From an uncultured Verrucomicrobiota bacterium (GTDB taxonomy: Bacteria > Verrucomicrobiota > Verrucomicrobiia > Palsa-1439), in NCBI GenBank assembly GCA_903847335.1, contig CAINDI010000113.1, positions 1 through 52,571 on the forward strand: a stretch of 52,571 nt of DNA. The letters are read 5' to 3'. Position numbers and translations under genes: made by a program. The notes below the pieces were generated by a model, which was not told where the DNA came from, did not search any database, and was given only the letters and a program-made list of their open reading frames with translations. Below are positions 1 to 52,571 of the stretch, one piece after another (within the stretch, counting starts at the first letter, position 1; the number at the start of each line of letters is the position of its first letter).

Positions 1-133
1 CTGCGCCACCGGTGGCTTCCTCGACGCCGGTCGGTTGAACGATTCGGAACCGGAGTCCCATTTCACGAAGTAAGAATTCCCGGCGCGGTGACGCGCTCGC
101 GAGAATGATTTCCGGTTTGTGCAATACCGACAT
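1..133 (-). CDS. maf: Maf family nucleoside-triphosphate pyrophosphatase, N-terminal part (runs off the left edge)
   Basis: Not in the ORF track. Manual minus-strand translation from ATG 133 gives MSVLHKPEIILASASPRREFLLREMGLRFRIVQPTGVEE; ILASASPRR is the Maf signature. Confidence 0.9.
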   Translation of the reverse strand, partial: MSVLHKPEIILASASPRREFLLREMGLRFRIVQPTGVEEATGGA

Positions 134-155
134 GCCGAGTATCTTTCGCAAAAGT

Positions 156-1235
156 ATGGACAAAGTCGAGCATCTCTATTTGCACGTTCCGTTTTGCGCG
201 ACAAAGTGCCGGTACTGCGCCTTTTATTCCGAACCCGGCCAGACCGATAAGATGGAGGCGTTTGTGGCGGCGGTGCTGAAGGAGATGCAGCCGTGGGCGA
301 GCCGGCTCGCACCCAAAACGATTTTCGTCGGCGGCGGCACGCCGAGTTTGTTACCGGCGCCGTTGCTCCGGCCACTCTTGACCGGCTGGCCGCGAAATCC
401 AGAATTGATTGAATGGACGGTGGAATGCAATCCGGCCACGGTATCGCCGGAGAAGATTGCGGTGTTTCAGGAGGTTGGCGTGAACCGGATTTCGCTTGGC
501 GTGCAAGCGCTCGACGACGAGTTGCTGCAAATGCTCGGACGGATTCACACTGCGGCCACAGCGGTGGCGACGTACCGGGAGTTGCGCTCCGCCGGCTTTG
601 ACAATCTCAATCTCGATTTGATGTTCGGTTTGCCGGGGCAGACGCTAGAGCAATGGCGTGACACATTGTGCCGCGCCATCGAATTACAGCCGGAACATTT
701 TTCCACATATTGTCTAAGCTTCGAAGAAGACACGGAGTTTTGGAAACTCTTTCAAGCCGGTCACCTCCGGCACAACTCCGAGCAGGAATTGGCAATGTAT
801 GAGTTGACGATTGACACGCTCGCGGCGGCTGGTTACCGGCAATACGAAATCAGCAATTTCGCCAAACCCGGTTGCGAATGCCGGCACAACATCGCTGGCT
901 GGGAAGGCCGGGATTACCTCGGCGTTGGTCCGAGCGCGTGTTCGACGGTGGGCGACCGCCGGTGGCAAAATATTTCCGACATCGACCGGTATGTGGCCGG
1001 TCCGTGCGCACCGGCCTTTGCAGAACAGCTCACGCCGGAACTGCGCGCCGCCGAGTGTGCGGCATTTGGAATGCGGATGACTAACGGCGTTCCGGCGGAA
1101 TATGTGCGGGGTCGGTTTGACCGGCAAGTGACGCAGTTGCTCCAGGCTGATTTAGCGTACTGGCATGACGACCGGTTGCGCCCGACCCGGCGCGGAATTC
1201 TCTTCGCCGATGAAGTAGCGACAGAGTTTGTGTAA
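156..1235 (+). CDS. hemW: Radical SAM heme chaperone HemW (HemN-like)
   Basis: LYLHVPFCATKCRYCAF (CxxxCxxC), GGGTPS, NRISLGVQ, DLMFGLPGQ, YEISNFA, HN motifs. Start moved from 105 to ATG 156 because 105 overlaps maf. Confidence 0.9.
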   Translation: MDKVEHLYLHVPFCATKCRYCAFYSEPGQTDKMEAFVAAVLKEMQPWASRLAPKTIFVGGGTPSLLPAPLLRPLLTGWPRNPELIEWTVECNPATVSPEKIAVFQEVGVNRISLGVQALDDELLQMLGRIHTAATAVATYRELRSAGFDNLNLDLMFGLPGQTLEQWRDTLCRAIELQPEHFSTYCLSFEEDTEFWKLFQAGHLRHNSEQELAMYELTIDTLAAAGYRQYEISNFAKPGCECRHNIAGWEGRDYLGVGPSACSTVGDRRWQNISDIDRYVAGPCAPAFAEQLTPELRAAECAAFGMRMTNGVPAEYVRGRFDRQVTQLLQADLAYWHDDRLRPTRRGILFADEVATEFV

Positions 1236-1244
1236 ATTATTTGC

Positions 1245-2204
1245 GTGAATTTGCGGCGCATTCGGGAGTACCTTACCGGCGTTATGGGCAAGCCACCGGC
1301 AGACATTGTAAAAAAACTGGTCGAATCGTTTCATAAGCACGGCGGGATTAATCATCTCGATCAGGCGAATCTTCCGTCGCGCGAAGCGGTGGTGGCCATC
1401 ACACGCAATTTGCTGCGGCTGGTTTTCCCGGGATTTTACGACGACGAAATTCATTCGAATCAAGTCGTCGCTTTCACCACACAACTGGTGGAAACCATCC
1501 GGCAAGAACTGTTGCGCGAATTGTACAAGAGTCTCGTCTACCGGCCTGCTGACAAAAGTAATTTAGCCGGAACAGCCGAACGCATCACGAACGAATTTCT
1601 CGCGGAGCTACCGGCGGTACGCGCGACATTGCAAACCGATGTGACCGCCGCCTATGAAGGCGATCCGGCGGCCATCAGCAATGAGGAAATCATTCTGGCG
1701 TATCCCGGCATCGAAGCGATTGCCGTGCAGCGTATGGCGCATTTGCTGTACCGGCAGCATGTCGCATTGATTCCGCGCATCATGACGGAATGGGCGCACA
1801 ACAAAACCGGCATTGATATTCATCCCGGTGCGCAAATCGGTTCGCACTTTTTTATCGATCACGGCACCGGTGTCGTCGTCGGTGAAACGAGCGTCATCGG
1901 TCAACGCGTGAAGATTTATCAAGGTGTGACACTCGGCGCGAAAAGTTTTCCGAAAGATGCCCAAGGCCGCGTCGTCAAAGGCATCAAGCGCCATCCGAAT
2001 ATCGAAGACGACGTGACGATTTATGCCGGCGCGACAATTCTCGGCGATGTCACCATCGGTCGCGGTTCGATTATTGGCGGCAGCGTCTGGCTGCTCGACT
2101 CCGTGCCGCCCGGCACCGTTGTTTATCACGAAGGTGGTCAGACTAAAATGAAACACGCCGCCAAAGACCGCGACAAAATGGTCGGCCACGCCACCGGCCA
2201 ATGA
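1245..2204 (+). CDS. cysE: Serine O-acetyltransferase (CysE/EpsC type)
   Basis: GDPAA, YPG, TGIDIHPGA, FFIDHGTGVVVGET, KRHP left-handed beta-helix motifs. The true start may be ATG 1284. Confidence 0.9.
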   Translation: MNLRRIREYLTGVMGKPPADIVKKLVESFHKHGGINHLDQANLPSREAVVAITRNLLRLVFPGFYDDEIHSNQVVAFTTQLVETIRQELLRELYKSLVYRPADKSNLAGTAERITNEFLAELPAVRATLQTDVTAAYEGDPAAISNEEIILAYPGIEAIAVQRMAHLLYRQHVALIPRIMTEWAHNKTGIDIHPGAQIGSHFFIDHGTGVVVGETSVIGQRVKIYQGVTLGAKSFPKDAQGRVVKGIKRHPNIEDDVTIYAGATILGDVTIGRGSIIGGSVWLLDSVPPGTVVYHEGGQTKMKHAAKDRDKMVGHATGQ

Positions 2205-3304
2205 ACCGGATTTACGCCGACTACAACGCCACCACACCGCTAGCTCCGGTGGTGTTGGAGGCGATGTTGCCCTATCTCCGTGACCAATTTGGCAATGCCA
2301 GCAGTGCGCATTTTTTCGGCCGGGAAGCGCGGGCGGCGATTGACGATGCGCGGGTTCGTGTCGCCCGGCAACTCGGCGCGCAGGAAAGTGAAATCATTTT
2401 TACCGGTGGCGGCACCGAAGCTGACAACGCCGTGATTTTCGGTGTGCGCCCCGGTCACATCATCACCAGCGAGATTGAACATCACGCCATCTTGCACGCG
2501 TGCCGGCAGCGGACCGATTGCGAAATTACCTATTTACCGGTCGACCGAGATTGCCGGGTGAATCCCGCCGATTTGCAGCGCGCGCTCCGGGACGACACCG
2601 TGCTCGTCTCCATCATGTCCGCCAATAATGAGACCGGTACAATTCAACCGGTGAAAGAACTCGCCGCCATCTGCCGGCAGCGCGGTGTGCCATTTCACAC
2701 CGATGCCATTCAATCGTTTGGCAAGCAGCCGGTGAACGTGAACGATTGGAATGTGGATTTGCTCAGCTTGAGCGCGCATAAATTTTATGGTCCGAAGGGC
2801 ACCGGCGTGTTGTATTGCCGGCGTGGTGTGAAACTGAATCCATTGCTCGTCGGCGGCAGTCACGAAAACGAGCGGCGCGCCGGTACGGAAAATGTGGCCG
2901 GTATCGTCGGCTTGGCGCGAGCGATGGAATTGCCGGTGGTGAATTTATTTGAGTTAACTGAAACGCTGGCGGCCGGTATTGCGGCGAAGATTCCCGGGGC
3001 GCACCGGAATGGTCACGCGACGTTGCGGGCCGGTAACACGGTGAATTTTAGTTTCGCCGGTTGCGAGACGAGCGGGTTGATTCTCGGTTTGGATTTGGAA
3101 GGTGTGGCGGTCTCGAGCGGTTCGGCGTGTGCGGTCGGTTCGCTGGAGCCGTCGCACGTTTTGACGGCGATGGGTTTGCCGCGCGAGTTGGCACGGGCGG
3201 CGGTGCGTTTCAGTTTTGGGAAAGATACAATGCCGGTAGATGTTAGCCGAGTGTTGGATGCGTTGGTGAAAGTGGTCACGCGTTTGCGCGCTTTTACTGC
3301 TTAA
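2201..3304 (+). CDS. Cysteine desulfurase (group I, NifS/IscS-like)
   Basis: YADYNATTP, FTGGGTEADN, HTDAIQ, SAHKFYGPKG (PLP Lys), SSGSAC (catalytic Cys). ATGA overlap with cysE. Confidence 0.92.
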   Translation: MNRIYADYNATTPLAPVVLEAMLPYLRDQFGNASSAHFFGREARAAIDDARVRVARQLGAQESEIIFTGGGTEADNAVIFGVRPGHIITSEIEHHAILHACRQRTDCEITYLPVDRDCRVNPADLQRALRDDTVLVSIMSANNETGTIQPVKELAAICRQRGVPFHTDAIQSFGKQPVNVNDWNVDLLSLSAHKFYGPKGTGVLYCRRGVKLNPLLVGGSHENERRAGTENVAGIVGLARAMELPVVNLFELTETLAAGIAAKIPGAHRNGHATLRAGNTVNFSFAGCETSGLILGLDLEGVAVSSGSACAVGSLEPSHVLTAMGLPRELARAAVRFSFGKDTMPVDVSRVLDALVKVVTRLRAFTA

Positions 3305-3309
3305 AATTT

Positions 3310-5145
3310 ATGAAAACATTAACCAGCGATGTGGCGATTGTGGGTGGTGGTCTCGGTGGTGTGGCTGCGGCGATTGTGTTGAGTGATTTAGGTGTTTCGG
3401 TCACTTTGACCGATGAGTTTGCATGGATTGGCGGGCAAGTGACTAGTCAAGCGTTGTGTGTGCTGGATGACTTGCACGACCCGATTGCTGAAACCATCGG
3501 AGTGACGCGGCGCTGCGCCGAGTTTCGGTCGCGGGTCCGGGATTGGTACCGGAAGCATTATGAGTTGTCAGCGTTTGCTCGTGGACAATTTCATTTCTGT
3601 CCCGGTAATGCCCGCTGTTCGCATCTTGCAGCGGAACCACAGGTCGCGCATGAGGTTATTCTCGCTTGGCTTCAACCGGCGGTTGCCGCTGGCCGGTTGA
3701 AAATATTGACCGGGTTTGCGCCGGTCTCAGCCGAGCGCAAAAATGATTTAGCACTTTCGGTGACTTGTGCGAATCGAACTTCCGGGGAACAGGTGAAAAT
3801 CGCCGCGAAATTTTTCCTCGATGGTACGGAATGTGGCGATACTTATCCGCTGTTCGGAATTCCTTACCGGATTGGAATCGAATCGCGTTCGGAGTTCGAC
3901 GAGCCGCACGCTCCGGCGCAGGCCGATCCGCGCGGAGTGCAAGCGTTCACCTACGGCATCGTGGTGGAATTTGTGCCGGGAGGAAACTTCGGCATTCCAA
4001 AACCTGTGAATTACGAATACTGGCGAGATCGCCAAGGTTTCTGGCTGAGTTCAGCCGGTGCGACGCAAGAGGAACCCGCTTATTTTTTTACGCCGCGCAT
4101 TCGTCGTGACGGTTTACGGATTATCCCATTTTGGAACTACCGGAGCGTGCTGGACACTCGCAATTTTGTGAAGCGCCCCGGGCTTTATGAGCGCGCGGTA
4201 ATCAATGTGAGTAGTAACGATTTTCACGATGAGGCATTTCTTGAGCATGCAAATCCAGAGAAAGTTTTAGCAGCGGCTAGAGAATTATCTGCTGCGTATC
4301 TTTATTGGCTACAGACCGAAGCACCGCGGGATGAGGGTGGTTATGGTTATCCGGAGCTTCGACCTGCGACGGAATGTACCGGTACGCCGGACGGGATTGC
4401 GCAGGCACCGTATGTTCGAGAAGGGCGTCGCCTCCGGTCGCCGTTTGTCGTGAGTGAATGCGATATTTCCAAGGCTTCGCAACCGGAGGCGCGGGCGCGA
4501 TTGTTTTCCGATTCGGTCGGCTTAGGTGGTTATGCCATTGATATTCACCAAAGTGCGGGACGACCGGAGGCGGGCGTTTGGCAAGACACGCGGCCGTACC
4601 AGATTCCGCTGAGTGCGTTGGTGACATCGGAATTACGGAATTTCGCGGTGGCCGGTAAAGGGATTGGTGTCACGCACATAACGAACGGCGCTTACCGGCT
4701 GCATCCCGAGGAGTGGGCGATTGGTGAAGCTGCCGGACGACTTGCCCAGTACGCGCTGGAACATGGAGTGCACGCTCACCTCAGTGGAAAAGATTTGTTT
4801 TCGTTTCAGCGCGCACTGATTCGGGACGGCACACCGGTGTATTGGTATGAAGATTTGGACAGCCGCGCACCCGGGTTTGAAGCAGCGCAGTTGCTTGCCA
4901 TTCGCGGAGTTTGGCCGGGAAGACCGGATCATCTCCGGTTTGATGGGCATATCAGCTTGTGTCGTTGCCGGGAGGAATTTTTAGCGGCCGTAGATCGCCT
5001 GTCACGCGCCGGTCTGGCGATGGAAGAATTTCGCGAGCCGCACCTGAACTCGCACGGAATCCGCAAGTACGATTTACTTTACAGTCTGCTGAATTGGATT
5101 GACGACCACGGCTGGCCGAAGGATTACCTGACTAGCGGCCGGTAA
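3310..5145 (+). CDS. FAD-dependent oxidoreductase (FAD_oxidored-like family), substrate unknown
   Basis: N-terminal GGGLGGVAAA Rossmann motif, GGQVTSQ, DGTECGD, PYVREGRR, YAIDIH, YQIPL, YRLHPEEWAIGEAAG. Confidence 0.8.
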   Translation: MKTLTSDVAIVGGGLGGVAAAIVLSDLGVSVTLTDEFAWIGGQVTSQALCVLDDLHDPIAETIGVTRRCAEFRSRVRDWYRKHYELSAFARGQFHFCPGNARCSHLAAEPQVAHEVILAWLQPAVAAGRLKILTGFAPVSAERKNDLALSVTCANRTSGEQVKIAAKFFLDGTECGDTYPLFGIPYRIGIESRSEFDEPHAPAQADPRGVQAFTYGIVVEFVPGGNFGIPKPVNYEYWRDRQGFWLSSAGATQEEPAYFFTPRIRRDGLRIIPFWNYRSVLDTRNFVKRPGLYERAVINVSSNDFHDEAFLEHANPEKVLAAARELSAAYLYWLQTEAPRDEGGYGYPELRPATECTGTPDGIAQAPYVREGRRLRSPFVVSECDISKASQPEARARLFSDSVGLGGYAIDIHQSAGRPEAGVWQDTRPYQIPLSALVTSELRNFAVAGKGIGVTHITNGAYRLHPEEWAIGEAAGRLAQYALEHGVHAHLSGKDLFSFQRALIRDGTPVYWYEDLDSRAPGFEAAQLLAIRGVWPGRPDHLRFDGHISLCRCREEFLAAVDRLSRAGLAMEEFREPHLNSHGIRKYDLLYSLLNWIDDHGWPKDYLTSGR

Positions 5146-5158
5146 ATTCAAAATTGTT

Positions 5159-5186
5159 TTGACCCTGCGCTGGAAAGTTGTATAGG
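5159..5186 (+). promoter_or_regulatory. Sigma70-type promoter of the tol-pal operon
   Basis: TTGACC-N16-TATAGG, with AGGAGG Shine-Dalgarno at about 5222 ahead of ATG 5236. Confidence 0.55.
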
Positions 5187-5235
5187 TATGACAGTCAAGC
5201 TGTTCCCCACGGCTTGCATCAAGGAGGCAGTTAGA

Positions 5236-5970
5236 ATGAATGCAGTAACAACCGGCGGCTTGCTTTGGGCGTTCCAGCAGGCTGACTTACAGGGCAAAGT
5301 GATTGTCGTGTTGCTTTGCGTCGGCTCCGCATTGACGTGGACGCTGATGCTCTCAAAATGGCAACAGTTTCGCCGTGCCCGGAAAACCGGCAGCGCGTTT
5401 CTCCTGCAGTTTCGCCGCGAACGCGATCCGTTGCATCTTTTCATCAATGGTTATCAGTTGCCGGAGTGTCCGCTCTACAACATTTACCGGCTCGGCGCGG
5501 AAGAAGTTTCGTCGCGATTCGGCAATGGGGCGAAGAAAAAAACCGGCCAACAGCCGGCGTTGTTCACCACGGACGCCGGTGTGGCGGTGGCGGAAACTGG
5601 CGTTGTAAATCTCGACACGCTCCGGAATGTTTTAGGGCGCGCGATTGATACCGAAGTGCTGCAACTCGAACAACACGTGAGCTGGCTCGGCACAGCGGTT
5701 CAAGGCGGACCGTTTCTGGGATTGCTCGGCAGCGCGTGGGGTGTGATGAGCGTGTTTGCGCAAATGGGAATTTACGGAACCGTCCGACTCGGCGCAGTCG
5801 CGCCCGGTATTTCAGCGGCGTTGCTGGCGACGGTGGTCGGCTTGCTCGTCGCGGTGCCGTCGTTGTTTGGTTACAACTGGGTCGCGCAAAGCATCCGGCA
5901 TCAGACGATGGAATTGGAAAATTTTGCCGACGAATTTCTGTCGGCAGTTGAACACAATTACACGACGTAA
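5236..5970 (+). CDS. tolQ: TolQ (MotA/TolQ/ExbB proton channel)
   Basis: GPFLGLLGSAWGVM and VAPGISAALLATVVGLLVAVP motifs; first gene of the tol-pal cluster. Start chosen at ATG 5236 after the SD. Confidence 0.88.
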   Translation: MNAVTTGGLLWAFQQADLQGKVIVVLLCVGSALTWTLMLSKWQQFRRARKTGSAFLLQFRRERDPLHLFINGYQLPECPLYNIYRLGAEEVSSRFGNGAKKKTGQQPALFTTDAGVAVAETGVVNLDTLRNVLGRAIDTEVLQLEQHVSWLGTAVQGGPFLGLLGSAWGVMSVFAQMGIYGTVRLGAVAPGISAALLATVVGLLVAVPSLFGYNWVAQSIRHQTMELENFADEFLSAVEHNYTT

Positions 5971-5973
5971 GCC

Positions 5974-6411
5974 ATGAACCGAACCGTCAGCCGCACGCGC
6001 CGTTACGGACACATGCACGAGATCCGCGAGATCAACGTGATGCCGTTGGTGGATTTGCTGCTGCAACTGTTCATCGCAGTGGTGATTTTCTTTCCGGTGG
6101 TCGAGTACGGCATGAATATCAATCTGCCAAAAGGCACGACCGACACCATCAAACGCGAGCAGACGCGGACGTTGTCCATCGACAAAGCTGGTAATATTTA
6201 TCTGAACGATGTGCGGAAAAGTATGGCGGAGTTGAAGCGTGAATTGCAGCCGCTCGCCAATCACAATCCGCCGGTGACGATTTTGGTGAAAGCCGACGAA
6301 GCCGACAATTACGGCAAGGTCATGGATGTGTTGAAACAATTGCACGCCGCCAAAATCACGCGCATCGCCTTGATGACGCAGGAAGAAAACGCGCCGAAGA
6401 CGGGCCGGTAA
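5974..6411 (+). CDS. tolR: TolR/ExbD
   Basis: EINVMPLVD TM motif, INLPK, KADEADNYGKVMDVL; follows tolQ. Confidence 0.88.
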   Translation: MNRTVSRTRRYGHMHEIREINVMPLVDLLLQLFIAVVIFFPVVEYGMNINLPKGTTDTIKREQTRTLSIDKAGNIYLNDVRKSMAELKRELQPLANHNPPVTILVKADEADNYGKVMDVLKQLHAAKITRIALMTQEENAPKTGR

Positions 6412-7298
6412 TGAATGCGTCCGCTAAACGGTACCGGCGAAATTTCATTATCGCGCTGCTGCTGCACGGCGGCGTGATTGTCGGCATCGTGGCGTGGGAA
6501 CAATTTTTCTCCGATGTGAGTTTTGCCCGTCCCAGCAGCGAAATTATCGAAGCCGATATTCTTGGTGAGTTACCGGCCGGTACCGGGACCGGTCGCGGTT
6601 TGTACAAAGCACCGGAGCCAGCGGGTCCAGCGCCTGCCGTGCCGACTCCACCGGCGCAAAATCTAGCCGAAGATGAAGTCGCGACACCGGAACAAAAATC
6701 TGTCGCGCAATCCAAAGCGGATCCAAACGAAATTGCGATTCCGAAAAAATCGACGACGAAAAAACCAACTGTCGCCAGTACCGGTAAAAAATCAGTAACG
6801 AATACCACTGCGAAAGCCAGTGCGACCACCGGTGCTGGTAAAGGTTCGAGTGCGGAAGATATTAAAAACCGGTTTGCAAAAGCACTGGGTTCTTCGGCGG
6901 GCGGGACGCCGTATGGCGATGGCAAAGCCGCCGGTGGTGGTACCGGTAAGAGTGGGAAGATTGGTTCGCCGAGTGGCACGGCCGATGGTGTGGTGGGCGG
7001 GATTGGTCAGGGCACGCCGAACTGGCAGTATTATCAGCATGTTCACGATGCCTTATACGAAGCGTGGGACCAGCCGGGGACGGCGCTGGATAAACGGTTG
7101 ATGACGACGGTGGCGTTGCGGATTGCGCGGGATGGTTCGGTGACGGAGGCGACGGTGAAGGTGGGTTCGGGGAATAAACTGATGGATGATTCGGTGTTGG
7201 CGGCGGTGCGCAAAGTGCCGCGCCTTGAACCGCCACCTGACACTCTGGTGCGCGGAGCGTATGCAATCATTGCGGTGAACTTTCAAGTGGAGGGATAA
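6411..7298 (+). CDS. tolA: TolA/TonB-family energy transducer
   Basis: N-terminal TM with ALLLH, low-complexity P/A/K/G/T linker, and TonB_C-like C-terminus (IARDGSV...SGNKLMDDSVLAAV). Lies between tolR and tolB. Confidence 0.78.
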   Translation: MNASAKRYRRNFIIALLLHGGVIVGIVAWEQFFSDVSFARPSSEIIEADILGELPAGTGTGRGLYKAPEPAGPAPAVPTPPAQNLAEDEVATPEQKSVAQSKADPNEIAIPKKSTTKKPTVASTGKKSVTNTTAKASATTGAGKGSSAEDIKNRFAKALGSSAGGTPYGDGKAAGGGTGKSGKIGSPSGTADGVVGGIGQGTPNWQYYQHVHDALYEAWDQPGTALDKRLMTTVALRIARDGSVTEATVKVGSGNKLMDDSVLAAVRKVPRLEPPPDTLVRGAYAIIAVNFQVEG

Positions 7299-7299
7299 A

Positions 7300-8487
7300 A
7301 TGAAAAATTGGTTTTGGTTGGCGATTTGTTTGGTGGCGACCGGCGCGCAGGCGCAGGTGGATATCAAAAAGAATTTTGTGAAGAAATCGGTGGTGGTCAC
7401 CAGTTTCACCGGTGGCGCGAATGTGTCGGACGTGTTGAAGAACGATTTGCGATTATCCGGTTCGTTTGACATCAAGGCGGCCGGTGAGCCAGCGGAATAT
7501 TCCGTGAGTGGCAGCGCGGACGCGGCTGGCGTGAAATGTTTTGTGACGCAGACGGCGACGAAAGCGGTGGTGCTGGGACGTGCTTATGCGACCACCGGTA
7601 ATGCGCGAGCGACGGCGCATATCATTGCCGATGACATTGTGCAAACGGTCACTGGCCAGCGCGGGATTGCGCAGACGAAAATCGCGTTCATCTATTCGCC
7701 AAAGCGCGGCGTGAAGGAATTAGCGGTGATGGATTATGACGGCTTCAATGTGCGCGTCCTCACGCACGACGGCCGAATCAGTGGGCATCCGCGTTGGTCG
7801 CCGGACGGACGGAAGATTGCGTACACGAGTTACTGGAAAGGTTTTCCGGATGTGTTGGAAGCGGACTTGGCGACGAATCAGCGCCGGGTGTTGGCGAATT
7901 TTCCGGGGGTGAATTCCGGTGCGGATTATTCGCCAGACGGTCAGACGATTGCGTTGACGCTGAGCAAGGATGGCAATCCGGAATTGTACACGATGAACGC
8001 CGGTGGCGGTGGGTTGCGTCGGTTGACCTACACGAAGGGAGCGGAGTCGTCGCCGACTTGGTCGCCGGATGGTCAGACGATTGCGTATGTTAGCGATGAT
8101 CGAGGTTCGCCGCAGATTTATACAGTGAACCGCTCCGGTGGTGAGCCGACGCGATTGACGGTTTCGCCGGCGTATAACACCGAGCCAGAGTGGTCGCATC
8201 CACCGGCCGGCGCAGATGTAAAACCGATGTTGGCGGTGACGTCGCGGGTGGGAGGTAATTTTCAGGTGGGCGTGTACGATCCCGGCACGCAAGCGATAAC
8301 ACCGAAGGCCGCCGACGGCGATTGCACTGATCCGACTTGGGCGCCGGACGGACATCATTTAGTTTTTGCGAAAATCCACGGCTATCAGTCGCGTTTGTAT
8401 CTGCTTGACGTGCGGACAAATGAACAGGTAGAGTTGCCAGCAATCGCCGGAGAATCATCAGAGCCAGCGTGGGGATCGTGGCACTGA
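7300..8487 (+). CDS. tolB: TolB beta-propeller protein
   Basis: Signal peptide; AHIIADDIV...TKIAF; MDYDG; multiple PD40 repeats (PRWSPDG, YSPDG, PTWSPDG, PTWAPDG). Confidence 0.9.
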   Translation: MKNWFWLAICLVATGAQAQVDIKKNFVKKSVVVTSFTGGANVSDVLKNDLRLSGSFDIKAAGEPAEYSVSGSADAAGVKCFVTQTATKAVVLGRAYATTGNARATAHIIADDIVQTVTGQRGIAQTKIAFIYSPKRGVKELAVMDYDGFNVRVLTHDGRISGHPRWSPDGRKIAYTSYWKGFPDVLEADLATNQRRVLANFPGVNSGADYSPDGQTIALTLSKDGNPELYTMNAGGGGLRRLTYTKGAESSPTWSPDGQTIAYVSDDRGSPQIYTVNRSGGEPTRLTVSPAYNTEPEWSHPPAGADVKPMLAVTSRVGGNFQVGVYDPGTQAITPKAADGDCTDPTWAPDGHHLVFAKIHGYQSRLYLLDVRTNEQVELPAIAGESSEPAWGSWH

Positions 8488-8524
8488 TGCAAACAAAAAC
8501 ATATTTCACGAGAGGAAATTAAGT

Positions 8525-9076
8525 ATGCGTAACCGATTCACAGTCCAAGTCGTTGCCTTAACACTCATCGCCAGTTTCAGCCTGACCGGTTGCAGTTGGT
8601 GGCATAAACATTTCGGACCGAAGACCCCGGCGAATCAAAACAGTAGTGCGCAACCTGGACCGCTTGGTGGCGGAACGAGCGTAAGCACCGACATTCAACC
8701 AGGCGAGCGTCCCGACATGAATGGCCCGATGGATCGGACGCAATTTGCGGCGCAGGTTGTGTATTTTGATCTCGATAGCGCGAAGATTAAATCTAGCGAA
8801 TCCAGTAAAATCGAAGCCATTGCGACTGCGCTGAAAGGTAATGCTAAGAAATTGGTTATTGAAGGGCACACCGATGAACGGGGTACGGCCGAGTACAATC
8901 GTGCGCTTGGTGAAAAGCGTGCCGCTGCGGCTCGGGATGCGTTGGTCGCTGCCGGCGTCGCTGCAGACCGGATGACCACGGTTAGCTTTGGTAAAGATAA
9001 ACCGGTGGAGCCGTTGCACAATGCCGCCGCGTGGTCAAAAAATCGCCGGGCGGAATTCGTCGTTGCCGGGCAATAA
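8525..9076 (+). CDS. pal: Peptidoglycan-associated lipoprotein Pal
   Basis: Lipobox LTGC; VYFDLD, IEGHTDERGTAEYNRALGEKRA, SFGKDKP, NRRAEF. Confidence 0.93.
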   Translation: MRNRFTVQVVALTLIASFSLTGCSWWHKHFGPKTPANQNSSAQPGPLGGGTSVSTDIQPGERPDMNGPMDRTQFAAQVVYFDLDSAKIKSSESSKIEAIATALKGNAKKLVIEGHTDERGTAEYNRALGEKRAAAARDALVAAGVAADRMTTVSFGKDKPVEPLHNAAAWSKNRRAEFVVAGQ

Positions 9077-9090
9077 CTCCGATGCCGGCG

Positions 9091-9119
9091 TTGACAAAGC
9101 CAATGTGCGAATGTAGCGT
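9091..9119 (+). promoter_or_regulatory. Sigma70-type promoter of tatAC
   Basis: TTGACA-N17-TAGCGT, followed by AGGAAGG SD before ATG 9143. Confidence 0.6.
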
Positions 9120-9142
9120 GCGGCAGTAGGAAGGAAGTAATT

Positions 9143-9376
9143 ATGGTACTTGCGACACTCAGTGAATGGCACGTTATTTTAGCGTTGGTGATTGTTCTAC
9201 TGCTGTTTGGCGGTAAGAAATTGCCGGAATTGGCTCGCGGTTTAGGCGAGGCAATGAAGGAATTTAAGAAAGCGCAGCGTGATTTGCATGACGAGGCGGC
9301 GCAGGTCAAGCCGGTCGACCAACCGCAACCGCCGGCAGTGAAGACTGACACGCAAACTCCGCAAAAACCGGCCTAA
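9143..9376 (+). CDS. tatA: Twin-arginine translocase TatA
   Basis: [26 protein letters not shown]. Confidence 0.95.
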
Positions 9377-9382
9377 GCGGCT

Positions 9383-10174
9383 GTGCTAATTCCCGTCGTG
9401 CTGTCTTGGTTCCGAAAGTCGCCCTCCACGGATGCGGCAGAAGTTAAATCGTTCACTGATCATCTCGATGATTTGCGAGCGATGCTTTTCAAAACGCTCG
9501 CCGCGTTGTTCATCGGTTTCAACATCTGCTTGGTCTATGCCAACCGGTTGCTGCGACTGATTGAGCAGCCGTTGTATCAATCCGTCGCCCAGCCGGAACG
9601 ATTTCTTCAAAGTCTCAACGTCACCGATTCATTTGTGCTCGCCATGAAAATGGCATTTTACGGCGGCCTTGTTTTGACCATGCCGATATTATTGTATTTT
9701 ATCGCGCAGTTTGTTCTACCGGCACTAAAGCCGCGTGAGAAAAAACTGCTCTTACCGGTTTGTTTCTTTGGGGCGCTGCTATTTCTCGCGGGTGTGGCGT
9801 TGTGTTTTTTTTGGGTCGTACCGCAAACACTCAAAGCGTTCATCAAATACAGCGAATGGATGCATATCGAACCACACTGGACAGTCGGTAGCTATGTCGA
9901 ATTCGTCACGCAATTTATGCTGGCGATGGGCTTGACGTTTGAAGTGCCGCTTGTGTTGTTGGTACTTGTTCAGCTCGGGATCGTCAAGGCGGCGACAATC
10001 CGGAAAGGTCGGAAGGTGTTTATCGCTGTCGCCGTTGTAATTTCGGCCATCGTCGCGCCGCCGGATCCATTGTCAATGGTGCTAATGTCGCTCCCGTTGA
10101 TTGCGCTCTTTGAAGTGACAATCTGGGTCGCGTGGTTAATGGATCGGAAGAAACAACCGCAGCTCACACCGTAG
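9383..10174 (+). CDS. tatC: Twin-arginine translocase TatC
   Basis: HLDDLR, FVLPALKPREKK, GLTFEVP, PPDPLS, LFE; six TM segments; follows tatA. Confidence 0.93.
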   Translation: MLIPVVLSWFRKSPSTDAAEVKSFTDHLDDLRAMLFKTLAALFIGFNICLVYANRLLRLIEQPLYQSVAQPERFLQSLNVTDSFVLAMKMAFYGGLVLTMPILLYFIAQFVLPALKPREKKLLLPVCFFGALLFLAGVALCFFWVVPQTLKAFIKYSEWMHIEPHWTVGSYVEFVTQFMLAMGLTFEVPLVLLVLVQLGIVKAATIRKGRKVFIAVAVVISAIVAPPDPLSMVLMSLPLIALFEVTIWVAWLMDRKKQPQLTP

Positions 10175-10176
10175 TA

Positions 10177-10506
10177 TTAGATTTTCGACTCCGCCGGTGC
10201 ATCTGGTTTCGCGGGTTCTACCGGCGCATTGGATTCTTCGACGAACATCAGTCGCAAATCCGTCAGCGTCGCTTTTAAGATTTTTGTTTCGTCCGGTGTG
10301 AGGTTACCGGTGGTTTTGCGCTCCACCATTTCGAGGAGGTCGATAAAGAGCCGGGCCGCGTCGAGATTTTTCTCGGCTTTATTTGTGGCGGGATTGGCGA
10401 GCTTGCCGAGCGCCATCAGCGCTTGCGTGCCGAACAAGCTGACTAAATCCAGAAACCGACGGGTGTCTTCGCGCGAACCAATTGTATCTTTTTGAACTTC
10501 AGCCAT
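10177..10506 (-). CDS. DUF1844-like conserved protein
   Basis: QALMALGKLANP...NLDAARLFIDLLEMVERKTTGNLTPDE...L pattern. Confidence 0.8.
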   Translation of the reverse strand: MAEVQKDTIGSREDTRRFLDLVSLFGTQALMALGKLANPATNKAEKNLDAARLFIDLLEMVERKTTGNLTPDETKILKATLTDLRLMFVEESNAPVEPAKPDAPAESKI

Positions 10507-10507
10507 T

Positions 10508-13096
10508 TTAATTTTCCTTGGTTATCGGATGAACGATGGCGACGGCGTTGGGCTTGTCGCTGAAATACCGGTCGACAACTCGTTGGATGTCCGCCGGTGT
10601 CACGGCTCGGTATTTTTCATCCGCTGTCGCAAAGTTTTTATAGCCAAGTCCGTATAATTCGTCCAGCCCCACCGTCATCGCCAGTCCGCCATTGTCTTGC
10701 AGCGCCACTTTGCGTTGGCCGATGATGCCGGCTTTGGCGCGGTCGAGTTCGTCGGCGGTGAGACCGGTTGTTTTTAGTTTCGTCAGCTCGGCGAAGATTT
10801 CTTTCTCACACAACTCGACTTTCGGCGTAGTTGTGCCGACGTAGAACGCAAAGAATCCTGGTTCGACACCGGCAAGTTGGAGCGCGCCGCAGTAGTAGCA
10901 CAAGCTCAACTCATCGCGCAGTCGGGTAAATAGCCGGGAACCTAAACCCGAATACGATTCACTCAACAAATCGAGTGCATACCGGTCCGAGTTGAAAACA
11001 TCCACGGTGCTAAATCCAATCAGCAGTACGGCTTGTTCTTTCGGTTTCTCGATTTGTTTGCGGACTGACGCGGTCAGTTTTTCTGCGCCGCCGGTTTCGA
11101 AGGTTGGCTTGCCGGGGCGCAACGCGCCAAATTTGGCTTCGATTTTTTTTCGAATTTCAGACGCGGTGACGTTGCCGAAGACGGTAACGACCATATTATC
11201 CGGCACAATATACCGGTGTTGGAAATCGGCGAGGTCGGCCCGCGTGAGCTTGGCGACGGTGGCCGGTGTGCCGAGTGTGTTCAACCGGTACGGGTGCCAG
11301 GAATAAATTGTTTCGCGGAGCAATTGCCGGCAGGAACTCATGACTTGATCTTGCTCGGATTTGATTTCGGCAAGTTGCACAGCGCGTTCACGCGCCAGTT
11401 TGTCGTCTGGGAAAGTTGGATTTTCCACCACGTCGGCCAAAATATCCAACACGAGATCGAGGTCATCGCTCAGGGCGTGAGCGGTAACGCCGAAGCTATT
11501 GTTACCGGAGAAAGCATTGATGGCACCGCCGACATTTTCAATGCTCTCAGCGATTTGATCGCCGGTGCGGATTTTAGTGCCTTTTAAAAGCATTCGCGAC
11601 ATGAGTTTGGTGATGCCGTTGTTACCGGCGGTTTCGGCAAGGATGCCGCCTTTGCAGAAGACACCGAGATCAACAAACGGTAGTTTGCGGTCTTCCCGAA
11701 CGAGCAGGCGCAGACCGTTCGGTAGCTCGAACTTTTGGATTTCAATGCCGGTTTGCTTACCGGTGGTGGCTTCCGGTTTGACATTCGTGCCGGTGGGGTC
11801 GAGCGAGGTGATGGTCAAGTTTTCGTCGGTCAGATATTTTTTGGCGACACGTTGGACATCCGCCGGTGTGACTTGACGGAGCGCGGTGAGATACGCTTCG
11901 GAATAATTCGGATCGCCGACGAGCAATTCGTTGGAGCCGATGTCAGCGGCTTGGCCGGCCATGGTTTTGAGGCGTTCGTAATGGCCGCTCAGAGAAAGTT
12001 TGATTGCTTTCCGGCATTCGTCAGCGGTGATTGGTTGGGTTTGGAATTTTCGAATTTCGGCGCGAATCGCGGCGGTAGCGGCCTCGCGTTTGTCGGGATC
12101 GGTTATGGCTCCAACGCCGAAAAGACCAGGGCAACCGGGTGTGTAGTTGCCGGCACCGATGGAATGGACGAGTCCTTGATTTTGTTGGATTTCGCGATAG
12201 AGACGCGAGCTGCGACCTTGACCGGCAATGATGGAAAGCACATCCAACGCCGGGACGTCGGGATCGGTTGCGGCCGGGACGTGCCAAGCGAGATCAAGAT
12301 GGGTGAGTTGCACCGGCGCATCTTCGTGACGTTCGCGGAGGCTGACTTGCGGCGGTTCGACCGGAATGGTGGCCGGTTCGATGGCGTTCATTTTGAAGTC
12401 TTGGGTTAGTTCGCGGAGGTGCGCTGCGACGGTGGTGGCGTTCACGTCGCCGACGATGACGAAGATGAGGTTGTTGGGAACGTAATATTTTTTGTAGTAG
12501 CTGACGACTTCGTCGCGGGTGATGCGGTTGTAAATATCTGGGTAGCCGATGACAGGGTGCCGGTAGGGATGCGCGATGAAAGCGGTGTTCCATTGCAACC
12601 GGTCGGCGCGGCGGCCGGGATCGTCCACGCCCATCGCCATTTCGCGGAGGATGACTTGTTTTTCTTTGAGAAGCTCGTCCGCTGGGATGGTGGCGTTCAT
12701 CATGCAATCGGCTAGAATATCGACGGCGGTCTGCCAATTTTCCGCCGGTAGGTCGATGTGATAAACTGTTTGCTCGAAAGAAGTGTAAGCGTTCATGTCG
12801 CCGCCGGCGCGTTGGACGGCGTGCGGAATGTCGCCCACGGCGCGGGTGGTGGTGCCTTTAAAAAGCATGTGTTCGAGGACGTGGGAGATGCCGGCCCCCG
12901 TGTATTTTCCCTCGGTAATGCTACCGGCGCGACACCAAGCTTGGGCGCTGACAACGGGCGCGCTGTGGTCTTCGCGGATGAGAATGGTCAGGCCATTATC
13001 GAGGATGGTTTTATGGATTGGTTCAGTGGCCATGGTGATGGTTCCAAATAATGTCGCGGCGCCAACGAGCGCTCGCACGGCGGTAAAGGTTCGCAT
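10508..13096 (-). CDS. M16 (pitrilysin-family) zinc peptidase, tandem two-unit fusion
   Basis: HVLEHMLFKGT (HxxEH), NAYTS. The second unit (LPNGLRLL...) has a degenerate metal site (KLMSR), typical of fused M16B heterodimers. Confidence 0.92.
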   Translation of the reverse strand: MRTFTAVRALVGAATLFGTITMATEPIHKTILDNGLTILIREDHSAPVVSAQAWCRAGSITEGKYTGAGISHVLEHMLFKGTTTRAVGDIPHAVQRAGGDMNAYTSFEQTVYHIDLPAENWQTAVDILADCMMNATIPADELLKEKQVILREMAMGVDDPGRRADRLQWNTAFIAHPYRHPVIGYPDIYNRITRDEVVSYYKKYYVPNNLIFVIVGDVNATTVAAHLRELTQDFKMNAIEPATIPVEPPQVSLRERHEDAPVQLTHLDLAWHVPAATDPDVPALDVLSIIAGQGRSSRLYREIQQNQGLVHSIGAGNYTPGCPGLFGVGAITDPDKREAATAAIRAEIRKFQTQPITADECRKAIKLSLSGHYERLKTMAGQAADIGSNELLVGDPNYSEAYLTALRQVTPADVQRVAKKYLTDENLTITSLDPTGTNVKPEATTGKQTGIEIQKFELPNGLRLLVREDRKLPFVDLGVFCKGGILAETAGNNGITKLMSRMLLKGTKIRTGDQIAESIENVGGAINAFSGNNSFGVTAHALSDDLDLVLDILADVVENPTFPDDKLARERAVQLAEIKSEQDQVMSSCRQLLRETIYSWHPYRLNTLGTPATVAKLTRADLADFQHRYIVPDNMVVTVFGNVTASEIRKKIEAKFGALRPGKPTFETGGAEKLTASVRKQIEKPKEQAVLLIGFSTVDVFNSDRYALDLLSESYSGLGSRLFTRLRDELSLCYYCGALQLAGVEPGFFAFYVGTTTPKVELCEKEIFAELTKLKTTGLTADELDRAKAGIIGQRKVALQDNGGLAMTVGLDELYGLGYKNFATADEKYRAVTPADIQRVVDRYFSDKPNAVAIVHPITKEN

Positions 13097-13110
13097 GGTG
13101 AGTCTGACAA

Positions 13111-13599
13111 CTAATTTGAGCCGTTGCTCAATTTCTTCGACTTACCGGAGCGGGTTTGTTCCGCGAGCGGTTCGTGCGGTTTGACCGTCCGCGCCGGTGG
13201 TTCGTGCCGGCGTGCGGGCCGGTAGGGGTGAACAAACGCTTCGTCGAAATCAAAACCATTGCGAAAGTCTTCGCGATTGTCTTGGTCAGTTTTTCCGAGG
13301 ATGCCTTTGTCCACCATGTTGAAAACGAGTTCGCCGAAATCTTCGCAGCGGCGAATGCCCCAGTAGTCGAGGACGGTTTTGGCCATTGGGCCGTATTGGT
13401 CGAGTGCGTATTGCCGGAGACCGTTGAGTAATTCTTGGCCGCTGACGTGCCGGTGGACGGGATTGGTTTGTGTGTTCTTCTTCATCAACTTGAGGGTGAA
13501 ATCCAAACCTTCGCGCACGAAGAGATACGCATCCCGGTCATAGCGGGAATCCGCTTGGCGGATTTCATCGACGGCTTCAGCGAAATCTTGTTTGTGCAT
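13111..13599 (-). CDS. Minf_1886-family protein (Planctomycetes/Verrucomicrobia-restricted conserved protein)
   Basis: RYDRDAYLFVREGL, RHVSGQELL, QYGPMAKTVLDYWGI, DFGELVFNMV, DF motifs. Confidence 0.82.
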   Translation of the reverse strand: MHKQDFAEAVDEIRQADSRYDRDAYLFVREGLDFTLKLMKKNTQTNPVHRHVSGQELLNGLRQYALDQYGPMAKTVLDYWGIRRCEDFGELVFNMVDKGILGKTDQDNREDFRNGFDFDEAFVHPYRPARRHEPPARTVKPHEPLAEQTRSGKSKKLSNGSN

Positions 13600-13602
13600 A
13601 TC

Positions 13603-13740
13603 CTAGCGTCCTTTCGGCTCCACTTTCGCATTTAGTGTCGGTGAATGCAACTCCCGCCAACGTTGGACGGCGGTGCCGAGAAGTAATGCGCCGACGAGAA
13701 ACGCCACCACCAGCTGCTCTTGTTTGGTCAAACGGAACAT
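13603..13740 (-). CDS. Small (45 aa) single-pass membrane protein, unannotated
   Basis: MFRLTKQEQLVVAFLVGALLLGTAVQRWRELHSPTLNAKVEPKGR*; one clear TM helix followed by basic residues. TAAACT -10 lies 6 nt before the ATG; the stop is 3 nt before the next ATG (13599). Confidence 0.7.
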   Translation of the reverse strand: MFRLTKQEQLVVAFLVGALLLGTAVQRWRELHSPTLNAKVEPKGR

Positions 13741-13847
13741 TCGCGGAGTTTATTTCCTTCAGTTTGCCGACAATTGCAATGAAAAGTTTTTTGACATTGC
13801 GCCGGGCTGCTGACACACTCGGCACGTGGCGAGCATTTGAATTAAGC

Positions 13848-16301
13848 ATGGATACCAATGACAATCCCGGAATTGCGTCAGACATAACGACGCCCGAGCC
13901 GGTTCCAGCGAAAACCAGACTGTGGCCGGAGGTGGGCGCCGCTGGGCATTGGGCAGTCATCGTCGCTTTGGGCGCGCTGATTTTGTTGACGTTTGCCAAC
14001 ACGTTGCACAATACCGGATTTGCGCTCGACAACAAATTCATCCTGCTCGAAGACCCCCGGCTGCGTGATAACAAACCGGAAAATATTCAGCAGATTTTTC
14101 AGCAGGATTACTGGTGGCCGAAAGCGGTCAGCGGATTGTACCGGCCACTGACGACGCTCTCGTACATGGTGAATTACACCGTGTTTGGTGACAAGGACAC
14201 TGCCACCGGTTACCACGTGGTGAATTTCCTCATTCACTGGGTGAATGCGATTTTAGTTTATCTATTGGTTTTGATATTGATGGAGAAACTTTGGCCGGCG
14301 TTATTTGTCGCCGCGATTTTTGCCACCCATCCGGTGGTAACTGAATCGGTAACGAATATCATCGGCCGTGCCGATTTGTTTGCCACGCTGACGGTATTGC
14401 TCGGATTTGTCGTGTATGCCAAGAGCACCACGGTGAATGAGGAACCCGAAACTAACTGGCTATCGGTCTTCGGATTAAGCGCTGGAATGGCGGCACTGGT
14501 GGGATTCAGTTACCTGCATCGTTTTCATCTCGAATTGCTACCGGTGGTGTTTCAATCGGTTTGGTGGGTCGTGGGTTGTATTGCGGCAATGATGTTTCTC
14601 GTGTTGTTAATCGCTTCGCTGACAGCCGGTGTGCGCTCGATTTTTTGGTTGTTGCTGCTCATGCTCGTCACCATCGTTGGTGTGTTTTGCAAAGAAAGCG
14701 CGGTGGTCGTGCTCGGCGTGATGCTGCTTTATGATTTCACCTACCGATTGCAGAAGTTGCATCCGAATTGGTTCGTCAACCTCGTCCAAAATTTCTGGGG
14801 ATTTTTCTGGAAAGGTTACATCGCGTTGGTGCCGCCGTTTCTGGCTTTGTGGTATGTGCGTTCCTGGGTTTTTGACCAACTTCGTCCGCCGGAGCTACCG
14901 TTTGTGGACAATCCGCTGGTTGGCGTGGATTTCTTGAGCGCCCGGCTGACGGCAATCAAAGTTCTCGGAAAATACCTTTGGCTGTTGGTTTGGCCGCAGA
15001 CCTTGTCCTGCGACTATTCCTATAATCAAATCCCAATCGTCTCAGCCTCTTTTTCTTCTTGGGAAGATCTGAAGACACTCGTGGTGTTAGGCATTCTGGT
15101 GGGTTTAATTGTGCTGGCGATTTACAATTACCGGCGCAACAAAGCCATTTTCTTTTTCATCATGTTCTTTTTCGGCACACTCCTGCCAACAGCGAATCTC
15201 CTCAAAATTATCGGCAGCATTATGGCCGAGCGATTTCTCTATCTGCCATCGCTGGGATTTGCCGGTGTCATCGTGGTGCTAGTCTATGTGACCTGCAGGC
15301 GGTTCATTCCGCGTTTGGATATTTCGGCGTGGTCACAACGAATCTGGCTGCAGGTTGTCGCTCGTGGAGTGCTGGCGTTAGTAGTTTTGGCGTTTGCCGC
15401 GCGCTCGTTCAAACGGAATTACGACTGGGAAGATGATGTGAGTTTATGGACGCAAGCGGTCGATGCATGTCCGAATAGTTTCAAAACTCACAAATCACTC
15501 GCCTACGCTCTTTACGAAAAAGATACGGACTACCGGAACATCGATCGCATTATTGACGAAGGCGAAAAAGCCGCACAAATCACTGACAAAACTCAAATCG
15601 TTTTCCTCCATCTCGGCGCCTATTACCGGATCAAAGGCGATCTCGTCGCCCAACACACCGCCGATGGTTCGCTCATCGCTTCTCCGGCGAGTCTGCCGTG
15701 GTACCAGAAATCCGTCGCCACCCTCGAACGCGCCATTCCGCTCGACCACGAATTCAACGGCGACAACCGGCGTAAAGAACTTCTGCGCGGCCGCAAACCC
15801 GAAGAAATTCCCGACATCGGCAACCACGAAATTTATTGGAATCTTGGGCTTTCGCACATGCGCCTCGGTAATTACGCTGACGCACTGAAAGCTTACCAAG
15901 CGATGGCGCATCTCGCGCCCGCCAATCCGGATTCCTATCAAAGCATCGCCTCCGCCTACATCTCGGCTGGCCGAAATGAAGAAGCCGCCATCACTTTGCT
16001 TCAGGCTTTACTACTCGACGGCAACCGGCAAGAAGCGCTGCGTTACCTCGTCGAAATTTACAAGCAAATCGACCGCGATGGCTGCGCGCTGATTTTTTCT
16101 CCCGGTCATCCTGTCGCCCAACTCAATGCCGACTGTGCACTCGTCAAAACTCACATCTGCCGCGCCTACGCCAATCTGAATCAAACTTTTCTCGACGCCA
16201 AACAGCCGGCGCTCGCCAAGCAAACTCGCGACAACGCGCTCAACACTTACAAATGCGATGCCGCGCTGTTCAATCCGCCGGCCGTCACGGCCACCAAATA
16301 A
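13848..16301 (+). CDS. TMTC-like GT-C fold membrane glycosyltransferase with C-terminal TPRs (DUF1736 type), paralog 1
   Basis: LYRPL, HPVVTESVTNIIGRADL, CKESA, DNPL, LSCDYS, MAERFLYLPS, RNYDW, then TPR helices. Start moved to ATG 13848, downstream of TTGACA at 13791. Confidence 0.8.
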   Translation: MDTNDNPGIASDITTPEPVPAKTRLWPEVGAAGHWAVIVALGALILLTFANTLHNTGFALDNKFILLEDPRLRDNKPENIQQIFQQDYWWPKAVSGLYRPLTTLSYMVNYTVFGDKDTATGYHVVNFLIHWVNAILVYLLVLILMEKLWPALFVAAIFATHPVVTESVTNIIGRADLFATLTVLLGFVVYAKSTTVNEEPETNWLSVFGLSAGMAALVGFSYLHRFHLELLPVVFQSVWWVVGCIAAMMFLVLLIASLTAGVRSIFWLLLLMLVTIVGVFCKESAVVVLGVMLLYDFTYRLQKLHPNWFVNLVQNFWGFFWKGYIALVPPFLALWYVRSWVFDQLRPPELPFVDNPLVGVDFLSARLTAIKVLGKYLWLLVWPQTLSCDYSYNQIPIVSASFSSWEDLKTLVVLGILVGLIVLAIYNYRRNKAIFFFIMFFFGTLLPTANLLKIIGSIMAERFLYLPSLGFAGVIVVLVYVTCRRFIPRLDISAWSQRIWLQVVARGVLALVVLAFAARSFKRNYDWEDDVSLWTQAVDACPNSFKTHKSLAYALYEKDTDYRNIDRIIDEGEKAAQITDKTQIVFLHLGAYYRIKGDLVAQHTADGSLIASPASLPWYQKSVATLERAIPLDHEFNGDNRRKELLRGRKPEEIPDIGNHEIYWNLGLSHMRLGNYADALKAYQAMAHLAPANPDSYQSIASAYISAGRNEEAAITLLQALLLDGNRQEALRYLVEIYKQIDRDGCALIFSPGHPVAQLNADCALVKTHICRAYANLNQTFLDAKQPALAKQTRDNALNTYKCDAALFNPPAVTATK

Positions 16302-16311
16302 ACCGGCGCCG

Positions 16312-16890
16312 ATGCGCTACGAAACTTTCGCTCCGCTCACCGGTTACCCACACGCTTTCACTCTTCGCGATCCCGGTGACGAGACCCGTGCCGCTGATTT
16401 TCCGGTACAAGTCACAAAAGATTTCGGCTATTCCGATTTCGCTGCCGCCGAACAAACTCATGGCAACGGTGTCGCCATCGTCAATCAATCCGGTACCGTT
16501 GCTGGCGTCGACGCGCTCATCACCCGGCAATGCGGTTTACCATTAATTATTCGCTGCGCCGATTGTGCGCCGGTCTTCATCATCGACCGTGCCGCACCGG
16601 TGATTGCGCTCGTCCACTCTGGCAAGAAAGGCACAAACCTCAATGTAGTCGGTGCAACCGTGGCGGCGATGCAACCACGCGCCGGTGTTGCCTTCATCGG
16701 TCCCAGCATCGGTGCGTGTCATTACGAAATGGATTTGTGGACAGAAATCGAAGCGCAACTCCGCGCCGCCGGTATCACAGAAATTCACAACTCGCGCATT
16801 TGCACCGCTTGCCATCTCGACCGGTATTATTCCTATCGCGCCGAACGCGGCCAAACCGGCCGGATGTTTGCGCTCTTGGCGCTAGCTTAG
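16312..16890 (+). CDS. pgeF: YfiH/PgeF family (laccase-domain) protein
   Basis: EQTHG, DALIT, ADCAPV, HSG, IGPSIGACHYE, CTAC...YYSYR...TGRM. Confidence 0.85.
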   Translation: MRYETFAPLTGYPHAFTLRDPGDETRAADFPVQVTKDFGYSDFAAAEQTHGNGVAIVNQSGTVAGVDALITRQCGLPLIIRCADCAPVFIIDRAAPVIALVHSGKKGTNLNVVGATVAAMQPRAGVAFIGPSIGACHYEMDLWTEIEAQLRAAGITEIHNSRICTACHLDRYYSYRAERGQTGRMFALLALA

Positions 16891-17748
16891 TTTCCGGCCG
16901 CGAGCGAAAGCGGCAAAGCTCATCCGCTTGCCACCGGCGGGTTGAACTTCCAGCAAGCACAACGCGCCGGTACCGGTGGTGACGATGTCAGCACCGGTCG
17001 TAGTGGAAGAAACCAACTCAACTTTCCAAATCTTCAGCAAAGTTCCATCGCGGTCGGTGAACGCGCCGGGCCACGGATTGAAGGCGCGGATTTGCCGGTC
17101 GATTTCCACGGCAGATTTTGTCCAATCAATCCGGCCATCTTCTTTGGCGAACTTCCGGGCATGAGTGACTTGCGTTTCATCTTGTTGCCGGTGCGGCCAG
17201 TCGGTGAGCGTCAGCGTTTCCGCAAGCAGTTCTGCGCCAAGCGTGGCAAGCCGGTCGTGTAATGTCGCGCCGGTATCGTCGGGGCGAATCGGCGTCCGAC
17301 GCTGGAGAATGATGTCGCCGTGGTCGAGTTGTTCGTCCATGAACATCGTCGTCACGCCGGTCTCAGCGTCACCGGCGAGAATCGCGGATTGAATCGGCGA
17401 TGCCCCGCGCCAACGCGGTAACAGCGAAGTGTGGACGTTGATGCAACCGCGCACCGGAATTTCTAAAAGTGCTTTCGGTAAGATCTGACCGTAGGCGACG
17501 ACGACGATTAAATCCGGTTGCTGAGCGCGAATCGTTTCGACGGCTTCGCGAATTTTGACCGGCTGCGAAACTGGCAAGCCAAGTTTTTCGGCGGTGACTT
17601 TGACCGGCGGCGGCGAAAGTTGGAGTGACCGGCCTTTGGGTTTATCCGGTTGCGTGATGACGCCAATGATTTCGTGACCGGCTAAGCGATGTGCCGCTTC
17701 CAGACACGGACAGGCGAGCTCCGCAGTGCCGATAAACAGAATGTGCAT
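16882..17748 (-). CDS. fmt: Methionyl-tRNA formyltransferase
   Basis: TQPDKPKGR, VVAYGQILP, NVHTSLLPRWRGASPIQ, GVTTM, IRAFNPWPGA. Start moved to ATG 17748, just after the mqnC stop. Confidence 0.95.
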   Translation of the reverse strand: MHILFIGTAELACPCLEAAHRLAGHEIIGVITQPDKPKGRSLQLSPPPVKVTAEKLGLPVSQPVKIREAVETIRAQQPDLIVVVAYGQILPKALLEIPVRGCINVHTSLLPRWRGASPIQSAILAGDAETGVTTMFMDEQLDHGDIILQRRTPIRPDDTGATLHDRLATLGAELLAETLTLTDWPHRQQDETQVTHARKFAKEDGRIDWTKSAVEIDRQIRAFNPWPGAFTDRDGTLLKIWKVELVSSTTTGADIVTTGTGALCLLEVQPAGGKRMSFAAFARGRKLS

Positions 17749-17749
17749 A

Positions 17750-18823
17750 TTAGGACGGCAAGTCCTGTAGTTGATACCAGTTATTCCGCCGGTGCGGTTC
17801 GTAGCCAACTTCTGAAACCAGCCGGCGGATGGTCGCTTCGTCCGTGCGGAATGTTGTACCGGCGGAGGAGACGACATTTTCTTCCATCATCACGCTGCCG
17901 AAATCGTTCGCGCCGAATTTCAATGCGACTTGGCCGATTTGCGGACCTTGCGTGACCCAACTCGATTGGACATTCGGAAAGTTATCGAGAAAAATTCGCG
18001 CCACCGCCTGCGTCCGCAAATACTCCTGCGCGCCCACCGGTGCGGCACGCAGCCGGGTGTTTTCGCTTTGAAACGTCCAGCCAATGAACGCCGTGAATCC
18101 GTGCGTCCGGTCTTGCAATTGCCGGAGTAAATTCAAATGCTCAATTCGGTCTTCCACCGTCTCGACATGGCCGAACATCATTGTCGCCGACGAATTTAAT
18201 CCTTGCCGGTGCGCCGCTTCCATCACATCGAGCCATTGCTGACCGGTGCATTTCAACGGCGCGATGCGTTTTCGCACCGCATCCACGAGAATCTCCGCGC
18301 CGCCACCGGGAATTGAGCCGAGACCGGCGGCTTTGAATTGCCGGATCACTTCCGCGACCGGTAGCTTAAAGACTTCGGAAAAATGCGTGAACTCCGGTGG
18401 CGAAAAACCGTGGACATTGACTTGCGGGAAGTTTTGCCGGAGATAGCCGAGCAAGTTCAGGTAGTAATCAATGCCGAGTTTTGGATGATGTCCGCCTTGC
18501 AGTAACACTTGCACGCCGCCGATGGATACCAATTCCCGCACCTTCGCGCCGACTTCTTCCGGCGTCAGGATGTAAGCGTCCGGCACGTCGGCTTCTCGCA
18601 TGAACGCGCAAAAGGTGCAGTAAACATTGCAGATGTTCGTGTAATTGATATTGCGATCCACGATGTAGGTCACGCGCTGGTCCGGATGCAACCGCTGCCG
18701 GACCGAATCGGCCAACGCGCCTAATTCCGGCAAACTCAACGCCCGGTAAAGTTCCCGCGCCTCGTCCGTCGTGATACGAACGCCCGCGAGCACCTTATCT
18801 TGGATGGAATTAACCGCCGGCAT
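17750..18823 (-). CDS. mqnC: Cyclic dehypoxanthinyl futalosine synthase (radical SAM)
   Basis: DRNINYTNICNVYCTFCAF, LQGGHHP, SIPGGGAEIL, ATMMFGHVE, SSWVTQG, FGANDFGSVMMEENVV. ATG 18823 fits a leaderless promoter. Confidence 0.9.
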   Translation of the reverse strand: MPAVNSIQDKVLAGVRITTDEARELYRALSLPELGALADSVRQRLHPDQRVTYIVDRNINYTNICNVYCTFCAFMREADVPDAYILTPEEVGAKVRELVSIGGVQVLLQGGHHPKLGIDYYLNLLGYLRQNFPQVNVHGFSPPEFTHFSEVFKLPVAEVIRQFKAAGLGSIPGGGAEILVDAVRKRIAPLKCTGQQWLDVMEAAHRQGLNSSATMMFGHVETVEDRIEHLNLLRQLQDRTHGFTAFIGWTFQSENTRLRAAPVGAQEYLRTQAVARIFLDNFPNVQSSWVTQGPQIGQVALKFGANDFGSVMMEENVVSSAGTTFRTDEATIRRLVSEVGYEPHRRNNWYQLQDLPS

Positions 18824-18864
18824 GTCTCGCATCTTGCCTCAACTTCCCGCCGCGCGCAAGTCGG

Positions 18865-19944
18865 CTACCATTTTTCATTTGGACCGCGTGGAACGGCGAT
18901 GGTGGTATCCGCATCAAGCGACCGAGGCCGGTAGGCTTGGCGGAGTTGGCCGTGCTCGTCTAGGAATTGCTGACGCCAGCGCCGGTAGGCGGTGACGATT
19001 TCGTCGAACTCCTGCCGGTGGTTGAGGTGAATCATCCGTTTGTCGAATTCTTTCACCGGGCCGAAGCGCCGAGAATATTGGAGCGAAACTTTGCGGAACT
19101 GCCGGCAACCTTGCGCTTCGCCAAAAACTTCCACCATCCGGTCGAGGTGCTTAGTCATCACAGCGAGGCGTTCATCGAGCGTCGGCTCCGGTAGCTCTTC
19201 GCCGGTGGCGAGAAAATGTGCGGTGTGCCGGAAAATCCACGGATTATAAAACGCGCCGCGTCCGATGCTGACGGCGGCGCAGCCGGTCTCGTCGAACATC
19301 CGTTTCGCGGCGCGCGGCGTGGTGATGTCGCCATTGCCGATGACTGGAACATTTTTCACGGCTTCGACGACGGCGCGGATGCCGGCAAGATTTACTTTGC
19401 CGGTAAAGCCTTGTTCCCGGGTCCGGCCGTGGATGATGATGCCGGCAACTCCGACATCAGCGAGCGCGCGAGCGAGATCGGGCGCGGTGAGATTGTCGGC
19501 GTCCCAGCCGAGCCGCATTTTGCAGGTGACCGGAATCTTGACAGCGTCCACCATCGCTTTGACGAGGCGAATGGCTTTGGCGTGATCGGTGAGCAAAGCA
19601 GAACCGCCACCGTTCCGGCAGACCTTGTGCACCGGACAACCCATATTCACATCAACGAATGGAATGCCGCGCGCTTCGAGAATGAGCGCCGCGTCGCGGA
19701 GTTCGGCTGGTTCTTTACCGAAGAGTTGCACGGCCAGCGGTGAATCGGCTGGGCAGGTTTCAATCAGTTTATTGGCGCTGCGATTTTTGTCGATGAGCGA
19801 GCGAGCGTTGACGAGGTCGGTGGTGCAAAGGCCGACGCCGCCGATTTCGCGGATGGTGAGGCGAAACGGTAAATTGGTGTAGCCAGCCAGCGGCGCGAGA
19901 AACAGATTCGACGCCAGTGGCAGTTTTCCAAGGGCAAACGACAT
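18865..19944 (-). CDS. dusB: tRNA-dihydrouridine synthase
   Basis: LAPLAGYTN, VQLFG, NMGCP (catalytic Cys), KMRLGW, HGRT, GNGDI, IGRG. Confidence 0.9.
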   Translation of the reverse strand: MSFALGKLPLASNLFLAPLAGYTNLPFRLTIREIGGVGLCTTDLVNARSLIDKNRSANKLIETCPADSPLAVQLFGKEPAELRDAALILEARGIPFVDVNMGCPVHKVCRNGGGSALLTDHAKAIRLVKAMVDAVKIPVTCKMRLGWDADNLTAPDLARALADVGVAGIIIHGRTREQGFTGKVNLAGIRAVVEAVKNVPVIGNGDITTPRAAKRMFDETGCAAVSIGRGAFYNPWIFRHTAHFLATGEELPEPTLDERLAVMTKHLDRMVEVFGEAQGCRQFRKVSLQYSRRFGPVKEFDKRMIHLNHRQEFDEIVTAYRRWRQQFLDEHGQLRQAYRPRSLDADTTIAVPRGPNEKW

Positions 19945-20023
19945 GGCGTATCTCTAGCCTGTTGCCGGGCCAAACGCCAGTGCGAGTTTGATTTCTGGCG
20001 CATTTCAGGCATCATAACGATGC

Positions 20024-21433
20024 ATGGAACACGAGACCGGTACGCATCACAAAGCGCTGCACATCAATATCGACGCGACGCGCTATGGGACGTTCGCCGA
20101 AATCGGCGCGGGGCAGGAAGTCGCCCGGTGGTTTTTCAAGGTCGGTGGGGCCGCCGGTACGGTGGCGAAAACGATGTCGGCTTACGACATGGCGGTGTCA
20201 GACGCGATTTATGGTTCGACGAAACGCTACGTCAGCCGGGAACGTTTGCAAGCGATGCTGGATCACGAGTGGAGCTTGTTGTTGGAACGGCTCAACAAGC
20301 AGCGCGGCGAGCAGACAGCATTTTTTGTGTTTGCCGATACGGTCACGGCAAAAAGTTATTCCCGGCAGGAAGAAGGTCACGGTTGGCTTGGAGTCCGATT
20401 TCAGATTGCACCGCACACTGCGCCGTCGGAGATTATTATTCACGCCCGAATGTGGGACCCGGATAATGTCCGGCAGCAGGAAGCACTGGGTGTTCTCGGT
20501 GTGAATCTGATTTATGGCGCGTTTAACGAACATTCCGACCCGGCAAAGTTAATCACAAGTTTGATGGATGAGTTGAGTCGTGACCGGATGGAAGTGGACA
20601 TGATTAAATTTTCCGGCCCGGCTTTCGCCGGCGTGGACAACCGGTTGATGAGTCTCCAACTCGTGCAGCAGCGGTTGACGAATGCGGTGCTATTCACACC
20701 GACCGGAGAAGTCATCGAGCCGGCGGAAGTGCTGCACCACAAAGCGGTGCTGGTGGAACGCGGTAGTTTCCGGCCAGTGACCAATGTGACTCTCGACATG
20801 CTCGAACGTTCGCTCGACCAGATGCGCAGTGAGCTGGATTTAGCGGGGCAGGAGCCGGTGGTGTTGATGGAGATGACACTGCGAAATTTGCTGACGAAAG
20901 GTGAGCATATTGAACACGCCGATTTTTTGGCGCGCGTTGATATGCTCTGTGCGCTGGGTAAGACGGTGATGATTTCTAATTATTCCCGGTTTCACAACGT
21001 CACCACCTATCTGCGCCGGTATACTGCCAGCCGCATCGGCATGGTGCTCGGCGTGCCGACGCTGTTGCCGTTATTCGATGCGCAACACTACCAAGACCTC
21101 GAAGGTGGCGTTCTCGAATCGCTCGGCCGGCTTTTCAAAGGTCCGGTCAAGCTTTACATTTATCCATGGAAAAATAATCGCACCGGTGAACTCGTCACTG
21201 CCGATACATTCCAGATGCCGGTACACCTGCGCCATCTTTATGCTCATCTCCTCGAAAATCATTTTATCGAGCCAATTCGCGAGTTCAACGAACTCGACCT
21301 CGCCATTCTTCCTCGCGATGTGCTGGCCGAACTTCAAGCGGGCCGCTCGGTTTGGGAACAACTCGTGCCGCCGCAAGTCGTCGCCGTCATCAAACAGCGC
21401 GGTTACTTCGGTTACCGTCAGCCTGCTGCCTGA
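20024..21433 (+). CDS. Conserved uncharacterised cytoplasmic protein; possible CinA/PncC-like plus nucleotidyltransferase-like domains
   Basis: YGTFAEIGAGQEVARWFF, GGAAGTVAKTMSAYDM, RYVSRERL, ERGSFRPVT, RIGMVLG. No signal peptide and no beta-barrel pattern. Confidence 0.6.
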   Translation: MEHETGTHHKALHINIDATRYGTFAEIGAGQEVARWFFKVGGAAGTVAKTMSAYDMAVSDAIYGSTKRYVSRERLQAMLDHEWSLLLERLNKQRGEQTAFFVFADTVTAKSYSRQEEGHGWLGVRFQIAPHTAPSEIIIHARMWDPDNVRQQEALGVLGVNLIYGAFNEHSDPAKLITSLMDELSRDRMEVDMIKFSGPAFAGVDNRLMSLQLVQQRLTNAVLFTPTGEVIEPAEVLHHKAVLVERGSFRPVTNVTLDMLERSLDQMRSELDLAGQEPVVLMEMTLRNLLTKGEHIEHADFLARVDMLCALGKTVMISNYSRFHNVTTYLRRYTASRIGMVLGVPTLLPLFDAQHYQDLEGGVLESLGRLFKGPVKLYIYPWKNNRTGELVTADTFQMPVHLRHLYAHLLENHFIEPIREFNELDLAILPRDVLAELQAGRSVWEQLVPPQVVAVIKQRGYFGYRQPAA

Positions 21434-21478
21434 GCCGCCGGTTGCGTTTTGCATGAAGCGGCGTACGTTTCCGTCGCG

Positions 21479-23374
21479 ATGCACGAACCAAACCATCTGA
21501 TTCACGAAACTAGCCCATACCTCCGGCAGCACGCGCATAATCCGGTGGATTGGTTTCCGTGGAGCGCGGAAGCCTTTACTAAGGCGCGTGCGGAGAATAA
21601 ACCAATTTTTCTGTCCATCGGCTATTCGACTTGTCACTGGTGTCACGTGATGGCACACGAGTCGTTTGAGAATGACGAAGTTGCCGCTGTGCTTAATCAG
21701 TATTTCATCGCCATCAAAGTCGACCGAGAAGAACGTCCCGACCTCGACAAAATCTACATGACCGCCACCCAAGCCACGACCGGTCACGGCGGTTGGCCGA
21801 TGAGTGTTTGGTTGACACACGATCTCCAACCATTTTTCTGTGGCACGTATTTTCCACCGGTAAGATTCCAACCGTTATTGCTGAAGATTCACGAAGTTTG
21901 GGAAACTCACCACGCCGACCTTGTCGCCAAAGCCGGTGAGATTACTGCGACGCTTGCACAATATGTCACGATGAACCGGACCAGCACCGCGGCGCTTGAT
22001 GAAGCTCCATTGCGTGCCGGTTTGGAACAATTTCGCGCCAGCTACGATGCGGTGCACGGCGGTTTCGATGGTGCTCCGAAATTTCCGCGACCGGTCGCGT
22101 TGAATTTTCTCTTTCGCGCCGGTGGTCAAGACATGGCATTGCACACGCTCTGTAAAATGGGCGAGGGCGGTTTGTTCGATCAACTCGGTGGCGGCTTCCA
22201 CCGGTACAGTGTGGACGAACGCTGGCTCGTTTCGCATTTTGAAAAAATGCTCTACGATCAGGCGCAGTTGGTCAGCAGTTATGTGGACGCCTATCAAGTT
22301 ACCGGTGAAGAGTTCTTCGCTGACATCGCGCGCCGGACGTGCGATTACGTATTGCGTGACTTAACCAGTCCGGATGGCGGATTCTACTCTGCCGAAGATG
22401 CCGACAGCGAAGGAGTCGAAGGTAAATTCTACGTCTGGACACACACCGAAATCAAAAACATTCTCGGCGAAAAGGCCGAAGCCTTCTGCCGGGCTTACGA
22501 TGTGAATGCCGCCGGTAATTGGGAACACGGTAACAGCATTCTGCACGGCACCGGTTTTCCTGACGAACGTGAAAAACTTTTTGCAGTCCGCGAAAAACGC
22601 ATTCGCCCGCACCGTGACGAAAAGATTATCACTGCTTGGAACGGGCTGATGATTTCAGCGCTCAGCCGGGCCGCGCAGGTTTTGGACGACACCAAGTATC
22701 TCGCGGCGGCTCAACGCGCCGGCCGGCAACTACTCGTCGGCAAGTTTGTTCGCACCGGTAATGTGCCGGCGATGCTTGACGATTACGCCTGTTTTGCCAA
22801 TGCGCTTGTTGACCTCTACGAAACTGATTTTGATTCCAGTTGGCTGACGCAGGCCGTTGTGCTGACGGAGATAATGCTCCGGCGGTTCTATGACGCAGCC
22901 GCCGGTGGGTTTTTCATGACGGACGGCGCTGATTCGTCGGTGATTCTTCGAGTGAAAGACGAGTATGATGGTGCGGAACCATCCGGTAACTCCATTGCGG
23001 TGCGGTTACTGTTGCGTTTAGCTTTGCTCACGGACCGGTCTGATTTTCGGGAAGCGGCAGAGCAGACATTGACATTGTTCGCGCAACGAATTCACAGCGT
23101 GCCACACGCGGTACCGGAGATGTTGTGTGCGCTGGATTTCGCTCTCGGTAAGCCGAAACAAATTGTCATCGCCGGTGAGCCAGCTGTGACGGATACGCAA
23201 ACCTTGCTCCGTGTCGTGCGTCGCCGGTATCTGCCCAACAGGATTGTGATGCTGGCGCGCGATCAAAAAATACCGCGTCTGATGATGGATGAAAAAGCCA
23301 CGGCGTATGTTTGCGTTGACCGCACCTGCCGTCTGCCGGCGACGGAACCGGAAGAGTTGGCAAAACGAATTTGA
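21479..23374 (+). CDS. YyaL/SPATA20-like thioredoxin-domain plus six-hairpin glycosidase-like protein
   Basis: [72 protein letters not shown]. Confidence 0.9.
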
Positions 23375-23423
23375 TGCATCGTCAGATTCTTGCAAATGCG
23401 GCATCGCGCGGTAAGATGCCGAT

Positions 23424-25568
23424 ATGTTTCCACTCGCGCGCTTTCGTGACTTGATACGGATTTTCATTGGAATCCTTTTTTTACTCGGACTGGTATCTGG
23501 TCGAGCTGAGCAGTCACCGGTGTTTGACATCCCGCGGTTGGAAAAAATCACGATGGATGGCCGGGCGGATGATTGGAGCACCAATGGCTTTCGGGTGGAT
23601 GCGATGGTGGATAGCGATGGTGTGGCACGACCGGCGAGTGAATTTGCTTCGCGATTTCGTCTCGGCTGGGATGAGCGTGGATTATTGGTGTTGGTCACGG
23701 TTCATGATCCTACGCCGGTGGAGGAGAAAAATGACGCGCAATTCTATCTTCGGGATTCGGTGGAAATGTTCATCGCGGATCAATCCGGCGGACAGGAGGC
23801 TTTTCAAGTGGTTTTTGTTCCGGGGCGAATTGCTGGACAACGAGAATTACGATTTCATGTGTATGACCGGCGGGCTAGCGACGAACTGAAGAAAACACCA
23901 ATTGTAATTGAAGCGGCCCGGACGGCGGATGCTGAAAATTGTACATTGGAAGTCTGCGTGCCGTGGCAAAATCTCGGCATCAAACCGGAAACCGGGCGCG
24001 AGATTTTGTTTCAACTCTGCGTCAACGATGCTAGTCCGACCGGGCCACGGTTGCAAAGCCGTTGGTATCCCGGTAACTCATACGGTAATACGCGGCTGAT
24101 GTACCGGTTGCGTTTGGCGGAGTCGCCGAGTTCTGCGGTGGTGGTCGCGGCGGGCGCTTCCTACGAGCGACTCCGGCGGACGCAGGTCGGAGTGGTCGCT
24201 ACCGGAGCGCTGACTGGGCAAGTCATTACGGTTCGCGCGGCTGATCGCGAACTTGGTTCGGGTCTGCTGATTGCAGATGGCGATGGGTTTCGACTTCATT
24301 TGGATTTACCCATGCCGGCGCGCGGTAAACCGTATGGACTGCTGACGGTCCAACTCGCCGGTCAGACATTTACTACGCTGCAACTCCCCGATGCTGATGA
24401 GGCGCGACAGCAGGCGTTTGCTCGCGCGGAGTTTAATTTCACTCCTTGTGTGTTTACTGGTGAGACGTTTCCGCCGTGTGATTTTCAGCAGCCGTCATTA
24501 GTAGAAGATGCGGTCGGGCCATATCGCATCAGTAAGGTGACGTTTTATGATGCGGACTTTAACGTGGTTACGACTGCCGAAAAACCGGGCCGGTATGGTG
24601 CGATTACAGAAATTTGCACGGCGGATGGGAAAACCTTCAAAAGATTTAACACGCTGTTTCGTCAGATTGCAGAATGTAAACGGAAAGATGCTCAACAGCG
24701 GTTTACGGTGGAGTTGCCACCGGAGGTGGGCATTGATCCTGAAGTGGTTCGTGAGCAAGCCGCAAAGCTGAATGATTATCTCCGAGAGGAAATTGTGGCT
24801 GGATTTCAACGCACCGCGAATGGCGCAATCGTGTTGGCGGGTCTTTCCGAAACAGCGGCCGGTAGCGGTCCAACGCATCGCCAGAACAATGCGCAGGCAC
24901 GCGATGCGGAGTGGTGGTATCGGCTGAAGAAACAAACCGGCGAGATTGCGCCGTTACAGTATCTGACCTATTTGCCGGAGAATTACGATTCGGTATCGAC
25001 GCAACGCTGGCCGGTGGTTTTGTTCCTGCATGGTTCCGGTGAGCGTGGGAACGATTTAAATCAGGTCAAAAAGAATGGGCTGCCACACTTAATCGAAGCA
25101 GGAAAACATTTTCCATTTATCACAATCGCCCCGCAATGTCCGTCGAACGAATGGTGGAATGTGATAGCGTTGCGTGATCTGCTGGATGAAGTCGGCGCGA
25201 AATATCATGTCGACTCCGACCGGGTGTATCTGACGGGTTTGAGTATGGGCGGATATGGAACGTGGAGTTTGGCGACGCGATTTCCGGAGCGGTTTGCGGC
25301 TATCGTGCCGATTTGTGGTGGCGGCGATCCCGAGGCAGTAGCTGATATTAAAAATCTCCCGGTCTGGGTTTTCCACGGCGCTAAAGATCGAGTCGTTTCG
25401 CCTCAGCAGAGTCAGGAAATGGTGGATGCGCTGCAAAAACTGGGTGCGCCGGTGCGCTTCACGCTTTATCCCGAGGCCAACCACAATTCTTGGACGCCTG
25501 CCTACGCCACCGAAGAGTTATACACCTGGTTACTTCAACAACATCGTGGTCAACTGCCGGCCCATTGA
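23424..25568 (+). CDS. Secreted multidomain protein: CBM9/DOMON-like sugar-binding domain plus C-terminal alpha/beta-hydrolase (esterase)
   Basis: Signal peptide; IxMDGRADDW, LGWDERGLLVLVTVHD, DSVEMF (CBM9-like). C-terminal LFLHGSGERG, GLSMGG (Ser), HGAKD (Asp), EANH (His). Confidence 0.75.
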   Translation: MFPLARFRDLIRIFIGILFLLGLVSGRAEQSPVFDIPRLEKITMDGRADDWSTNGFRVDAMVDSDGVARPASEFASRFRLGWDERGLLVLVTVHDPTPVEEKNDAQFYLRDSVEMFIADQSGGQEAFQVVFVPGRIAGQRELRFHVYDRRASDELKKTPIVIEAARTADAENCTLEVCVPWQNLGIKPETGREILFQLCVNDASPTGPRLQSRWYPGNSYGNTRLMYRLRLAESPSSAVVVAAGASYERLRRTQVGVVATGALTGQVITVRAADRELGSGLLIADGDGFRLHLDLPMPARGKPYGLLTVQLAGQTFTTLQLPDADEARQQAFARAEFNFTPCVFTGETFPPCDFQQPSLVEDAVGPYRISKVTFYDADFNVVTTAEKPGRYGAITEICTADGKTFKRFNTLFRQIAECKRKDAQQRFTVELPPEVGIDPEVVREQAAKLNDYLREEIVAGFQRTANGAIVLAGLSETAAGSGPTHRQNNAQARDAEWWYRLKKQTGEIAPLQYLTYLPENYDSVSTQRWPVVLFLHGSGERGNDLNQVKKNGLPHLIEAGKHFPFITIAPQCPSNEWWNVIALRDLLDEVGAKYHVDSDRVYLTGLSMGGYGTWSLATRFPERFAAIVPICGGGDPEAVADIKNLPVWVFHGAKDRVVSPQQSQEMVDALQKLGAPVRFTLYPEANHNSWTPAYATEELYTWLLQQHRGQLPAH

Positions 25569-25611
25569 GGAACGGCTTGCCGTCCGCAGTTGCGCCGGCT
25601 AAGATAAAAAT

Positions 25612-26277
25612 ATGTTTCGTCCCGAAGAATTTCTCGATCTGAAACAGTTTGCGTTCCCAGAGCTTTTTGATGCCGACGCGAATGTGTGGGAAGCGTTGCG
25701 CAAGTTGCCGGAGTTTGTGAAATGTCACTTGCGTCCCGGTAACTTGGGTACGGTGACCGGTACGGCTTTTATCGGTGAGGCGGTATTTATCGGAAAGGGG
25801 ACTGAGATTGAACCCGGTGCAATCCTCAAAGGCCCGGCGATTATCGGCGCGAACTGTCAGATTCGGTCGAACGCCTACATTCGCGAAAATGTCATCGTCG
25901 GCGACGGCTGTGTCCTCGGCAATGCATGCGAGTTCAAGAACAGCGTTCTATTCAATGGTTGCCAAGTCCCGCACTTCAGTTATGTCGGCGATTCAATTCT
26001 CGGTTACAAAGCCCATCTCGGTGCTGGTGTGATTTTGTCAAACGTCAAATCAGTCGTCGGGAATGTGAAAGTTGGTCAGCTAGATACCGGCTTGCGGAAG
26101 TTCAGTGCAATTCTCGGCGATGGTGCAGACATCGGTTGCAACTGTGTGCTCAGTCCCGGCACAATCATCGGACGCAATTCCATTCTCTATCCGAATATTC
26201 TCTGGCGTGGTATCTGCCCGCCGGATTCGATCGTGAAGCTCCGACAGCAGCAGGAAGTTATCGTGCGCCGCCGGTAG
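25612..26277 (+). CDS. GlmU-like hexapeptide (LbH) acetyltransferase, lacking the uridylyltransferase domain
   Basis: GPAIIG, IRSNAYIR, EFKNS, PHFSYVGDSILG, HLGAGVILSN, TGLRKFSAILGD. Confidence 0.78.
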   Translation: MFRPEEFLDLKQFAFPELFDADANVWEALRKLPEFVKCHLRPGNLGTVTGTAFIGEAVFIGKGTEIEPGAILKGPAIIGANCQIRSNAYIRENVIVGDGCVLGNACEFKNSVLFNGCQVPHFSYVGDSILGYKAHLGAGVILSNVKSVVGNVKVGQLDTGLRKFSAILGDGADIGCNCVLSPGTIIGRNSILYPNILWRGICPPDSIVKLRQQQEVIVRRR

Positions 26278-26812
26278 TGCGCTGGTCGTTCAGCCAGTAA
26301 AAGCCGCCGATGACAATTCCGTGGGTGATTTTGCCGGTGCGAATCAAATCCGGGATTTCCGCGAGCGGCACCAGTCGAACGATGATGTCTTCGGCGTGAT
26401 CGAGTTTTAATTCCGCAACCCGCCGGCAGCCGGTGGCGAGAACGTAATACTGCCGGTTGTTTTGGATAGCCGGGTTCGGATTCACCGTACTGAGTAATTC
26501 GATTTTGTCCGGTGCGTAACCGGTTTCTTCGAGTAGTTCGCGCCGGGCACTTGCTTCCGGTGACTCACCAGCATCCATTAATCCGCCGGGCGTTTCGAGT
26601 TCGACAGTGCGCGTGCCGTGTCGCCATTGCTCTACCATCACGACTTGGTTGTCGGGAGTGAGCGGAATAATGTTCACCCAGTTCGGCTGTTCCAACCGGT
26701 ACATGTCGTGGGGTTGGCCGGTGCGCGGATTGACAGTCACATCGTGATACACCTGAAAGATGCGACAGTCGAGAAGCTGCTGGGAACTTTCAATTTTCCA
26801 AGGCCGAATCAC
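26258..26812 (-). CDS. NUDIX hydrolase (ADP-ribose pyrophosphatase-like)
   Basis: Nudix box GGLMDAGESPEASARRELLEETGY; QWRHG; NP motif. Confidence 0.88.
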   Translation of the reverse strand: MIRPWKIESSQQLLDCRIFQVYHDVTVNPRTGQPHDMYRLEQPNWVNIIPLTPDNQVVMVEQWRHGTRTVELETPGGLMDAGESPEASARRELLEETGYAPDKIELLSTVNPNPAIQNNRQYYVLATGCRRVAELKLDHAEDIIVRLVPLAEIPDLIRTGKITHGIVIGGFYWLNDQRTTGGAR

Positions 26813-27216
26813 TTGGCGGTAACTTGCTCTAATTTTTTAAGAAACTCCGCCGCCGGTAAGTAACCACTGATTTGCGTGACGAGTTTTCCGTCAGCACCGA
26901 CAAATCCGATGAAGGGAAAACCGCGCACGCCAAATTGTTGCGCCAGTTTGGCTCCGGCGTCGCCCTTTTCAGGATTAACCTTTACCGAAATGAAATCTTT
27001 GGCGAGCTTGGCTTGCACATCTTTATCGCTGTAGGTGTCGCGGTCGAGGCGTTTGCACCAACCGCACCAGTCGGTATAAATATCCACCATCACGATTTTC
27101 TTTTCTTTCTTCGCCTTTTCCAAAGCGCTGTCGTAGCTCTTCTGCCAATCCACTTCCGCTGCCCACGCGCCAACGGCGAACAAACAAACAGTCATGCTAA
27201 GAATAATCTTTTTCAT
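26809..27216 (-). CDS. Exported thioredoxin-fold protein
   Basis: Signal peptide, WCGWC active site, GFP cis-Pro loop. Confidence 0.85.
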   Translation of the reverse strand: MKKIILSMTVCLFAVGAWAAEVDWQKSYDSALEKAKKEKKIVMVDIYTDWCGWCKRLDRDTYSDKDVQAKLAKDFISVKVNPEKGDAGAKLAQQFGVRGFPFIGFVGADGKLVTQISGYLPAAEFLKKLEQVTAK

Positions 27217-27224
27217 TCTGGCTC

Positions 27225-28886
27225 CTATTTTACCGGCGGTTCAATCCACCGGCCATGTTCTTTGATTAGTGCGATGAGTTCATCCACCGCTTGTTCTTCC
27301 GGAATGTGTTGCTTGACCTGCATCTTACCGACCCACAACGAAATCTTCCCCGGTGCCGTGCCGACGTAACCGAAATGCGCGTCCGCCATCTCGCCGGGAC
27401 CATTTACGATACACCCCATAATCGCAATCTTCACGCCTTTCAAGTGCGCCGTCCGCGCCTTAATCTGCGCTGTCACCGTCTGTAAATCAAATAGCGTTCG
27501 TCCGCAGCTCGGACAAGCCACATAATCCGCCTTGAACGACCGGCAACCCGCCGCCTGCAAAATATTATACGCCAGCGTCACCGGCCCGGCCACTTGCACC
27601 GCATCGCCGATACCATCGCACAACAGCGCGCCGATGTTCGTACTCGTGGTTAAAAGATTGCCGGATTCGTCCCGCAATAAAATCGGCCAATTCGGTGCGC
27701 GTACCGCTAATAACCGATACGCCGGAATCATTTCCAAGCCGGTACCGGCGCTGACCGTCAGTAACCGTGCCGGCATTCCGTGAAAATCCGGCGGCACCAA
27801 CGGATTCACTTCCAAAATCTCCGGTGCCTTCAGTGAAAATTCTGCCGCCAAGTCACCGGTGCCTTGTGTTGCGCAAACGCGCACCGGATTGCCGTCGCCG
27901 ATGACGACACCATTAATGTTCACGATCTGCGTGACGCGGCGTTGGTAGTTAAATGGGTCACGGGTTTCAATGACCGACAGCAGCGCCGGAGCTTTACCGG
28001 CCGGTAAATTATATTTGCTCACGAGTTCCCGGCAGACGGGAACTTCATGCAGACTGTCCTCCGTCAAGGAGACGCGGACGGTATCGCCCAGACCATCTTC
28101 GAGCAACGCGCCGATGCCGATGGCGGATTTAATCCGGCCATCTTCGCCGCCGCCGGCTTCGGTGACGCCGAGATGCAGCGGGTAATTCCAATCCGCGCCT
28201 TCCGCGTTGAGCCGAGCCACGAGCAACCGGTAGGTTTCGATCATCACTTTCACGCTGCTCGATTTCATCGAGAGAATGATTTCGTGATAATTGTGCTGCC
28301 GGCAAATCCGAACAAATTCCAACGCACTTTCTACCATGCCGAGCGGCGTGTCGCCATACCGGTTCATAATCCGGTCGGAGAGCGAACCGTGATTCGTGCC
28401 GATGCGCATGGCGCGACCGAGTTGTTTGCACTTGAGTACGAGTGGCGTGAATGCTTTCTCTAGTCGTTCCAATTCGTCGGCGTATTGGTCGTCGCTGTAT
28501 TCACGCGTCGCAAATTTCTTCCGGTCAGCGTAGTTGCCGGGATTGATCCGAACTTTCTCCACCCATTCCGCGGCTTCCATCGCCGCAATGGGAACGAAAT
28601 GAATATCGGCGACGATGGGTGTCTTGAAACCATGGTTGCGAAGTGCGCTGACGATATTCTTCAAATTCTTCGCGTCATTGATGCTTGGCGCGGTGATCCG
28701 CAAAATTTCGCAACCGGCCTCGATAATTGGAATCGCCTCTTTGACGCAGGCGTCCGTGTTCATCGTGTCGGAAATCAACATCGTCTGGACACGAATCGGA
28801 TTATTTCCGCCAACTCCGACGTGGCCAACTTTGACTTCGCGGGTGAGACGCCGTTGCCGGTGAAATGGATTTGTGCAGTAGTTCAT
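27225..28886 (-). CDS. ispG: HMBPP synthase IspG, long form
   Basis: VADIHF, RINPGN, RIGTNHGSLS, YPLHLGVTEAG, GDTVRVSLT, CPSCGRTLFD, MGCIVNGPGE. Confidence 0.96.
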   Translation of the reverse strand: MNYCTNPFHRQRRLTREVKVGHVGVGGNNPIRVQTMLISDTMNTDACVKEAIPIIEAGCEILRITAPSINDAKNLKNIVSALRNHGFKTPIVADIHFVPIAAMEAAEWVEKVRINPGNYADRKKFATREYSDDQYADELERLEKAFTPLVLKCKQLGRAMRIGTNHGSLSDRIMNRYGDTPLGMVESALEFVRICRQHNYHEIILSMKSSSVKVMIETYRLLVARLNAEGADWNYPLHLGVTEAGGGEDGRIKSAIGIGALLEDGLGDTVRVSLTEDSLHEVPVCRELVSKYNLPAGKAPALLSVIETRDPFNYQRRVTQIVNINGVVIGDGNPVRVCATQGTGDLAAEFSLKAPEILEVNPLVPPDFHGMPARLLTVSAGTGLEMIPAYRLLAVRAPNWPILLRDESGNLLTTSTNIGALLCDGIGDAVQVAGPVTLAYNILQAAGCRSFKADYVACPSCGRTLFDLQTVTAQIKARTAHLKGVKIAIMGCIVNGPGEMADAHFGYVGTAPGKISLWVGKMQVKQHIPEEQAVDELIALIKEHGRWIEPPVK

Positions 28887-30271
28887 GGTGTAGTAGTTGC
28901 CGCCGGTTCATTCGTGCTAGTCACGCTGAGCGCCGGTGACCGGTGTGGTAGAAATTTTTGGACATCATTAAACGTGATGTAGAGCATAAACCCAATCAGC
29001 ACCGCCGCAAATCCGGTCGTCACGACGTGGACGAAACGCGCATTCACCGGCTTGCGGATGACGGCTTCAATGAGCGCAAAAACAATGTGACCGCCATCGA
29101 GGACCGGCAGGGGAAGTAGATTAAAAATCGCGAGATTGATGTTGAGCACCACCGCCAGCCACAAACCCCGTCGCATTCCGCCGCTGGCAAATTCGCCCCA
29201 CCAACCGCCGAGAATTCCCACCGGGCCGGCAAAACTTTTGACGGTGACGCCGGTTTGTTTGTGATGCGCAACGGCATAAACGCTGTTGCCGAGCATGTCG
29301 AGGACGTCGCTGAATTGTTCCCACGGTTTTGGACCGGGTTTAACGATTTGCTCGGTAAGTTCGACGCCAATCCGCGCGACTTTTTCCTCCGGTGCCGCAA
29401 CCGGCGTGACAGTTAGCTCGACGACTTTTCCATCGCGAAGCAGTTTGACATGCGTCAGTTTGTCGGCGCGTTTGCTGATTAATTCAATCAACTGCGCCCG
29501 ACTGAAGACCGGAACGCTTTCGATGGCGAGAAATTCGTCTCGTGACTGGATACCAGCGCGGTCAGCCGGTGAACCCGGTCGAGTGCGCACCGCCACCGGT
29601 CGGCCCGGCGGATAAAGGCCGGTCATTTTGATACCAAATTCTTTTTCGTAGGTGGTTTCAAGATTGCATTCGATTCGCTCATCGCCGCGCATGGCGACGA
29701 CATTGACATTCGGCTCCAAACTCAGCGCGACACCGGTGGCGATATCCGTCCATTTGCTGACTTCTTTGCCGTTGATTTGAATGATCCGGTCACCGGCGCG
29801 CAAGCCGGCCAATTCTTCGTGGCTGTTCGGCTCAATCCAGCCGATGACGGTTGAGTGATTCGCCGCCGGCATTCCAATTCGCCAGAGCACCGTGGCAATT
29901 ACAAATGCCAGCACCAAATTCATGAACGGCCCGGCAACCGAGACGAGAATTTTGTCGAGTGGCCGCGCTGCTGGTATTTCGGTGGTGGGTTTTTCGGTCT
30001 TACCTTCAAACGCTTCCATCGGTCCCATTTGCGGCAACATGACGTAGCCACCAAACGGTAACCACGCCACGCCATACTCGATACCAGAGCTTTTCCAACT
30101 GAAAATTCGCGGGCCGAAACCGATGAAAAATCGTTCGACAATCATCCGTCGCCGGCGCGCCATCAGATAATGGCCAAACTCATGGATGAAGATCGTTAAC
30201 CCAAAGAAAAAGATCACCAGTAGCGCTGGGTAAACATAAAGTCGCACCAAATCGAAAAATTTAAACAGCAT
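28883..30271 (-). CDS. rseP: RseP site-2 intramembrane protease with two PDZ domains
   Basis: HEFGH, PFGGYV, AGPFMN, NLLPLPVLDGG. Start moved to ATG 30271. Confidence 0.93.
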   Translation of the reverse strand: MLFKFFDLVRLYVYPALLVIFFFGLTIFIHEFGHYLMARRRRMIVERFFIGFGPRIFSWKSSGIEYGVAWLPFGGYVMLPQMGPMEAFEGKTEKPTTEIPAARPLDKILVSVAGPFMNLVLAFVIATVLWRIGMPAANHSTVIGWIEPNSHEELAGLRAGDRIIQINGKEVSKWTDIATGVALSLEPNVNVVAMRGDERIECNLETTYEKEFGIKMTGLYPPGRPVAVRTRPGSPADRAGIQSRDEFLAIESVPVFSRAQLIELISKRADKLTHVKLLRDGKVVELTVTPVAAPEEKVARIGVELTEQIVKPGPKPWEQFSDVLDMLGNSVYAVAHHKQTGVTVKSFAGPVGILGGWWGEFASGGMRRGLWLAVVLNINLAIFNLLPLPVLDGGHIVFALIEAVIRKPVNARFVHVVTTGFAAVLIGFMLYITFNDVQKFLPHRSPALSVTSTNEPAATTTP

Positions 30272-31403
30272 GTTCCGCTTCCCTTCGTGCCCAAGCATCT
30301 GCTTCGAGAATCGCATCCAATGGCGGCTGATTGACTGGCCGGTGCGCGTTCATGGTTTTTTCCACCATCGTAAAAATATCTGTAAATCGGATTTTCCCTT
30401 CGACAAATCGCGCCACAGCGACTTCGTTGGCCGCATTGAATACCGCCGGTAGCGTTCCGCCGATGCGCCCGGCGAGGTGCGCCAGTCGGAGTGATGGGAA
30501 TTTATCCTGATCCGGATTTTCAAAAGTCAGCGTTCCGATTTTTGCCAAGTCTGTCGGCGGCATCGAATTCGGTAACCGCTTCGGCCCGACGAGTGCATAT
30601 TGAATCGGGTGCCGCATATCTGGCGCGCTCAATTGCGCCAACATCGACCCATCCTGAAATTCCACCATCGAATGCACGATGCTTTGCGGATGCACCACCA
30701 CATCCACTCGGTCAATCTCGATGTCAAACAGCCACCGCGCCTCAATCATCTCCAGACCTTTGTTGAAGAGTGTCGCCGAATCAATCGTGATTTTTTGCCC
30801 CATGTTCCATGACGGATGTTTCAACGCTTGTGCCAGTGTGATGTGCTTGAAATCTTCCCGGCTCGTCTGCCGGAACGGTCCGCCCGACGCCGTCAGAATC
30901 AATCGCTTCACATCCGTCGGATTCCGGCCTTCGAGACATTGGAAAATTGCACTGTGCTCGCTGTCCACCGGTAACACTTTCACTCCGTGCTTCTTTGCCT
31001 CACTCATCACCAACTCGCCGGCCATCACCAAAATTTCCTTCGACGCCACCGCCAAATCTTTACCGGCGCGAATCGCTGCCAACGCCGGCTCCAATCCCGC
31101 CGTGCCGACAATCGCCACCAGCACAATATCTGCCTCCGGCATCGTCGCCAACTCCACTAGACCTTTTTCGCCAGTCAACACCGGTGACTGGATGCGCTGT
31201 TCCAACTCGCGCGCTTTATCTCGGTCGGTCATCGCGACGGCTTTCGGGTGAAATTGCTGAATGGCCTTTTCCATTCCGGCCACATTTTCGCGCGATGCCA
31301 TGCCGACGATGCGCACATAGTCCGGCAAATCCGCCGCGACTTTTTGCGTGCTGACGCCAATCGAGCCAGTCGCGCCAAGGAGAACGATGTTTTTAGGTTT
31401 CAT
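30261..31403 (-). CDS. dxr: 1-deoxy-D-xylulose-5-phosphate reductoisomerase
   Basis: LGATGSIG, LPVDSEHSAIFQ, LTASGGPF, HPSWNMGQKITIDSATLFNKGLE, NAANE. Start at ATG 31403. Confidence 0.97.
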   Translation of the reverse strand: MKPKNIVLLGATGSIGVSTQKVAADLPDYVRIVGMASRENVAGMEKAIQQFHPKAVAMTDRDKARELEQRIQSPVLTGEKGLVELATMPEADIVLVAIVGTAGLEPALAAIRAGKDLAVASKEILVMAGELVMSEAKKHGVKVLPVDSEHSAIFQCLEGRNPTDVKRLILTASGGPFRQTSREDFKHITLAQALKHPSWNMGQKITIDSATLFNKGLEMIEARWLFDIEIDRVDVVVHPQSIVHSMVEFQDGSMLAQLSAPDMRHPIQYALVGPKRLPNSMPPTDLAKIGTLTFENPDQDKFPSLRLAHLAGRIGGTLPAVFNAANEVAVARFVEGKIRFTDIFTMVEKTMNAHRPVNQPPLDAILEADAWARREAEHAV

Positions 31404-31491
31404 CTGAGCACGCGGACAATACCGGCGAAGTGGAACAATCTCAAGTGTTTCTCGCTTGACCGGCTCGCCGCTTGCCGGATACTGGCGGCGC

Positions 31492-33177
31492 ATGCTGCGA
31501 AGCAAACTTTGGTGGTTCGTGTTGCCGGTGCTGACAGTCTTGCTGTTCAGCCCGGTTTACCGTGCTACTTTCGTGTACGACGACTCGGATTTTGTCGTCG
31601 AAAACCCGTTGTTGAATGCGCCACACCTCGACGTGGTTGCGGTTTTCACCACGTCGTATCCACCGCAACATCCGGAGCAAAAACTCTACCGGCCGCTGGT
31701 GATATTATCCTACGCGCTCGACAAAGCTGTGACCGGCAAACCAGCCGGCTTTCACGTGACCAACGTGCTCTGGCATCTGGCAGTGGCGACAATGCTGGTG
31801 CTTTTGCTCCGGCAACTCGGCACGCCAGCCACCGGTGCGCTACTGGCAGCGGTAGCATTTTTTGCGTGGCATCCATTGACGACAGAATCCGTGGCGTGGG
31901 TGGCCGGGCGAGCGGAATTAATGGCGGCATTTTTTGTGTTGGCGTCGCTGATTGCATTTATTCGTAACCGGCCGGTACTCGCCGGGCTGGCGTTTGCAGC
32001 AGCGTTGTTGTGCAAGGAAAGCGCGATTATGACACCGGCTTTAGCGGTATTGCTTGCGTGGCGGTGGCCGGCGAAACGCCGGTGGCAATTGTGGGCCGGT
32101 TACGCCGGCATCGCGCTGGCGTATCTGGCGTGGCGACAATATCTCTTTGCCGGCGTGCGACTGGAACAAGTGGCGTTCAACGGTTTCGCCGACGCGTGGA
32201 CGCAACGGCTCGTCGCCGGTAAAGTTTTACTCCGGTACCTTGGATTGGCGTTCGTGCCGTACCGGCAATCGGTGTTTCACGATGTCCAAGTCGAAACTTT
32301 CCGCAGTGCGCTGGCGGTGGTGTTGCTCGCCGGCGTGACGATGTGGTTGTGGTGGCGGCGTGACCGGTATCCGAATTTGGTTTTGGGTTGGGCGTGGTTT
32401 TTCGTGGCGTTGCTGCCGGTTTCAAACTTGATTTTACCCATCGGTAGCGTGATGGCGGAACGATTTACTTATTTGCCATTAATCGGCATGAGTCTGGTGC
32501 TGGCCGGAATGCGTGGCCGCTGGTGGCCGGTGATTTTGGCGTTGGTCTTGATTCATCACGCCGGTAAAACTTGGGCGCGGTGCTGGGATTGGCAGACGGA
32601 CCGGAAATTGTGGAGCAGCGCGGCGCAAGTCGAGCCGGCTTCGTTTTTACCACCGGCGCAACTTGGTTTCGCAGCGCTGGCAGAGAATGACCGACCGGCG
32701 GCAGTTGCGGCATTTGACCGGGCGTTGGAGTTGTTGGCGACACAGCCGGTAAAACTCCGGGAGAAATTTGAGCCGCGCATCCGCATCGCACAAACCGGCG
32801 CGGAATTGGAATTGGTGTATTCACTCGCTCGGCAACACCGGTTGGCTGAGGCGCAGGCCGGTTATTTGAAAATCTTGCGCCGGCATCCCGGCGATGTGTG
32901 GGCGCGCCGGGCATTGGCCGATTGTCAATTGGAGCGACGCGATTTTGCTGCGGCAGCGGTCGGGTTGACGGAATTGGTCCGGGAGTTTCCGAGCGATGCG
33001 CGGTTGCGAGCAAAATTTGGGAGTGCGTTGAGTCAGACTGGGCGGATTGCGGAAGCGTGTCAGCAATTGGAGCGAGCGGTGGAGTTGGATCCCGGTACGG
33101 CGATGTACCGGCAGCATTTAGCAGTGTTACGCGAGCACCAAGCGCATGTAGATGTAGAGCAGCGGCGCGGTGAATAG
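31492..33177 (+). CDS. TMTC-like GT-C membrane glycosyltransferase with TPRs, paralog 2
   Basis: FVYDD, LYRPL, HPLTTESVAWVAGRAEL, CKESA, LLPVSNL, MAERFTYLP, DW, then TPRs. Confidence 0.8.
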   Translation: MLRSKLWWFVLPVLTVLLFSPVYRATFVYDDSDFVVENPLLNAPHLDVVAVFTTSYPPQHPEQKLYRPLVILSYALDKAVTGKPAGFHVTNVLWHLAVATMLVLLLRQLGTPATGALLAAVAFFAWHPLTTESVAWVAGRAELMAAFFVLASLIAFIRNRPVLAGLAFAAALLCKESAIMTPALAVLLAWRWPAKRRWQLWAGYAGIALAYLAWRQYLFAGVRLEQVAFNGFADAWTQRLVAGKVLLRYLGLAFVPYRQSVFHDVQVETFRSALAVVLLAGVTMWLWWRRDRYPNLVLGWAWFFVALLPVSNLILPIGSVMAERFTYLPLIGMSLVLAGMRGRWWPVILALVLIHHAGKTWARCWDWQTDRKLWSSAAQVEPASFLPPAQLGFAALAENDRPAAVAAFDRALELLATQPVKLREKFEPRIRIAQTGAELELVYSLARQHRLAEAQAGYLKILRRHPGDVWARRALADCQLERRDFAAAAVGLTELVREFPSDARLRAKFGSALSQTGRIAEACQQLERAVELDPGTAMYRQHLAVLREHQAHVDVEQRRGE

Positions 33178-34023
33178 AAAACTGTCGAGCATGTCGAGCG
33201 CGCCGCCGTGACCCGGTAAAATGTCGCTGGAATCTTTGACGTTGGCTTCACGTTTGATGAGCGATTCGGCGAGATCGCCAATGACCGCCGCTGTGCCGAG
33301 CAGGAGACCGATGGCGAGCGCGTGGGTGAGATTCATACCGGAGGCGACGATGCCGGTGCTGAGTTGGCGCGGCCAGTATAAACACATCACGGCGCCGCCG
33401 ACAGCGAAGGCGAGACCGCCGATGGTGCCTTCCCAAGTTTTCTTCGGGCTGATGCGCGGAATCATTTTGTGCCGGCCCAGCGTGGAGCCGACGAGGTAGG
33501 CGCCCATGTCGGTGAACTTTGTGACGACCACGAGCAGCATGACGAAATACCGGCCGTTCACGTCGGCGAAGTTGATGCGGGTGATGAAATTGCCGAGCCA
33601 CGCGACGTAAATGAGGCCGAACAGCGTGATCGCCATTGTCTCGATACCGGCGGGATTTGTTTTTTCCGGGAATTGCCGGATGAAAACGCCGAGCGCGAAG
33701 ACGAGCAGAATCAGGATGTCAAAATCATAGGACAACTCCAGTCGTTTAGTCTGCCGGTAGAAAAACCAGCTACCGGAAATCATCACCACCGTGCCGATGA
33801 CGCCCCAGATTTTGTAGGAGCGCAAACCTTTCGCTTCGCAAATCCGGTAAAACTCCCAGATCGCGCGGGCGATGAAGAGATTCATGAACAAGTAGAGTGC
33901 TGTTGGTGGAAGCCAAAAAATGACCGCCAACATGATACCCCACAAGACGAGCGAGCTAATTAGCCGCCAGCCGAAGCCGGAGCGCGGATTCACACTGGTG
34001 ACGGTTTGGATCGGTTCGCTCAT
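33127..34023 (-). CDS. cdsA: Phosphatidate cytidylyltransferase
   Basis: DMGAYLVG, ISPKKTWEG, GDLAESLIKREANVKDS, PGHGGALDMLDS. Confidence 0.95.
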   Translation of the reverse strand: MSEPIQTVTSVNPRSGFGWRLISSLVLWGIMLAVIFWLPPTALYLFMNLFIARAIWEFYRICEAKGLRSYKIWGVIGTVVMISGSWFFYRQTKRLELSYDFDILILLVFALGVFIRQFPEKTNPAGIETMAITLFGLIYVAWLGNFITRINFADVNGRYFVMLLVVVTKFTDMGAYLVGSTLGRHKMIPRISPKKTWEGTIGGLAFAVGGAVMCLYWPRQLSTGIVASGMNLTHALAIGLLLGTAAVIGDLAESLIKREANVKDSSDILPGHGGALDMLDSFLFTAPLLYIYMRLVLA

Positions 34024-34751
34024 TTTGCTTTGGGCGGATTGACGAGGCCAAACCGGCGGCTGCGTTGACTGTAATCTTCCAATGCTTTCAGCAATTCTGG
34101 TTTACGGAAGTCCGGCCAGAGTACTTCGGTCACGTACATTTCGGCGTAGGAAATTTGCCAGAGGAGAAAATTGCTAATCCGCATTTCGCCGCTGGTGCGA
34201 ATCAGTAAATCTGGGTCCGGGATGCTACCGGTATAAAGATTTCGCGCAATGACCACTTCATCAATGTCCGCAATTTCGAGGTGACCGGCTTTCACTTCAC
34301 GAGCGATGCCGCGCATCGCGTCCACGATTTCTGCTCGGCCGCCGTAGCTCAACGCCAGCACGAGCGTCATTCCGGTATTCTTGCTGAGCGTCTCGATGCT
34401 TTTGTTTAATTGTTTTTGCGCGCTCGCCGGTAGGTCATGGGTGCGGCCGATGACCGCGAGCCGGACGTTATTCGAATTCAGCTCCGGGATTTCTTGTTTG
34501 AGAAAAAATTCCAAGAGGTACATCAGCGCTGCGACTTCGGTGCGCGGACGTTTCCAATTTTCCGAAGAGAAAGCGTACAGTGTCAGATATTCCACGCCGA
34601 GTTCGCTACAGGAGCGCACCATGGCGCGGACACTTTCCATTCCGATGCGATGACCTTCAGCGCGCGGCAGGCCGCGTTGCTTAGCCCAGCGACCGTTGCC
34701 ATCCATGATGATGGCAATGTGCCGGGGAATGTTTTGGGACGGTTGGGTCAC
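34020..34751 (-). CDS. uppS: Undecaprenyl diphosphate synthase
   Basis: HIAIIMDGNGRWA, YAFSSENWKRP, YGGR, DLLIRTSGEMRISNFLLWQ, RRFG. Confidence 0.97.
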   Translation of the reverse strand: MTQPSQNIPRHIAIIMDGNGRWAKQRGLPRAEGHRIGMESVRAMVRSCSELGVEYLTLYAFSSENWKRPRTEVAALMYLLEFFLKQEIPELNSNNVRLAVIGRTHDLPASAQKQLNKSIETLSKNTGMTLVLALSYGGRAEIVDAMRGIAREVKAGHLEIADIDEVVIARNLYTGSIPDPDLLIRTSGEMRISNFLLWQISYAEMYVTEVLWPDFRKPELLKALEDYSQRSRRFGLVNPPKAK

Positions 34752-36019
34752 AGGAAAATAGTTTCGGCCCGGCGCGGGCCAACACTGACGATCCCGAGCT
34801 TAGTGCCGCTGAGTTGCGCGAGCTTGTTTAGATAGAGCCGCGCTTTTTTCGGCAGGTCATCGAAATTACGAACGAGCTTGGTCGAGGTTTGCCAGCCGTC
34901 GAATTCTTGATAGACCGGTTTGCAATGCAGCAAGGCGTCCACATCGGCCGGAACGGTTTCAACGAGCTTGCCGTCGAGCTTATAGGCAACGCAAACTTTG
35001 ATTTTCGGCAACGTGTCGAGCACATCCATTTTGGTGACGGCGAGTTCGTCAATGCCGTTCAACATCACGGAAAACCGGGTGGCCACGGCGTCGAACCAAC
35101 CGCACCGGCGCGGGCGACCGGTGGTGGCGCCGAATTCTTTGCCGGTCTCGCGGAGCATTGCGCCGCTGGCGTCGAGCAGTTCTGTCGGGAATGGACCTTC
35201 GCCGACGCGGGTGGTGTACGCTTTCATCACGCCGACCACGCGGCCAATCCGATGCGGCGGAATACCGGAACCAGCGCAAGCGCCACCGGCGGTGGTGTTG
35301 GAACTGGTGACAAATGGATAAGTGCCGAAATCAATATCGAGCAATGTGCCTTGCGCGCCTTCGAGGAGAATTTGGCGTCCGTCGCGTTCGTACCGGTTGA
35401 GCAATGTCACGGTGTCGGCAATGTGCCGGCGCAATTTCTTGGCCGCGGCGAGATATTCGGCGTTGATTTTGGCGAAGCTCAATGGTTTCGCGCCGAAGGT
35501 GCGGGCGATTTCGTTGGTCTCGCGAACTTTGCGGCGGAGTTTTTCGGAGAAGCTCGCCGGTGAGAGTAAATCGACGACGCGGATGCCGGTGCGTCCGACT
35601 TTGTCGGAATACGCCGGGCCGATGCCGCGTTTGGTGGTGCCGATTTTGCCTTTACCTTTTTGTTCTTCGCGCAGGGCGTCGAGCAACCGGTGGTATGGAA
35701 GAACGAGATTGGCGCGGTCGCTGACGAGGAGATTGCCGTTGATGGCAATGCCGCGCGCTTGGAGGTGGTTGATTTCTTCCAGCAAGGCGAGCGGGTCGAC
35801 GACGACGCCGTTGCCGATGACGTTCAGCTTGCCGGGGTAAAGAATACCGGAGGGAACGAGGTGGAGAACGTATTTCTCGTTGCCGACCTCGACGGTGTGC
35901 CCGGCGTTGTTGCCGCCCTGATACCGGACGACAACGTCGGCCTGCTCGGTCAAGACGTCAATGATTTTGCCTTTGCCTTCATCGCCCCATTGGGCGCCAA
36001 CTAAAACAGTGGTTGCCAT
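34748..36019 (-). CDS. purA: Adenylosuccinate synthetase
   Basis: GAQWGDEGKGK, GGNNAGHT, IGTTKRGIGPAY, EGAQG, GATTGRPRRCGW. Start at ATG 36019. Confidence 0.97.
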   Translation of the reverse strand: MATTVLVGAQWGDEGKGKIIDVLTEQADVVVRYQGGNNAGHTVEVGNEKYVLHLVPSGILYPGKLNVIGNGVVVDPLALLEEINHLQARGIAINGNLLVSDRANLVLPYHRLLDALREEQKGKGKIGTTKRGIGPAYSDKVGRTGIRVVDLLSPASFSEKLRRKVRETNEIARTFGAKPLSFAKINAEYLAAAKKLRRHIADTVTLLNRYERDGRQILLEGAQGTLLDIDFGTYPFVTSSNTTAGGACAGSGIPPHRIGRVVGVMKAYTTRVGEGPFPTELLDASGAMLRETGKEFGATTGRPRRCGWFDAVATRFSVMLNGIDELAVTKMDVLDTLPKIKVCVAYKLDGKLVETVPADVDALLHCKPVYQEFDGWQTSTKLVRNFDDLPKKARLYLNKLAQLSGTKLGIVSVGPRRAETIFL

Positions 36020-36090
36020 AACTGGCGCACGATACCCGAACCGTGAAGCTGCTGGCAAGCGACAAGAATACACGATTTCGGAAATCTATC

Positions 36091-36118
36091 TTGTCAATTG
36101 GATGTTTGGCGGTATGCT
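36091..36118 (+). promoter_or_regulatory. Sigma70-type promoter of the sugar-transferase gene
   Basis: TTGTCA-N16-TATGCT. Confidence 0.55.
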
Positions 36119-36175
36119 AAATCCGTGGATGTGAGAATAATTAGGAGCAGGCGAATCAGGTTTACCGAATAATTT

Positions 36176-37615
36176 ATGTTACTTTCTCGACATACTCGAA
36201 TGCCTCGCAGCAAGGTGTATTTAGTGCTGAGCGATAGCGTATTCACTGCGGTGGCAATGTTGATCTCGGTCGTCCTCCGGTTGGGTTACGATAACGGCTT
36301 AGCTTATTTCGATATTCACTGGCGCGCCGTTGTCATCTCGTGGGTTTTCTTTGGGTTGTCGTATTACGTCACCGGATTGTATGACACGGAACGACTGCAT
36401 CAAATCGGTCGTACGCTAATCGGAGTCGTCGTGGCGGTCGGTGCCGGGATGATTTTGATGATGGCGTTTTTCTACGCGACGCTTTCATCGGAGCTGATTG
36501 GCCGTGGAATTTTCGCCGGGTACGGATTGTTTGTTTTTGCAGCGGTCTTGCTGACGCGCTTAATCTATCTCGGTGCTAGCCGGCGTGGAATGATGGCGCA
36601 ACGGTGCTTAATCATTGGCACGGAAGGCGAGGCGCGGAAGGTAATTGAATTGGTGGCCGGTTGCGGCCGCGCGGATATTCGGATTCTGGGTTTAATTCAT
36701 TGCGGCCGCGAACAAGAAAAAGTCGGTAAATTTATCGGTGACTATCCAATTCTCGGCACGCTCGAATCAGTAGAGCGCTTTATCGAACTTTACGATGTTG
36801 AACGTCTGATTATTGCCGCTTCGACAGAATCCGAACCGGACTTGCTGCGCCGGCTGCGCGCCTTCCGGTACCATGGAATGGCATTGGTGGATTTCGTTTC
36901 GCTGTACGAAGAATTGGCGCAGGAAATTCCCATTGATCACATCAACGATGAATGGCTCTTCCACGCCTCGATGAATAATTCGCGTATTCATATTCGCCGC
37001 ATCAAACGCCTGACGGATATTTTGGTGGCAATGTTAGGTTTGGCGCTGACGTGGTGGTTGATGTTGTTGACCGCGTTATTGGTTAAAATTACCTCCAAAG
37101 GTCCGGTCTTGTTCCGGCAGGAACGTCTCGGTCGCGACAGCCGGCCGTTCATGCTCATGAAATTCCGAACGATGCGTGAAGATGCCGAAAGCCTGACCGG
37201 TCCAGTCTGGGCGACTGAAAACGATCCGCGTGTGACTTCGGTTGGCCGGTGGTTCCGCAAATTCCGGCTCGACGAACTACCGCAGCTCTTCAATGTTCTC
37301 CGTGGCGACATGAGCTTGGTCGGTCCGCGTCCGGAGCGCGCCGTCTTCATCAAAAAACTCGCCGAAGAATTGCCGTTCTATTCCGAACGCTTGCTGGTAC
37401 CACCGGGAATTACCGGTTGGGCGCAAGTCATGGCGCCGTACGCCGCCAGTATTGAAGATTCCAGGCGCAAACTTCAGTTTGACCTTTATTACATCAAGCA
37501 CATGTCGCTTTTTCTCGACCTACTGATTTGCATTCGGACTGCTCGCACGATGCTCTTTGGTCGTGAGCGGACGAAACCGGTGTATGCCGGTATCTCGAAT
37601 AATCCACCGGCATAA
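36176..37615 (+). CDS. Priming undecaprenyl-phosphate glycosylphosphotransferase (WcaJ/EpsB-like)
   Basis: Four N-terminal TMs, a CoA-binding-like middle domain, KFRTM, DPRVT, RLDELPQ, MSLVGPRPE, PGITGWAQV, DLYYI. Confidence 0.9.
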   Translation: MLLSRHTRMPRSKVYLVLSDSVFTAVAMLISVVLRLGYDNGLAYFDIHWRAVVISWVFFGLSYYVTGLYDTERLHQIGRTLIGVVVAVGAGMILMMAFFYATLSSELIGRGIFAGYGLFVFAAVLLTRLIYLGASRRGMMAQRCLIIGTEGEARKVIELVAGCGRADIRILGLIHCGREQEKVGKFIGDYPILGTLESVERFIELYDVERLIIAASTESEPDLLRRLRAFRYHGMALVDFVSLYEELAQEIPIDHINDEWLFHASMNNSRIHIRRIKRLTDILVAMLGLALTWWLMLLTALLVKITSKGPVLFRQERLGRDSRPFMLMKFRTMREDAESLTGPVWATENDPRVTSVGRWFRKFRLDELPQLFNVLRGDMSLVGPRPERAVFIKKLAEELPFYSERLLVPPGITGWAQVMAPYAASIEDSRRKLQFDLYYIKHMSLFLDLLICIRTARTMLFGRERTKPVYAGISNNPPA

Positions 37616-37627
37616 TTTTCGATTCCC

Positions 37628-38467
37628 TTGAAAGAATATCTCGACCTCGTCAACTTAGTTTTAGCCAATGGTACGCTCAAAAAGAGCCGCACCGGTATCG
37701 ACACCATTTCCTATTTCGGCGCGCATTACCGGGTGAATCTGGCGAATGGATTTCCGTTGCTCACCACCAAAGAAATCGTCTGGAACTCGTTGCTCCATGA
37801 ATTGCTCTGGTATCTCTCCGGTGAAGACCACATTCGCAATCTCCGGCAACACACCAAAATTTGGGACGCGTGGGCTGACGAAGCCGGTAATCTCGATACC
37901 GCCTATGGCCGGTACTGGCGGCGTTTTCCGCATCCGTACCGGGACAAAGACGGTCACTGGCAAGTCCGGGAAGTTGACCAAATCCAATTTGTTCTCGACA
38001 CACTCCGCACCGAACCGACCAGCCGCCGGATGGTTGTCACCGCGTGGGAACCCGGCAACGCGACAACCAGCAAGTTGCCGCCGTGCCATTACAGCTATGT
38101 TTTCAATGTTCAAGATGGTCGGCTCAATTGCCATCTCACGCAACGCAGCGGCGACATCGCGCTCGGAATTCCATTCAATCTCGCGTGCTACGCCACGCTC
38201 ACACAAATCATTGCCGAACAAGTCGGCCTCGCCGTCGGCTGGTTTAGTCACACTATCGTGGATGCGCACATCTACACCGCCGCCTCCGGTAGTGGCAAAG
38301 AAGAATACGATCATGTCCCCGGTCTGCGTGAACAACTGAAGCGCGTGCCGGGACCGTTGCCCCGGCTGATTATCGCAAAGAAAGCGTTACCGGAACTCAA
38401 GTTTGAAGATTTCAGCATCGAAGGGTACCGGTCGCAGCCGCGCATCAAATTCAAAGTCGCCGTATGA
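37628..38467 (+). CDS. thyA: Thymidylate synthase
   Basis: RTGID, FPLLTTK, ELLW, SRRMVV, LPPCH, QRSGD, PFN, HIY. TTG start. Confidence 0.96.
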   Translation: MKEYLDLVNLVLANGTLKKSRTGIDTISYFGAHYRVNLANGFPLLTTKEIVWNSLLHELLWYLSGEDHIRNLRQHTKIWDAWADEAGNLDTAYGRYWRRFPHPYRDKDGHWQVREVDQIQFVLDTLRTEPTSRRMVVTAWEPGNATTSKLPPCHYSYVFNVQDGRLNCHLTQRSGDIALGIPFNLACYATLTQIIAEQVGLAVGWFSHTIVDAHIYTAASGSGKEEYDHVPGLREQLKRVPGPLPRLIIAKKALPELKFEDFSIEGYRSQPRIKFKVAV

Positions 38468-38922
38468 ACATCGCCATCATCGTCGCCATCGCCGAGAATC
38501 TTGTCATCGGCGACGCCGGTAAGATTCCGTGGCATATCAGCGACGACCTCAAACGGTTCAAGCGTCTTACACTCGGCCATCCGATTATCATGGGCCGAAA
38601 AACTTACGACTCACTTGGAAAACCGTTGCCGGGCCGGCGTAATCTTGTGCTCACACGCGGTGCGCCGATTGCCGGTGTCGAATGTTTTTCTAGTCTTGAT
38701 GCCGCGCTGAAAACTTGCCGGGACGAAACTGTTTTCATCATCGGCGGCGCGGAGATTTACCGGCAAGCTTTACCGGTGGCAAATGCGCTGTTCATCACGC
38801 ACGTTCACCAACAAGTCACCGGTGATACACATTTCCCAGAATTCGACCAGCAACGCTGGCGCGAAGTCGCTCGCGAAGACCATCCGGATTATTCGTTTGT
38901 AGATTACCGGTCGCTTGATTAA
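38464..38922 (+). CDS. folA: Dihydrofolate reductase
   Basis: IPWHISDDLKRFK, IMGRKT, PLPGRRN, IIGGAEIY, GDTHFP. Confidence 0.96.
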   Translation: MNIAIIVAIAENLVIGDAGKIPWHISDDLKRFKRLTLGHPIIMGRKTYDSLGKPLPGRRNLVLTRGAPIAGVECFSSLDAALKTCRDETVFIIGGAEIYRQALPVANALFITHVHQQVTGDTHFPEFDQQRWREVAREDHPDYSFVDYRSLD

Positions 38923-39311
38923 TAGCCGAGATCGAAGGTGTACCGGAGGACGTTGTGGCAATGCACGGAGTCGATGACGGTCTTGCTTTGCCAGCCTTTG
39001 CAGGAGATTGCGCCGGTGACATTTTTGCGGCGTTTCGTGATGGCCTCTTCTAATTCTTTGGTTAGATCAAAGTCGCCACGGATACATTCGCTGTTGGGAC
39101 AATTGAAAAGGAGCACAGATTTGGCGTGTTCAATGTTGACCTCGTATTTGACTTGGCTGTTTTTTGTGACGCCATCGTGGTCGAAATATGCCAACCCAAC
39201 GGTAAGAGATTTCAATTTTTGGAATTGGGTGGCAAGCGATGGTGCGGCCTGAATGCGTTGGCTGGCTTTTTCACGGTGTTCAAAACGGGGACCTACTCTT
39301 TGACGATACAT
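38919..39311 (-). CDS. Hypothetical 130-aa protein with four Cys (putative Zn-binding)
   Basis: FNCPNSECIRGDFDL...SCKGW...HCHN. Basic, no TM segment. Fills the space between the RRM gene and folA. Confidence 0.7.
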   Translation of the reverse strand: MYRQRVGPRFEHREKASQRIQAAPSLATQFQKLKSLTVGLAYFDHDGVTKNSQVKYEVNIEHAKSVLLFNCPNSECIRGDFDLTKELEEAITKRRKNVTGAISCKGWQSKTVIDSVHCHNVLRYTFDLGY

Positions 39312-39392
39312 ATGGAACCGACCTGTTTACTGGGTTGTCTAGCCAATTTACCACATTTGTGCGGCCTTGTATCTATCAATCCGTACAGAAAT

Positions 39393-39425
39393 AAAAAGGG
39401 CATCCCGGTTACAGGATGCCCTTTT
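39393..39425 (-). terminator. Intrinsic terminator after the RRM gene (possibly bidirectional)
   Basis: AAAAA-GGGCATCC-N8-GGATGCCC-TTTT; 8-bp GC stem flanked by A/T tracts. Confidence 0.85.
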
Positions 39426-39448
39426 CGGATTATACCGCGAGTCGGTTT

Positions 39449-39769
39449 TTAGTACCGGCGCGAACGATTGTCGTCGCGACGGCCACCGCCACCACCGCCG
39501 AAGTCGCCACGGGGACGTTCTTCACGGGGTTTCGCTTCGTTGACGGTCAACGCGCGACCATCAAGTTCTTTGCCGTTAATATCGGCAATTGCCTTAGTGG
39601 CTTCTTCCTGCGAGCTCATTTCCACAAATCCGAACCCACGGGACTTGTTGGTGAACTTGTCCACGATCAGGTTGCAAGCGGTGACGTTACCGGCCTGTTT
39701 GAACAGGTCGAGAATATCGCCTTCGGTGGTGTTGAACGACAGGTTTCCTACGAATAGCCTGGTAGCCAT
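39449..39769 (-). CDS. RRM RNA-binding protein with Gly/Arg-rich tail (Rbp type)
   Basis: RNP2 LFVGNL, RNP1 RGFGFVEM, VNEAKPRE, GGGGGG tail. Confidence 0.95.
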   Translation of the reverse strand: MATRLFVGNLSFNTTEGDILDLFKQAGNVTACNLIVDKFTNKSRGFGFVEMSSQEEATKAIADINGKELDGRALTVNEAKPREERPRGDFGGGGGGRRDDNRSRRY

Positions 39770-39902
39770 TATGTGTATCTTTCTGCTGCGGTTAGGAGGT
39801 CTCAGTGACTGTTCTCGAACTCGAGTTTAGGATCATCACCGAGCAAAATCGTCTGACAATCTACCAATCTCACTGCAACTGCTACTATCTGCGAGCACCT
39901 TC

Positions 39903-39930
39903 ACCATACCCTGCTTTCCTAGAATAGCAA
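39903..39930 (-). promoter_or_regulatory. Sigma70-type promoter of the RRM gene, implying a ~125-nt 5' leader
   Basis: Minus strand TTGCTA-N16-TATGGT. Confidence 0.55.
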
Positions 39931-39937
39931 CAGAAAG

Positions 39938-40672
39938 TTACGCGAATTTAGTACGCCATTTACGACCGGCGAAACCTAATACCAGTCCGCCGATGCACAA
40001 CAAAAACCCAGTCGAAGGTTCCGGTACGGCGGCGACTGTTGGAGTGTAGGTGTATTGGATATCAATCGTTGCTGCACCTTGCGAGGTCGTTCCCAGCCAG
40101 AAGTTGCCGGGTTTGTTGTGAGTTGTAATGGTATCTGACTCATTCGCTGCGACTTGGAAGTCAGTTTGTCCAAGGCCAATGAATGCCGCTAAAGTCGGCG
40201 CGGTGGTGTAAGTGAAAACCTGCGATTGCGTAGCGTTAACAATTGGAATTGTAGCACCGGAGGTACCGGAGCCATCAGTCGTACCGTCATATTTTGGCAT
40301 AGATGGAATTACCATTCCATTAGTCGCGGCGGAAGTGGCCATGGAAAGATAACTCTGCGCACCTTGAGTAATATCTAGGGTTTGATCCATTGCGTAGTTG
40401 GCTGTAAACGCCGTGGAAGGTTTGGTGAGATTGGTGTTTTCATATTGCCAACCACCCACTAATTCACCGGTGACAGTGATCTGCACGCTTTGTAAGTGAC
40501 CGAGACTTGGATCGAAAAGATTCAAAAGTAAATCTTGGGCGTAAGATGTATCTGTGAGTGAAATCGTGGCGGATTCATCAATGATTGCAGCCGACACGTT
40601 AACCGTGCTGAAGAGTCCTACAAAAAGACCAATCAGTCCCACGGCGATTGCAACATGACGATAGCTTCTCAT
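39938..40672 (-). CDS. PEP-CTERM sorting-domain surface protein (choice-of-anchor E-like)
   Basis: Signal peptide; LNLFDPSLGHLQSVQI N-terminal pattern; Thr/Ser-rich body; C-terminal VPEPST-hydrophobic-RKWR. Confidence 0.9.
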   Translation of the reverse strand: MRSYRHVAIAVGLIGLFVGLFSTVNVSAAIIDESATISLTDTSYAQDLLLNLFDPSLGHLQSVQITVTGELVGGWQYENTNLTKPSTAFTANYAMDQTLDITQGAQSYLSMATSAATNGMVIPSMPKYDGTTDGSGTSGATIPIVNATQSQVFTYTTAPTLAAFIGLGQTDFQVAANESDTITTHNKPGNFWLGTTSQGAATIDIQYTYTPTVAAVPEPSTGFLLCIGGLVLGFAGRKWRTKFA

Positions 40673-40804
40673 TCGCGAAGAATAGTGGACGACGAATCAT
40701 GCTCTTCAGGGAGCGGTTGCCATGTGAAATGACAACAATCCAAACATGGGAAGGAATCCAAACGAGGGAAACATCTGCGGGTCATCAAGAACCCATGGCG
40801 GGTT

Positions 40805-40833
40805 CATATAAGAGAAGTGGTGTGAAATGTCAA
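40805..40833 (-). promoter_or_regulatory. Distal sigma70-type promoter upstream of the PEP-CTERM gene
   Basis: Minus strand TTGACA-N17-TATATG. Confidence 0.5.
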
Positions 40834-40850
40834 TAACTTGTGAATAACTT

Positions 40851-42683
40851 TTACTTCGCAATCAGTCCAGTTTGCAGCGCCGCCAGAATACCGGCGGCAC
40901 CACCGGGCGACATGAGATATAGCCCAGCCCAGCCTTCTTGCTGAACTCGCTGCACCTGCTCCACGGCAATTTCAAGGCCAACCTTTGCCTGATCGGTCGG
41001 ATTGGATTTAGTGGCTAACCGCTGGAGGATTTTATCCGGCAAAACCACACCGGGCACTTGCGCCACGCGCTGGGCTTGTTCCAAACTCGTCAAAATCATA
41101 ACGCCAATCAAAATCGAATGTTTTGTCCGCAACGATTCCAGCGCCGCCAGCGGTTCCGCGCGAAACGCCGGTTGTGTCATCACATAATCCGCACCGTGAT
41201 CGAGCTTCTGCCGGAGGCGGTCGAGTTCACGTTTGCCATCGACGGCTTCCGGTTCAAAGCCCGCACCAATCGTAAAATGAGTACGCGGGTCAGCCTGTTT
41301 ACCGAGTGGCGCGCCGCCAAAGTCCACACCGGCGTTCAGGCACGAGTTTGTCAATCGCACCAGTGCCACCGAATCTAAATCAAACACTGCCGTCGAGCGC
41401 GGATACGTCGGCGACATCTTCGGCGGGTCGCCGGTGATGAAAAGAACATTATGAATCCGGTTCGCGTGAAATCCAATCAGTCGGCTCTGAATTCCCATCA
41501 GATTCAAATCGCGGCCGGTAAAGTGCGGAATCAACTCCAACCGGTCGCCAATCTGATTCCGAACCAGATGAATGAAATCTCCCGGCGGCATCAACGGAAT
41601 TCCGCGCGAGCCATCGGTGAAATCCACCGCATCCGCCAGACCGCTGTCGGCAAGTTGGCGGATGAAATCAATCTTACCGGCGACCAGTTTCTCATCCGTT
41701 CCGCGCGGCGGCAAAATTTCAACGCTGACGACAAACTTTCCGGCTTTCAATTTTTGAGAGAACCGGCCGTTTGCTGATTTTTCGACATCACCGGCCGGCG
41801 GACGAGTTGATTTTATTTCAACGCCACCGGTGACGCCGGCTTGTCGCGACCGGAGATAATTGTGCATTTCGCGAAGATGTGGCGGGTGCATTTCGCAGCA
41901 ACCACCAATCAATCGCACGCCGCGATCCATCAAGCTCCGCGCCAACCGGCCCATATATTCCGGATTCACTGAACTCATGAACCGGTTGCCGATTCGCTGA
42001 AATCCACCGGCGTTCGGCATCACTACTAGAGGCAACGGCGCATCCGGTACCGCGTCTACAAATGCGCTCGCATCCCACGGCGCACAGCAATTCACGCCCG
42101 CGACCGCTGCGCCGATTTCCGCCATCCGCTGGACAAACGCCGCCGGTAAAATTTCTGGGCTGAATGTCATTTCCGCGATAATCGGCGGTGCGCCCGGTAT
42201 CGACCGGATGAGCGCGATGAGTAATTCCAGTTGTGGTTGCGAGCTAAAAGTTTCCAGCAACAACGCATCAGCACCGGCGGCAATCAAATTTTCGATTTGT
42301 TCCCGGTAACATTCCGCGATGGCGGTGGGTGTGAGTAAAACTCCGGCGGCCGGGCCGATGGAAGCGAGCGTGAAGACCGGTTCCGTCCCGGCGGTGCGCG
42401 CGAGATTCACGCCGGCGCGATTTAATTCTGCCACGCGGTGTTCCATTCCAAACTGCCGCAACTGATGTCGGTTCGCGCCAAAGGTATTAGTTTTGAGACA
42501 GCGTGCGCCGGCGGCGAGATAATCCCGGTGGACGCGACGGATGAGGTCCGGTTGATCGGTGTTGAACGCTTCGTAGACGTGATTCGTCTCGGACAATCGT
42601 CCGGTGAGTTCAAACAAATACGAACCCATCGCGCCGTCAGTGAGCAACGGTTGCGTTTTTAACGTGGTTAAAAAATCCGCCAT
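40851..42683 (-). CDS. yitJ: Bifunctional homocysteine S-methyltransferase / methylenetetrahydrofolate reductase (YitJ type)
   Basis: DGAMG, TNTFGAN, LETF, GVNC, PNAG, IGGCC (Zn ligands). C-terminal MTHFR domain: VEILPPRG, HFTGRD, ITGDPP, GADYVMTQP. Confidence 0.88.
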   Translation of the reverse strand: MADFLTTLKTQPLLTDGAMGSYLFELTGRLSETNHVYEAFNTDQPDLIRRVHRDYLAAGARCLKTNTFGANRHQLRQFGMEHRVAELNRAGVNLARTAGTEPVFTLASIGPAAGVLLTPTAIAECYREQIENLIAAGADALLLETFSSQPQLELLIALIRSIPGAPPIIAEMTFSPEILPAAFVQRMAEIGAAVAGVNCCAPWDASAFVDAVPDAPLPLVVMPNAGGFQRIGNRFMSSVNPEYMGRLARSLMDRGVRLIGGCCEMHPPHLREMHNYLRSRQAGVTGGVEIKSTRPPAGDVEKSANGRFSQKLKAGKFVVSVEILPPRGTDEKLVAGKIDFIRQLADSGLADAVDFTDGSRGIPLMPPGDFIHLVRNQIGDRLELIPHFTGRDLNLMGIQSRLIGFHANRIHNVLFITGDPPKMSPTYPRSTAVFDLDSVALVRLTNSCLNAGVDFGGAPLGKQADPRTHFTIGAGFEPEAVDGKRELDRLRQKLDHGADYVMTQPAFRAEPLAALESLRTKHSILIGVMILTSLEQAQRVAQVPGVVLPDKILQRLATKSNPTDQAKVGLEIAVEQVQRVQQEGWAGLYLMSPGGAAGILAALQTGLIAK

Positions 42684-42743
42684 GCGGCTTCTTGATACAA
42701 CAGACCGGCGGCAGAGTCAAAACCGGTTACGCGCCGCCGGTGA

Positions 42744-43658
42744 TTAGTTTTGTGTGAGTTGATTCGCGTCGAACACAATCGGGAAGTTTTCACCTTCGAC
42801 CACGGCGCCTTTCGGGATCGGCGGCGTGCCCGGCATCAGCGGCTTGTCGGTGTCAGAACGCACATCCGGTCGGATGAAGTTTAGCACCACTCCGCGGCGT
42901 GGGTTGGGCGAAGTATTTGGATATGAGCCGTGCAAAGTGAGGCAATGATGAAACGATGCCTCACCAGCCTTGAGCATCATCGGCACCGGTTTGAATTGCG
43001 CGAGTTGTTCGGGAGACAGCACCTGCTTGATGGCTTCCATATCTTCCATGCCACCGGTGAGCTTGACGGTCGGCAACAGATTCCAGCGGTGCGAACCGGG
43101 AACGACATGGACGCAGCCGTTCTCTAAAGTGGTGTCATCCAGCGCAACGAAACAGGTGATGTGTCCCACCGGTACCGTGCGTGTCCAATACGAATAATCC
43201 TGATGCCATGCCACCACGCCACCGTGCCGGGCGGGTTTGTAGAAAAGCTGGTCGTGCCAGAACCGCACCCGGTTCGTGCCGAGCAATTGACTGAGCGGAA
43301 CCGTCATCTCCGCATTGAACAGCAGGTCGTGAAACGCGTCGTCCACAAACCAAGCACCTTGAAAATAAATCATCTGCTGATTCTTGGTCGCGCCACCGGC
43401 GGCTGCGGTCAATCCAATCAGTTCGCTCCGGCGCGGAAAATCGTCGGCCACCATCTGTTCCAACCGGTCGCGCAAACATTGGAGTTGGCGTTCCTCCAAA
43501 ACTCGAATGCCTTTGAGATAACCATTGGTCTCGTAGAACCGCACTTGTTCCGGCGAGAGGGTGTATTTCGGAATCTCCTCCGACCGAGTAGCTGCCGTGA
43601 ATAATTGGCCCGCTGGCCGATGAATTTTTCGATAATCAATCAGATTGGTCGTGCCCAT
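42744..43658 (-). CDS. Phytanoyl-CoA dioxygenase family (Fe(II)/2-oxoglutarate) enzyme
   Basis: NGYL, DQLFYKP, WHQD, ALDD..ENGC..VPGSH, H..TLHGS..N...RR. Confidence 0.88.
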   Translation of the reverse strand: MGTTNLIDYRKIHRPAGQLFTAATRSEEIPKYTLSPEQVRFYETNGYLKGIRVLEERQLQCLRDRLEQMVADDFPRRSELIGLTAAAGGATKNQQMIYFQGAWFVDDAFHDLLFNAEMTVPLSQLLGTNRVRFWHDQLFYKPARHGGVVAWHQDYSYWTRTVPVGHITCFVALDDTTLENGCVHVVPGSHRWNLLPTVKLTGGMEDMEAIKQVLSPEQLAQFKPVPMMLKAGEASFHHCLTLHGSYPNTSPNPRRGVVLNFIRPDVRSDTDKPLMPGTPPIPKGAVVEGENFPIVFDANQLTQN

Positions 43659-43690
43659 GCCGGTACCGATACTTCAACCCGAATCGGGAG

Positions 43691-44887
43691 TCAAGGTGAG
43701 CCAGGTTCATATTTTTTAGAATTGCTTAACAACAATGAGAATAAAAATCCCAACGCCAATAAGCCGGCGCCGATTCCAAATGCGTCGCTGGCGGCTTGCG
43801 TTCCGAAGTGGTCTTTGAGGAATGCCACCATTTGCGGGCCGACAATTCCGCCGGCCGACCACGCCGTTAGGATACAGCCGTAAAGCACCGGCATCCGCAC
43901 CGGGCCAAACGTGTTCAGCACAAACGCAGGCATCACGCCGAAGCCGCCTCCGTAACAAAGCAGCACATAACAAATCAGCGCGCCGAACAACCAAGGGTTA
44001 CCGGTGAAGATGAGCGCGACAAACGCGATGACTTGCGTGGCCAGCATCACACGGAACGTGGCGAGTTGACCGAGCCGGTCCGACAGACCGCCCCAGAACA
44101 GCCGGCCCAAACCATTGAATAATGAGCTAACCGCAATCAACGTCGCGCCGGCCATCGCCGGATTTGGGCCACGCCACAAATCCTGCAACAGCGGCGATTG
44201 GAAACTGATGATGGCGATTCCGGCGACAATGTTGCAAAAGAACACCAGCCACATCAAACCAAACTGTCGCGACCAGACCGGCGCGATCCCCGCGAGGTTG
44301 ACGGAAGCGACCGGTGTCCCCGGTGGATTCCGCAGGCCAGCCGCAGCAAACAAACTGATCGTACCGACAATCAAGCCGATACCGGCAAAAACCAGCGGTA
44401 GTTGATGTTGGCAAGCGGCGTCGAGTGCCGGTGCGATGACTTTGCTCATCAGCAGTGCGCCCAAGCCGAAACCCATGACCACCATGCCGGTGACTAAACC
44501 TTTTTTATCGGGAAACCATTTCGCCGCAGTCGCCACCGGCGTGACATAGCCAAGTCCTAAGCCGATTCCGCCAACAACTCCGTAGCCGAGCCACAACAGC
44601 GGCAGCGATTTCAAATGCAACGCCAGCGCCGCGAGCAGATAGCCAGCGCCGTACAGCAAGCTACCGGTGACCGCGAGTTTGCGTGGGCCGAATTTCGGAA
44701 GCAAGACGCCGCCGACCGCCGCCGCTACGCCAAGAAAACCGATGGCGAGACTGAACGCCCACGCAACTTGCGTGTTGCTCCAACCGTAACCGGTGACGAG
44801 CGGTTTCTGGAAATAACTCCAAGCGTACACCGCGCCGAGGCACAGTTGTAGCAATGTGCCGGCACCGGCAATGAGCCAGCGCTTCAT
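43691..44887 (-). CDS. MFS transporter, oxalate/formate antiporter (OFA) family
   Basis: GAVYAWS, GLGYVTPVATAAKWFPDKKGLVTG..VMGFG, NGLGRLFWGGLSDRLG, YGGGFG. ATG 44887 overlaps the fhs stop (TGATG). Confidence 0.88.
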   Translation of the reverse strand: MKRWLIAGAGTLLQLCLGAVYAWSYFQKPLVTGYGWSNTQVAWAFSLAIGFLGVAAAVGGVLLPKFGPRKLAVTGSLLYGAGYLLAALALHLKSLPLLWLGYGVVGGIGLGLGYVTPVATAAKWFPDKKGLVTGMVVMGFGLGALLMSKVIAPALDAACQHQLPLVFAGIGLIVGTISLFAAAGLRNPPGTPVASVNLAGIAPVWSRQFGLMWLVFFCNIVAGIAIISFQSPLLQDLWRGPNPAMAGATLIAVSSLFNGLGRLFWGGLSDRLGQLATFRVMLATQVIAFVALIFTGNPWLFGALICYVLLCYGGGFGVMPAFVLNTFGPVRMPVLYGCILTAWSAGGIVGPQMVAFLKDHFGTQAASDAFGIGAGLLALGFLFSLLLSNSKKYEPGSP

Positions 44888-46563
44888 CAGAACAAGCCGA
44901 CGATTTCGCCCGCTTCGTTGATGTCGATGATTTCCGCCGACGGAATTTTTGGCAAGCCCGGCATCGTCATGATGTCGCCGGTCAAGACGACGACGAATCC
45001 GGCTCCGGCGGAAAGTTTCACGTCGCGAATCGGCACGTCGAAGTTTTTCGGACGGCCGAGCAAGGCCGGGTCGGTGGAAAGCGAATATTGCGTCTTCGCC
45101 ATGCACACCGGCAGATGCGCGTAGCCAGCGGCTTCGAAATCTTTGATTTTCTGACGGACTTTTACGTCGGCCATGATGTTGTCGGCGCCATAAATATTTT
45201 GCGCGATGGCGCGAATTTTATTCCAGAGACCCATCTCATCGGTGTAGAGGAACTGGAAATTATTGGAACGCGGTTGCTCCGCAAGTTCGACGACAGCTTT
45301 CGCCAGATTTTCCGCACCGGCACTGCCGCGCGCCCAGTGGTCGGCTTTGACGGCGCGAACGCCGAGAGTTTTGCAGTGGTTCTCAATGACGGCGACTTCC
45401 TCCGGTGTGTCAGCGGTGAAATGATTAATCGCAACCACCACCGGTAGGTTGTAGAGCCGAATATTTTCGATGTGTTTTTCGAGATTGGCGATGCCTTTTT
45501 CGACGGCGGACGGATTCGGTTTTCCGAGGTCAGCTTTCAGAACTCCGCCGTGCATTTTGAGCGCCCGAACAGTGGCGACGATGACAACGGCACTCGGTTG
45601 CAAGCCGGCCTTCCGGCACTTGATATCGAGGAATTTTTCTGCGCCGAGGTCGGCACCGAAGCCGGCTTCGGTCACAGCGTAATCGGCGAGCCGGAGACCT
45701 AATTTGGTAGCGAGGACGCTGTTGCAACCGTGCGCGATGTTGGCGAATGGTCCACCATGAACGAATGCCGGATTGCCTTCGAGCGTCTGGACGAGATTTG
45801 GTTTGAGCGCATCTTTCAACAAGACGGTCATTGCGCCGTGAGCTTTGAGGTCGGCAGCAGTGACGGGCTTTTTCTCGCGGGTGTAAGCGACGACAATTTT
45901 GCCGAGACGTTCCCGGAGTTCTTTGAGCGATTCGGAGAGACAGAAAATCGCCATGACTTCGGAGGCGACGGTGATGTCGTAGCCGGATTCGCGCGGGATG
46001 CCGTTGGCGTTGCCGCCGAGGCCGAGAACGATGTCGCGGAGAGCGCGGTCATTCATGTCCACGACGCGCCGCCAGACGATGCGATTCACGTCGATGCCGA
46101 GTTTATTGCCTTGCGTGAGATGGTTATCGAGGAGCGCGGCGAGTAAATTGTGCGCGGCACCGATGGCGTGAAAGTCACCGGTGAAGTGAAGATTGATGTC
46201 TTCCATCGGAATCACTTGCGCGTAACCACCACCGGCGGCGCCACCTTTGACGCCGAAACACGGACCGAGCGATGGTTCGCGTAGACAGATGACGGCGCGT
46301 TTGCCGATGCGGTTCAACGCATCGCCGAGACCGACGGTGCAGGTGGTTTTACCTTCACCGGCGGCAGTCGGATTGACAGCGGTGACAAGGATCAACTTGC
46401 CGGTCGGCGCGTTGTCGAGGCTATGGAAGTAATCGAGCGAGATTTTGGCTTTGTAATGGCCGTAATGCTCAAGGTCGGCATCGGGAATGCGGAGCTTCTT
46501 GGCAATCTCTCCGATGGGTTTGATTTTGGCAGCGCGCGCGATTTCAATATCGGACAGTGGCAT
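44887..46563 (-). CDS. fhs: Formate-tetrahydrofolate ligase
   Basis: [66 protein letters not shown]. Confidence 0.97.
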
Positions 46564-46578
46564 AATGAGATTTCCTTT

Positions 46579-47442
46579 TTAGGCGTAGAATTCTTGGACG
46601 CGCATGATGACGTCGAAACCTTCCAGCTTCAGACAATCGGTGAGGCATTGCAGCGCCGGAGCGTCGGTCGTAAGCATTTCGTATTTGCGTTTGACCGAAC
46701 CGATGACGTGATCCATTCCGAGCGGCATGGCCAGCGTGAGGAACGCGCTTTCGAGCGGGCCTTTCGTCGGTGAACCATCGGCGCGTTTCGGCGGCAGCAT
46801 GACGGTGAAATTGCTGAGACCCACTGACATGTGGACGCCCTTGAAGTTTGCGTCGTCGTGAATTAGGCGGATGGATTTCATCAACCGGAGAAACTGGTTT
46901 TCAGAATCAGCGCCAATCGGTGAGATGCCGGCGTCAATGATGCAATCGCTGACTGCGATGCTATGTTTCTTGGCTTCGGCAATCATCTGTTTTGCGGTCG
47001 CGTAGGTCTGGTTGGCGTCGTGATTTGGCTGGCCGGTGCCGTTTTCATTGCGCTCGGTGACGAGGAGAATCGGCCTGAATGCGATAATCTTTTTCAAGTC
47101 GAACATCTCTGGTCGCAACGGCGAAATGGAATTCAGTAACGGGATTTTGCCACCGGCGCGATTGAGGTCGTAGGCTTTGAGACCAGCTTCGGCCATGACT
47201 GGATCGGGTGTGTCGATGGAGAGCGGCTTCGCGGTGACGCTCTGAACTTGCCGGACCATTTCCGCGAGAAATTCCGGCGAACGCTTGCCGACGTTGACGT
47301 CGATGTAGGTTGCGCCGCCGGCGTCTTGCGACTTAGCCAGTTCTTTCAAGCCGGCGATGTCGTTGGCTTCGTAAAGTTTTTTGGTGGACGGAACGGAATC
47401 GTTGATGGATTCTCCGATGATACTGAGGCCGGGTAGTGACAT
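46579..47442 (-). CDS. Pterin-binding methyltetrahydrofolate:corrinoid methyltransferase (AcsE / MetH folate-domain-like)
   Basis: IIGESIN, GATYIDVNVG, PLSIDT, NSIS, IIDAG, VGLSNF. ATG 47442 lies 1 nt after the metF-metV stop. Confidence 0.8.
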   Translation of the reverse strand: MSLPGLSIIGESINDSVPSTKKLYEANDIAGLKELAKSQDAGGATYIDVNVGKRSPEFLAEMVRQVQSVTAKPLSIDTPDPVMAEAGLKAYDLNRAGGKIPLLNSISPLRPEMFDLKKIIAFRPILLVTERNENGTGQPNHDANQTYATAKQMIAEAKKHSIAVSDCIIDAGISPIGADSENQFLRLMKSIRLIHDDANFKGVHMSVGLSNFTVMLPPKRADGSPTKGPLESAFLTLAMPLGMDHVIGSVKRKYEMLTTDAPALQCLTDCLKLEGFDVIMRVQEFYA

Positions 47443-47443
47443 A

Positions 47444-49000
47444 TTATTTCTCCTTTTTTGCGTGATGATCGCGGTTGCGGTAAGTGTTCGCCCAAGCCGA
47501 AGTGCCTTCGAGGCTGGCATTGTAAAATACGGCCGGGCCATCGAGCATGTGTTCGGCTTCGCCGTAAGCTTTCAGTCGGTCGTAAGCGCGCGCCCAGAGA
47601 CAATCTTTGTCGTCGAGTTCGCACCGGCCTTCCGCCGAACCGCCGCACGGACCGTTGCGGCCGGTTTTGGAACAAGCTTTGCGCGGGCAAAGATACGCGG
47701 TGTCCGGTAGCGAGCAATCGCCGCAATCTTTGCAGCCGAATGCCATTTCTTTCGAGACGCGTTCGATGCTGTGCAATGCTCGAGACGCCAGATTATCGCC
47801 GTTTTTTTCGAGCTGAGTGTAAATTTTTTGCATCGCCGGATAAAATCCTTCGCCGGCGACGAAAAATTTCTCGTGAATTTTTCGCGTGAGCCGGTAACCC
47901 AGCGGCGCGGGATTTTCCAACGCCTTCCGGTACTCGCGATTCAATTGCGTGACGTCGCCGAGACCGGTGGCGGGGTCGGCTTCAAAAAGGTAAAATTCAT
48001 CCGGTTTCGAATACTGAATTTCTTTGGCAAATTCTTTCCAGTCGTTTTCGCCGTAGCTCTGCGCTAGCTCGATAATTTTGCCGAACGATTCCGCTTTACC
48101 GAGACCGCCGAGATAGCCACCGGCGAAGCCTAAGCCTTTGAACACGGCGAGTTGTTTCGCGGCGAGTTCGTTGAAAAAGCTCCGGCCTTTGTCGGGACCG
48201 GCGGCGTATTTCTCAATGAGCGCAAAAAGTTTATCGCTGACGACACAGCCGGGGATTTTGTTTTTGTTGAACAAACCGGCGACGGTTTTGTTGAGGACGT
48301 AGACATTGCCGATGACCGGCGCTTGGACTTGCGCCCATTGCATGAAAAGTTTGATTTCGTAAAACTTTCGCATGTCGTAGCCGAGTTGCGAAATTACCCA
48401 CTCGGCGCCGCAATGGATTTTGCGGGCGAGTTTGAAATATTGCGGCATCAATTCGCGTTCTTGGCGTTTGAATGGCGAAACGGCGCAGCCGGTAAAGAAT
48501 TTTGTCTGTGGAAATTTTTCGGTCTTACCGCCGGGACGCTGAACTTCGAGACCGTCGTTCATTGCTTTGAGCATGGCAATGAGGCTGACAGAATCTAAAT
48601 CAAAGACCGGTCGCGCTAAACCGCCGTAGCCGGTGATTGGATAATCACCGGTGAGGGCAAGCAAGTTATCAAAGCCTTCAAGTGCATACCGCCACGCGGC
48701 GGATTCAAGACCGTTTCGGTTCAGGTCTTTGCAAGTAAGATGAATCGCCACCGGGACTGATTGACCAGCCAGCATACCGGCAATCCAGTCGGGCGGAAGC
48801 ATTGGATTGCCGCCGGGGTTATCGGTAATGGAGAGCCAGCCGATGCGTGGGTCTTGGGCAAGCGCTTTGCCGAGATCGATGAGTTTGTGTTGTTCGCCGG
48901 GAGCCGGAATGCCGCGCGTGCTGACCAATTCCGCGCCGTACACGAAGCGTCCGCCGGTAATGGCGGCTCGAAAAGTCTCTCGATTACTAATTGGATCCAT
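47444..49000 (-). CDS. metF: Methylenetetrahydrofolate reductase MetF fused to a C-terminal MetV (Cys-rich) domain
   Basis: ITDNPGG, HLTCKDLNR, LTGDYP, FDLDSV, SQLGYD. C-terminal CKDCGDC...CPRKACSK..RNGPCGGS...C.....CLW (MetV/MTHFR_C). Confidence 0.85.
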   Translation of the reverse strand: MDPISNRETFRAAITGGRFVYGAELVSTRGIPAPGEQHKLIDLGKALAQDPRIGWLSITDNPGGNPMLPPDWIAGMLAGQSVPVAIHLTCKDLNRNGLESAAWRYALEGFDNLLALTGDYPITGYGGLARPVFDLDSVSLIAMLKAMNDGLEVQRPGGKTEKFPQTKFFTGCAVSPFKRQERELMPQYFKLARKIHCGAEWVISQLGYDMRKFYEIKLFMQWAQVQAPVIGNVYVLNKTVAGLFNKNKIPGCVVSDKLFALIEKYAAGPDKGRSFFNELAAKQLAVFKGLGFAGGYLGGLGKAESFGKIIELAQSYGENDWKEFAKEIQYSKPDEFYLFEADPATGLGDVTQLNREYRKALENPAPLGYRLTRKIHEKFFVAGEGFYPAMQKIYTQLEKNGDNLASRALHSIERVSKEMAFGCKDCGDCSLPDTAYLCPRKACSKTGRNGPCGGSAEGRCELDDKDCLWARAYDRLKAYGEAEHMLDGPAVFYNASLEGTSAWANTYRNRDHHAKKEK

Positions 49001-49250
49001 GTTGATTACTTATGTTTTGTTGACCCGCCGTATTGACGACAGGACACGCTGTAATGCTGTAAGTTTCGTGAAACACTAGGAAAATAAGGGTTATGCCTTA
49101 ATTTGACAATGCTCCTGACTCGCGAAAACATACCGGTTATTGACTGATGTGGCGCAGTTGTAAAAATCTGCAAACTATAAATTTTGTTCGTGCAAACTGC
49201 GGGGCAGACGCCTAAAGTTACGGCTCAATAACTTCAGGAGATTTAATTCT

Positions 49251-50087
49251 ATGGCACTCAAAGAGATTACAATTGGCCACAGTCCCGACCCCGATGACGC
49301 ATTTATGTTTTATGCGCTGACGCACGGTAAGATTGATACCGGTGGATTGAAAATTAAACACCACATTGCCGGGATTGAGGAACTGAATCACAAAGCCGTC
49401 GAAGGTGAATTTGAAGTGTCGGCGCTGAGTGTTCATGCCTATGGCTATACGATGGATAAGTATGCGTTGATGAAATGCGGTGGGAGTTTTGGCGATGGCG
49501 TGGGGCCGATTGTGGTGGCGAAGAAGAAAATGGAAATTGGCGAATTGGCGGATGACCGGATTGCGGTGCCGGGGACGATGACGAGCGCGTATTTGCTGCT
49601 GAAATTGCTTCTCATTAATTTCAAATTTGAGGTGGTGCCGTTCGACAAGATTATGGATGCGGTGCTGAATGGCGACGTGGATGCCGGGTTGTTAATTCAC
49701 GAAGGCCAACTCACGCACAAAAAACACGGCTTACACAAAATTGTTGATTTGGGCGAATGGTGGCAGGAGGACATGAACCTGCCGGTACCGCTGGGTGTGA
49801 ATGTGGTTCGCAAAGATCTCGGCAAGGAAATGATGCAGCGTTTGGCGAAGCTGACGCAGGAAAGTATTAACTACGCGATGGCACACCGGACCGAAGCCGT
49901 CGATTACTCCATGAAATACGGGCGCGGCATGGATGTGAAGACGACAGACAAGTTTGTCGGCATGTACGTCAACAAGTGGACGGTGGATATGGGTGAGGAT
50001 GGCCGGCGATCCATCACGCAACTGCTGACGCGCGCTTACCATGCCGCCTTGATTCCGCGGCCGGTGCATTTGGAATTTGTGGAATGA
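49251..50087 (+). CDS. mqnD: 1,4-dihydroxy-6-naphthoate synthase (MqnD family)
   Basis: GHSPDPDDAFMFYAL, GPIVV, AVPG..TSA, FD.I, LIHEGQL, DLGEWW, PLG, YVN. AGGAG SD. Confidence 0.82.
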   Translation: MALKEITIGHSPDPDDAFMFYALTHGKIDTGGLKIKHHIAGIEELNHKAVEGEFEVSALSVHAYGYTMDKYALMKCGGSFGDGVGPIVVAKKKMEIGELADDRIAVPGTMTSAYLLLKLLLINFKFEVVPFDKIMDAVLNGDVDAGLLIHEGQLTHKKHGLHKIVDLGEWWQEDMNLPVPLGVNVVRKDLGKEMMQRLAKLTQESINYAMAHRTEAVDYSMKYGRGMDVKTTDKFVGMYVNKWTVDMGEDGRRSITQLLTRAYHAALIPRPVHLEFVE

Positions 50088-52039
50088 GTAGTTCCGGAGG
50101 TCGAGGCGTAAGCACTCGCAGTCATCACGAACCGCTATTCTGGGAATTGCGGCGCAAACCGGTGGTGCAATTCTGTCATCGCGCGATTTTCGCGCTGATC
50201 GTTTTTGTGCTGATCTATTCGGTGGTGATGTATGGAGCCACGCCGGAATGGGTGCAAGGACCGGTGGTTGCGGCGGTAATCTTAGCGGTACTTTTTTGGG
50301 CAATCCGGATTGCGGTAGTGCCGGAGGTCGAGGTGGTATTTTCGGCGCTGGGAACGCCACTCTTTCTTGCCGGACTCTATTTAATTCTCCGGTATGCCCT
50401 GGCCGATATCGAACCAGTGAGCCGGCCGAGCATGTTACTGGCGATTAGTGCGTTGTTGTTTTTCTTTGTCCTCCTCAATGATTTTAGTCACCGGTGGCAA
50501 ATTACGGCGATAGTTTGGATTATCACAATTCTTGGCGTACTGCTGGCAGTCTACGGTTGCGTGCAAGTCTTATGTCATCAAGCCTATGCGTGCGGAACAT
50601 TTCTCAAACCGATGGATTTGGCGGTGTTTTTGCAAATGGCGTTTGCGGTCGCGACGGCGAATTTTTTTCTATCGCACCGGTCGCAATCTGAAAAATTAGG
50701 TTTAGCCTTTGCCGGCATCGCAATTTGCATTGGCTTACTAGTGACATTTTCTATCTGGCATTGGCTTGGTTGGAGCGCGGCGCTCATTGTGGTGGCGCTC
50801 TTTACTGCCTTTAAACGGACTTGGCATTTCCGGTGGGTCGTAGCCGGGGCCTGTGTGCTCGTCGCGGTGACCGGTGCCGTGATTTTTGGAGCGATGTCCA
50901 TCCGGAATCAAAATATTGCTGACGGTAGTGAAGGCCCGATTCTGCAGGCAAAATTATCCGCAGTTGCCGGCTCGCAGCCAGTACCGGAATCCGCGTCGAA
51001 TGCGGAATTGACCCAGCGCGGACTTTGGGATGCGGCGTTGACTATTGGTCAGAATAATTTTTGGGTCGGCGGCGGTGGTGGGATGTTTCCGTGGCTATTT
51101 CCACGCCACCGGACGGTGCAAGGAGTTCCGGAGCGTTGTCCGAATCTCTATCTGCAAGTGTTCGCGGAATACGGTGGGCTAGGCGTGATATTATTCATTT
51201 GGATTGGCGTGGGTTTAGCGCTGGCGATGTTGAGTATCATCCGGTTGCGCGACAAAAAATATTCATCGGAGCGGCTCTCCAATCGTTATGCATTTGTGGT
51301 GACCGGGTTGGCTATTTTGGCGGCGGTCGCAATCAATGCCGGTGTTGACCTGAATTTACAGGTCGGCGGTTTGCTGTTTCCATTGCTTGCAATTATGGCG
51401 ACCACCTTAACCTGTGGCGTGCACCGGCGTGTGAACGAAGATGATCAGCGCGAGCAACCCGGCCACCACCTCACCATCCGGTTGTTTGGTGTCAGCCGAT
51501 TCGTGTTAGTCGCCGGACTTGTCGGACTGGCATTATTTCTAACAGCGGGCGCTCGCCGGACGTATCCAGCGAAATTTTTCCTCCATCGTGGCCGGCAACA
51601 ACTGGCGCGATTGGATTGGGCCGGTGCCGAACAAACTTTCCAGCGAGCGCGTTGGTTTGATGGCCGGAGTTACAAAGTCGCCGAAGCGCTCGGCGATCTC
51701 TACATTGCTCGCGCCACTTGGGATCTTCAACACCGGGCAGCTTTTGGTCAGAAAGCCTATGAGTGGTACAATCGCGCTCTGACGCTCAATTATTATGCCG
51801 CCGACATCCAAGTTAAAATCGGTCGCCTTCAGGATGTGCTCGGTAACTCCACCAAAGCGCAAGCCGCATACCGGCAGGCGCTCGATATTGACCCGTTGAA
51901 TGCCTCCTATCATGTTGCGCTGGGCCAATCGTATGCCCGCGCCGGTGACGAAGATGAAGCGCAACATCAATTCCGTCTCGCCCACAATCTCGGCGCGACC
52001 GAAATTTTACCGGCGCTCGAAATCCCCAGTCCGAATTAA
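50084..52039 (+). CDS. O-antigen-ligase (WaaL/Wzy_C)-fold membrane protein with C-terminal TPRs; catalytic motifs degenerate
   Basis: About 12 TM segments; R.LW..A......W.G.G.GMF and N.YLQ.FAE.G..G Wzy_C patterns; three to four TPRs. Confidence 0.75.
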   Translation: MSSSGGRGVSTRSHHEPLFWELRRKPVVQFCHRAIFALIVFVLIYSVVMYGATPEWVQGPVVAAVILAVLFWAIRIAVVPEVEVVFSALGTPLFLAGLYLILRYALADIEPVSRPSMLLAISALLFFFVLLNDFSHRWQITAIVWIITILGVLLAVYGCVQVLCHQAYACGTFLKPMDLAVFLQMAFAVATANFFLSHRSQSEKLGLAFAGIAICIGLLVTFSIWHWLGWSAALIVVALFTAFKRTWHFRWVVAGACVLVAVTGAVIFGAMSIRNQNIADGSEGPILQAKLSAVAGSQPVPESASNAELTQRGLWDAALTIGQNNFWVGGGGGMFPWLFPRHRTVQGVPERCPNLYLQVFAEYGGLGVILFIWIGVGLALAMLSIIRLRDKKYSSERLSNRYAFVVTGLAILAAVAINAGVDLNLQVGGLLFPLLAIMATTLTCGVHRRVNEDDQREQPGHHLTIRLFGVSRFVLVAGLVGLALFLTAGARRTYPAKFFLHRGRQQLARLDWAGAEQTFQRARWFDGRSYKVAEALGDLYIARATWDLQHRAAFGQKAYEWYNRALTLNYYAADIQVKIGRLQDVLGNSTKAQAAYRQALDIDPLNASYHVALGQSYARAGDEDEAQHQFRLAHNLGATEILPALEIPSPN

Positions 52040-52040
52040 T

Positions 52041-52403
52041 ATGCAACCGCAGACCGGCATCATTCTCGTCACGCACGGTTCCCGACTCGCCGCCGGCAAT
52101 GACGCGCTCCTCCAATTTGCCGTACAACTCCGGCAACGCCTCGGCACTGAACTTATCGAACCGGCGTTTATGGAAATCGCGCAGCCGAGCATTCCGGTGG
52201 CGATTCACAAATTGATTCAGCAAGGTTGCCGGCATATTTTCGGCTACGCCTTATTTCTCGTTCCCGGCACGCATCTGCAAAACGACATTCCGGCGCTGTT
52301 CGCCGAAGTGCTAAAAGACCATCCCGGTGTCACGTGGGAACTTTCGCCCCCGATGCTCACTGAACCGCGACTCCTCGACTTTGTTGCTGACCAGCTTAAA
52401 TAA
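52041..52403 (+). CDS. cbiX: Short single-domain CbiX/SirB sirohydrochlorin chelatase
   Basis: THGSR, AFMEIAQPSI, FLVPGTHLQNDIP; both metal-binding His present. ATG 52041, 120 aa. Confidence 0.8.
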   Translation: MQPQTGIILVTHGSRLAAGNDALLQFAVQLRQRLGTELIEPAFMEIAQPSIPVAIHKLIQQGCRHIFGYALFLVPGTHLQNDIPALFAEVLKDHPGVTWELSPPMLTEPRLLDFVADQLK

Positions 52404-52410
52404 GAAATAG

Positions 52411-52440
52411 TTGACGGAGTCACAAAGTTACCGGTAGAGT
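52411..52440 (+). promoter_or_regulatory. Sigma70-type promoter driving the riboswitch leader
   Basis: TTGACG-N18-TAGAGT. Confidence 0.55.
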
Positions 52441-52449
52441 CCGCGCCAG

Positions 52450-52571
52450 TTCTTTAGGAAAATGCGTCGGCGCAGGGAATGCCGTGAGATTCGGCAACAG
52501 TGGCGCTGCTGTAACTGGATACGAAAGCCCAATTGCCATCCGAATGGAGAAGGCGGGCCGGTAGATTTGAA
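52450..52571 (+). ncRNA. Cobalamin riboswitch (truncated by the window edge)
   Basis: AGGGAA-TGCCGTGAGATTCGGCA (T-loop hairpin)-ACAG..GCTGCTGTAA...GCCAT...GAGAAGGC; order and spacing match the B12 element. Confidence 0.85.

What the first reader, a model, noticed from the sequence alone, without database searches (positions are those of the whole stretch)
1..52571. Highly iterated palindrome RCCGGY (HIP1-like) throughout the window
Seen: ACCGGT/GCCGGT/ACCGGC/GCCGGC occur on almost every line, in all frames and on both gene strands. A hand count of nt 1-1200 gave about 33 CCGG, about 16 of them RCCGGY. About 8 and 2 would be expected at an estimated 57% GC. The motif is sparser in the AT-richer PEP-CTERM region. 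Known: cyanobacterial HIP1 is a similarly over-represented palindrome linked to a cognate DNA methyltransferase, whereas restriction sites are normally avoided. Inference: a methylase/repair-driven or chromosome-organising motif in a non-cyanobacterial lineage, also usable as a marker of native versus recently acquired DNA.
Basis: partly seen in the sequence, partly recalled or inferred. Interest (0 to 1): 0.72.

Follow-up and report, generated by a model that had tools for sequence, protein, structure and literature searches.

The report
Genome-wide ACCGG/CCGGT word bias
This lake bacterium writes the short DNA word ACCGG/CCGGT several times more often than chance in genes and between genes, likely as the favoured pole of a general sequence bias that also removes restriction-enzyme sites, and not as a methylase-made HIP1-type palindrome.

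Summary
The excess is real and genome-wide: 838 CCGG and 446 RCCGGY in the window (297 and 74 expected). It survives synonymous-codon shuffling (ACCGGT 2.9-fold, all three frames) and is as strong between genes. This Verrucomicrobiota genome has the highest ACCGGT density of 301 class genomes.

It is not a HIP1-type palindrome. The favoured unit is the half-site ACCGG/CCGGT; having both purine flanks adds nothing. The best 8-mer is 15-fold (HIP1 55-228). Karlin's ratio for CCGG is only 1.13. The excess is graded across the family and tracks CCC and GATC depletion. The only C5 methylase is mobile, and one of its closest plasmid relatives sits beside a HaeII-family nuclease; no Vsr was found; TCGG/CTGG are not depleted.

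Substitution rates fit weak fixation bias. A family-wide orphan N4-cytosine-type methylase is a candidate reader, echoing the unexplained CCGG excess of Helicobacter pylori, but its target is untested and its presence does not predict the excess. rCCGGy is already published as an alternative HIP in one cyanobacterium. The word flags foreign genes moderately well.

The parts
1..52571 (.). Dispersed CCGG words, mostly flanked as ACCGG/CCGGT or GCCGG/CCGGC, one per 63 nt on average, through an ordinary core-gene contig (hemW-like, cysE, nifS-like, tol-pal, tatC, mqnC, dusB, ispG-rseP-dxr, cdsA-uppS-purA, thyA-folA, fhs)
   Evidence: 838 CCGG, 446 RCCGGY; gap mean 62.8, CV 0.92; 833 of 1220 possible silent sites filled; gene names
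1..1200 (.).
   Evidence: 33 CCGG, 16 RCCGGY; 33 of 41 silent sites filled, 25.6 CCGG/kb
38900..40850 (.). AT-richer stretch with the choice-of-anchor E gene (39938-40672, minus strand): low density, but the bias is present
   Evidence: GC 0.49; CCGG O/E 1.73 for the stretch, 2.4 in the gene; 6 of 7 silent sites filled; NF033208 match

Best explanation
The genome prefers the word ACCGG/CCGGT (core CCGG) at silent and intergenic positions on both strands, as one pole of a lineage-wide composition signature that is likely held in place by weak fixation bias (selection or biased conversion) while CCC/AGG runs and restriction-type sites are purged. Shown: the excess, its unit, its independence of codons and strand, its gradient across relatives and its covariation with CCC and GATC loss. 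Estimated from one genome pair, transversions only: changes that create the word fix about 2-fold more often and changes that destroy it 2- to 4.6-fold less often, which at position 4 matches a fixation bias of about 1.5 in population-scaled units. Inferred: much of the CCGG core excess is the by-product of avoiding neighbours (CCWGG, CCC, AGG), with a residual direct preference of about 3-fold for ACCGG whose reader is not identified; the whole signature is stronger in this small-genome lake lineage.
For: Unit: in a held-out conditional-logit model of fourfold sites (150,000 of 329,768 used) ACCGG is the best single motif once codon, di- and trinucleotide terms are in; jointly CCGG +0.51, ACCGG +1.31, GCCGG +0.56, RCCGGY interaction -0.63. 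With gapped 2- and 3-base terms and GATC/CCWGG/GGCC avoidance (90,000 sites) the CCGG core falls to +0.14 while ACCGG keeps +1.16. Karlin ratio 1.13 and 1.14 after fitting all three-way margins. Co-avoided words: CCC 0.53, AGG 0.70, GATC 0.47, CCWGG 0.37, CTCGAG 0.16, GGCGCC 0.40. Across 25 family genomes CCGG excess tracks CCC (rho -0.80) and GATC (rho -0.75) depletion (6-24 kb samples, kin not independent). ACCGGT per kb is graded: 1.77 here, 1.10 and 0.98 in two congeners, 0.63-0.65 in two more, about 0.3 in genus g8. Rates against G002 (55,741 fourfold sites): position 4 in 0.474 vs 0.242 control, out 0.215 vs 0.486; position 2 in 0.76 vs 0.41, out 0.078 vs 0.36. Weaker in the ribosomal-protein region and in mobile genes.
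Against: The ACCGG residual is not explained by avoidance, and no reader was found. CCGG alone still scores +1.23 on top of the gapped terms before CCWGG and ACCGG are added, and Karlin-type ratios shrink when one word dominates its own margins. A context-dependent mutation matrix can mimic the rate pattern; non-motif sites before GG shift too (in 1.15 vs 0.47); transitions are saturated in that pair. In the closer G001-G002 pair (6,065 sites, wide intervals) transition entry rates are not raised while exit rates drop at three of four positions, which looks more like protection than symmetric selection.
Confidence: 0.45

Rival explanations
1. Helicobacter-like: the resident orphan beta-class N4-cytosine-type methylase (G000:C1:1123-1875, start on the end of C31) would methylate a CCGG-core site; the mark would shield the site from restriction and from C-to-T loss, so it accumulates while other palindromes are purged.
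For: Of the methylases found here it is the one shown to be family-wide (25 of 27 family genomes at least 90% complete) and native-looking (13 of 17 silent sites filled). It has the SPPY motif (SPPY as an m4C sign is recalled) and an Atlas neighbour cluster named cytosine-N4-specific. Its orthologues in G001, G002, G051 and G052 sit beside a Pfam RE_BsaWI nuclease; BsaWI cuts WCCGGW (PMC4652773). In H. pylori CCGG is the one over-represented type II motif and is m4C-methylated by a beta-class enzyme (PMC4687349, PMC10423294, PMC3936762). Exit by transition is lower at positions 1, 3 and 4 (small sample).
Against: Target untested. The neighbouring nucleases lack the R-(D/E)R CCGG-recognition motif of PMC4652773, and other orthologues pair with an unrelated SwaI/NgoBV-like fold. 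Carriers span 0.18-1.77 ACCGGT per kb, most without excess. The gene moves between loci and its tree does not follow the genera. Transversion rates change too, which protection from deamination would not do. By Karlin's ratio the excess here is 1.13, against about 1.4-1.5 in Helicobacter.
Confidence: 0.25
2. Pure mutation/repair context bias: polymerase errors and a reduced repair kit (for example loss of extra uracil-DNA glycosylases) would make CCGGT contexts cold spots and CCC/AGG hot spots, with no selection.
For: Strand-symmetric, equal in intergenic DNA, graded over flanking bases, acquired by amelioration. The three most enriched genomes carry one UDG-family gene where 33 of 38 family genomes carry 2-4; the missing ones include a family-5-type enzyme (family label recalled from its motif). 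ACCGGT density falls with genome size (rho -0.46, 26 genomes, 12 of 15 g8 genomes left out).
Against: G006 also has one UDG and no excess (G017, also one, has a mild excess); G008 and G013 lack the family-5 type without excess. MutS, MutL, Fpg and three HhH-GPD glycosylases are present. The matched rise in entry and fall in exit at position 4 is what fixation bias predicts.
Confidence: 0.15
3. A reading signal: ACCGG/CCGGT would be a DNA-uptake, Chi-like or nucleoid-binding word that spreads by biased uptake or is selected for chromosome organisation.
For: Asymmetric unit with graded partial matches; ComEC present; fixation-bias-like rates; CCGG is the best-kept of 14 all-G/C tetramers in a 90%-identical relative (0.81 vs 0.59-0.78 over 6.5 kb).
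Against: No consensus beyond about two flanking bases; no strand polarity beyond GC skew (7553 vs 7536, chi2 64 on 54 contigs); no periodicity at 30-300 bp, gap CV 0.92; ComEC is also in non-enriched relatives (5 of 5).
Confidence: 0.1
4. Alternative HIP in Elhai's sense: an rCCGGy C5 methylase (DmtD type) plus GmeC-directed mismatch repair, or Vsr repair, would ratchet up the palindrome.
For: RCCGGY is the top degenerate 6-bp palindrome (O/E 5.25) and all 16 top 8-mers contain CCGG, as rCCGGy does in Oscillatoria PCC 10802 (PMC4390886). Mismatch repair is intact. A methylase could have been lost recently or lie in an assembly gap (99.57% complete, 177 contigs).
Against: One C5 methylase only, beside an IS1595 transposase and a putative nuclease, unameliorated (7 of 24 sites), with a 50%-identical relative beside a HaeII-family nuclease; any C5 methylase in only 1 of 4 congeners. 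No Vsr or DUF559. TCGG and CTGG are not depleted (+0.15, +0.24). The order ACCGGT 6.4 > ACCGGC 5.6 > GCCGGC 3.8 is the reverse of the GmeC prediction.
Confidence: 0.05

Closest known systems
Alternative HIP rCCGGy of Oscillatoria PCC 10802 with DmtD (Elhai 2015, PMC4390886; passages and section 2.3 read)
   Same: Same degenerate word tops the genome's palindromes; a top 8-mer begins CACCGG in both; lineage-specific outlier among relatives.
   Different: Half the strength (best 8-mer 15 vs 32 by the same formula); ACCGGT is highest here but is the one form not enriched there; no rCCGGy C5 methylase found; graded across the family.
CCGG over-representation in Helicobacter pylori with m4C methylase M.Hpy99VIII (PMC4687349, PMC10423294, PMC3936762; passages read)
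   Same: CCGG is the only enriched 4-bp palindrome amid general restriction-site avoidance; a widespread beta-class N4-type methylase is present; methylase presence does not predict site density (there p=0.95 in the supplement table).
   Different: Karlin ratio 1.13 here vs about 1.4-1.5; the unit here is ACCGG/CCGGT; the methylase target here is unknown and homology to the Helicobacter enzyme could not be tested.
HIP1 (GCGATCGC) of cyanobacteria (PMC4390886, PMC5861425; passages read)
   Same: All frames, intergenic as well as genic, better conserved than control words.
   Different: HIP1 is a sharp 8-mer at 55-228-fold (15-300 in PMC5861425) with cognate methylases and 18-94 kb periodicity; this is a soft 5-mer at about 4-6-fold with no cognate enzyme shown.
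Dcm/Vsr very-short-patch repair signature (recalled)
   Same: A short C/G-rich word in excess.
   Different: No Vsr; the T-containing neighbours are not depleted; CCWGG itself is strongly avoided.

Membership tests
HIP1 / alternative HIPs | Strong over-representation of a defined palindrome (8-mer O/E about 30-230 by base composition) | tested here: not met
   Best 8-mer CACCGGTG 15.3, RCCGGY 5.25; within Elhai's 'weak oligomer' range of 8-21
HIP1 / alternative HIPs | The full palindrome, not a half-site, is the enriched unit | tested here: not met
   ACCGGT 0.95 and GCCGGC 0.88 of pentamer expectation; interaction -0.63
HIP1 / alternative HIPs | Cognate C5 methyltransferase in the genome | tested here: not met
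   Single, mobile C5 methylase; of its two closest plasmid hit groups (50-52%), the annotated one lies beside a HaeII-family nuclease; assembly 99.57% complete
HIP1 / alternative HIPs | Independent of reading frame and present in non-coding DNA | tested here: met
HIP1 / alternative HIPs | Sites more conserved than control words | tested here: met
   Exit rates 2-4.6-fold lower; retention 0.81 vs 0.59-0.78 (6.5 kb only)
HIP1 / alternative HIPs | Periodic spacing at tens of kb | not testable with these tools
   177 contigs, longest 82.5 kb; none at 30-300 bp
Helicobacter-type CCGG excess | Karlin ratio at least 1.23 | tested here: not met
   1.13; the maximal-order Markov ratio is 1.42
Helicobacter-type CCGG excess | CCGG carries N4-methylcytosine from a beta-class methylase | not testable with these tools
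   Candidate enzyme present; no methylation data; no Helicobacter genome could be reached for comparison
Dcm/Vsr-type repair bias | Vsr nuclease and depletion of the T:G-derived neighbours | tested here: not met
Chi / uptake sequences | Longer consensus (8-10 nt) or replication-strand polarity | tested here: not met
Lineage-specific oligonucleotide signature with restriction-site avoidance | Strand-symmetric, genome-wide, shared in graded form by relatives, weaker in foreign genes | tested here: met

The most novel reading that the evidence does not exclude
The orphan N4-cytosine-type methylase marks CCGG, and a methylation-sensitive step in recombination or repair favours marked alleles, so this lake Verrucomicrobiota lineage has independently evolved the same CCGG drive that is unexplained in Helicobacter: an m4C-based route to highly iterated words, separate from the 5mC model for HIP1, caught at several strengths along one family.
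Probability: 0.15. Interest if true: 0.7.

Novelty: new variant of a known kind. Interest (0 to 1): 0.33.

Why it matters
Why some bacteria enrich a restriction-type palindrome instead of avoiding it is open for both HIP1 and Helicobacter CCGG. This family offers a six-fold gradient of one word (about 0.3 to 1.8 ACCGGT per kb) on a shared methylase background, with mismatch repair intact, which makes the question testable by methylome and population data. If the best explanation holds, it is an unusually strong but ordinary genome signature, useful for binning and for spotting foreign genes.

Tried and rejected
C5 methylase of G000:C140 as cause: mobile, patchy, a close relative lies beside a HaeII-family nuclease; the Neisseria hit has no annotation. 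Truncated HTH-methylase at C3:30715-31278: found in 1 of 37 family genomes, one without excess. The other N6/N4 methylases read as restriction-linked genes with low CCGG; their spread in relatives was not searched. Vsr and DUF559: none here. MutS, Fpg, MutL, ComEC presence does not separate enriched from non-enriched genomes; UDG count only loosely. Target of the orphan methylase: no characterised close relative in PDB, plasmids, NCBIfam, the protein database or the Atlas; self-avoidance in the cassette genes was uninformative. Strain variants: read laying listed only 40 of about 2,700 differing places, too few for a spectrum; the metagenome scan gave 9 close contigs of 80, one at 90% identity. 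The three-genome comparison has only 6,065 sites. By ratio to the reversed control TGGCCA one class genome (G247, 263 vs 19) exceeds G000, through loss of the control word, so density was used for ranking. Literature searches for a report of this bias in Verrucomicrobiota or for ACCGGT as a genome signature found nothing on point; the Lake Biwa methylome passages (PMC6329791) show no CCGG motif in its four Verrucomicrobia bins, none known to be of this family. bioRxiv supplements are closed and one scanned supplement of PMC10423294 was unreadable; most subscription papers were not searched.
Full report
Setting. The window is the whole contig C113 of a 2.35-Mb, 53.7% GC, 99.57% complete assembly. 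It holds ordinary core genes. PurA's best named matches are Verrucomicrobia at 60-64% identity and named homologues of other proteins are mostly Verrucomicrobiota. The DNA is held by lake and freshwater metagenomes (20 runs, 13 studies); 4 runs were laid, one with contigs differing by 0-5 letters per 500-900.

Observation. The window has 838 CCGG and 446 RCCGGY against 297 and 74 by base composition; 39% of 60-nt lines carry RCCGGY. Genome-wide, CCGG is 2.59-fold by base composition, 2.5 by dinucleotides and 1.42 by the maximal Markov model, the only one of 16 four-base palindromes above 1.1; GATC, GGCC, CCWGG and most six-base palindromes are avoided. Synonymous shuffling leaves ACCGGT at 2.89, in all frames. 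Intergenic DNA shows the same excess. Of 46,098 silent sites where CCGG can form, 0.64 carry it against 0.35 expected.

What the unit is. The hexamers are not enriched beyond their pentamers and the two flanks act independently. At silent sites the chance of forming CCGG rises with each matching flank, for example 0.86 in AC.GGT against 0.42 in TC.GGA. A held-out logit model picks ACCGG/CCGGT as the best motif after di- and trinucleotide terms and gives the full palindrome a negative interaction. Adding gapped terms and CCWGG/GATC avoidance removes most of the CCGG core effect but not ACCGG. Karlin's ratio for CCGG is 1.13. RCCGGY is therefore the overlap of two half-site preferences on a background that shuns CCC and AGG. 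By Elhai's formula the best 8-mer is 15-fold, against 32 for rCCGGy in Oscillatoria PCC 10802 and 55-228 for HIP1 (PMC4390886).

Distribution. Whole-genome counts put this genome first of 301 class genomes in ACCGGT density (1.77 per kb; next 0.98). In 38 family genomes density is graded from 1.77 through about 1.0 and 0.65 in congeners to about 0.3. Of 67 named purA loci of 8 kb or more (of 80 returned), 2 reach a dinucleotide-based CCGG ratio above 2.5 and none reaches 1.4 by the maximal Markov model. Across 25 family genomes the excess tracks CCC and GATC depletion, and most avoided palindromes are more strongly avoided here than in G002: the whole signature scales together. Kin are not independent, so these correlations are descriptive.

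Candidate enzymes. One C5 methylase exists, between an IS1595 transposase and a putative nuclease, with foreign codon choice; a 50%-identical relative lies beside a HaeII-family nuclease (HaeII's RGCGCY target is recalled). C5 methylases occur in 1 of 4 congeners and 9 of 24 family genomes. No Vsr or DUF559 was found, and TCGG/CTGG are not depleted. Nine N6/N4 matches were found; one, an orphan beta-class SPPY enzyme, is native-looking and present in 25 of 27 family genomes and 4 others. Its orthologues pair with three kinds of nuclease, two in Pfam RE_BsaWI but without the R-(D/E)R motif that reads CCGG (PMC4652773). Most carriers have no excess. Its target is unknown.

Dynamics. Against G002 (801 kb sampled of about 2.7 Mb; 390 alignments; fourfold identity 54%) transversions into the word are about 1.9-fold faster and out of it 2.3- to 4.6-fold slower than in control contexts. 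At position 4 this matches a symmetric fixation bias of about 1.5 (predicted 1.9-fold up and 2.3-fold down, my arithmetic from the frequencies); neither a gain-only ratchet nor loss-only protection fits. Part of the position-2 shift is shared by non-motif sites before GG, and flank turnover can blur the estimate. The smaller G001-G002 set shows no hypermutable outer C, lower transition exit at three of four positions and no raised transition entry, with wide intervals. There is no strand polarity beyond GC skew and no short-range periodicity.

Reading. The most likely account is a strong lineage signature under weak fixation bias, in which CCGG words are what remains favoured while neighbouring runs and restriction sites are purged, with a direct but unexplained preference for ACCGG (0.45). 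The methylase-linked account borrowed from H. pylori is next (0.25): there CCGG is the only over-represented type II motif, is m4C-methylated, and has no accepted explanation (PMC4687349; PMC10423294; PMC3936762; PMC6381644). Pure mutation bias (0.15), a read signal (0.10) and a 5mC HIP ratchet (0.05) follow.

Comparison and novelty. It works like other dispersed word excesses but fails the HIP tests for strength, palindrome unit and cognate C5 methylase, and fails the Karlin threshold of the Helicobacter case. The word itself is already published as an alternative HIP. I found no report for this lineage. What I saw of papers: passages by term search for all cited papers and for PMC5861425, PMC6329791 and bioRxiv 10.64898/2026.06.24.734251; one whole section of PMC4390886; supplement hits of PMC10423294. 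Scan look-ups returned phage cases and two unrelated notes on this genome; none changed the reading.

Verdict. Real and unusually strong for its class, but a soft half-site bias with no cognate enzyme shown. Interest 0.33; new variant of a known kind.

Noticed in passing
L243:1165-1836 (+), L244:2-646 (-), L245:1354-2034 (-), L246:740-1399 (-), L247:1366-2043 (-), L248:1132-1785 (+), L249:1105-1785 (+), L250:1405-2058 (-); alignment A1: Eight family genomes carry a stand-alone protein of the RE_BsaWI nuclease family with an intact K-x-S-x-R-E-R motif (the CCGG-reading motif of this nuclease family), a hydrophobic N-terminus that looks like a signal peptide (by eye), and no methylase beside it within about 1.5 kb. 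An exported CCGG-family nuclease fold would be unusual. Not found in G000 by a profile search of six frames.
   Followed up: partly
L176:755-1504 (-) (G004): The nuclease-like gene downstream of the conserved methylase also begins with a signal-peptide-like stretch; its model resembles SwaI/NgoBV-type nucleases.
   Followed up: partly
L236, L237, L238, L239, L240, L241, L242, L251, L175, L176: One methylase clade (about 75-80% identity) is paired with three different nuclease types and is orphan in many genomes, at changing loci; in G002 and G042 the cassette lies directly downstream of mutS.
   Followed up: partly
G000:C3:30715-31278 (L008/L209): HTH-fused N4/N6 methylase gene that ends just after its SAM-binding motif, followed at once by a foreign-looking nuclease-like gene; an 88% identical copy in a longer open frame is in G020.
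   Followed up: partly
G000:C126:42132-42572 and relatives: G000, G001 and G002 keep one UDG-family gene; 33 of 38 family genomes have two to four, including a family-5-type enzyme and a variant with an altered catalytic motif.
   Followed up: partly
G000:C126:33626-35044 and 36858-38027; C143:42266-43024; C137:17234-18121: Genes, some housekeeping-type (mnmE-like, carA-like by eye), with low GC3 (0.35-0.45) and weak CCGG use: either recent replacement or part of the 4.45% contamination of the assembly.
   Followed up: no
whole genome: Thr-Gly (1.51), Pro-Val (1.47) and Tyr-Arg (1.40) dipeptides, which can spell CCGG across the codon junction, are over-used; not compared with other genomes.
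   Followed up: no
L096 and L107: purA regions of a Ruminococcus flavefaciens MAG and a Chryseobacterium MAG show CCGG at 2.6-2.7 times the dinucleotide expectation, there with a CCGGA-type flank (CGGA second-ranked).
   Followed up: no
window 40851-49000: One-carbon cluster: homocysteine methyltransferase/MetF fusion, dioxygenase, formate-type MFS transporter, Fhs, corrinoid methyltransferase and a MetF-like gene.
   Followed up: no

Follow-up and report, generated by a model that had tools for sequence, protein, structure and literature searches.

Four clustered one-carbon genes in a verrucomicrobial genome as a candidate tetrahydrofolate/formate arm of a corrinoid-protein methyl-transfer hub

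What role do a MetF–MetV fusion, a pterin-binding methyltransferase, Fhs and a transporter play together in a verrucomicrobial genome? The four genes lie in a 52,571-nt stretch of DNA (the window) from an uncultured bacterium whose genome is a 2.35-Mb metagenome-assembled genome (MAG) of 177 contigs, rated 99.57% complete with 4.45% contamination. The original prediction took them for a stand-alone module of a MetF–MetV fusion, an AcsE-like methyltransferase, Fhs and a formate antiporter without ACS–CODH, possibly run in reverse as a methyl-disposal route. On the evidence below, we lean, by a modest degree, towards reading the four genes as the tetrahydrofolate (THF)/formate arm of a corrinoid-protein methyl-transfer hub.

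All four genes are on the minus strand, in the order MetF–MetV fusion (47444–49000; 518 aa, a methylene-THF reductase domain with a C-terminal Cys-rich MetV-like domain), pterin-binding methyltransferase (P0001; 46579–47442; 287 aa; PF00809), Fhs (formate–tetrahydrofolate ligase; 44887–46563; 558 aa; PF01268 and NF010030) and MFS monocarboxylate transporter (P0002; 43691–44887; 398 aa; PF07690). Read off the sequence, the three junctions are TAA-T-ATG (1 nt), TAA followed by 15 nt and ATG, and a TGATG overlap; the longest open reading frames (ORFs) begin too early for the pterin and MFS genes, which in truth start at M34 and M74 of those frames, respectively. ORFs, profile scores and sequence thus bear out the predicted co-oriented set and its junctions. 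The predicted end of the operon at 43691 did not hold: the co-oriented run continues with a gene for a PhyH-family Fe(II)/2-oxoglutarate dioxygenase (42744–43658, minus strand; 304 aa; PF05721 at 124 bits), 32 nt past the MFS gene, and then, after 60 nt, one for a YitJ-type bifunctional homocysteine S-methyltransferase/MTHFR (40851–42683, minus strand; 610 aa; NF006396 at 457.3 bits against a cut-off of 453), and the transcription unit probably extends through both. The intergenic region between the operon and a divergent MqnA-like gene (49001–49250, no strand assigned) is presumed, by position only, to hold the operon promoter; its promoter-like matches are no better than those in shuffled sequence, and no Rfam family reaches gathering score there, with no SAM, B12 or other riboswitch upstream of the operon.

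MetF–MetV, a MeTr-like protein and Fhs are all enzyme types of the methyl branch, as would be expected if the module were a remnant or part of an ordinary Wood–Ljungdahl pathway, acetogenic or acetyl-CoA-cleaving. That origin is, however, highly improbable. No ACS (PF03598) was found in the genome despite its rated completeness, and the sole Prismane-family match is a hydroxylamine reductase/HCP (577 bits; its score to CODH is 44 bits), so the predicted lack of ACS–CODH stands. B12-binding matches number only three in the genome, namely a corrinoid protein, MetH and a 676-aa frame. The search for formate dehydrogenase that the prediction had proposed was likewise negative across the genome: the NAD-FDH model reaches 165.6 against a cut-off of 329, and of the three molybdopterin matches, two are NuoG-like and one is Qrc-like. 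With neither ACS/CODH nor formate dehydrogenase found in the genome, membership of the Wood–Ljungdahl pathway was rejected. Given a MAG in 177 contigs with measurable contamination, formate dehydrogenase, PFL and ACS are therefore to be taken as not found rather than proven absent.

The label ‘AcsE-like’ was also too specific. The pterin protein matches PF00809 at 53.3 bits (cut-off 25.5; residues 60–280 of the long ORF), but falls under the cut-offs of the MeTr and AcsE models NF005719 (115.3 against 259) and NF040758 (50.8 against 370). Failure of the AcsE model, together with the missing PF03598 and the identity of the Prismane match, led us to discard assignment as the AcsE/MeTr of a CODH–ACS system. 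Its closest solved structures are 4o0q, 4o1e and 4o1f (E 1.2e-15), with MeTr/AcsE and MetH behind, and in the alignment with 4o0q the motifs IDTP/IDSP, LLNS/LINS, IDAG/IDPL and GLSN/GLSN match up. The aligned Asp and Asn motifs are those of the folate site, with presumed catalytic roles as in MeTr, and 4o0q is a protein from a Desulfitobacterium O-demethylase. In PMC13222342, these structures serve as methyl-H4F-bound and H4F-bound templates for CdmA, the component that transfers methyl groups to H4F. The protein therefore reads, from its sequence, as a candidate methylcorrinoid:THF methyltransferase (MT2) of a corrinoid-protein system, and its dependence on a corrinoid is very probable. A cognate corrinoid protein and a reductive activase (RACo) accompany it, adjacent in relatives and on contig C69 in its own genome, and RACo is present in 11 of 13 pterin-positive genomes in a sample of the phylum. 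The pterin proteins of this kind that Paracoccus and Sinorhizobium replicons carry are less than 30% identical to it, and the plasmid search did not recover CmuB itself.

The MetF–MetV fusion carries both PF02219 (55.7 bits) and PF12225 (85.6 bits), each over its cut-off, and eight Cys residues (C423, C426, C429, C438, C443, C452, C460 and C467) are invariant in 13 homologues; 5341 homologues were found, mainly in MAGs of Verrucomicrobia and Phycisphaerae. It thus combines the MTHFR domain and MetV Cys-rich module of the MetVF type, in one chain instead of two subunits. By tblastn, this fusion and YitJ, both at the same locus, are the only MTHFR-like genes found in the genome; the operon therefore has to provide MetH with methyl-THF for biosynthesis as well, which counts against the hub reading.

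Gene order was surveyed in 14 related loci, the assessable subset depending on the flanking sequence present. All 13 loci with upstream sequence have the MetFV gene immediately before the pterin gene, and all 12 with downstream sequence have Fhs immediately after it; this answers the question of conservation that the prediction had raised, and because the order is kept across related loci it is not due to chance. Natural MetFV–pterin methyltransferase fusions also occur (P0214, 833 aa; an open frame of 855 aa in G325). Against the hub reading, more distant pterin orthologues (below about 62% identity) mostly have neither neighbour: MetFV is beside the gene in 3 of 12 and Fhs in 1 of 12. Four loci (L013, L014, L018 and L019) have a contiguous arrangement in which RACo, DUF1638 and AraC genes diverge from a series of corrinoid protein, MetFV, pterin methyltransferase, Fhs, in some cases an MFS gene, and a homocysteine methyltransferase (HcyMT); in L022, an AraC gene diverges from corrinoid protein–MetFV–pterin methyltransferase. 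Overall, 9 of 13 loci have a divergent AraC homologue upstream, and the corrinoid protein adjoins the pterin gene in five of the 13 close loci, as well as in the further loci L057 and L059. A URO-D-family gene is next in series after the module in L014 and L018, UroD-fold genes and HcyMT lie within a few kb of it in L055, and three URO-D matches follow it on the same strand in G329. Because it appears as one arm of a split corrinoid hub, with these partners alongside in relatives, the module is not ‘stand-alone’, as had been supposed. The PhyH gene was not found in any of the 14 related loci surveyed.

The prediction had proposed to look for corrinoid proteins and UroD-fold methyltransferases elsewhere in the genome, and both are there. 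Contig C69 encodes a stand-alone corrinoid protein, the RACo activase, DUF1638 and HcyMT, and the genome holds 16 URO-D-family matches and one MttB-family protein. As the corrinoid protein and the UroD genes are on other contigs, their linkage to the operon is therefore by homology to relatives. Several UroD-fold paralogues have their own AraC regulator and PhyH partner, and in other parts of the genome PhyH paralogues are partnered with UroD-fold genes. In a sample of 31 relatives, kin that are not independent, 12 of the 13 genomes that carry the pterin gene have at least five URO-D matches, against 5 of the 18 that lack it.

The UroD paralogues weakly match models of methylcobamide:CoM methyltransferase (MtaA/CmuA), and a preprint (10.1101/2023.07.31.551370) suggests methyl-sulfur or methyl-selenide functions for the MtaA homologues of bacteria. 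Flux could accordingly run the opposite way, methyl-THF methylating the corrinoid protein and MtaA-like enzymes passing the methyl group to thiols or other acceptors for biosynthesis or detoxification. We regard this as very unlikely: the UroD paralogues, at least 15 in number and several with regulator and PhyH partner, resemble a substrate-specific catabolic battery, and in such a scheme Fhs and the formate carrier would have only C1 supply to do.

The formate end of the module is defined by Fhs, which is full length (PF01268 at 905 bits; NF010030 at 924.5 against 652, residues 3–558) and was found as a single copy by tblastn, and by the transporter. The latter (PF07690 at 99.7 bits) falls slightly short of the SfMCT family NF049980 (305.2 against 320) and misses both the OFA (TIGR00890, 190.2 against 374.85) and OxlT (TIGR04259, 135.3 against 335) families; its top PDB match is SfMCT (6g9x/6hcl, E 4e-36), followed by OxlT (2.6e-22). 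In the alignment with 8hpj, the Lys of ‘FWAAKATAS’ lies opposite a Trp and the shared Arg is retained; these are presumably basic residues for the substrate, the second one being used for dicarboxylate (OxlT). With scores below the family cut-offs and the second basic residue not kept, an oxalate:formate antiporter (OxlT)/OFA identity was rejected, and ‘formate antiporter’ claims too much for a protein that scores best against a lactate/monocarboxylate carrier. Nevertheless, a same-genus relative (L011) has an FNT/FocA-like channel in the MFS slot, and L063 has the order pterin methyltransferase–FNT–MetFV. The MFS protein is probably a formate carrier, with formate a reasonably likely substrate. 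A transporter of any kind, however, follows Fhs in only 5 of 11 assessable loci.

Formate could instead be imported. Modelled on the three-part MetH of Phaeobacter and Ruegeria, Fhs, FolD and MetFV would convert it to methyl-THF, from which the pterin protein, the corrinoid protein and HcyMT or YitJ would make methionine. All five parts of a split MetH (pterin, corrinoid and homocysteine modules, RamA-like activase and DUF1638) are indeed in the genome, the window providing the pterin gene and C69 the rest; they are contiguous in L013, L014, L018 and L019, and match the five-gene set given in PMC5764234. HcyMT or YitJ closes the cluster in 6 of 11 assessable loci and in the window (YitJ homologues come after the module in L015, L021, L055 and L056), which ties the module to methionine and counts against the methyl-to-formate reading, and L059 is a bare corrinoid protein–pterin methyltransferase–HcyMT cluster. 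Moreover, acetogen MetVF enzymes reportedly act reductively with ferredoxin (PMC8760232 and PMC8515935). By contrast, the conserved core is MetFV–pterin methyltransferase–Fhs and not pterin methyltransferase–corrinoid protein–HcyMT, the regulator is of AraC type with no SAM or B12 riboswitch before the operon, and UroD-fold donor-side genes adjoin the module in relatives and are expanded in module-bearing genomes. The genome also encodes SHMT, as well as a full MetH that exceeds the TIGR02082 cut-off (1130.9 bits, 1010.85 required) and has an activation domain of its own; a second methionine synthase is therefore unnecessary and the anabolic route redundant here, as in 11 of 15 module-bearing genomes, the activation domain not having been obtained in the other four. 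PFL, which would provide internal formate, was not found in the genome. MetE was not found either; with the full MetH present, the split set was rejected as the organism’s methionine synthase in place of MetH/MetE. Formate-fed methionine synthesis is thus rather doubtful, if the strongest of the competing accounts.

We therefore return to the corrinoid hub, for which methyl harvesting to formate and ATP, with formate exported, is the most likely function in this freshwater verrucomicrobium. The corrinoid protein on C69 would be kept active by the RACo/RamA-type activase and the DUF1638 protein, and methylated by substrate-specific enzymes, the many UroD-fold paralogues and the one MttB-family protein. 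The pterin-binding protein would move the methyl group from methyl-Co(III) to THF in a reversible step, and the MetF–MetV fusion would oxidize methyl-THF to methylene-THF, its Cys-rich domain handing on electrons to an acceptor. FolD, sought at the prediction’s suggestion and encoded elsewhere in the genome, would produce 10-formyl-THF, from which Fhs would release formate while making ATP; the MFS carrier would export the formate, which the genome is apparently unable to oxidize. Part of the methyl pool may pass to homocysteine through the stand-alone HcyMT or the YitJ domain. UroD-fold genes and an AraC regulator beside the module in relatives, the 16 URO-D-family matches in the genome and the full MetH all fit this corrinoid-fed route. 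The prediction is thus partly supported, and of the outcomes that it had named as refuting it, none was seen. All five steps are reversible in principle, and the net direction from methyl groups to formate and ATP, which we infer, is favoured by a narrow balance.

Routes of the same kind have been published, in the methyl-to-formate direction (PMC12478193, PMC3621897, PMC11868366 and PMC3160333), and because of these the term ‘undescribed system’ was an overstatement. The MetVF enzymes of acetogens (PMC8760232 and PMC8515935) likewise pair an MTHFR domain with a PF12225 Cys-rich module, but here both are fused in a 518-aa chain, in a non-acetogenic host that also encodes O2-dependent dioxygenases. 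The CdmBCA/three-component O-demethylases of anaerobic Bacillota (PMC13222342) resemble the proposed hub in having an MT1 of the UroD superfamily together with a corrinoid protein and a pterin-binding MT2; among solved structures, that of this MT2 (4o0q/4o1e/4o1f) matches the window protein best. Those systems feed methyl-THF to the Wood–Ljungdahl pathway, whereas here, with no ACS/CODH found, the route would end at formate. In the ligM–metF–ligH system of Sphingobium lignivorans SYK-6 and in SAR11 (PMC11868366 and PMC3160333), THF-bound methyl groups are oxidized by a dedicated reverse MTHFR and then by FolD and Fhs/LigH, yielding reductant and ATP, as proposed here; however, the demethylases are THF-dependent, of GcvT type and without corrinoid, the S6MTHFR is a plain MetF type without a MetV domain, and SAR11 carries on to CO2 by formate dehydrogenase.

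In the cmu pathway of Methylobacterium extorquens CM4 (PMC3621897), a UroD-like methyltransferase and a corrinoid domain feed a methylcobalamin:H4F methyltransferase, after which a dedicated MetF and FolD, followed by an enzyme that cleaves formyl-THF, lead to formate (CmuA, CmuB, MetF2, FolD and PurU). Here Fhs, which conserves ATP, would catalyse the last step in place of the PurU hydrolase; the corrinoid protein is a protein of its own, and a transporter is in the operon. MtgBCDE–MetF2 of Ruegeria pomeroyi and the split MetH of Phaeobacter inhibens (PMC12478193 and PMC5764234) share the stand-alone corrinoid protein, bidirectional pterin methyltransferase, HcyMT, RamA/RACo and DUF1638, and an extra MetF paralogue beside the pterin gene that is proposed to oxidize methyl-THF for THF-linked C1 oxidation. 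Relative to MtgBCDE–MetF2, the donor enzymes here are mainly UroD-fold proteins instead of the MttB-family MtgB, the reductase is a MetF–MetV fusion with eight conserved Cys residues, the operon includes fhs and a probable formate carrier, and a classical MetH coexists in a genome in which formate dehydrogenase was not found. The module would thus link a B12 methyl-carrier protein to folate and formate, in a manner with close analogues in marine bacteria.

The four genes at 43691-49000 on the minus strand are co-oriented, as originally predicted. In order, they encode a 518-residue MetF-MetV fusion, MetFV (47444-49000; PF02219 (MTHFR), 55.7 bits, followed by a C-terminal MetV-type PF12225 domain, 85.6 bits), a 287-residue pterin-binding methyltransferase, here pterinMT (46579-47442; PF00809, 53.3 bits), Fhs (44887-46563; PF01268, 905 bits; NF010030, 924.5 bits against a cut-off of 652) and a 398-residue MFS protein assigned by family match (43691-44887). 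Read from the sequence, the junctions are TAA-T-ATG between MetFV and pterinMT, TAA, 15 nt and ATG between pterinMT and Fhs, and TGATG between Fhs and MFS; AAGGAG lies within the 3' end of the MetFV gene. The run extends on the same strand into a PhyH dioxygenase gene (42744-43658), 32 nt after the MFS gene, and, after another 60 nt, a YitJ-type homocysteine S-methyltransferase/MTHFR gene (40851-42683; NF006396, 457.3 against 453). The window scan found no Rfam family at gathering score upstream of the operon, and promoter and terminator scans gave matches no better than those in shuffled sequence. The sole Rfam match in the window, a cobalamin riboswitch aptamer remote from the operon start (RF00174; 52420-52571, plus strand, 38.3 bits), is truncated by the contig end, and the gene that it regulates lies outside the window.

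The pterin protein had been called AcsE-like, a label that is too specific: the protein falls below the cut-offs of both the AcsE and the MeTr models, and among solved structures it matches 4o0q/4o1e/4o1f best (E 1.2e-15, with the folate-site motifs kept in the alignment), ahead of the MeTr/AcsE structures (1.8e-12 to 1.6e-10) or the MetH folate domain (1e-5). According to the accessible text of PMC13222342, 4O1E and 4O1F served there as methyl-H4F-bound and H4F-bound templates for a component that transfers methyl groups to H4F. Public records label the gene ‘dihydropteroate synthase’ or ‘methionine synthase I’. A search of a plasmid collection for CmuB-like relatives returned 16 records, all below 30% identity and none annotated as CmuB.

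The nearest match of the MFS protein is the SfMCT lactate carrier, with OxlT next; it keeps the Arg shared with OxlT and has Trp at the position of an OxlT Lys. Given this Trp, neither ‘antiporter’, part of the predicted ‘formate antiporter’, nor ‘oxalate’ is supported as a label. A role as a putative formate carrier is suggested mainly by the corresponding locus of a same-genus genome (L011 in G312), in which an FNT/FocA-like channel (L011:8068-8892) fills the slot of the window MFS gene, and also by a second locus with the order pterinMT-FNT-MetFV (L063). Locus L011 is also without PhyH and YitJ after fhs, a difference between congeners that suggests recent replacement of the operon 3' end.

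Searching species-representative genomes with the pterin protein yielded 14 loci, most of them in Verrucomicrobiota metagenome-assembled genomes (MAGs) and one in a Phycisphaerae MAG, at which neighbours were counted by tblastn with the proteins of the window and of contig C69 from the same genome. The predicted neighbourhood is conserved in these relatives: MetFV lies immediately upstream of pterinMT in 13/13 assessable loci and Fhs immediately downstream in 12/12. An AraC homologue stands divergent and upstream of the module in 9/13 loci, a homocysteine methyltransferase (HcyMT) or YitJ gene follows in 6/11, and a transporter comes after Fhs in 5/11, being an MFS homologue in L014, L018, L021 and L024 and the FNT/FocA-like channel in L011. 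At that position in two further loci (L019:12782-14677 and L023:5820-8444) are ORFs of 260, 244 and 874 residues without a Pfam match. MetFV and pterinMT also occur naturally as a single chain, once as P0214 (833 residues; its pterin part 62% identical to the window protein) and once as an 855-residue open frame (G325:C100:3547-4413).

Within the phylum the module is accessory. The pterin gene was found in 13/301 sampled genomes at E <= 1e-40, and in 9/18 other genomes of the window's family and in 2/4 congeners. The corrinoid activase RACo, by contrast, is present in 113/301, so that the THF/formate arm looks like an add-on to a far commoner corrinoid system. Among distant pterin orthologues (12 genomes), MetFV is adjacent in 3/12 and Fhs in 1/12; one locus has the order corrinoid protein-pterinMT-HcyMT (L059). 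Another (L057:7362-12646, in G088) has genes for a Fer4 dicluster protein, PaaE-like FAD/NAD oxidoreductase, corrinoid protein, pterinMT and BCCT transporter in succession; the set resembles a betaine-type demethylation cluster, and a PaaE-like protein is likewise linked to cmu genes in the accessible text of PMC3621897.

The description of the module as stand-alone is not borne out. Four relatives (L013, L014, L018 and L019) share the order RACo-DUF1638-AraC, divergent from corrinoid protein-MetFV-pterinMT-Fhs-(MFS)-HcyMT, and a fifth (L022) has AraC divergent from corrinoid protein-MetFV-pterinMT; in L014 and L018 a URO-D-family gene comes next, after the module. The window's own genome has the same partners on C69: RACo, DUF1638, an AraC regulator, a 244-residue corrinoid protein (PF02607 and PF02310), a second AraC regulator, PhyH, a UroD-like protein without a Pfam match and a 287-residue homocysteine methyltransferase. 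By NCBIfam models the RACo is nearest to AcsV/RamA activases. The corrinoid protein is below cut-off in every case and scores best with models of methyltransferase-cognate corrinoid proteins (MtgC_2, 198 bits, against 136 for MetH).

Putative substrate-side methyltransferases are also numerous. The genome (2.35 Mb) has 16 URO-D-family matches, only one of them HemE-like (C135, 181 bits). Across 31 relatives there are between 0 and 31 such matches, with high numbers where the pterin gene is present: at least five in 12/13 pterin-positive against 5/18 pterin-negative genomes, related genomes not being independent. A repeated cassette, in which an AraC regulator is divergent from a PhyH dioxygenase gene followed by a UroD-fold gene, was confirmed by Pfam or NCBIfam in at least five copies (C69:46620-49392, C121:357-4309, C160:23145-25950, C160:26774-29642 and C172:310-3224); in every copy an O2-dependent dioxygenase accompanies a putative corrinoid methyltransferase. 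The genome has one MttB-superfamily gene (C77:9526-13423, locus L041; non-Pyl; TMA model, 295.8 bits against 525), which adjoins a GH4-like alpha-galactosidase gene and an AraC regulator. It is unusual for a methyltransferase of the quaternary-amine type to neighbour a glycosidase.

These genes fit a corrinoid hub in which substrate-specific methyltransferases would load methyl groups onto a corrinoid protein, the pterin protein would exchange them between corrinoid and THF, and MetFV, FolD and Fhs would link methyl-THF with formate, moved by the carrier; HcyMT or YitJ could pass methyl groups to methionine. The genome assembly (177 contigs; rated completeness 99.57%, contamination 4.45%) encodes SHMT, a full MetH passing TIGR02082 and, outside the window, the FolD that had been sought there (C103:226-1155, on a 1.8-kb contig). 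A 94%-identical partial FolD copy (C114:21643-21999) and two high-scoring FolP genes (C71:4925-6127 and C150:498-1586) may reflect strain heterogeneity or the MAG contamination. MetE and an FNT channel were not found in the genome. A Wood-Ljungdahl reading was rejected: neither ACS nor CODH, both already missing from the window, was found in searches of the genome, the only Prismane match being a hydroxylamine reductase/HCP.

Net flux from methyl groups to formate is favoured. With MetH and SHMT both encoded in this genome, an anabolic route from formate to methionine is redundant here, and 11/15 module-bearing genomes have the MetH activation domain. The invariant core is MetFV-pterinMT-Fhs rather than three methionine-synthase modules, the regulator is AraC-type without a SAM riboswitch, and UroD-fold genes adjoin the module in relatives, their counts tracking it. 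Neither an internal source nor a sink of formate was found: genome searches gave no PFL, no molybdopterin formate dehydrogenase (the matches being NuoG-like and Qrc-like) and no NAD-dependent enzyme above cut-off. Fhs is therefore the only formate-making or formate-using enzyme found, and the cell appears unable to oxidise formate further. Against this direction, both MTHFR-like genes of the genome (MetFV and YitJ-type) lie in the operon, many operon versions end with a homocysteine methyltransferase, and the MetVF enzymes of acetogens, in the accessible literature, act reductively. These points fit the main rival, an anabolic split methionine synthase, which we consider unlikely; the module would then be simply another such enzyme. 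The original observation of the gene set is confirmed and its interpretation partly supported, the methyl-to-formate direction being somewhat more probable than not and the stand-alone and antiporter labels not being upheld.

A fuller version of the methyl-to-formate reading, ‘formate-yielding methylovory’, is offered tentatively, as possible though short of probable. AraC-controlled PhyH and UroD-fold cassettes would move methyl groups to a single corrinoid protein from many compounds, sugar methyl ethers perhaps among them; the operon would yield formate and ATP, with MetFV as a methyl-THF oxidase using a new redox partner and formate excreted, since no formate dehydrogenase was found. Hosts would be freshwater Verrucomicrobia and, via gene transfer, some other PVC bacteria. 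In lakes these polysaccharide degraders would then supply formate for cross-feeding, a source so far unrecognised. A widely distributed gene set is now tied to a testable route. If the catabolic direction is true, methyl groups carried by glycans of algae or plants, or by other methylated compounds, would provide abundant freshwater Verrucomicrobia with energy and give rise to excreted formate, and the fused MetF-MetV would be a candidate methyl-THF-oxidising enzyme outside acetogens.

No publication on verrucomicrobial corrinoid demethylation was found in the literature covered, most subscription journals lying outside it. The system had been put forward as undescribed, but published routes, as far as their accessible texts go, share its logic. 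[quoted passage not shown] The same logic underlies the cmu pathway (CmuA, CmuB, MetF2, FolD and PurU; PMC3621897), ligM-metF-ligH, whose MTHFR (S6MTHFR) only oxidises methyl-THF and makes no use of NADH (PMC11868366), and THF-linked oxidation in SAR11 (metF, folD, fhs and formate dehydrogenase; PMC3160333). The window system differs from these in its fused MetF-MetV, in having fhs and a putative formate carrier inside the operon, in pairing UroD-fold donor enzymes with PhyH, and in its PVC hosts, in which MetH coexists with the module and formate dehydrogenase was not found.
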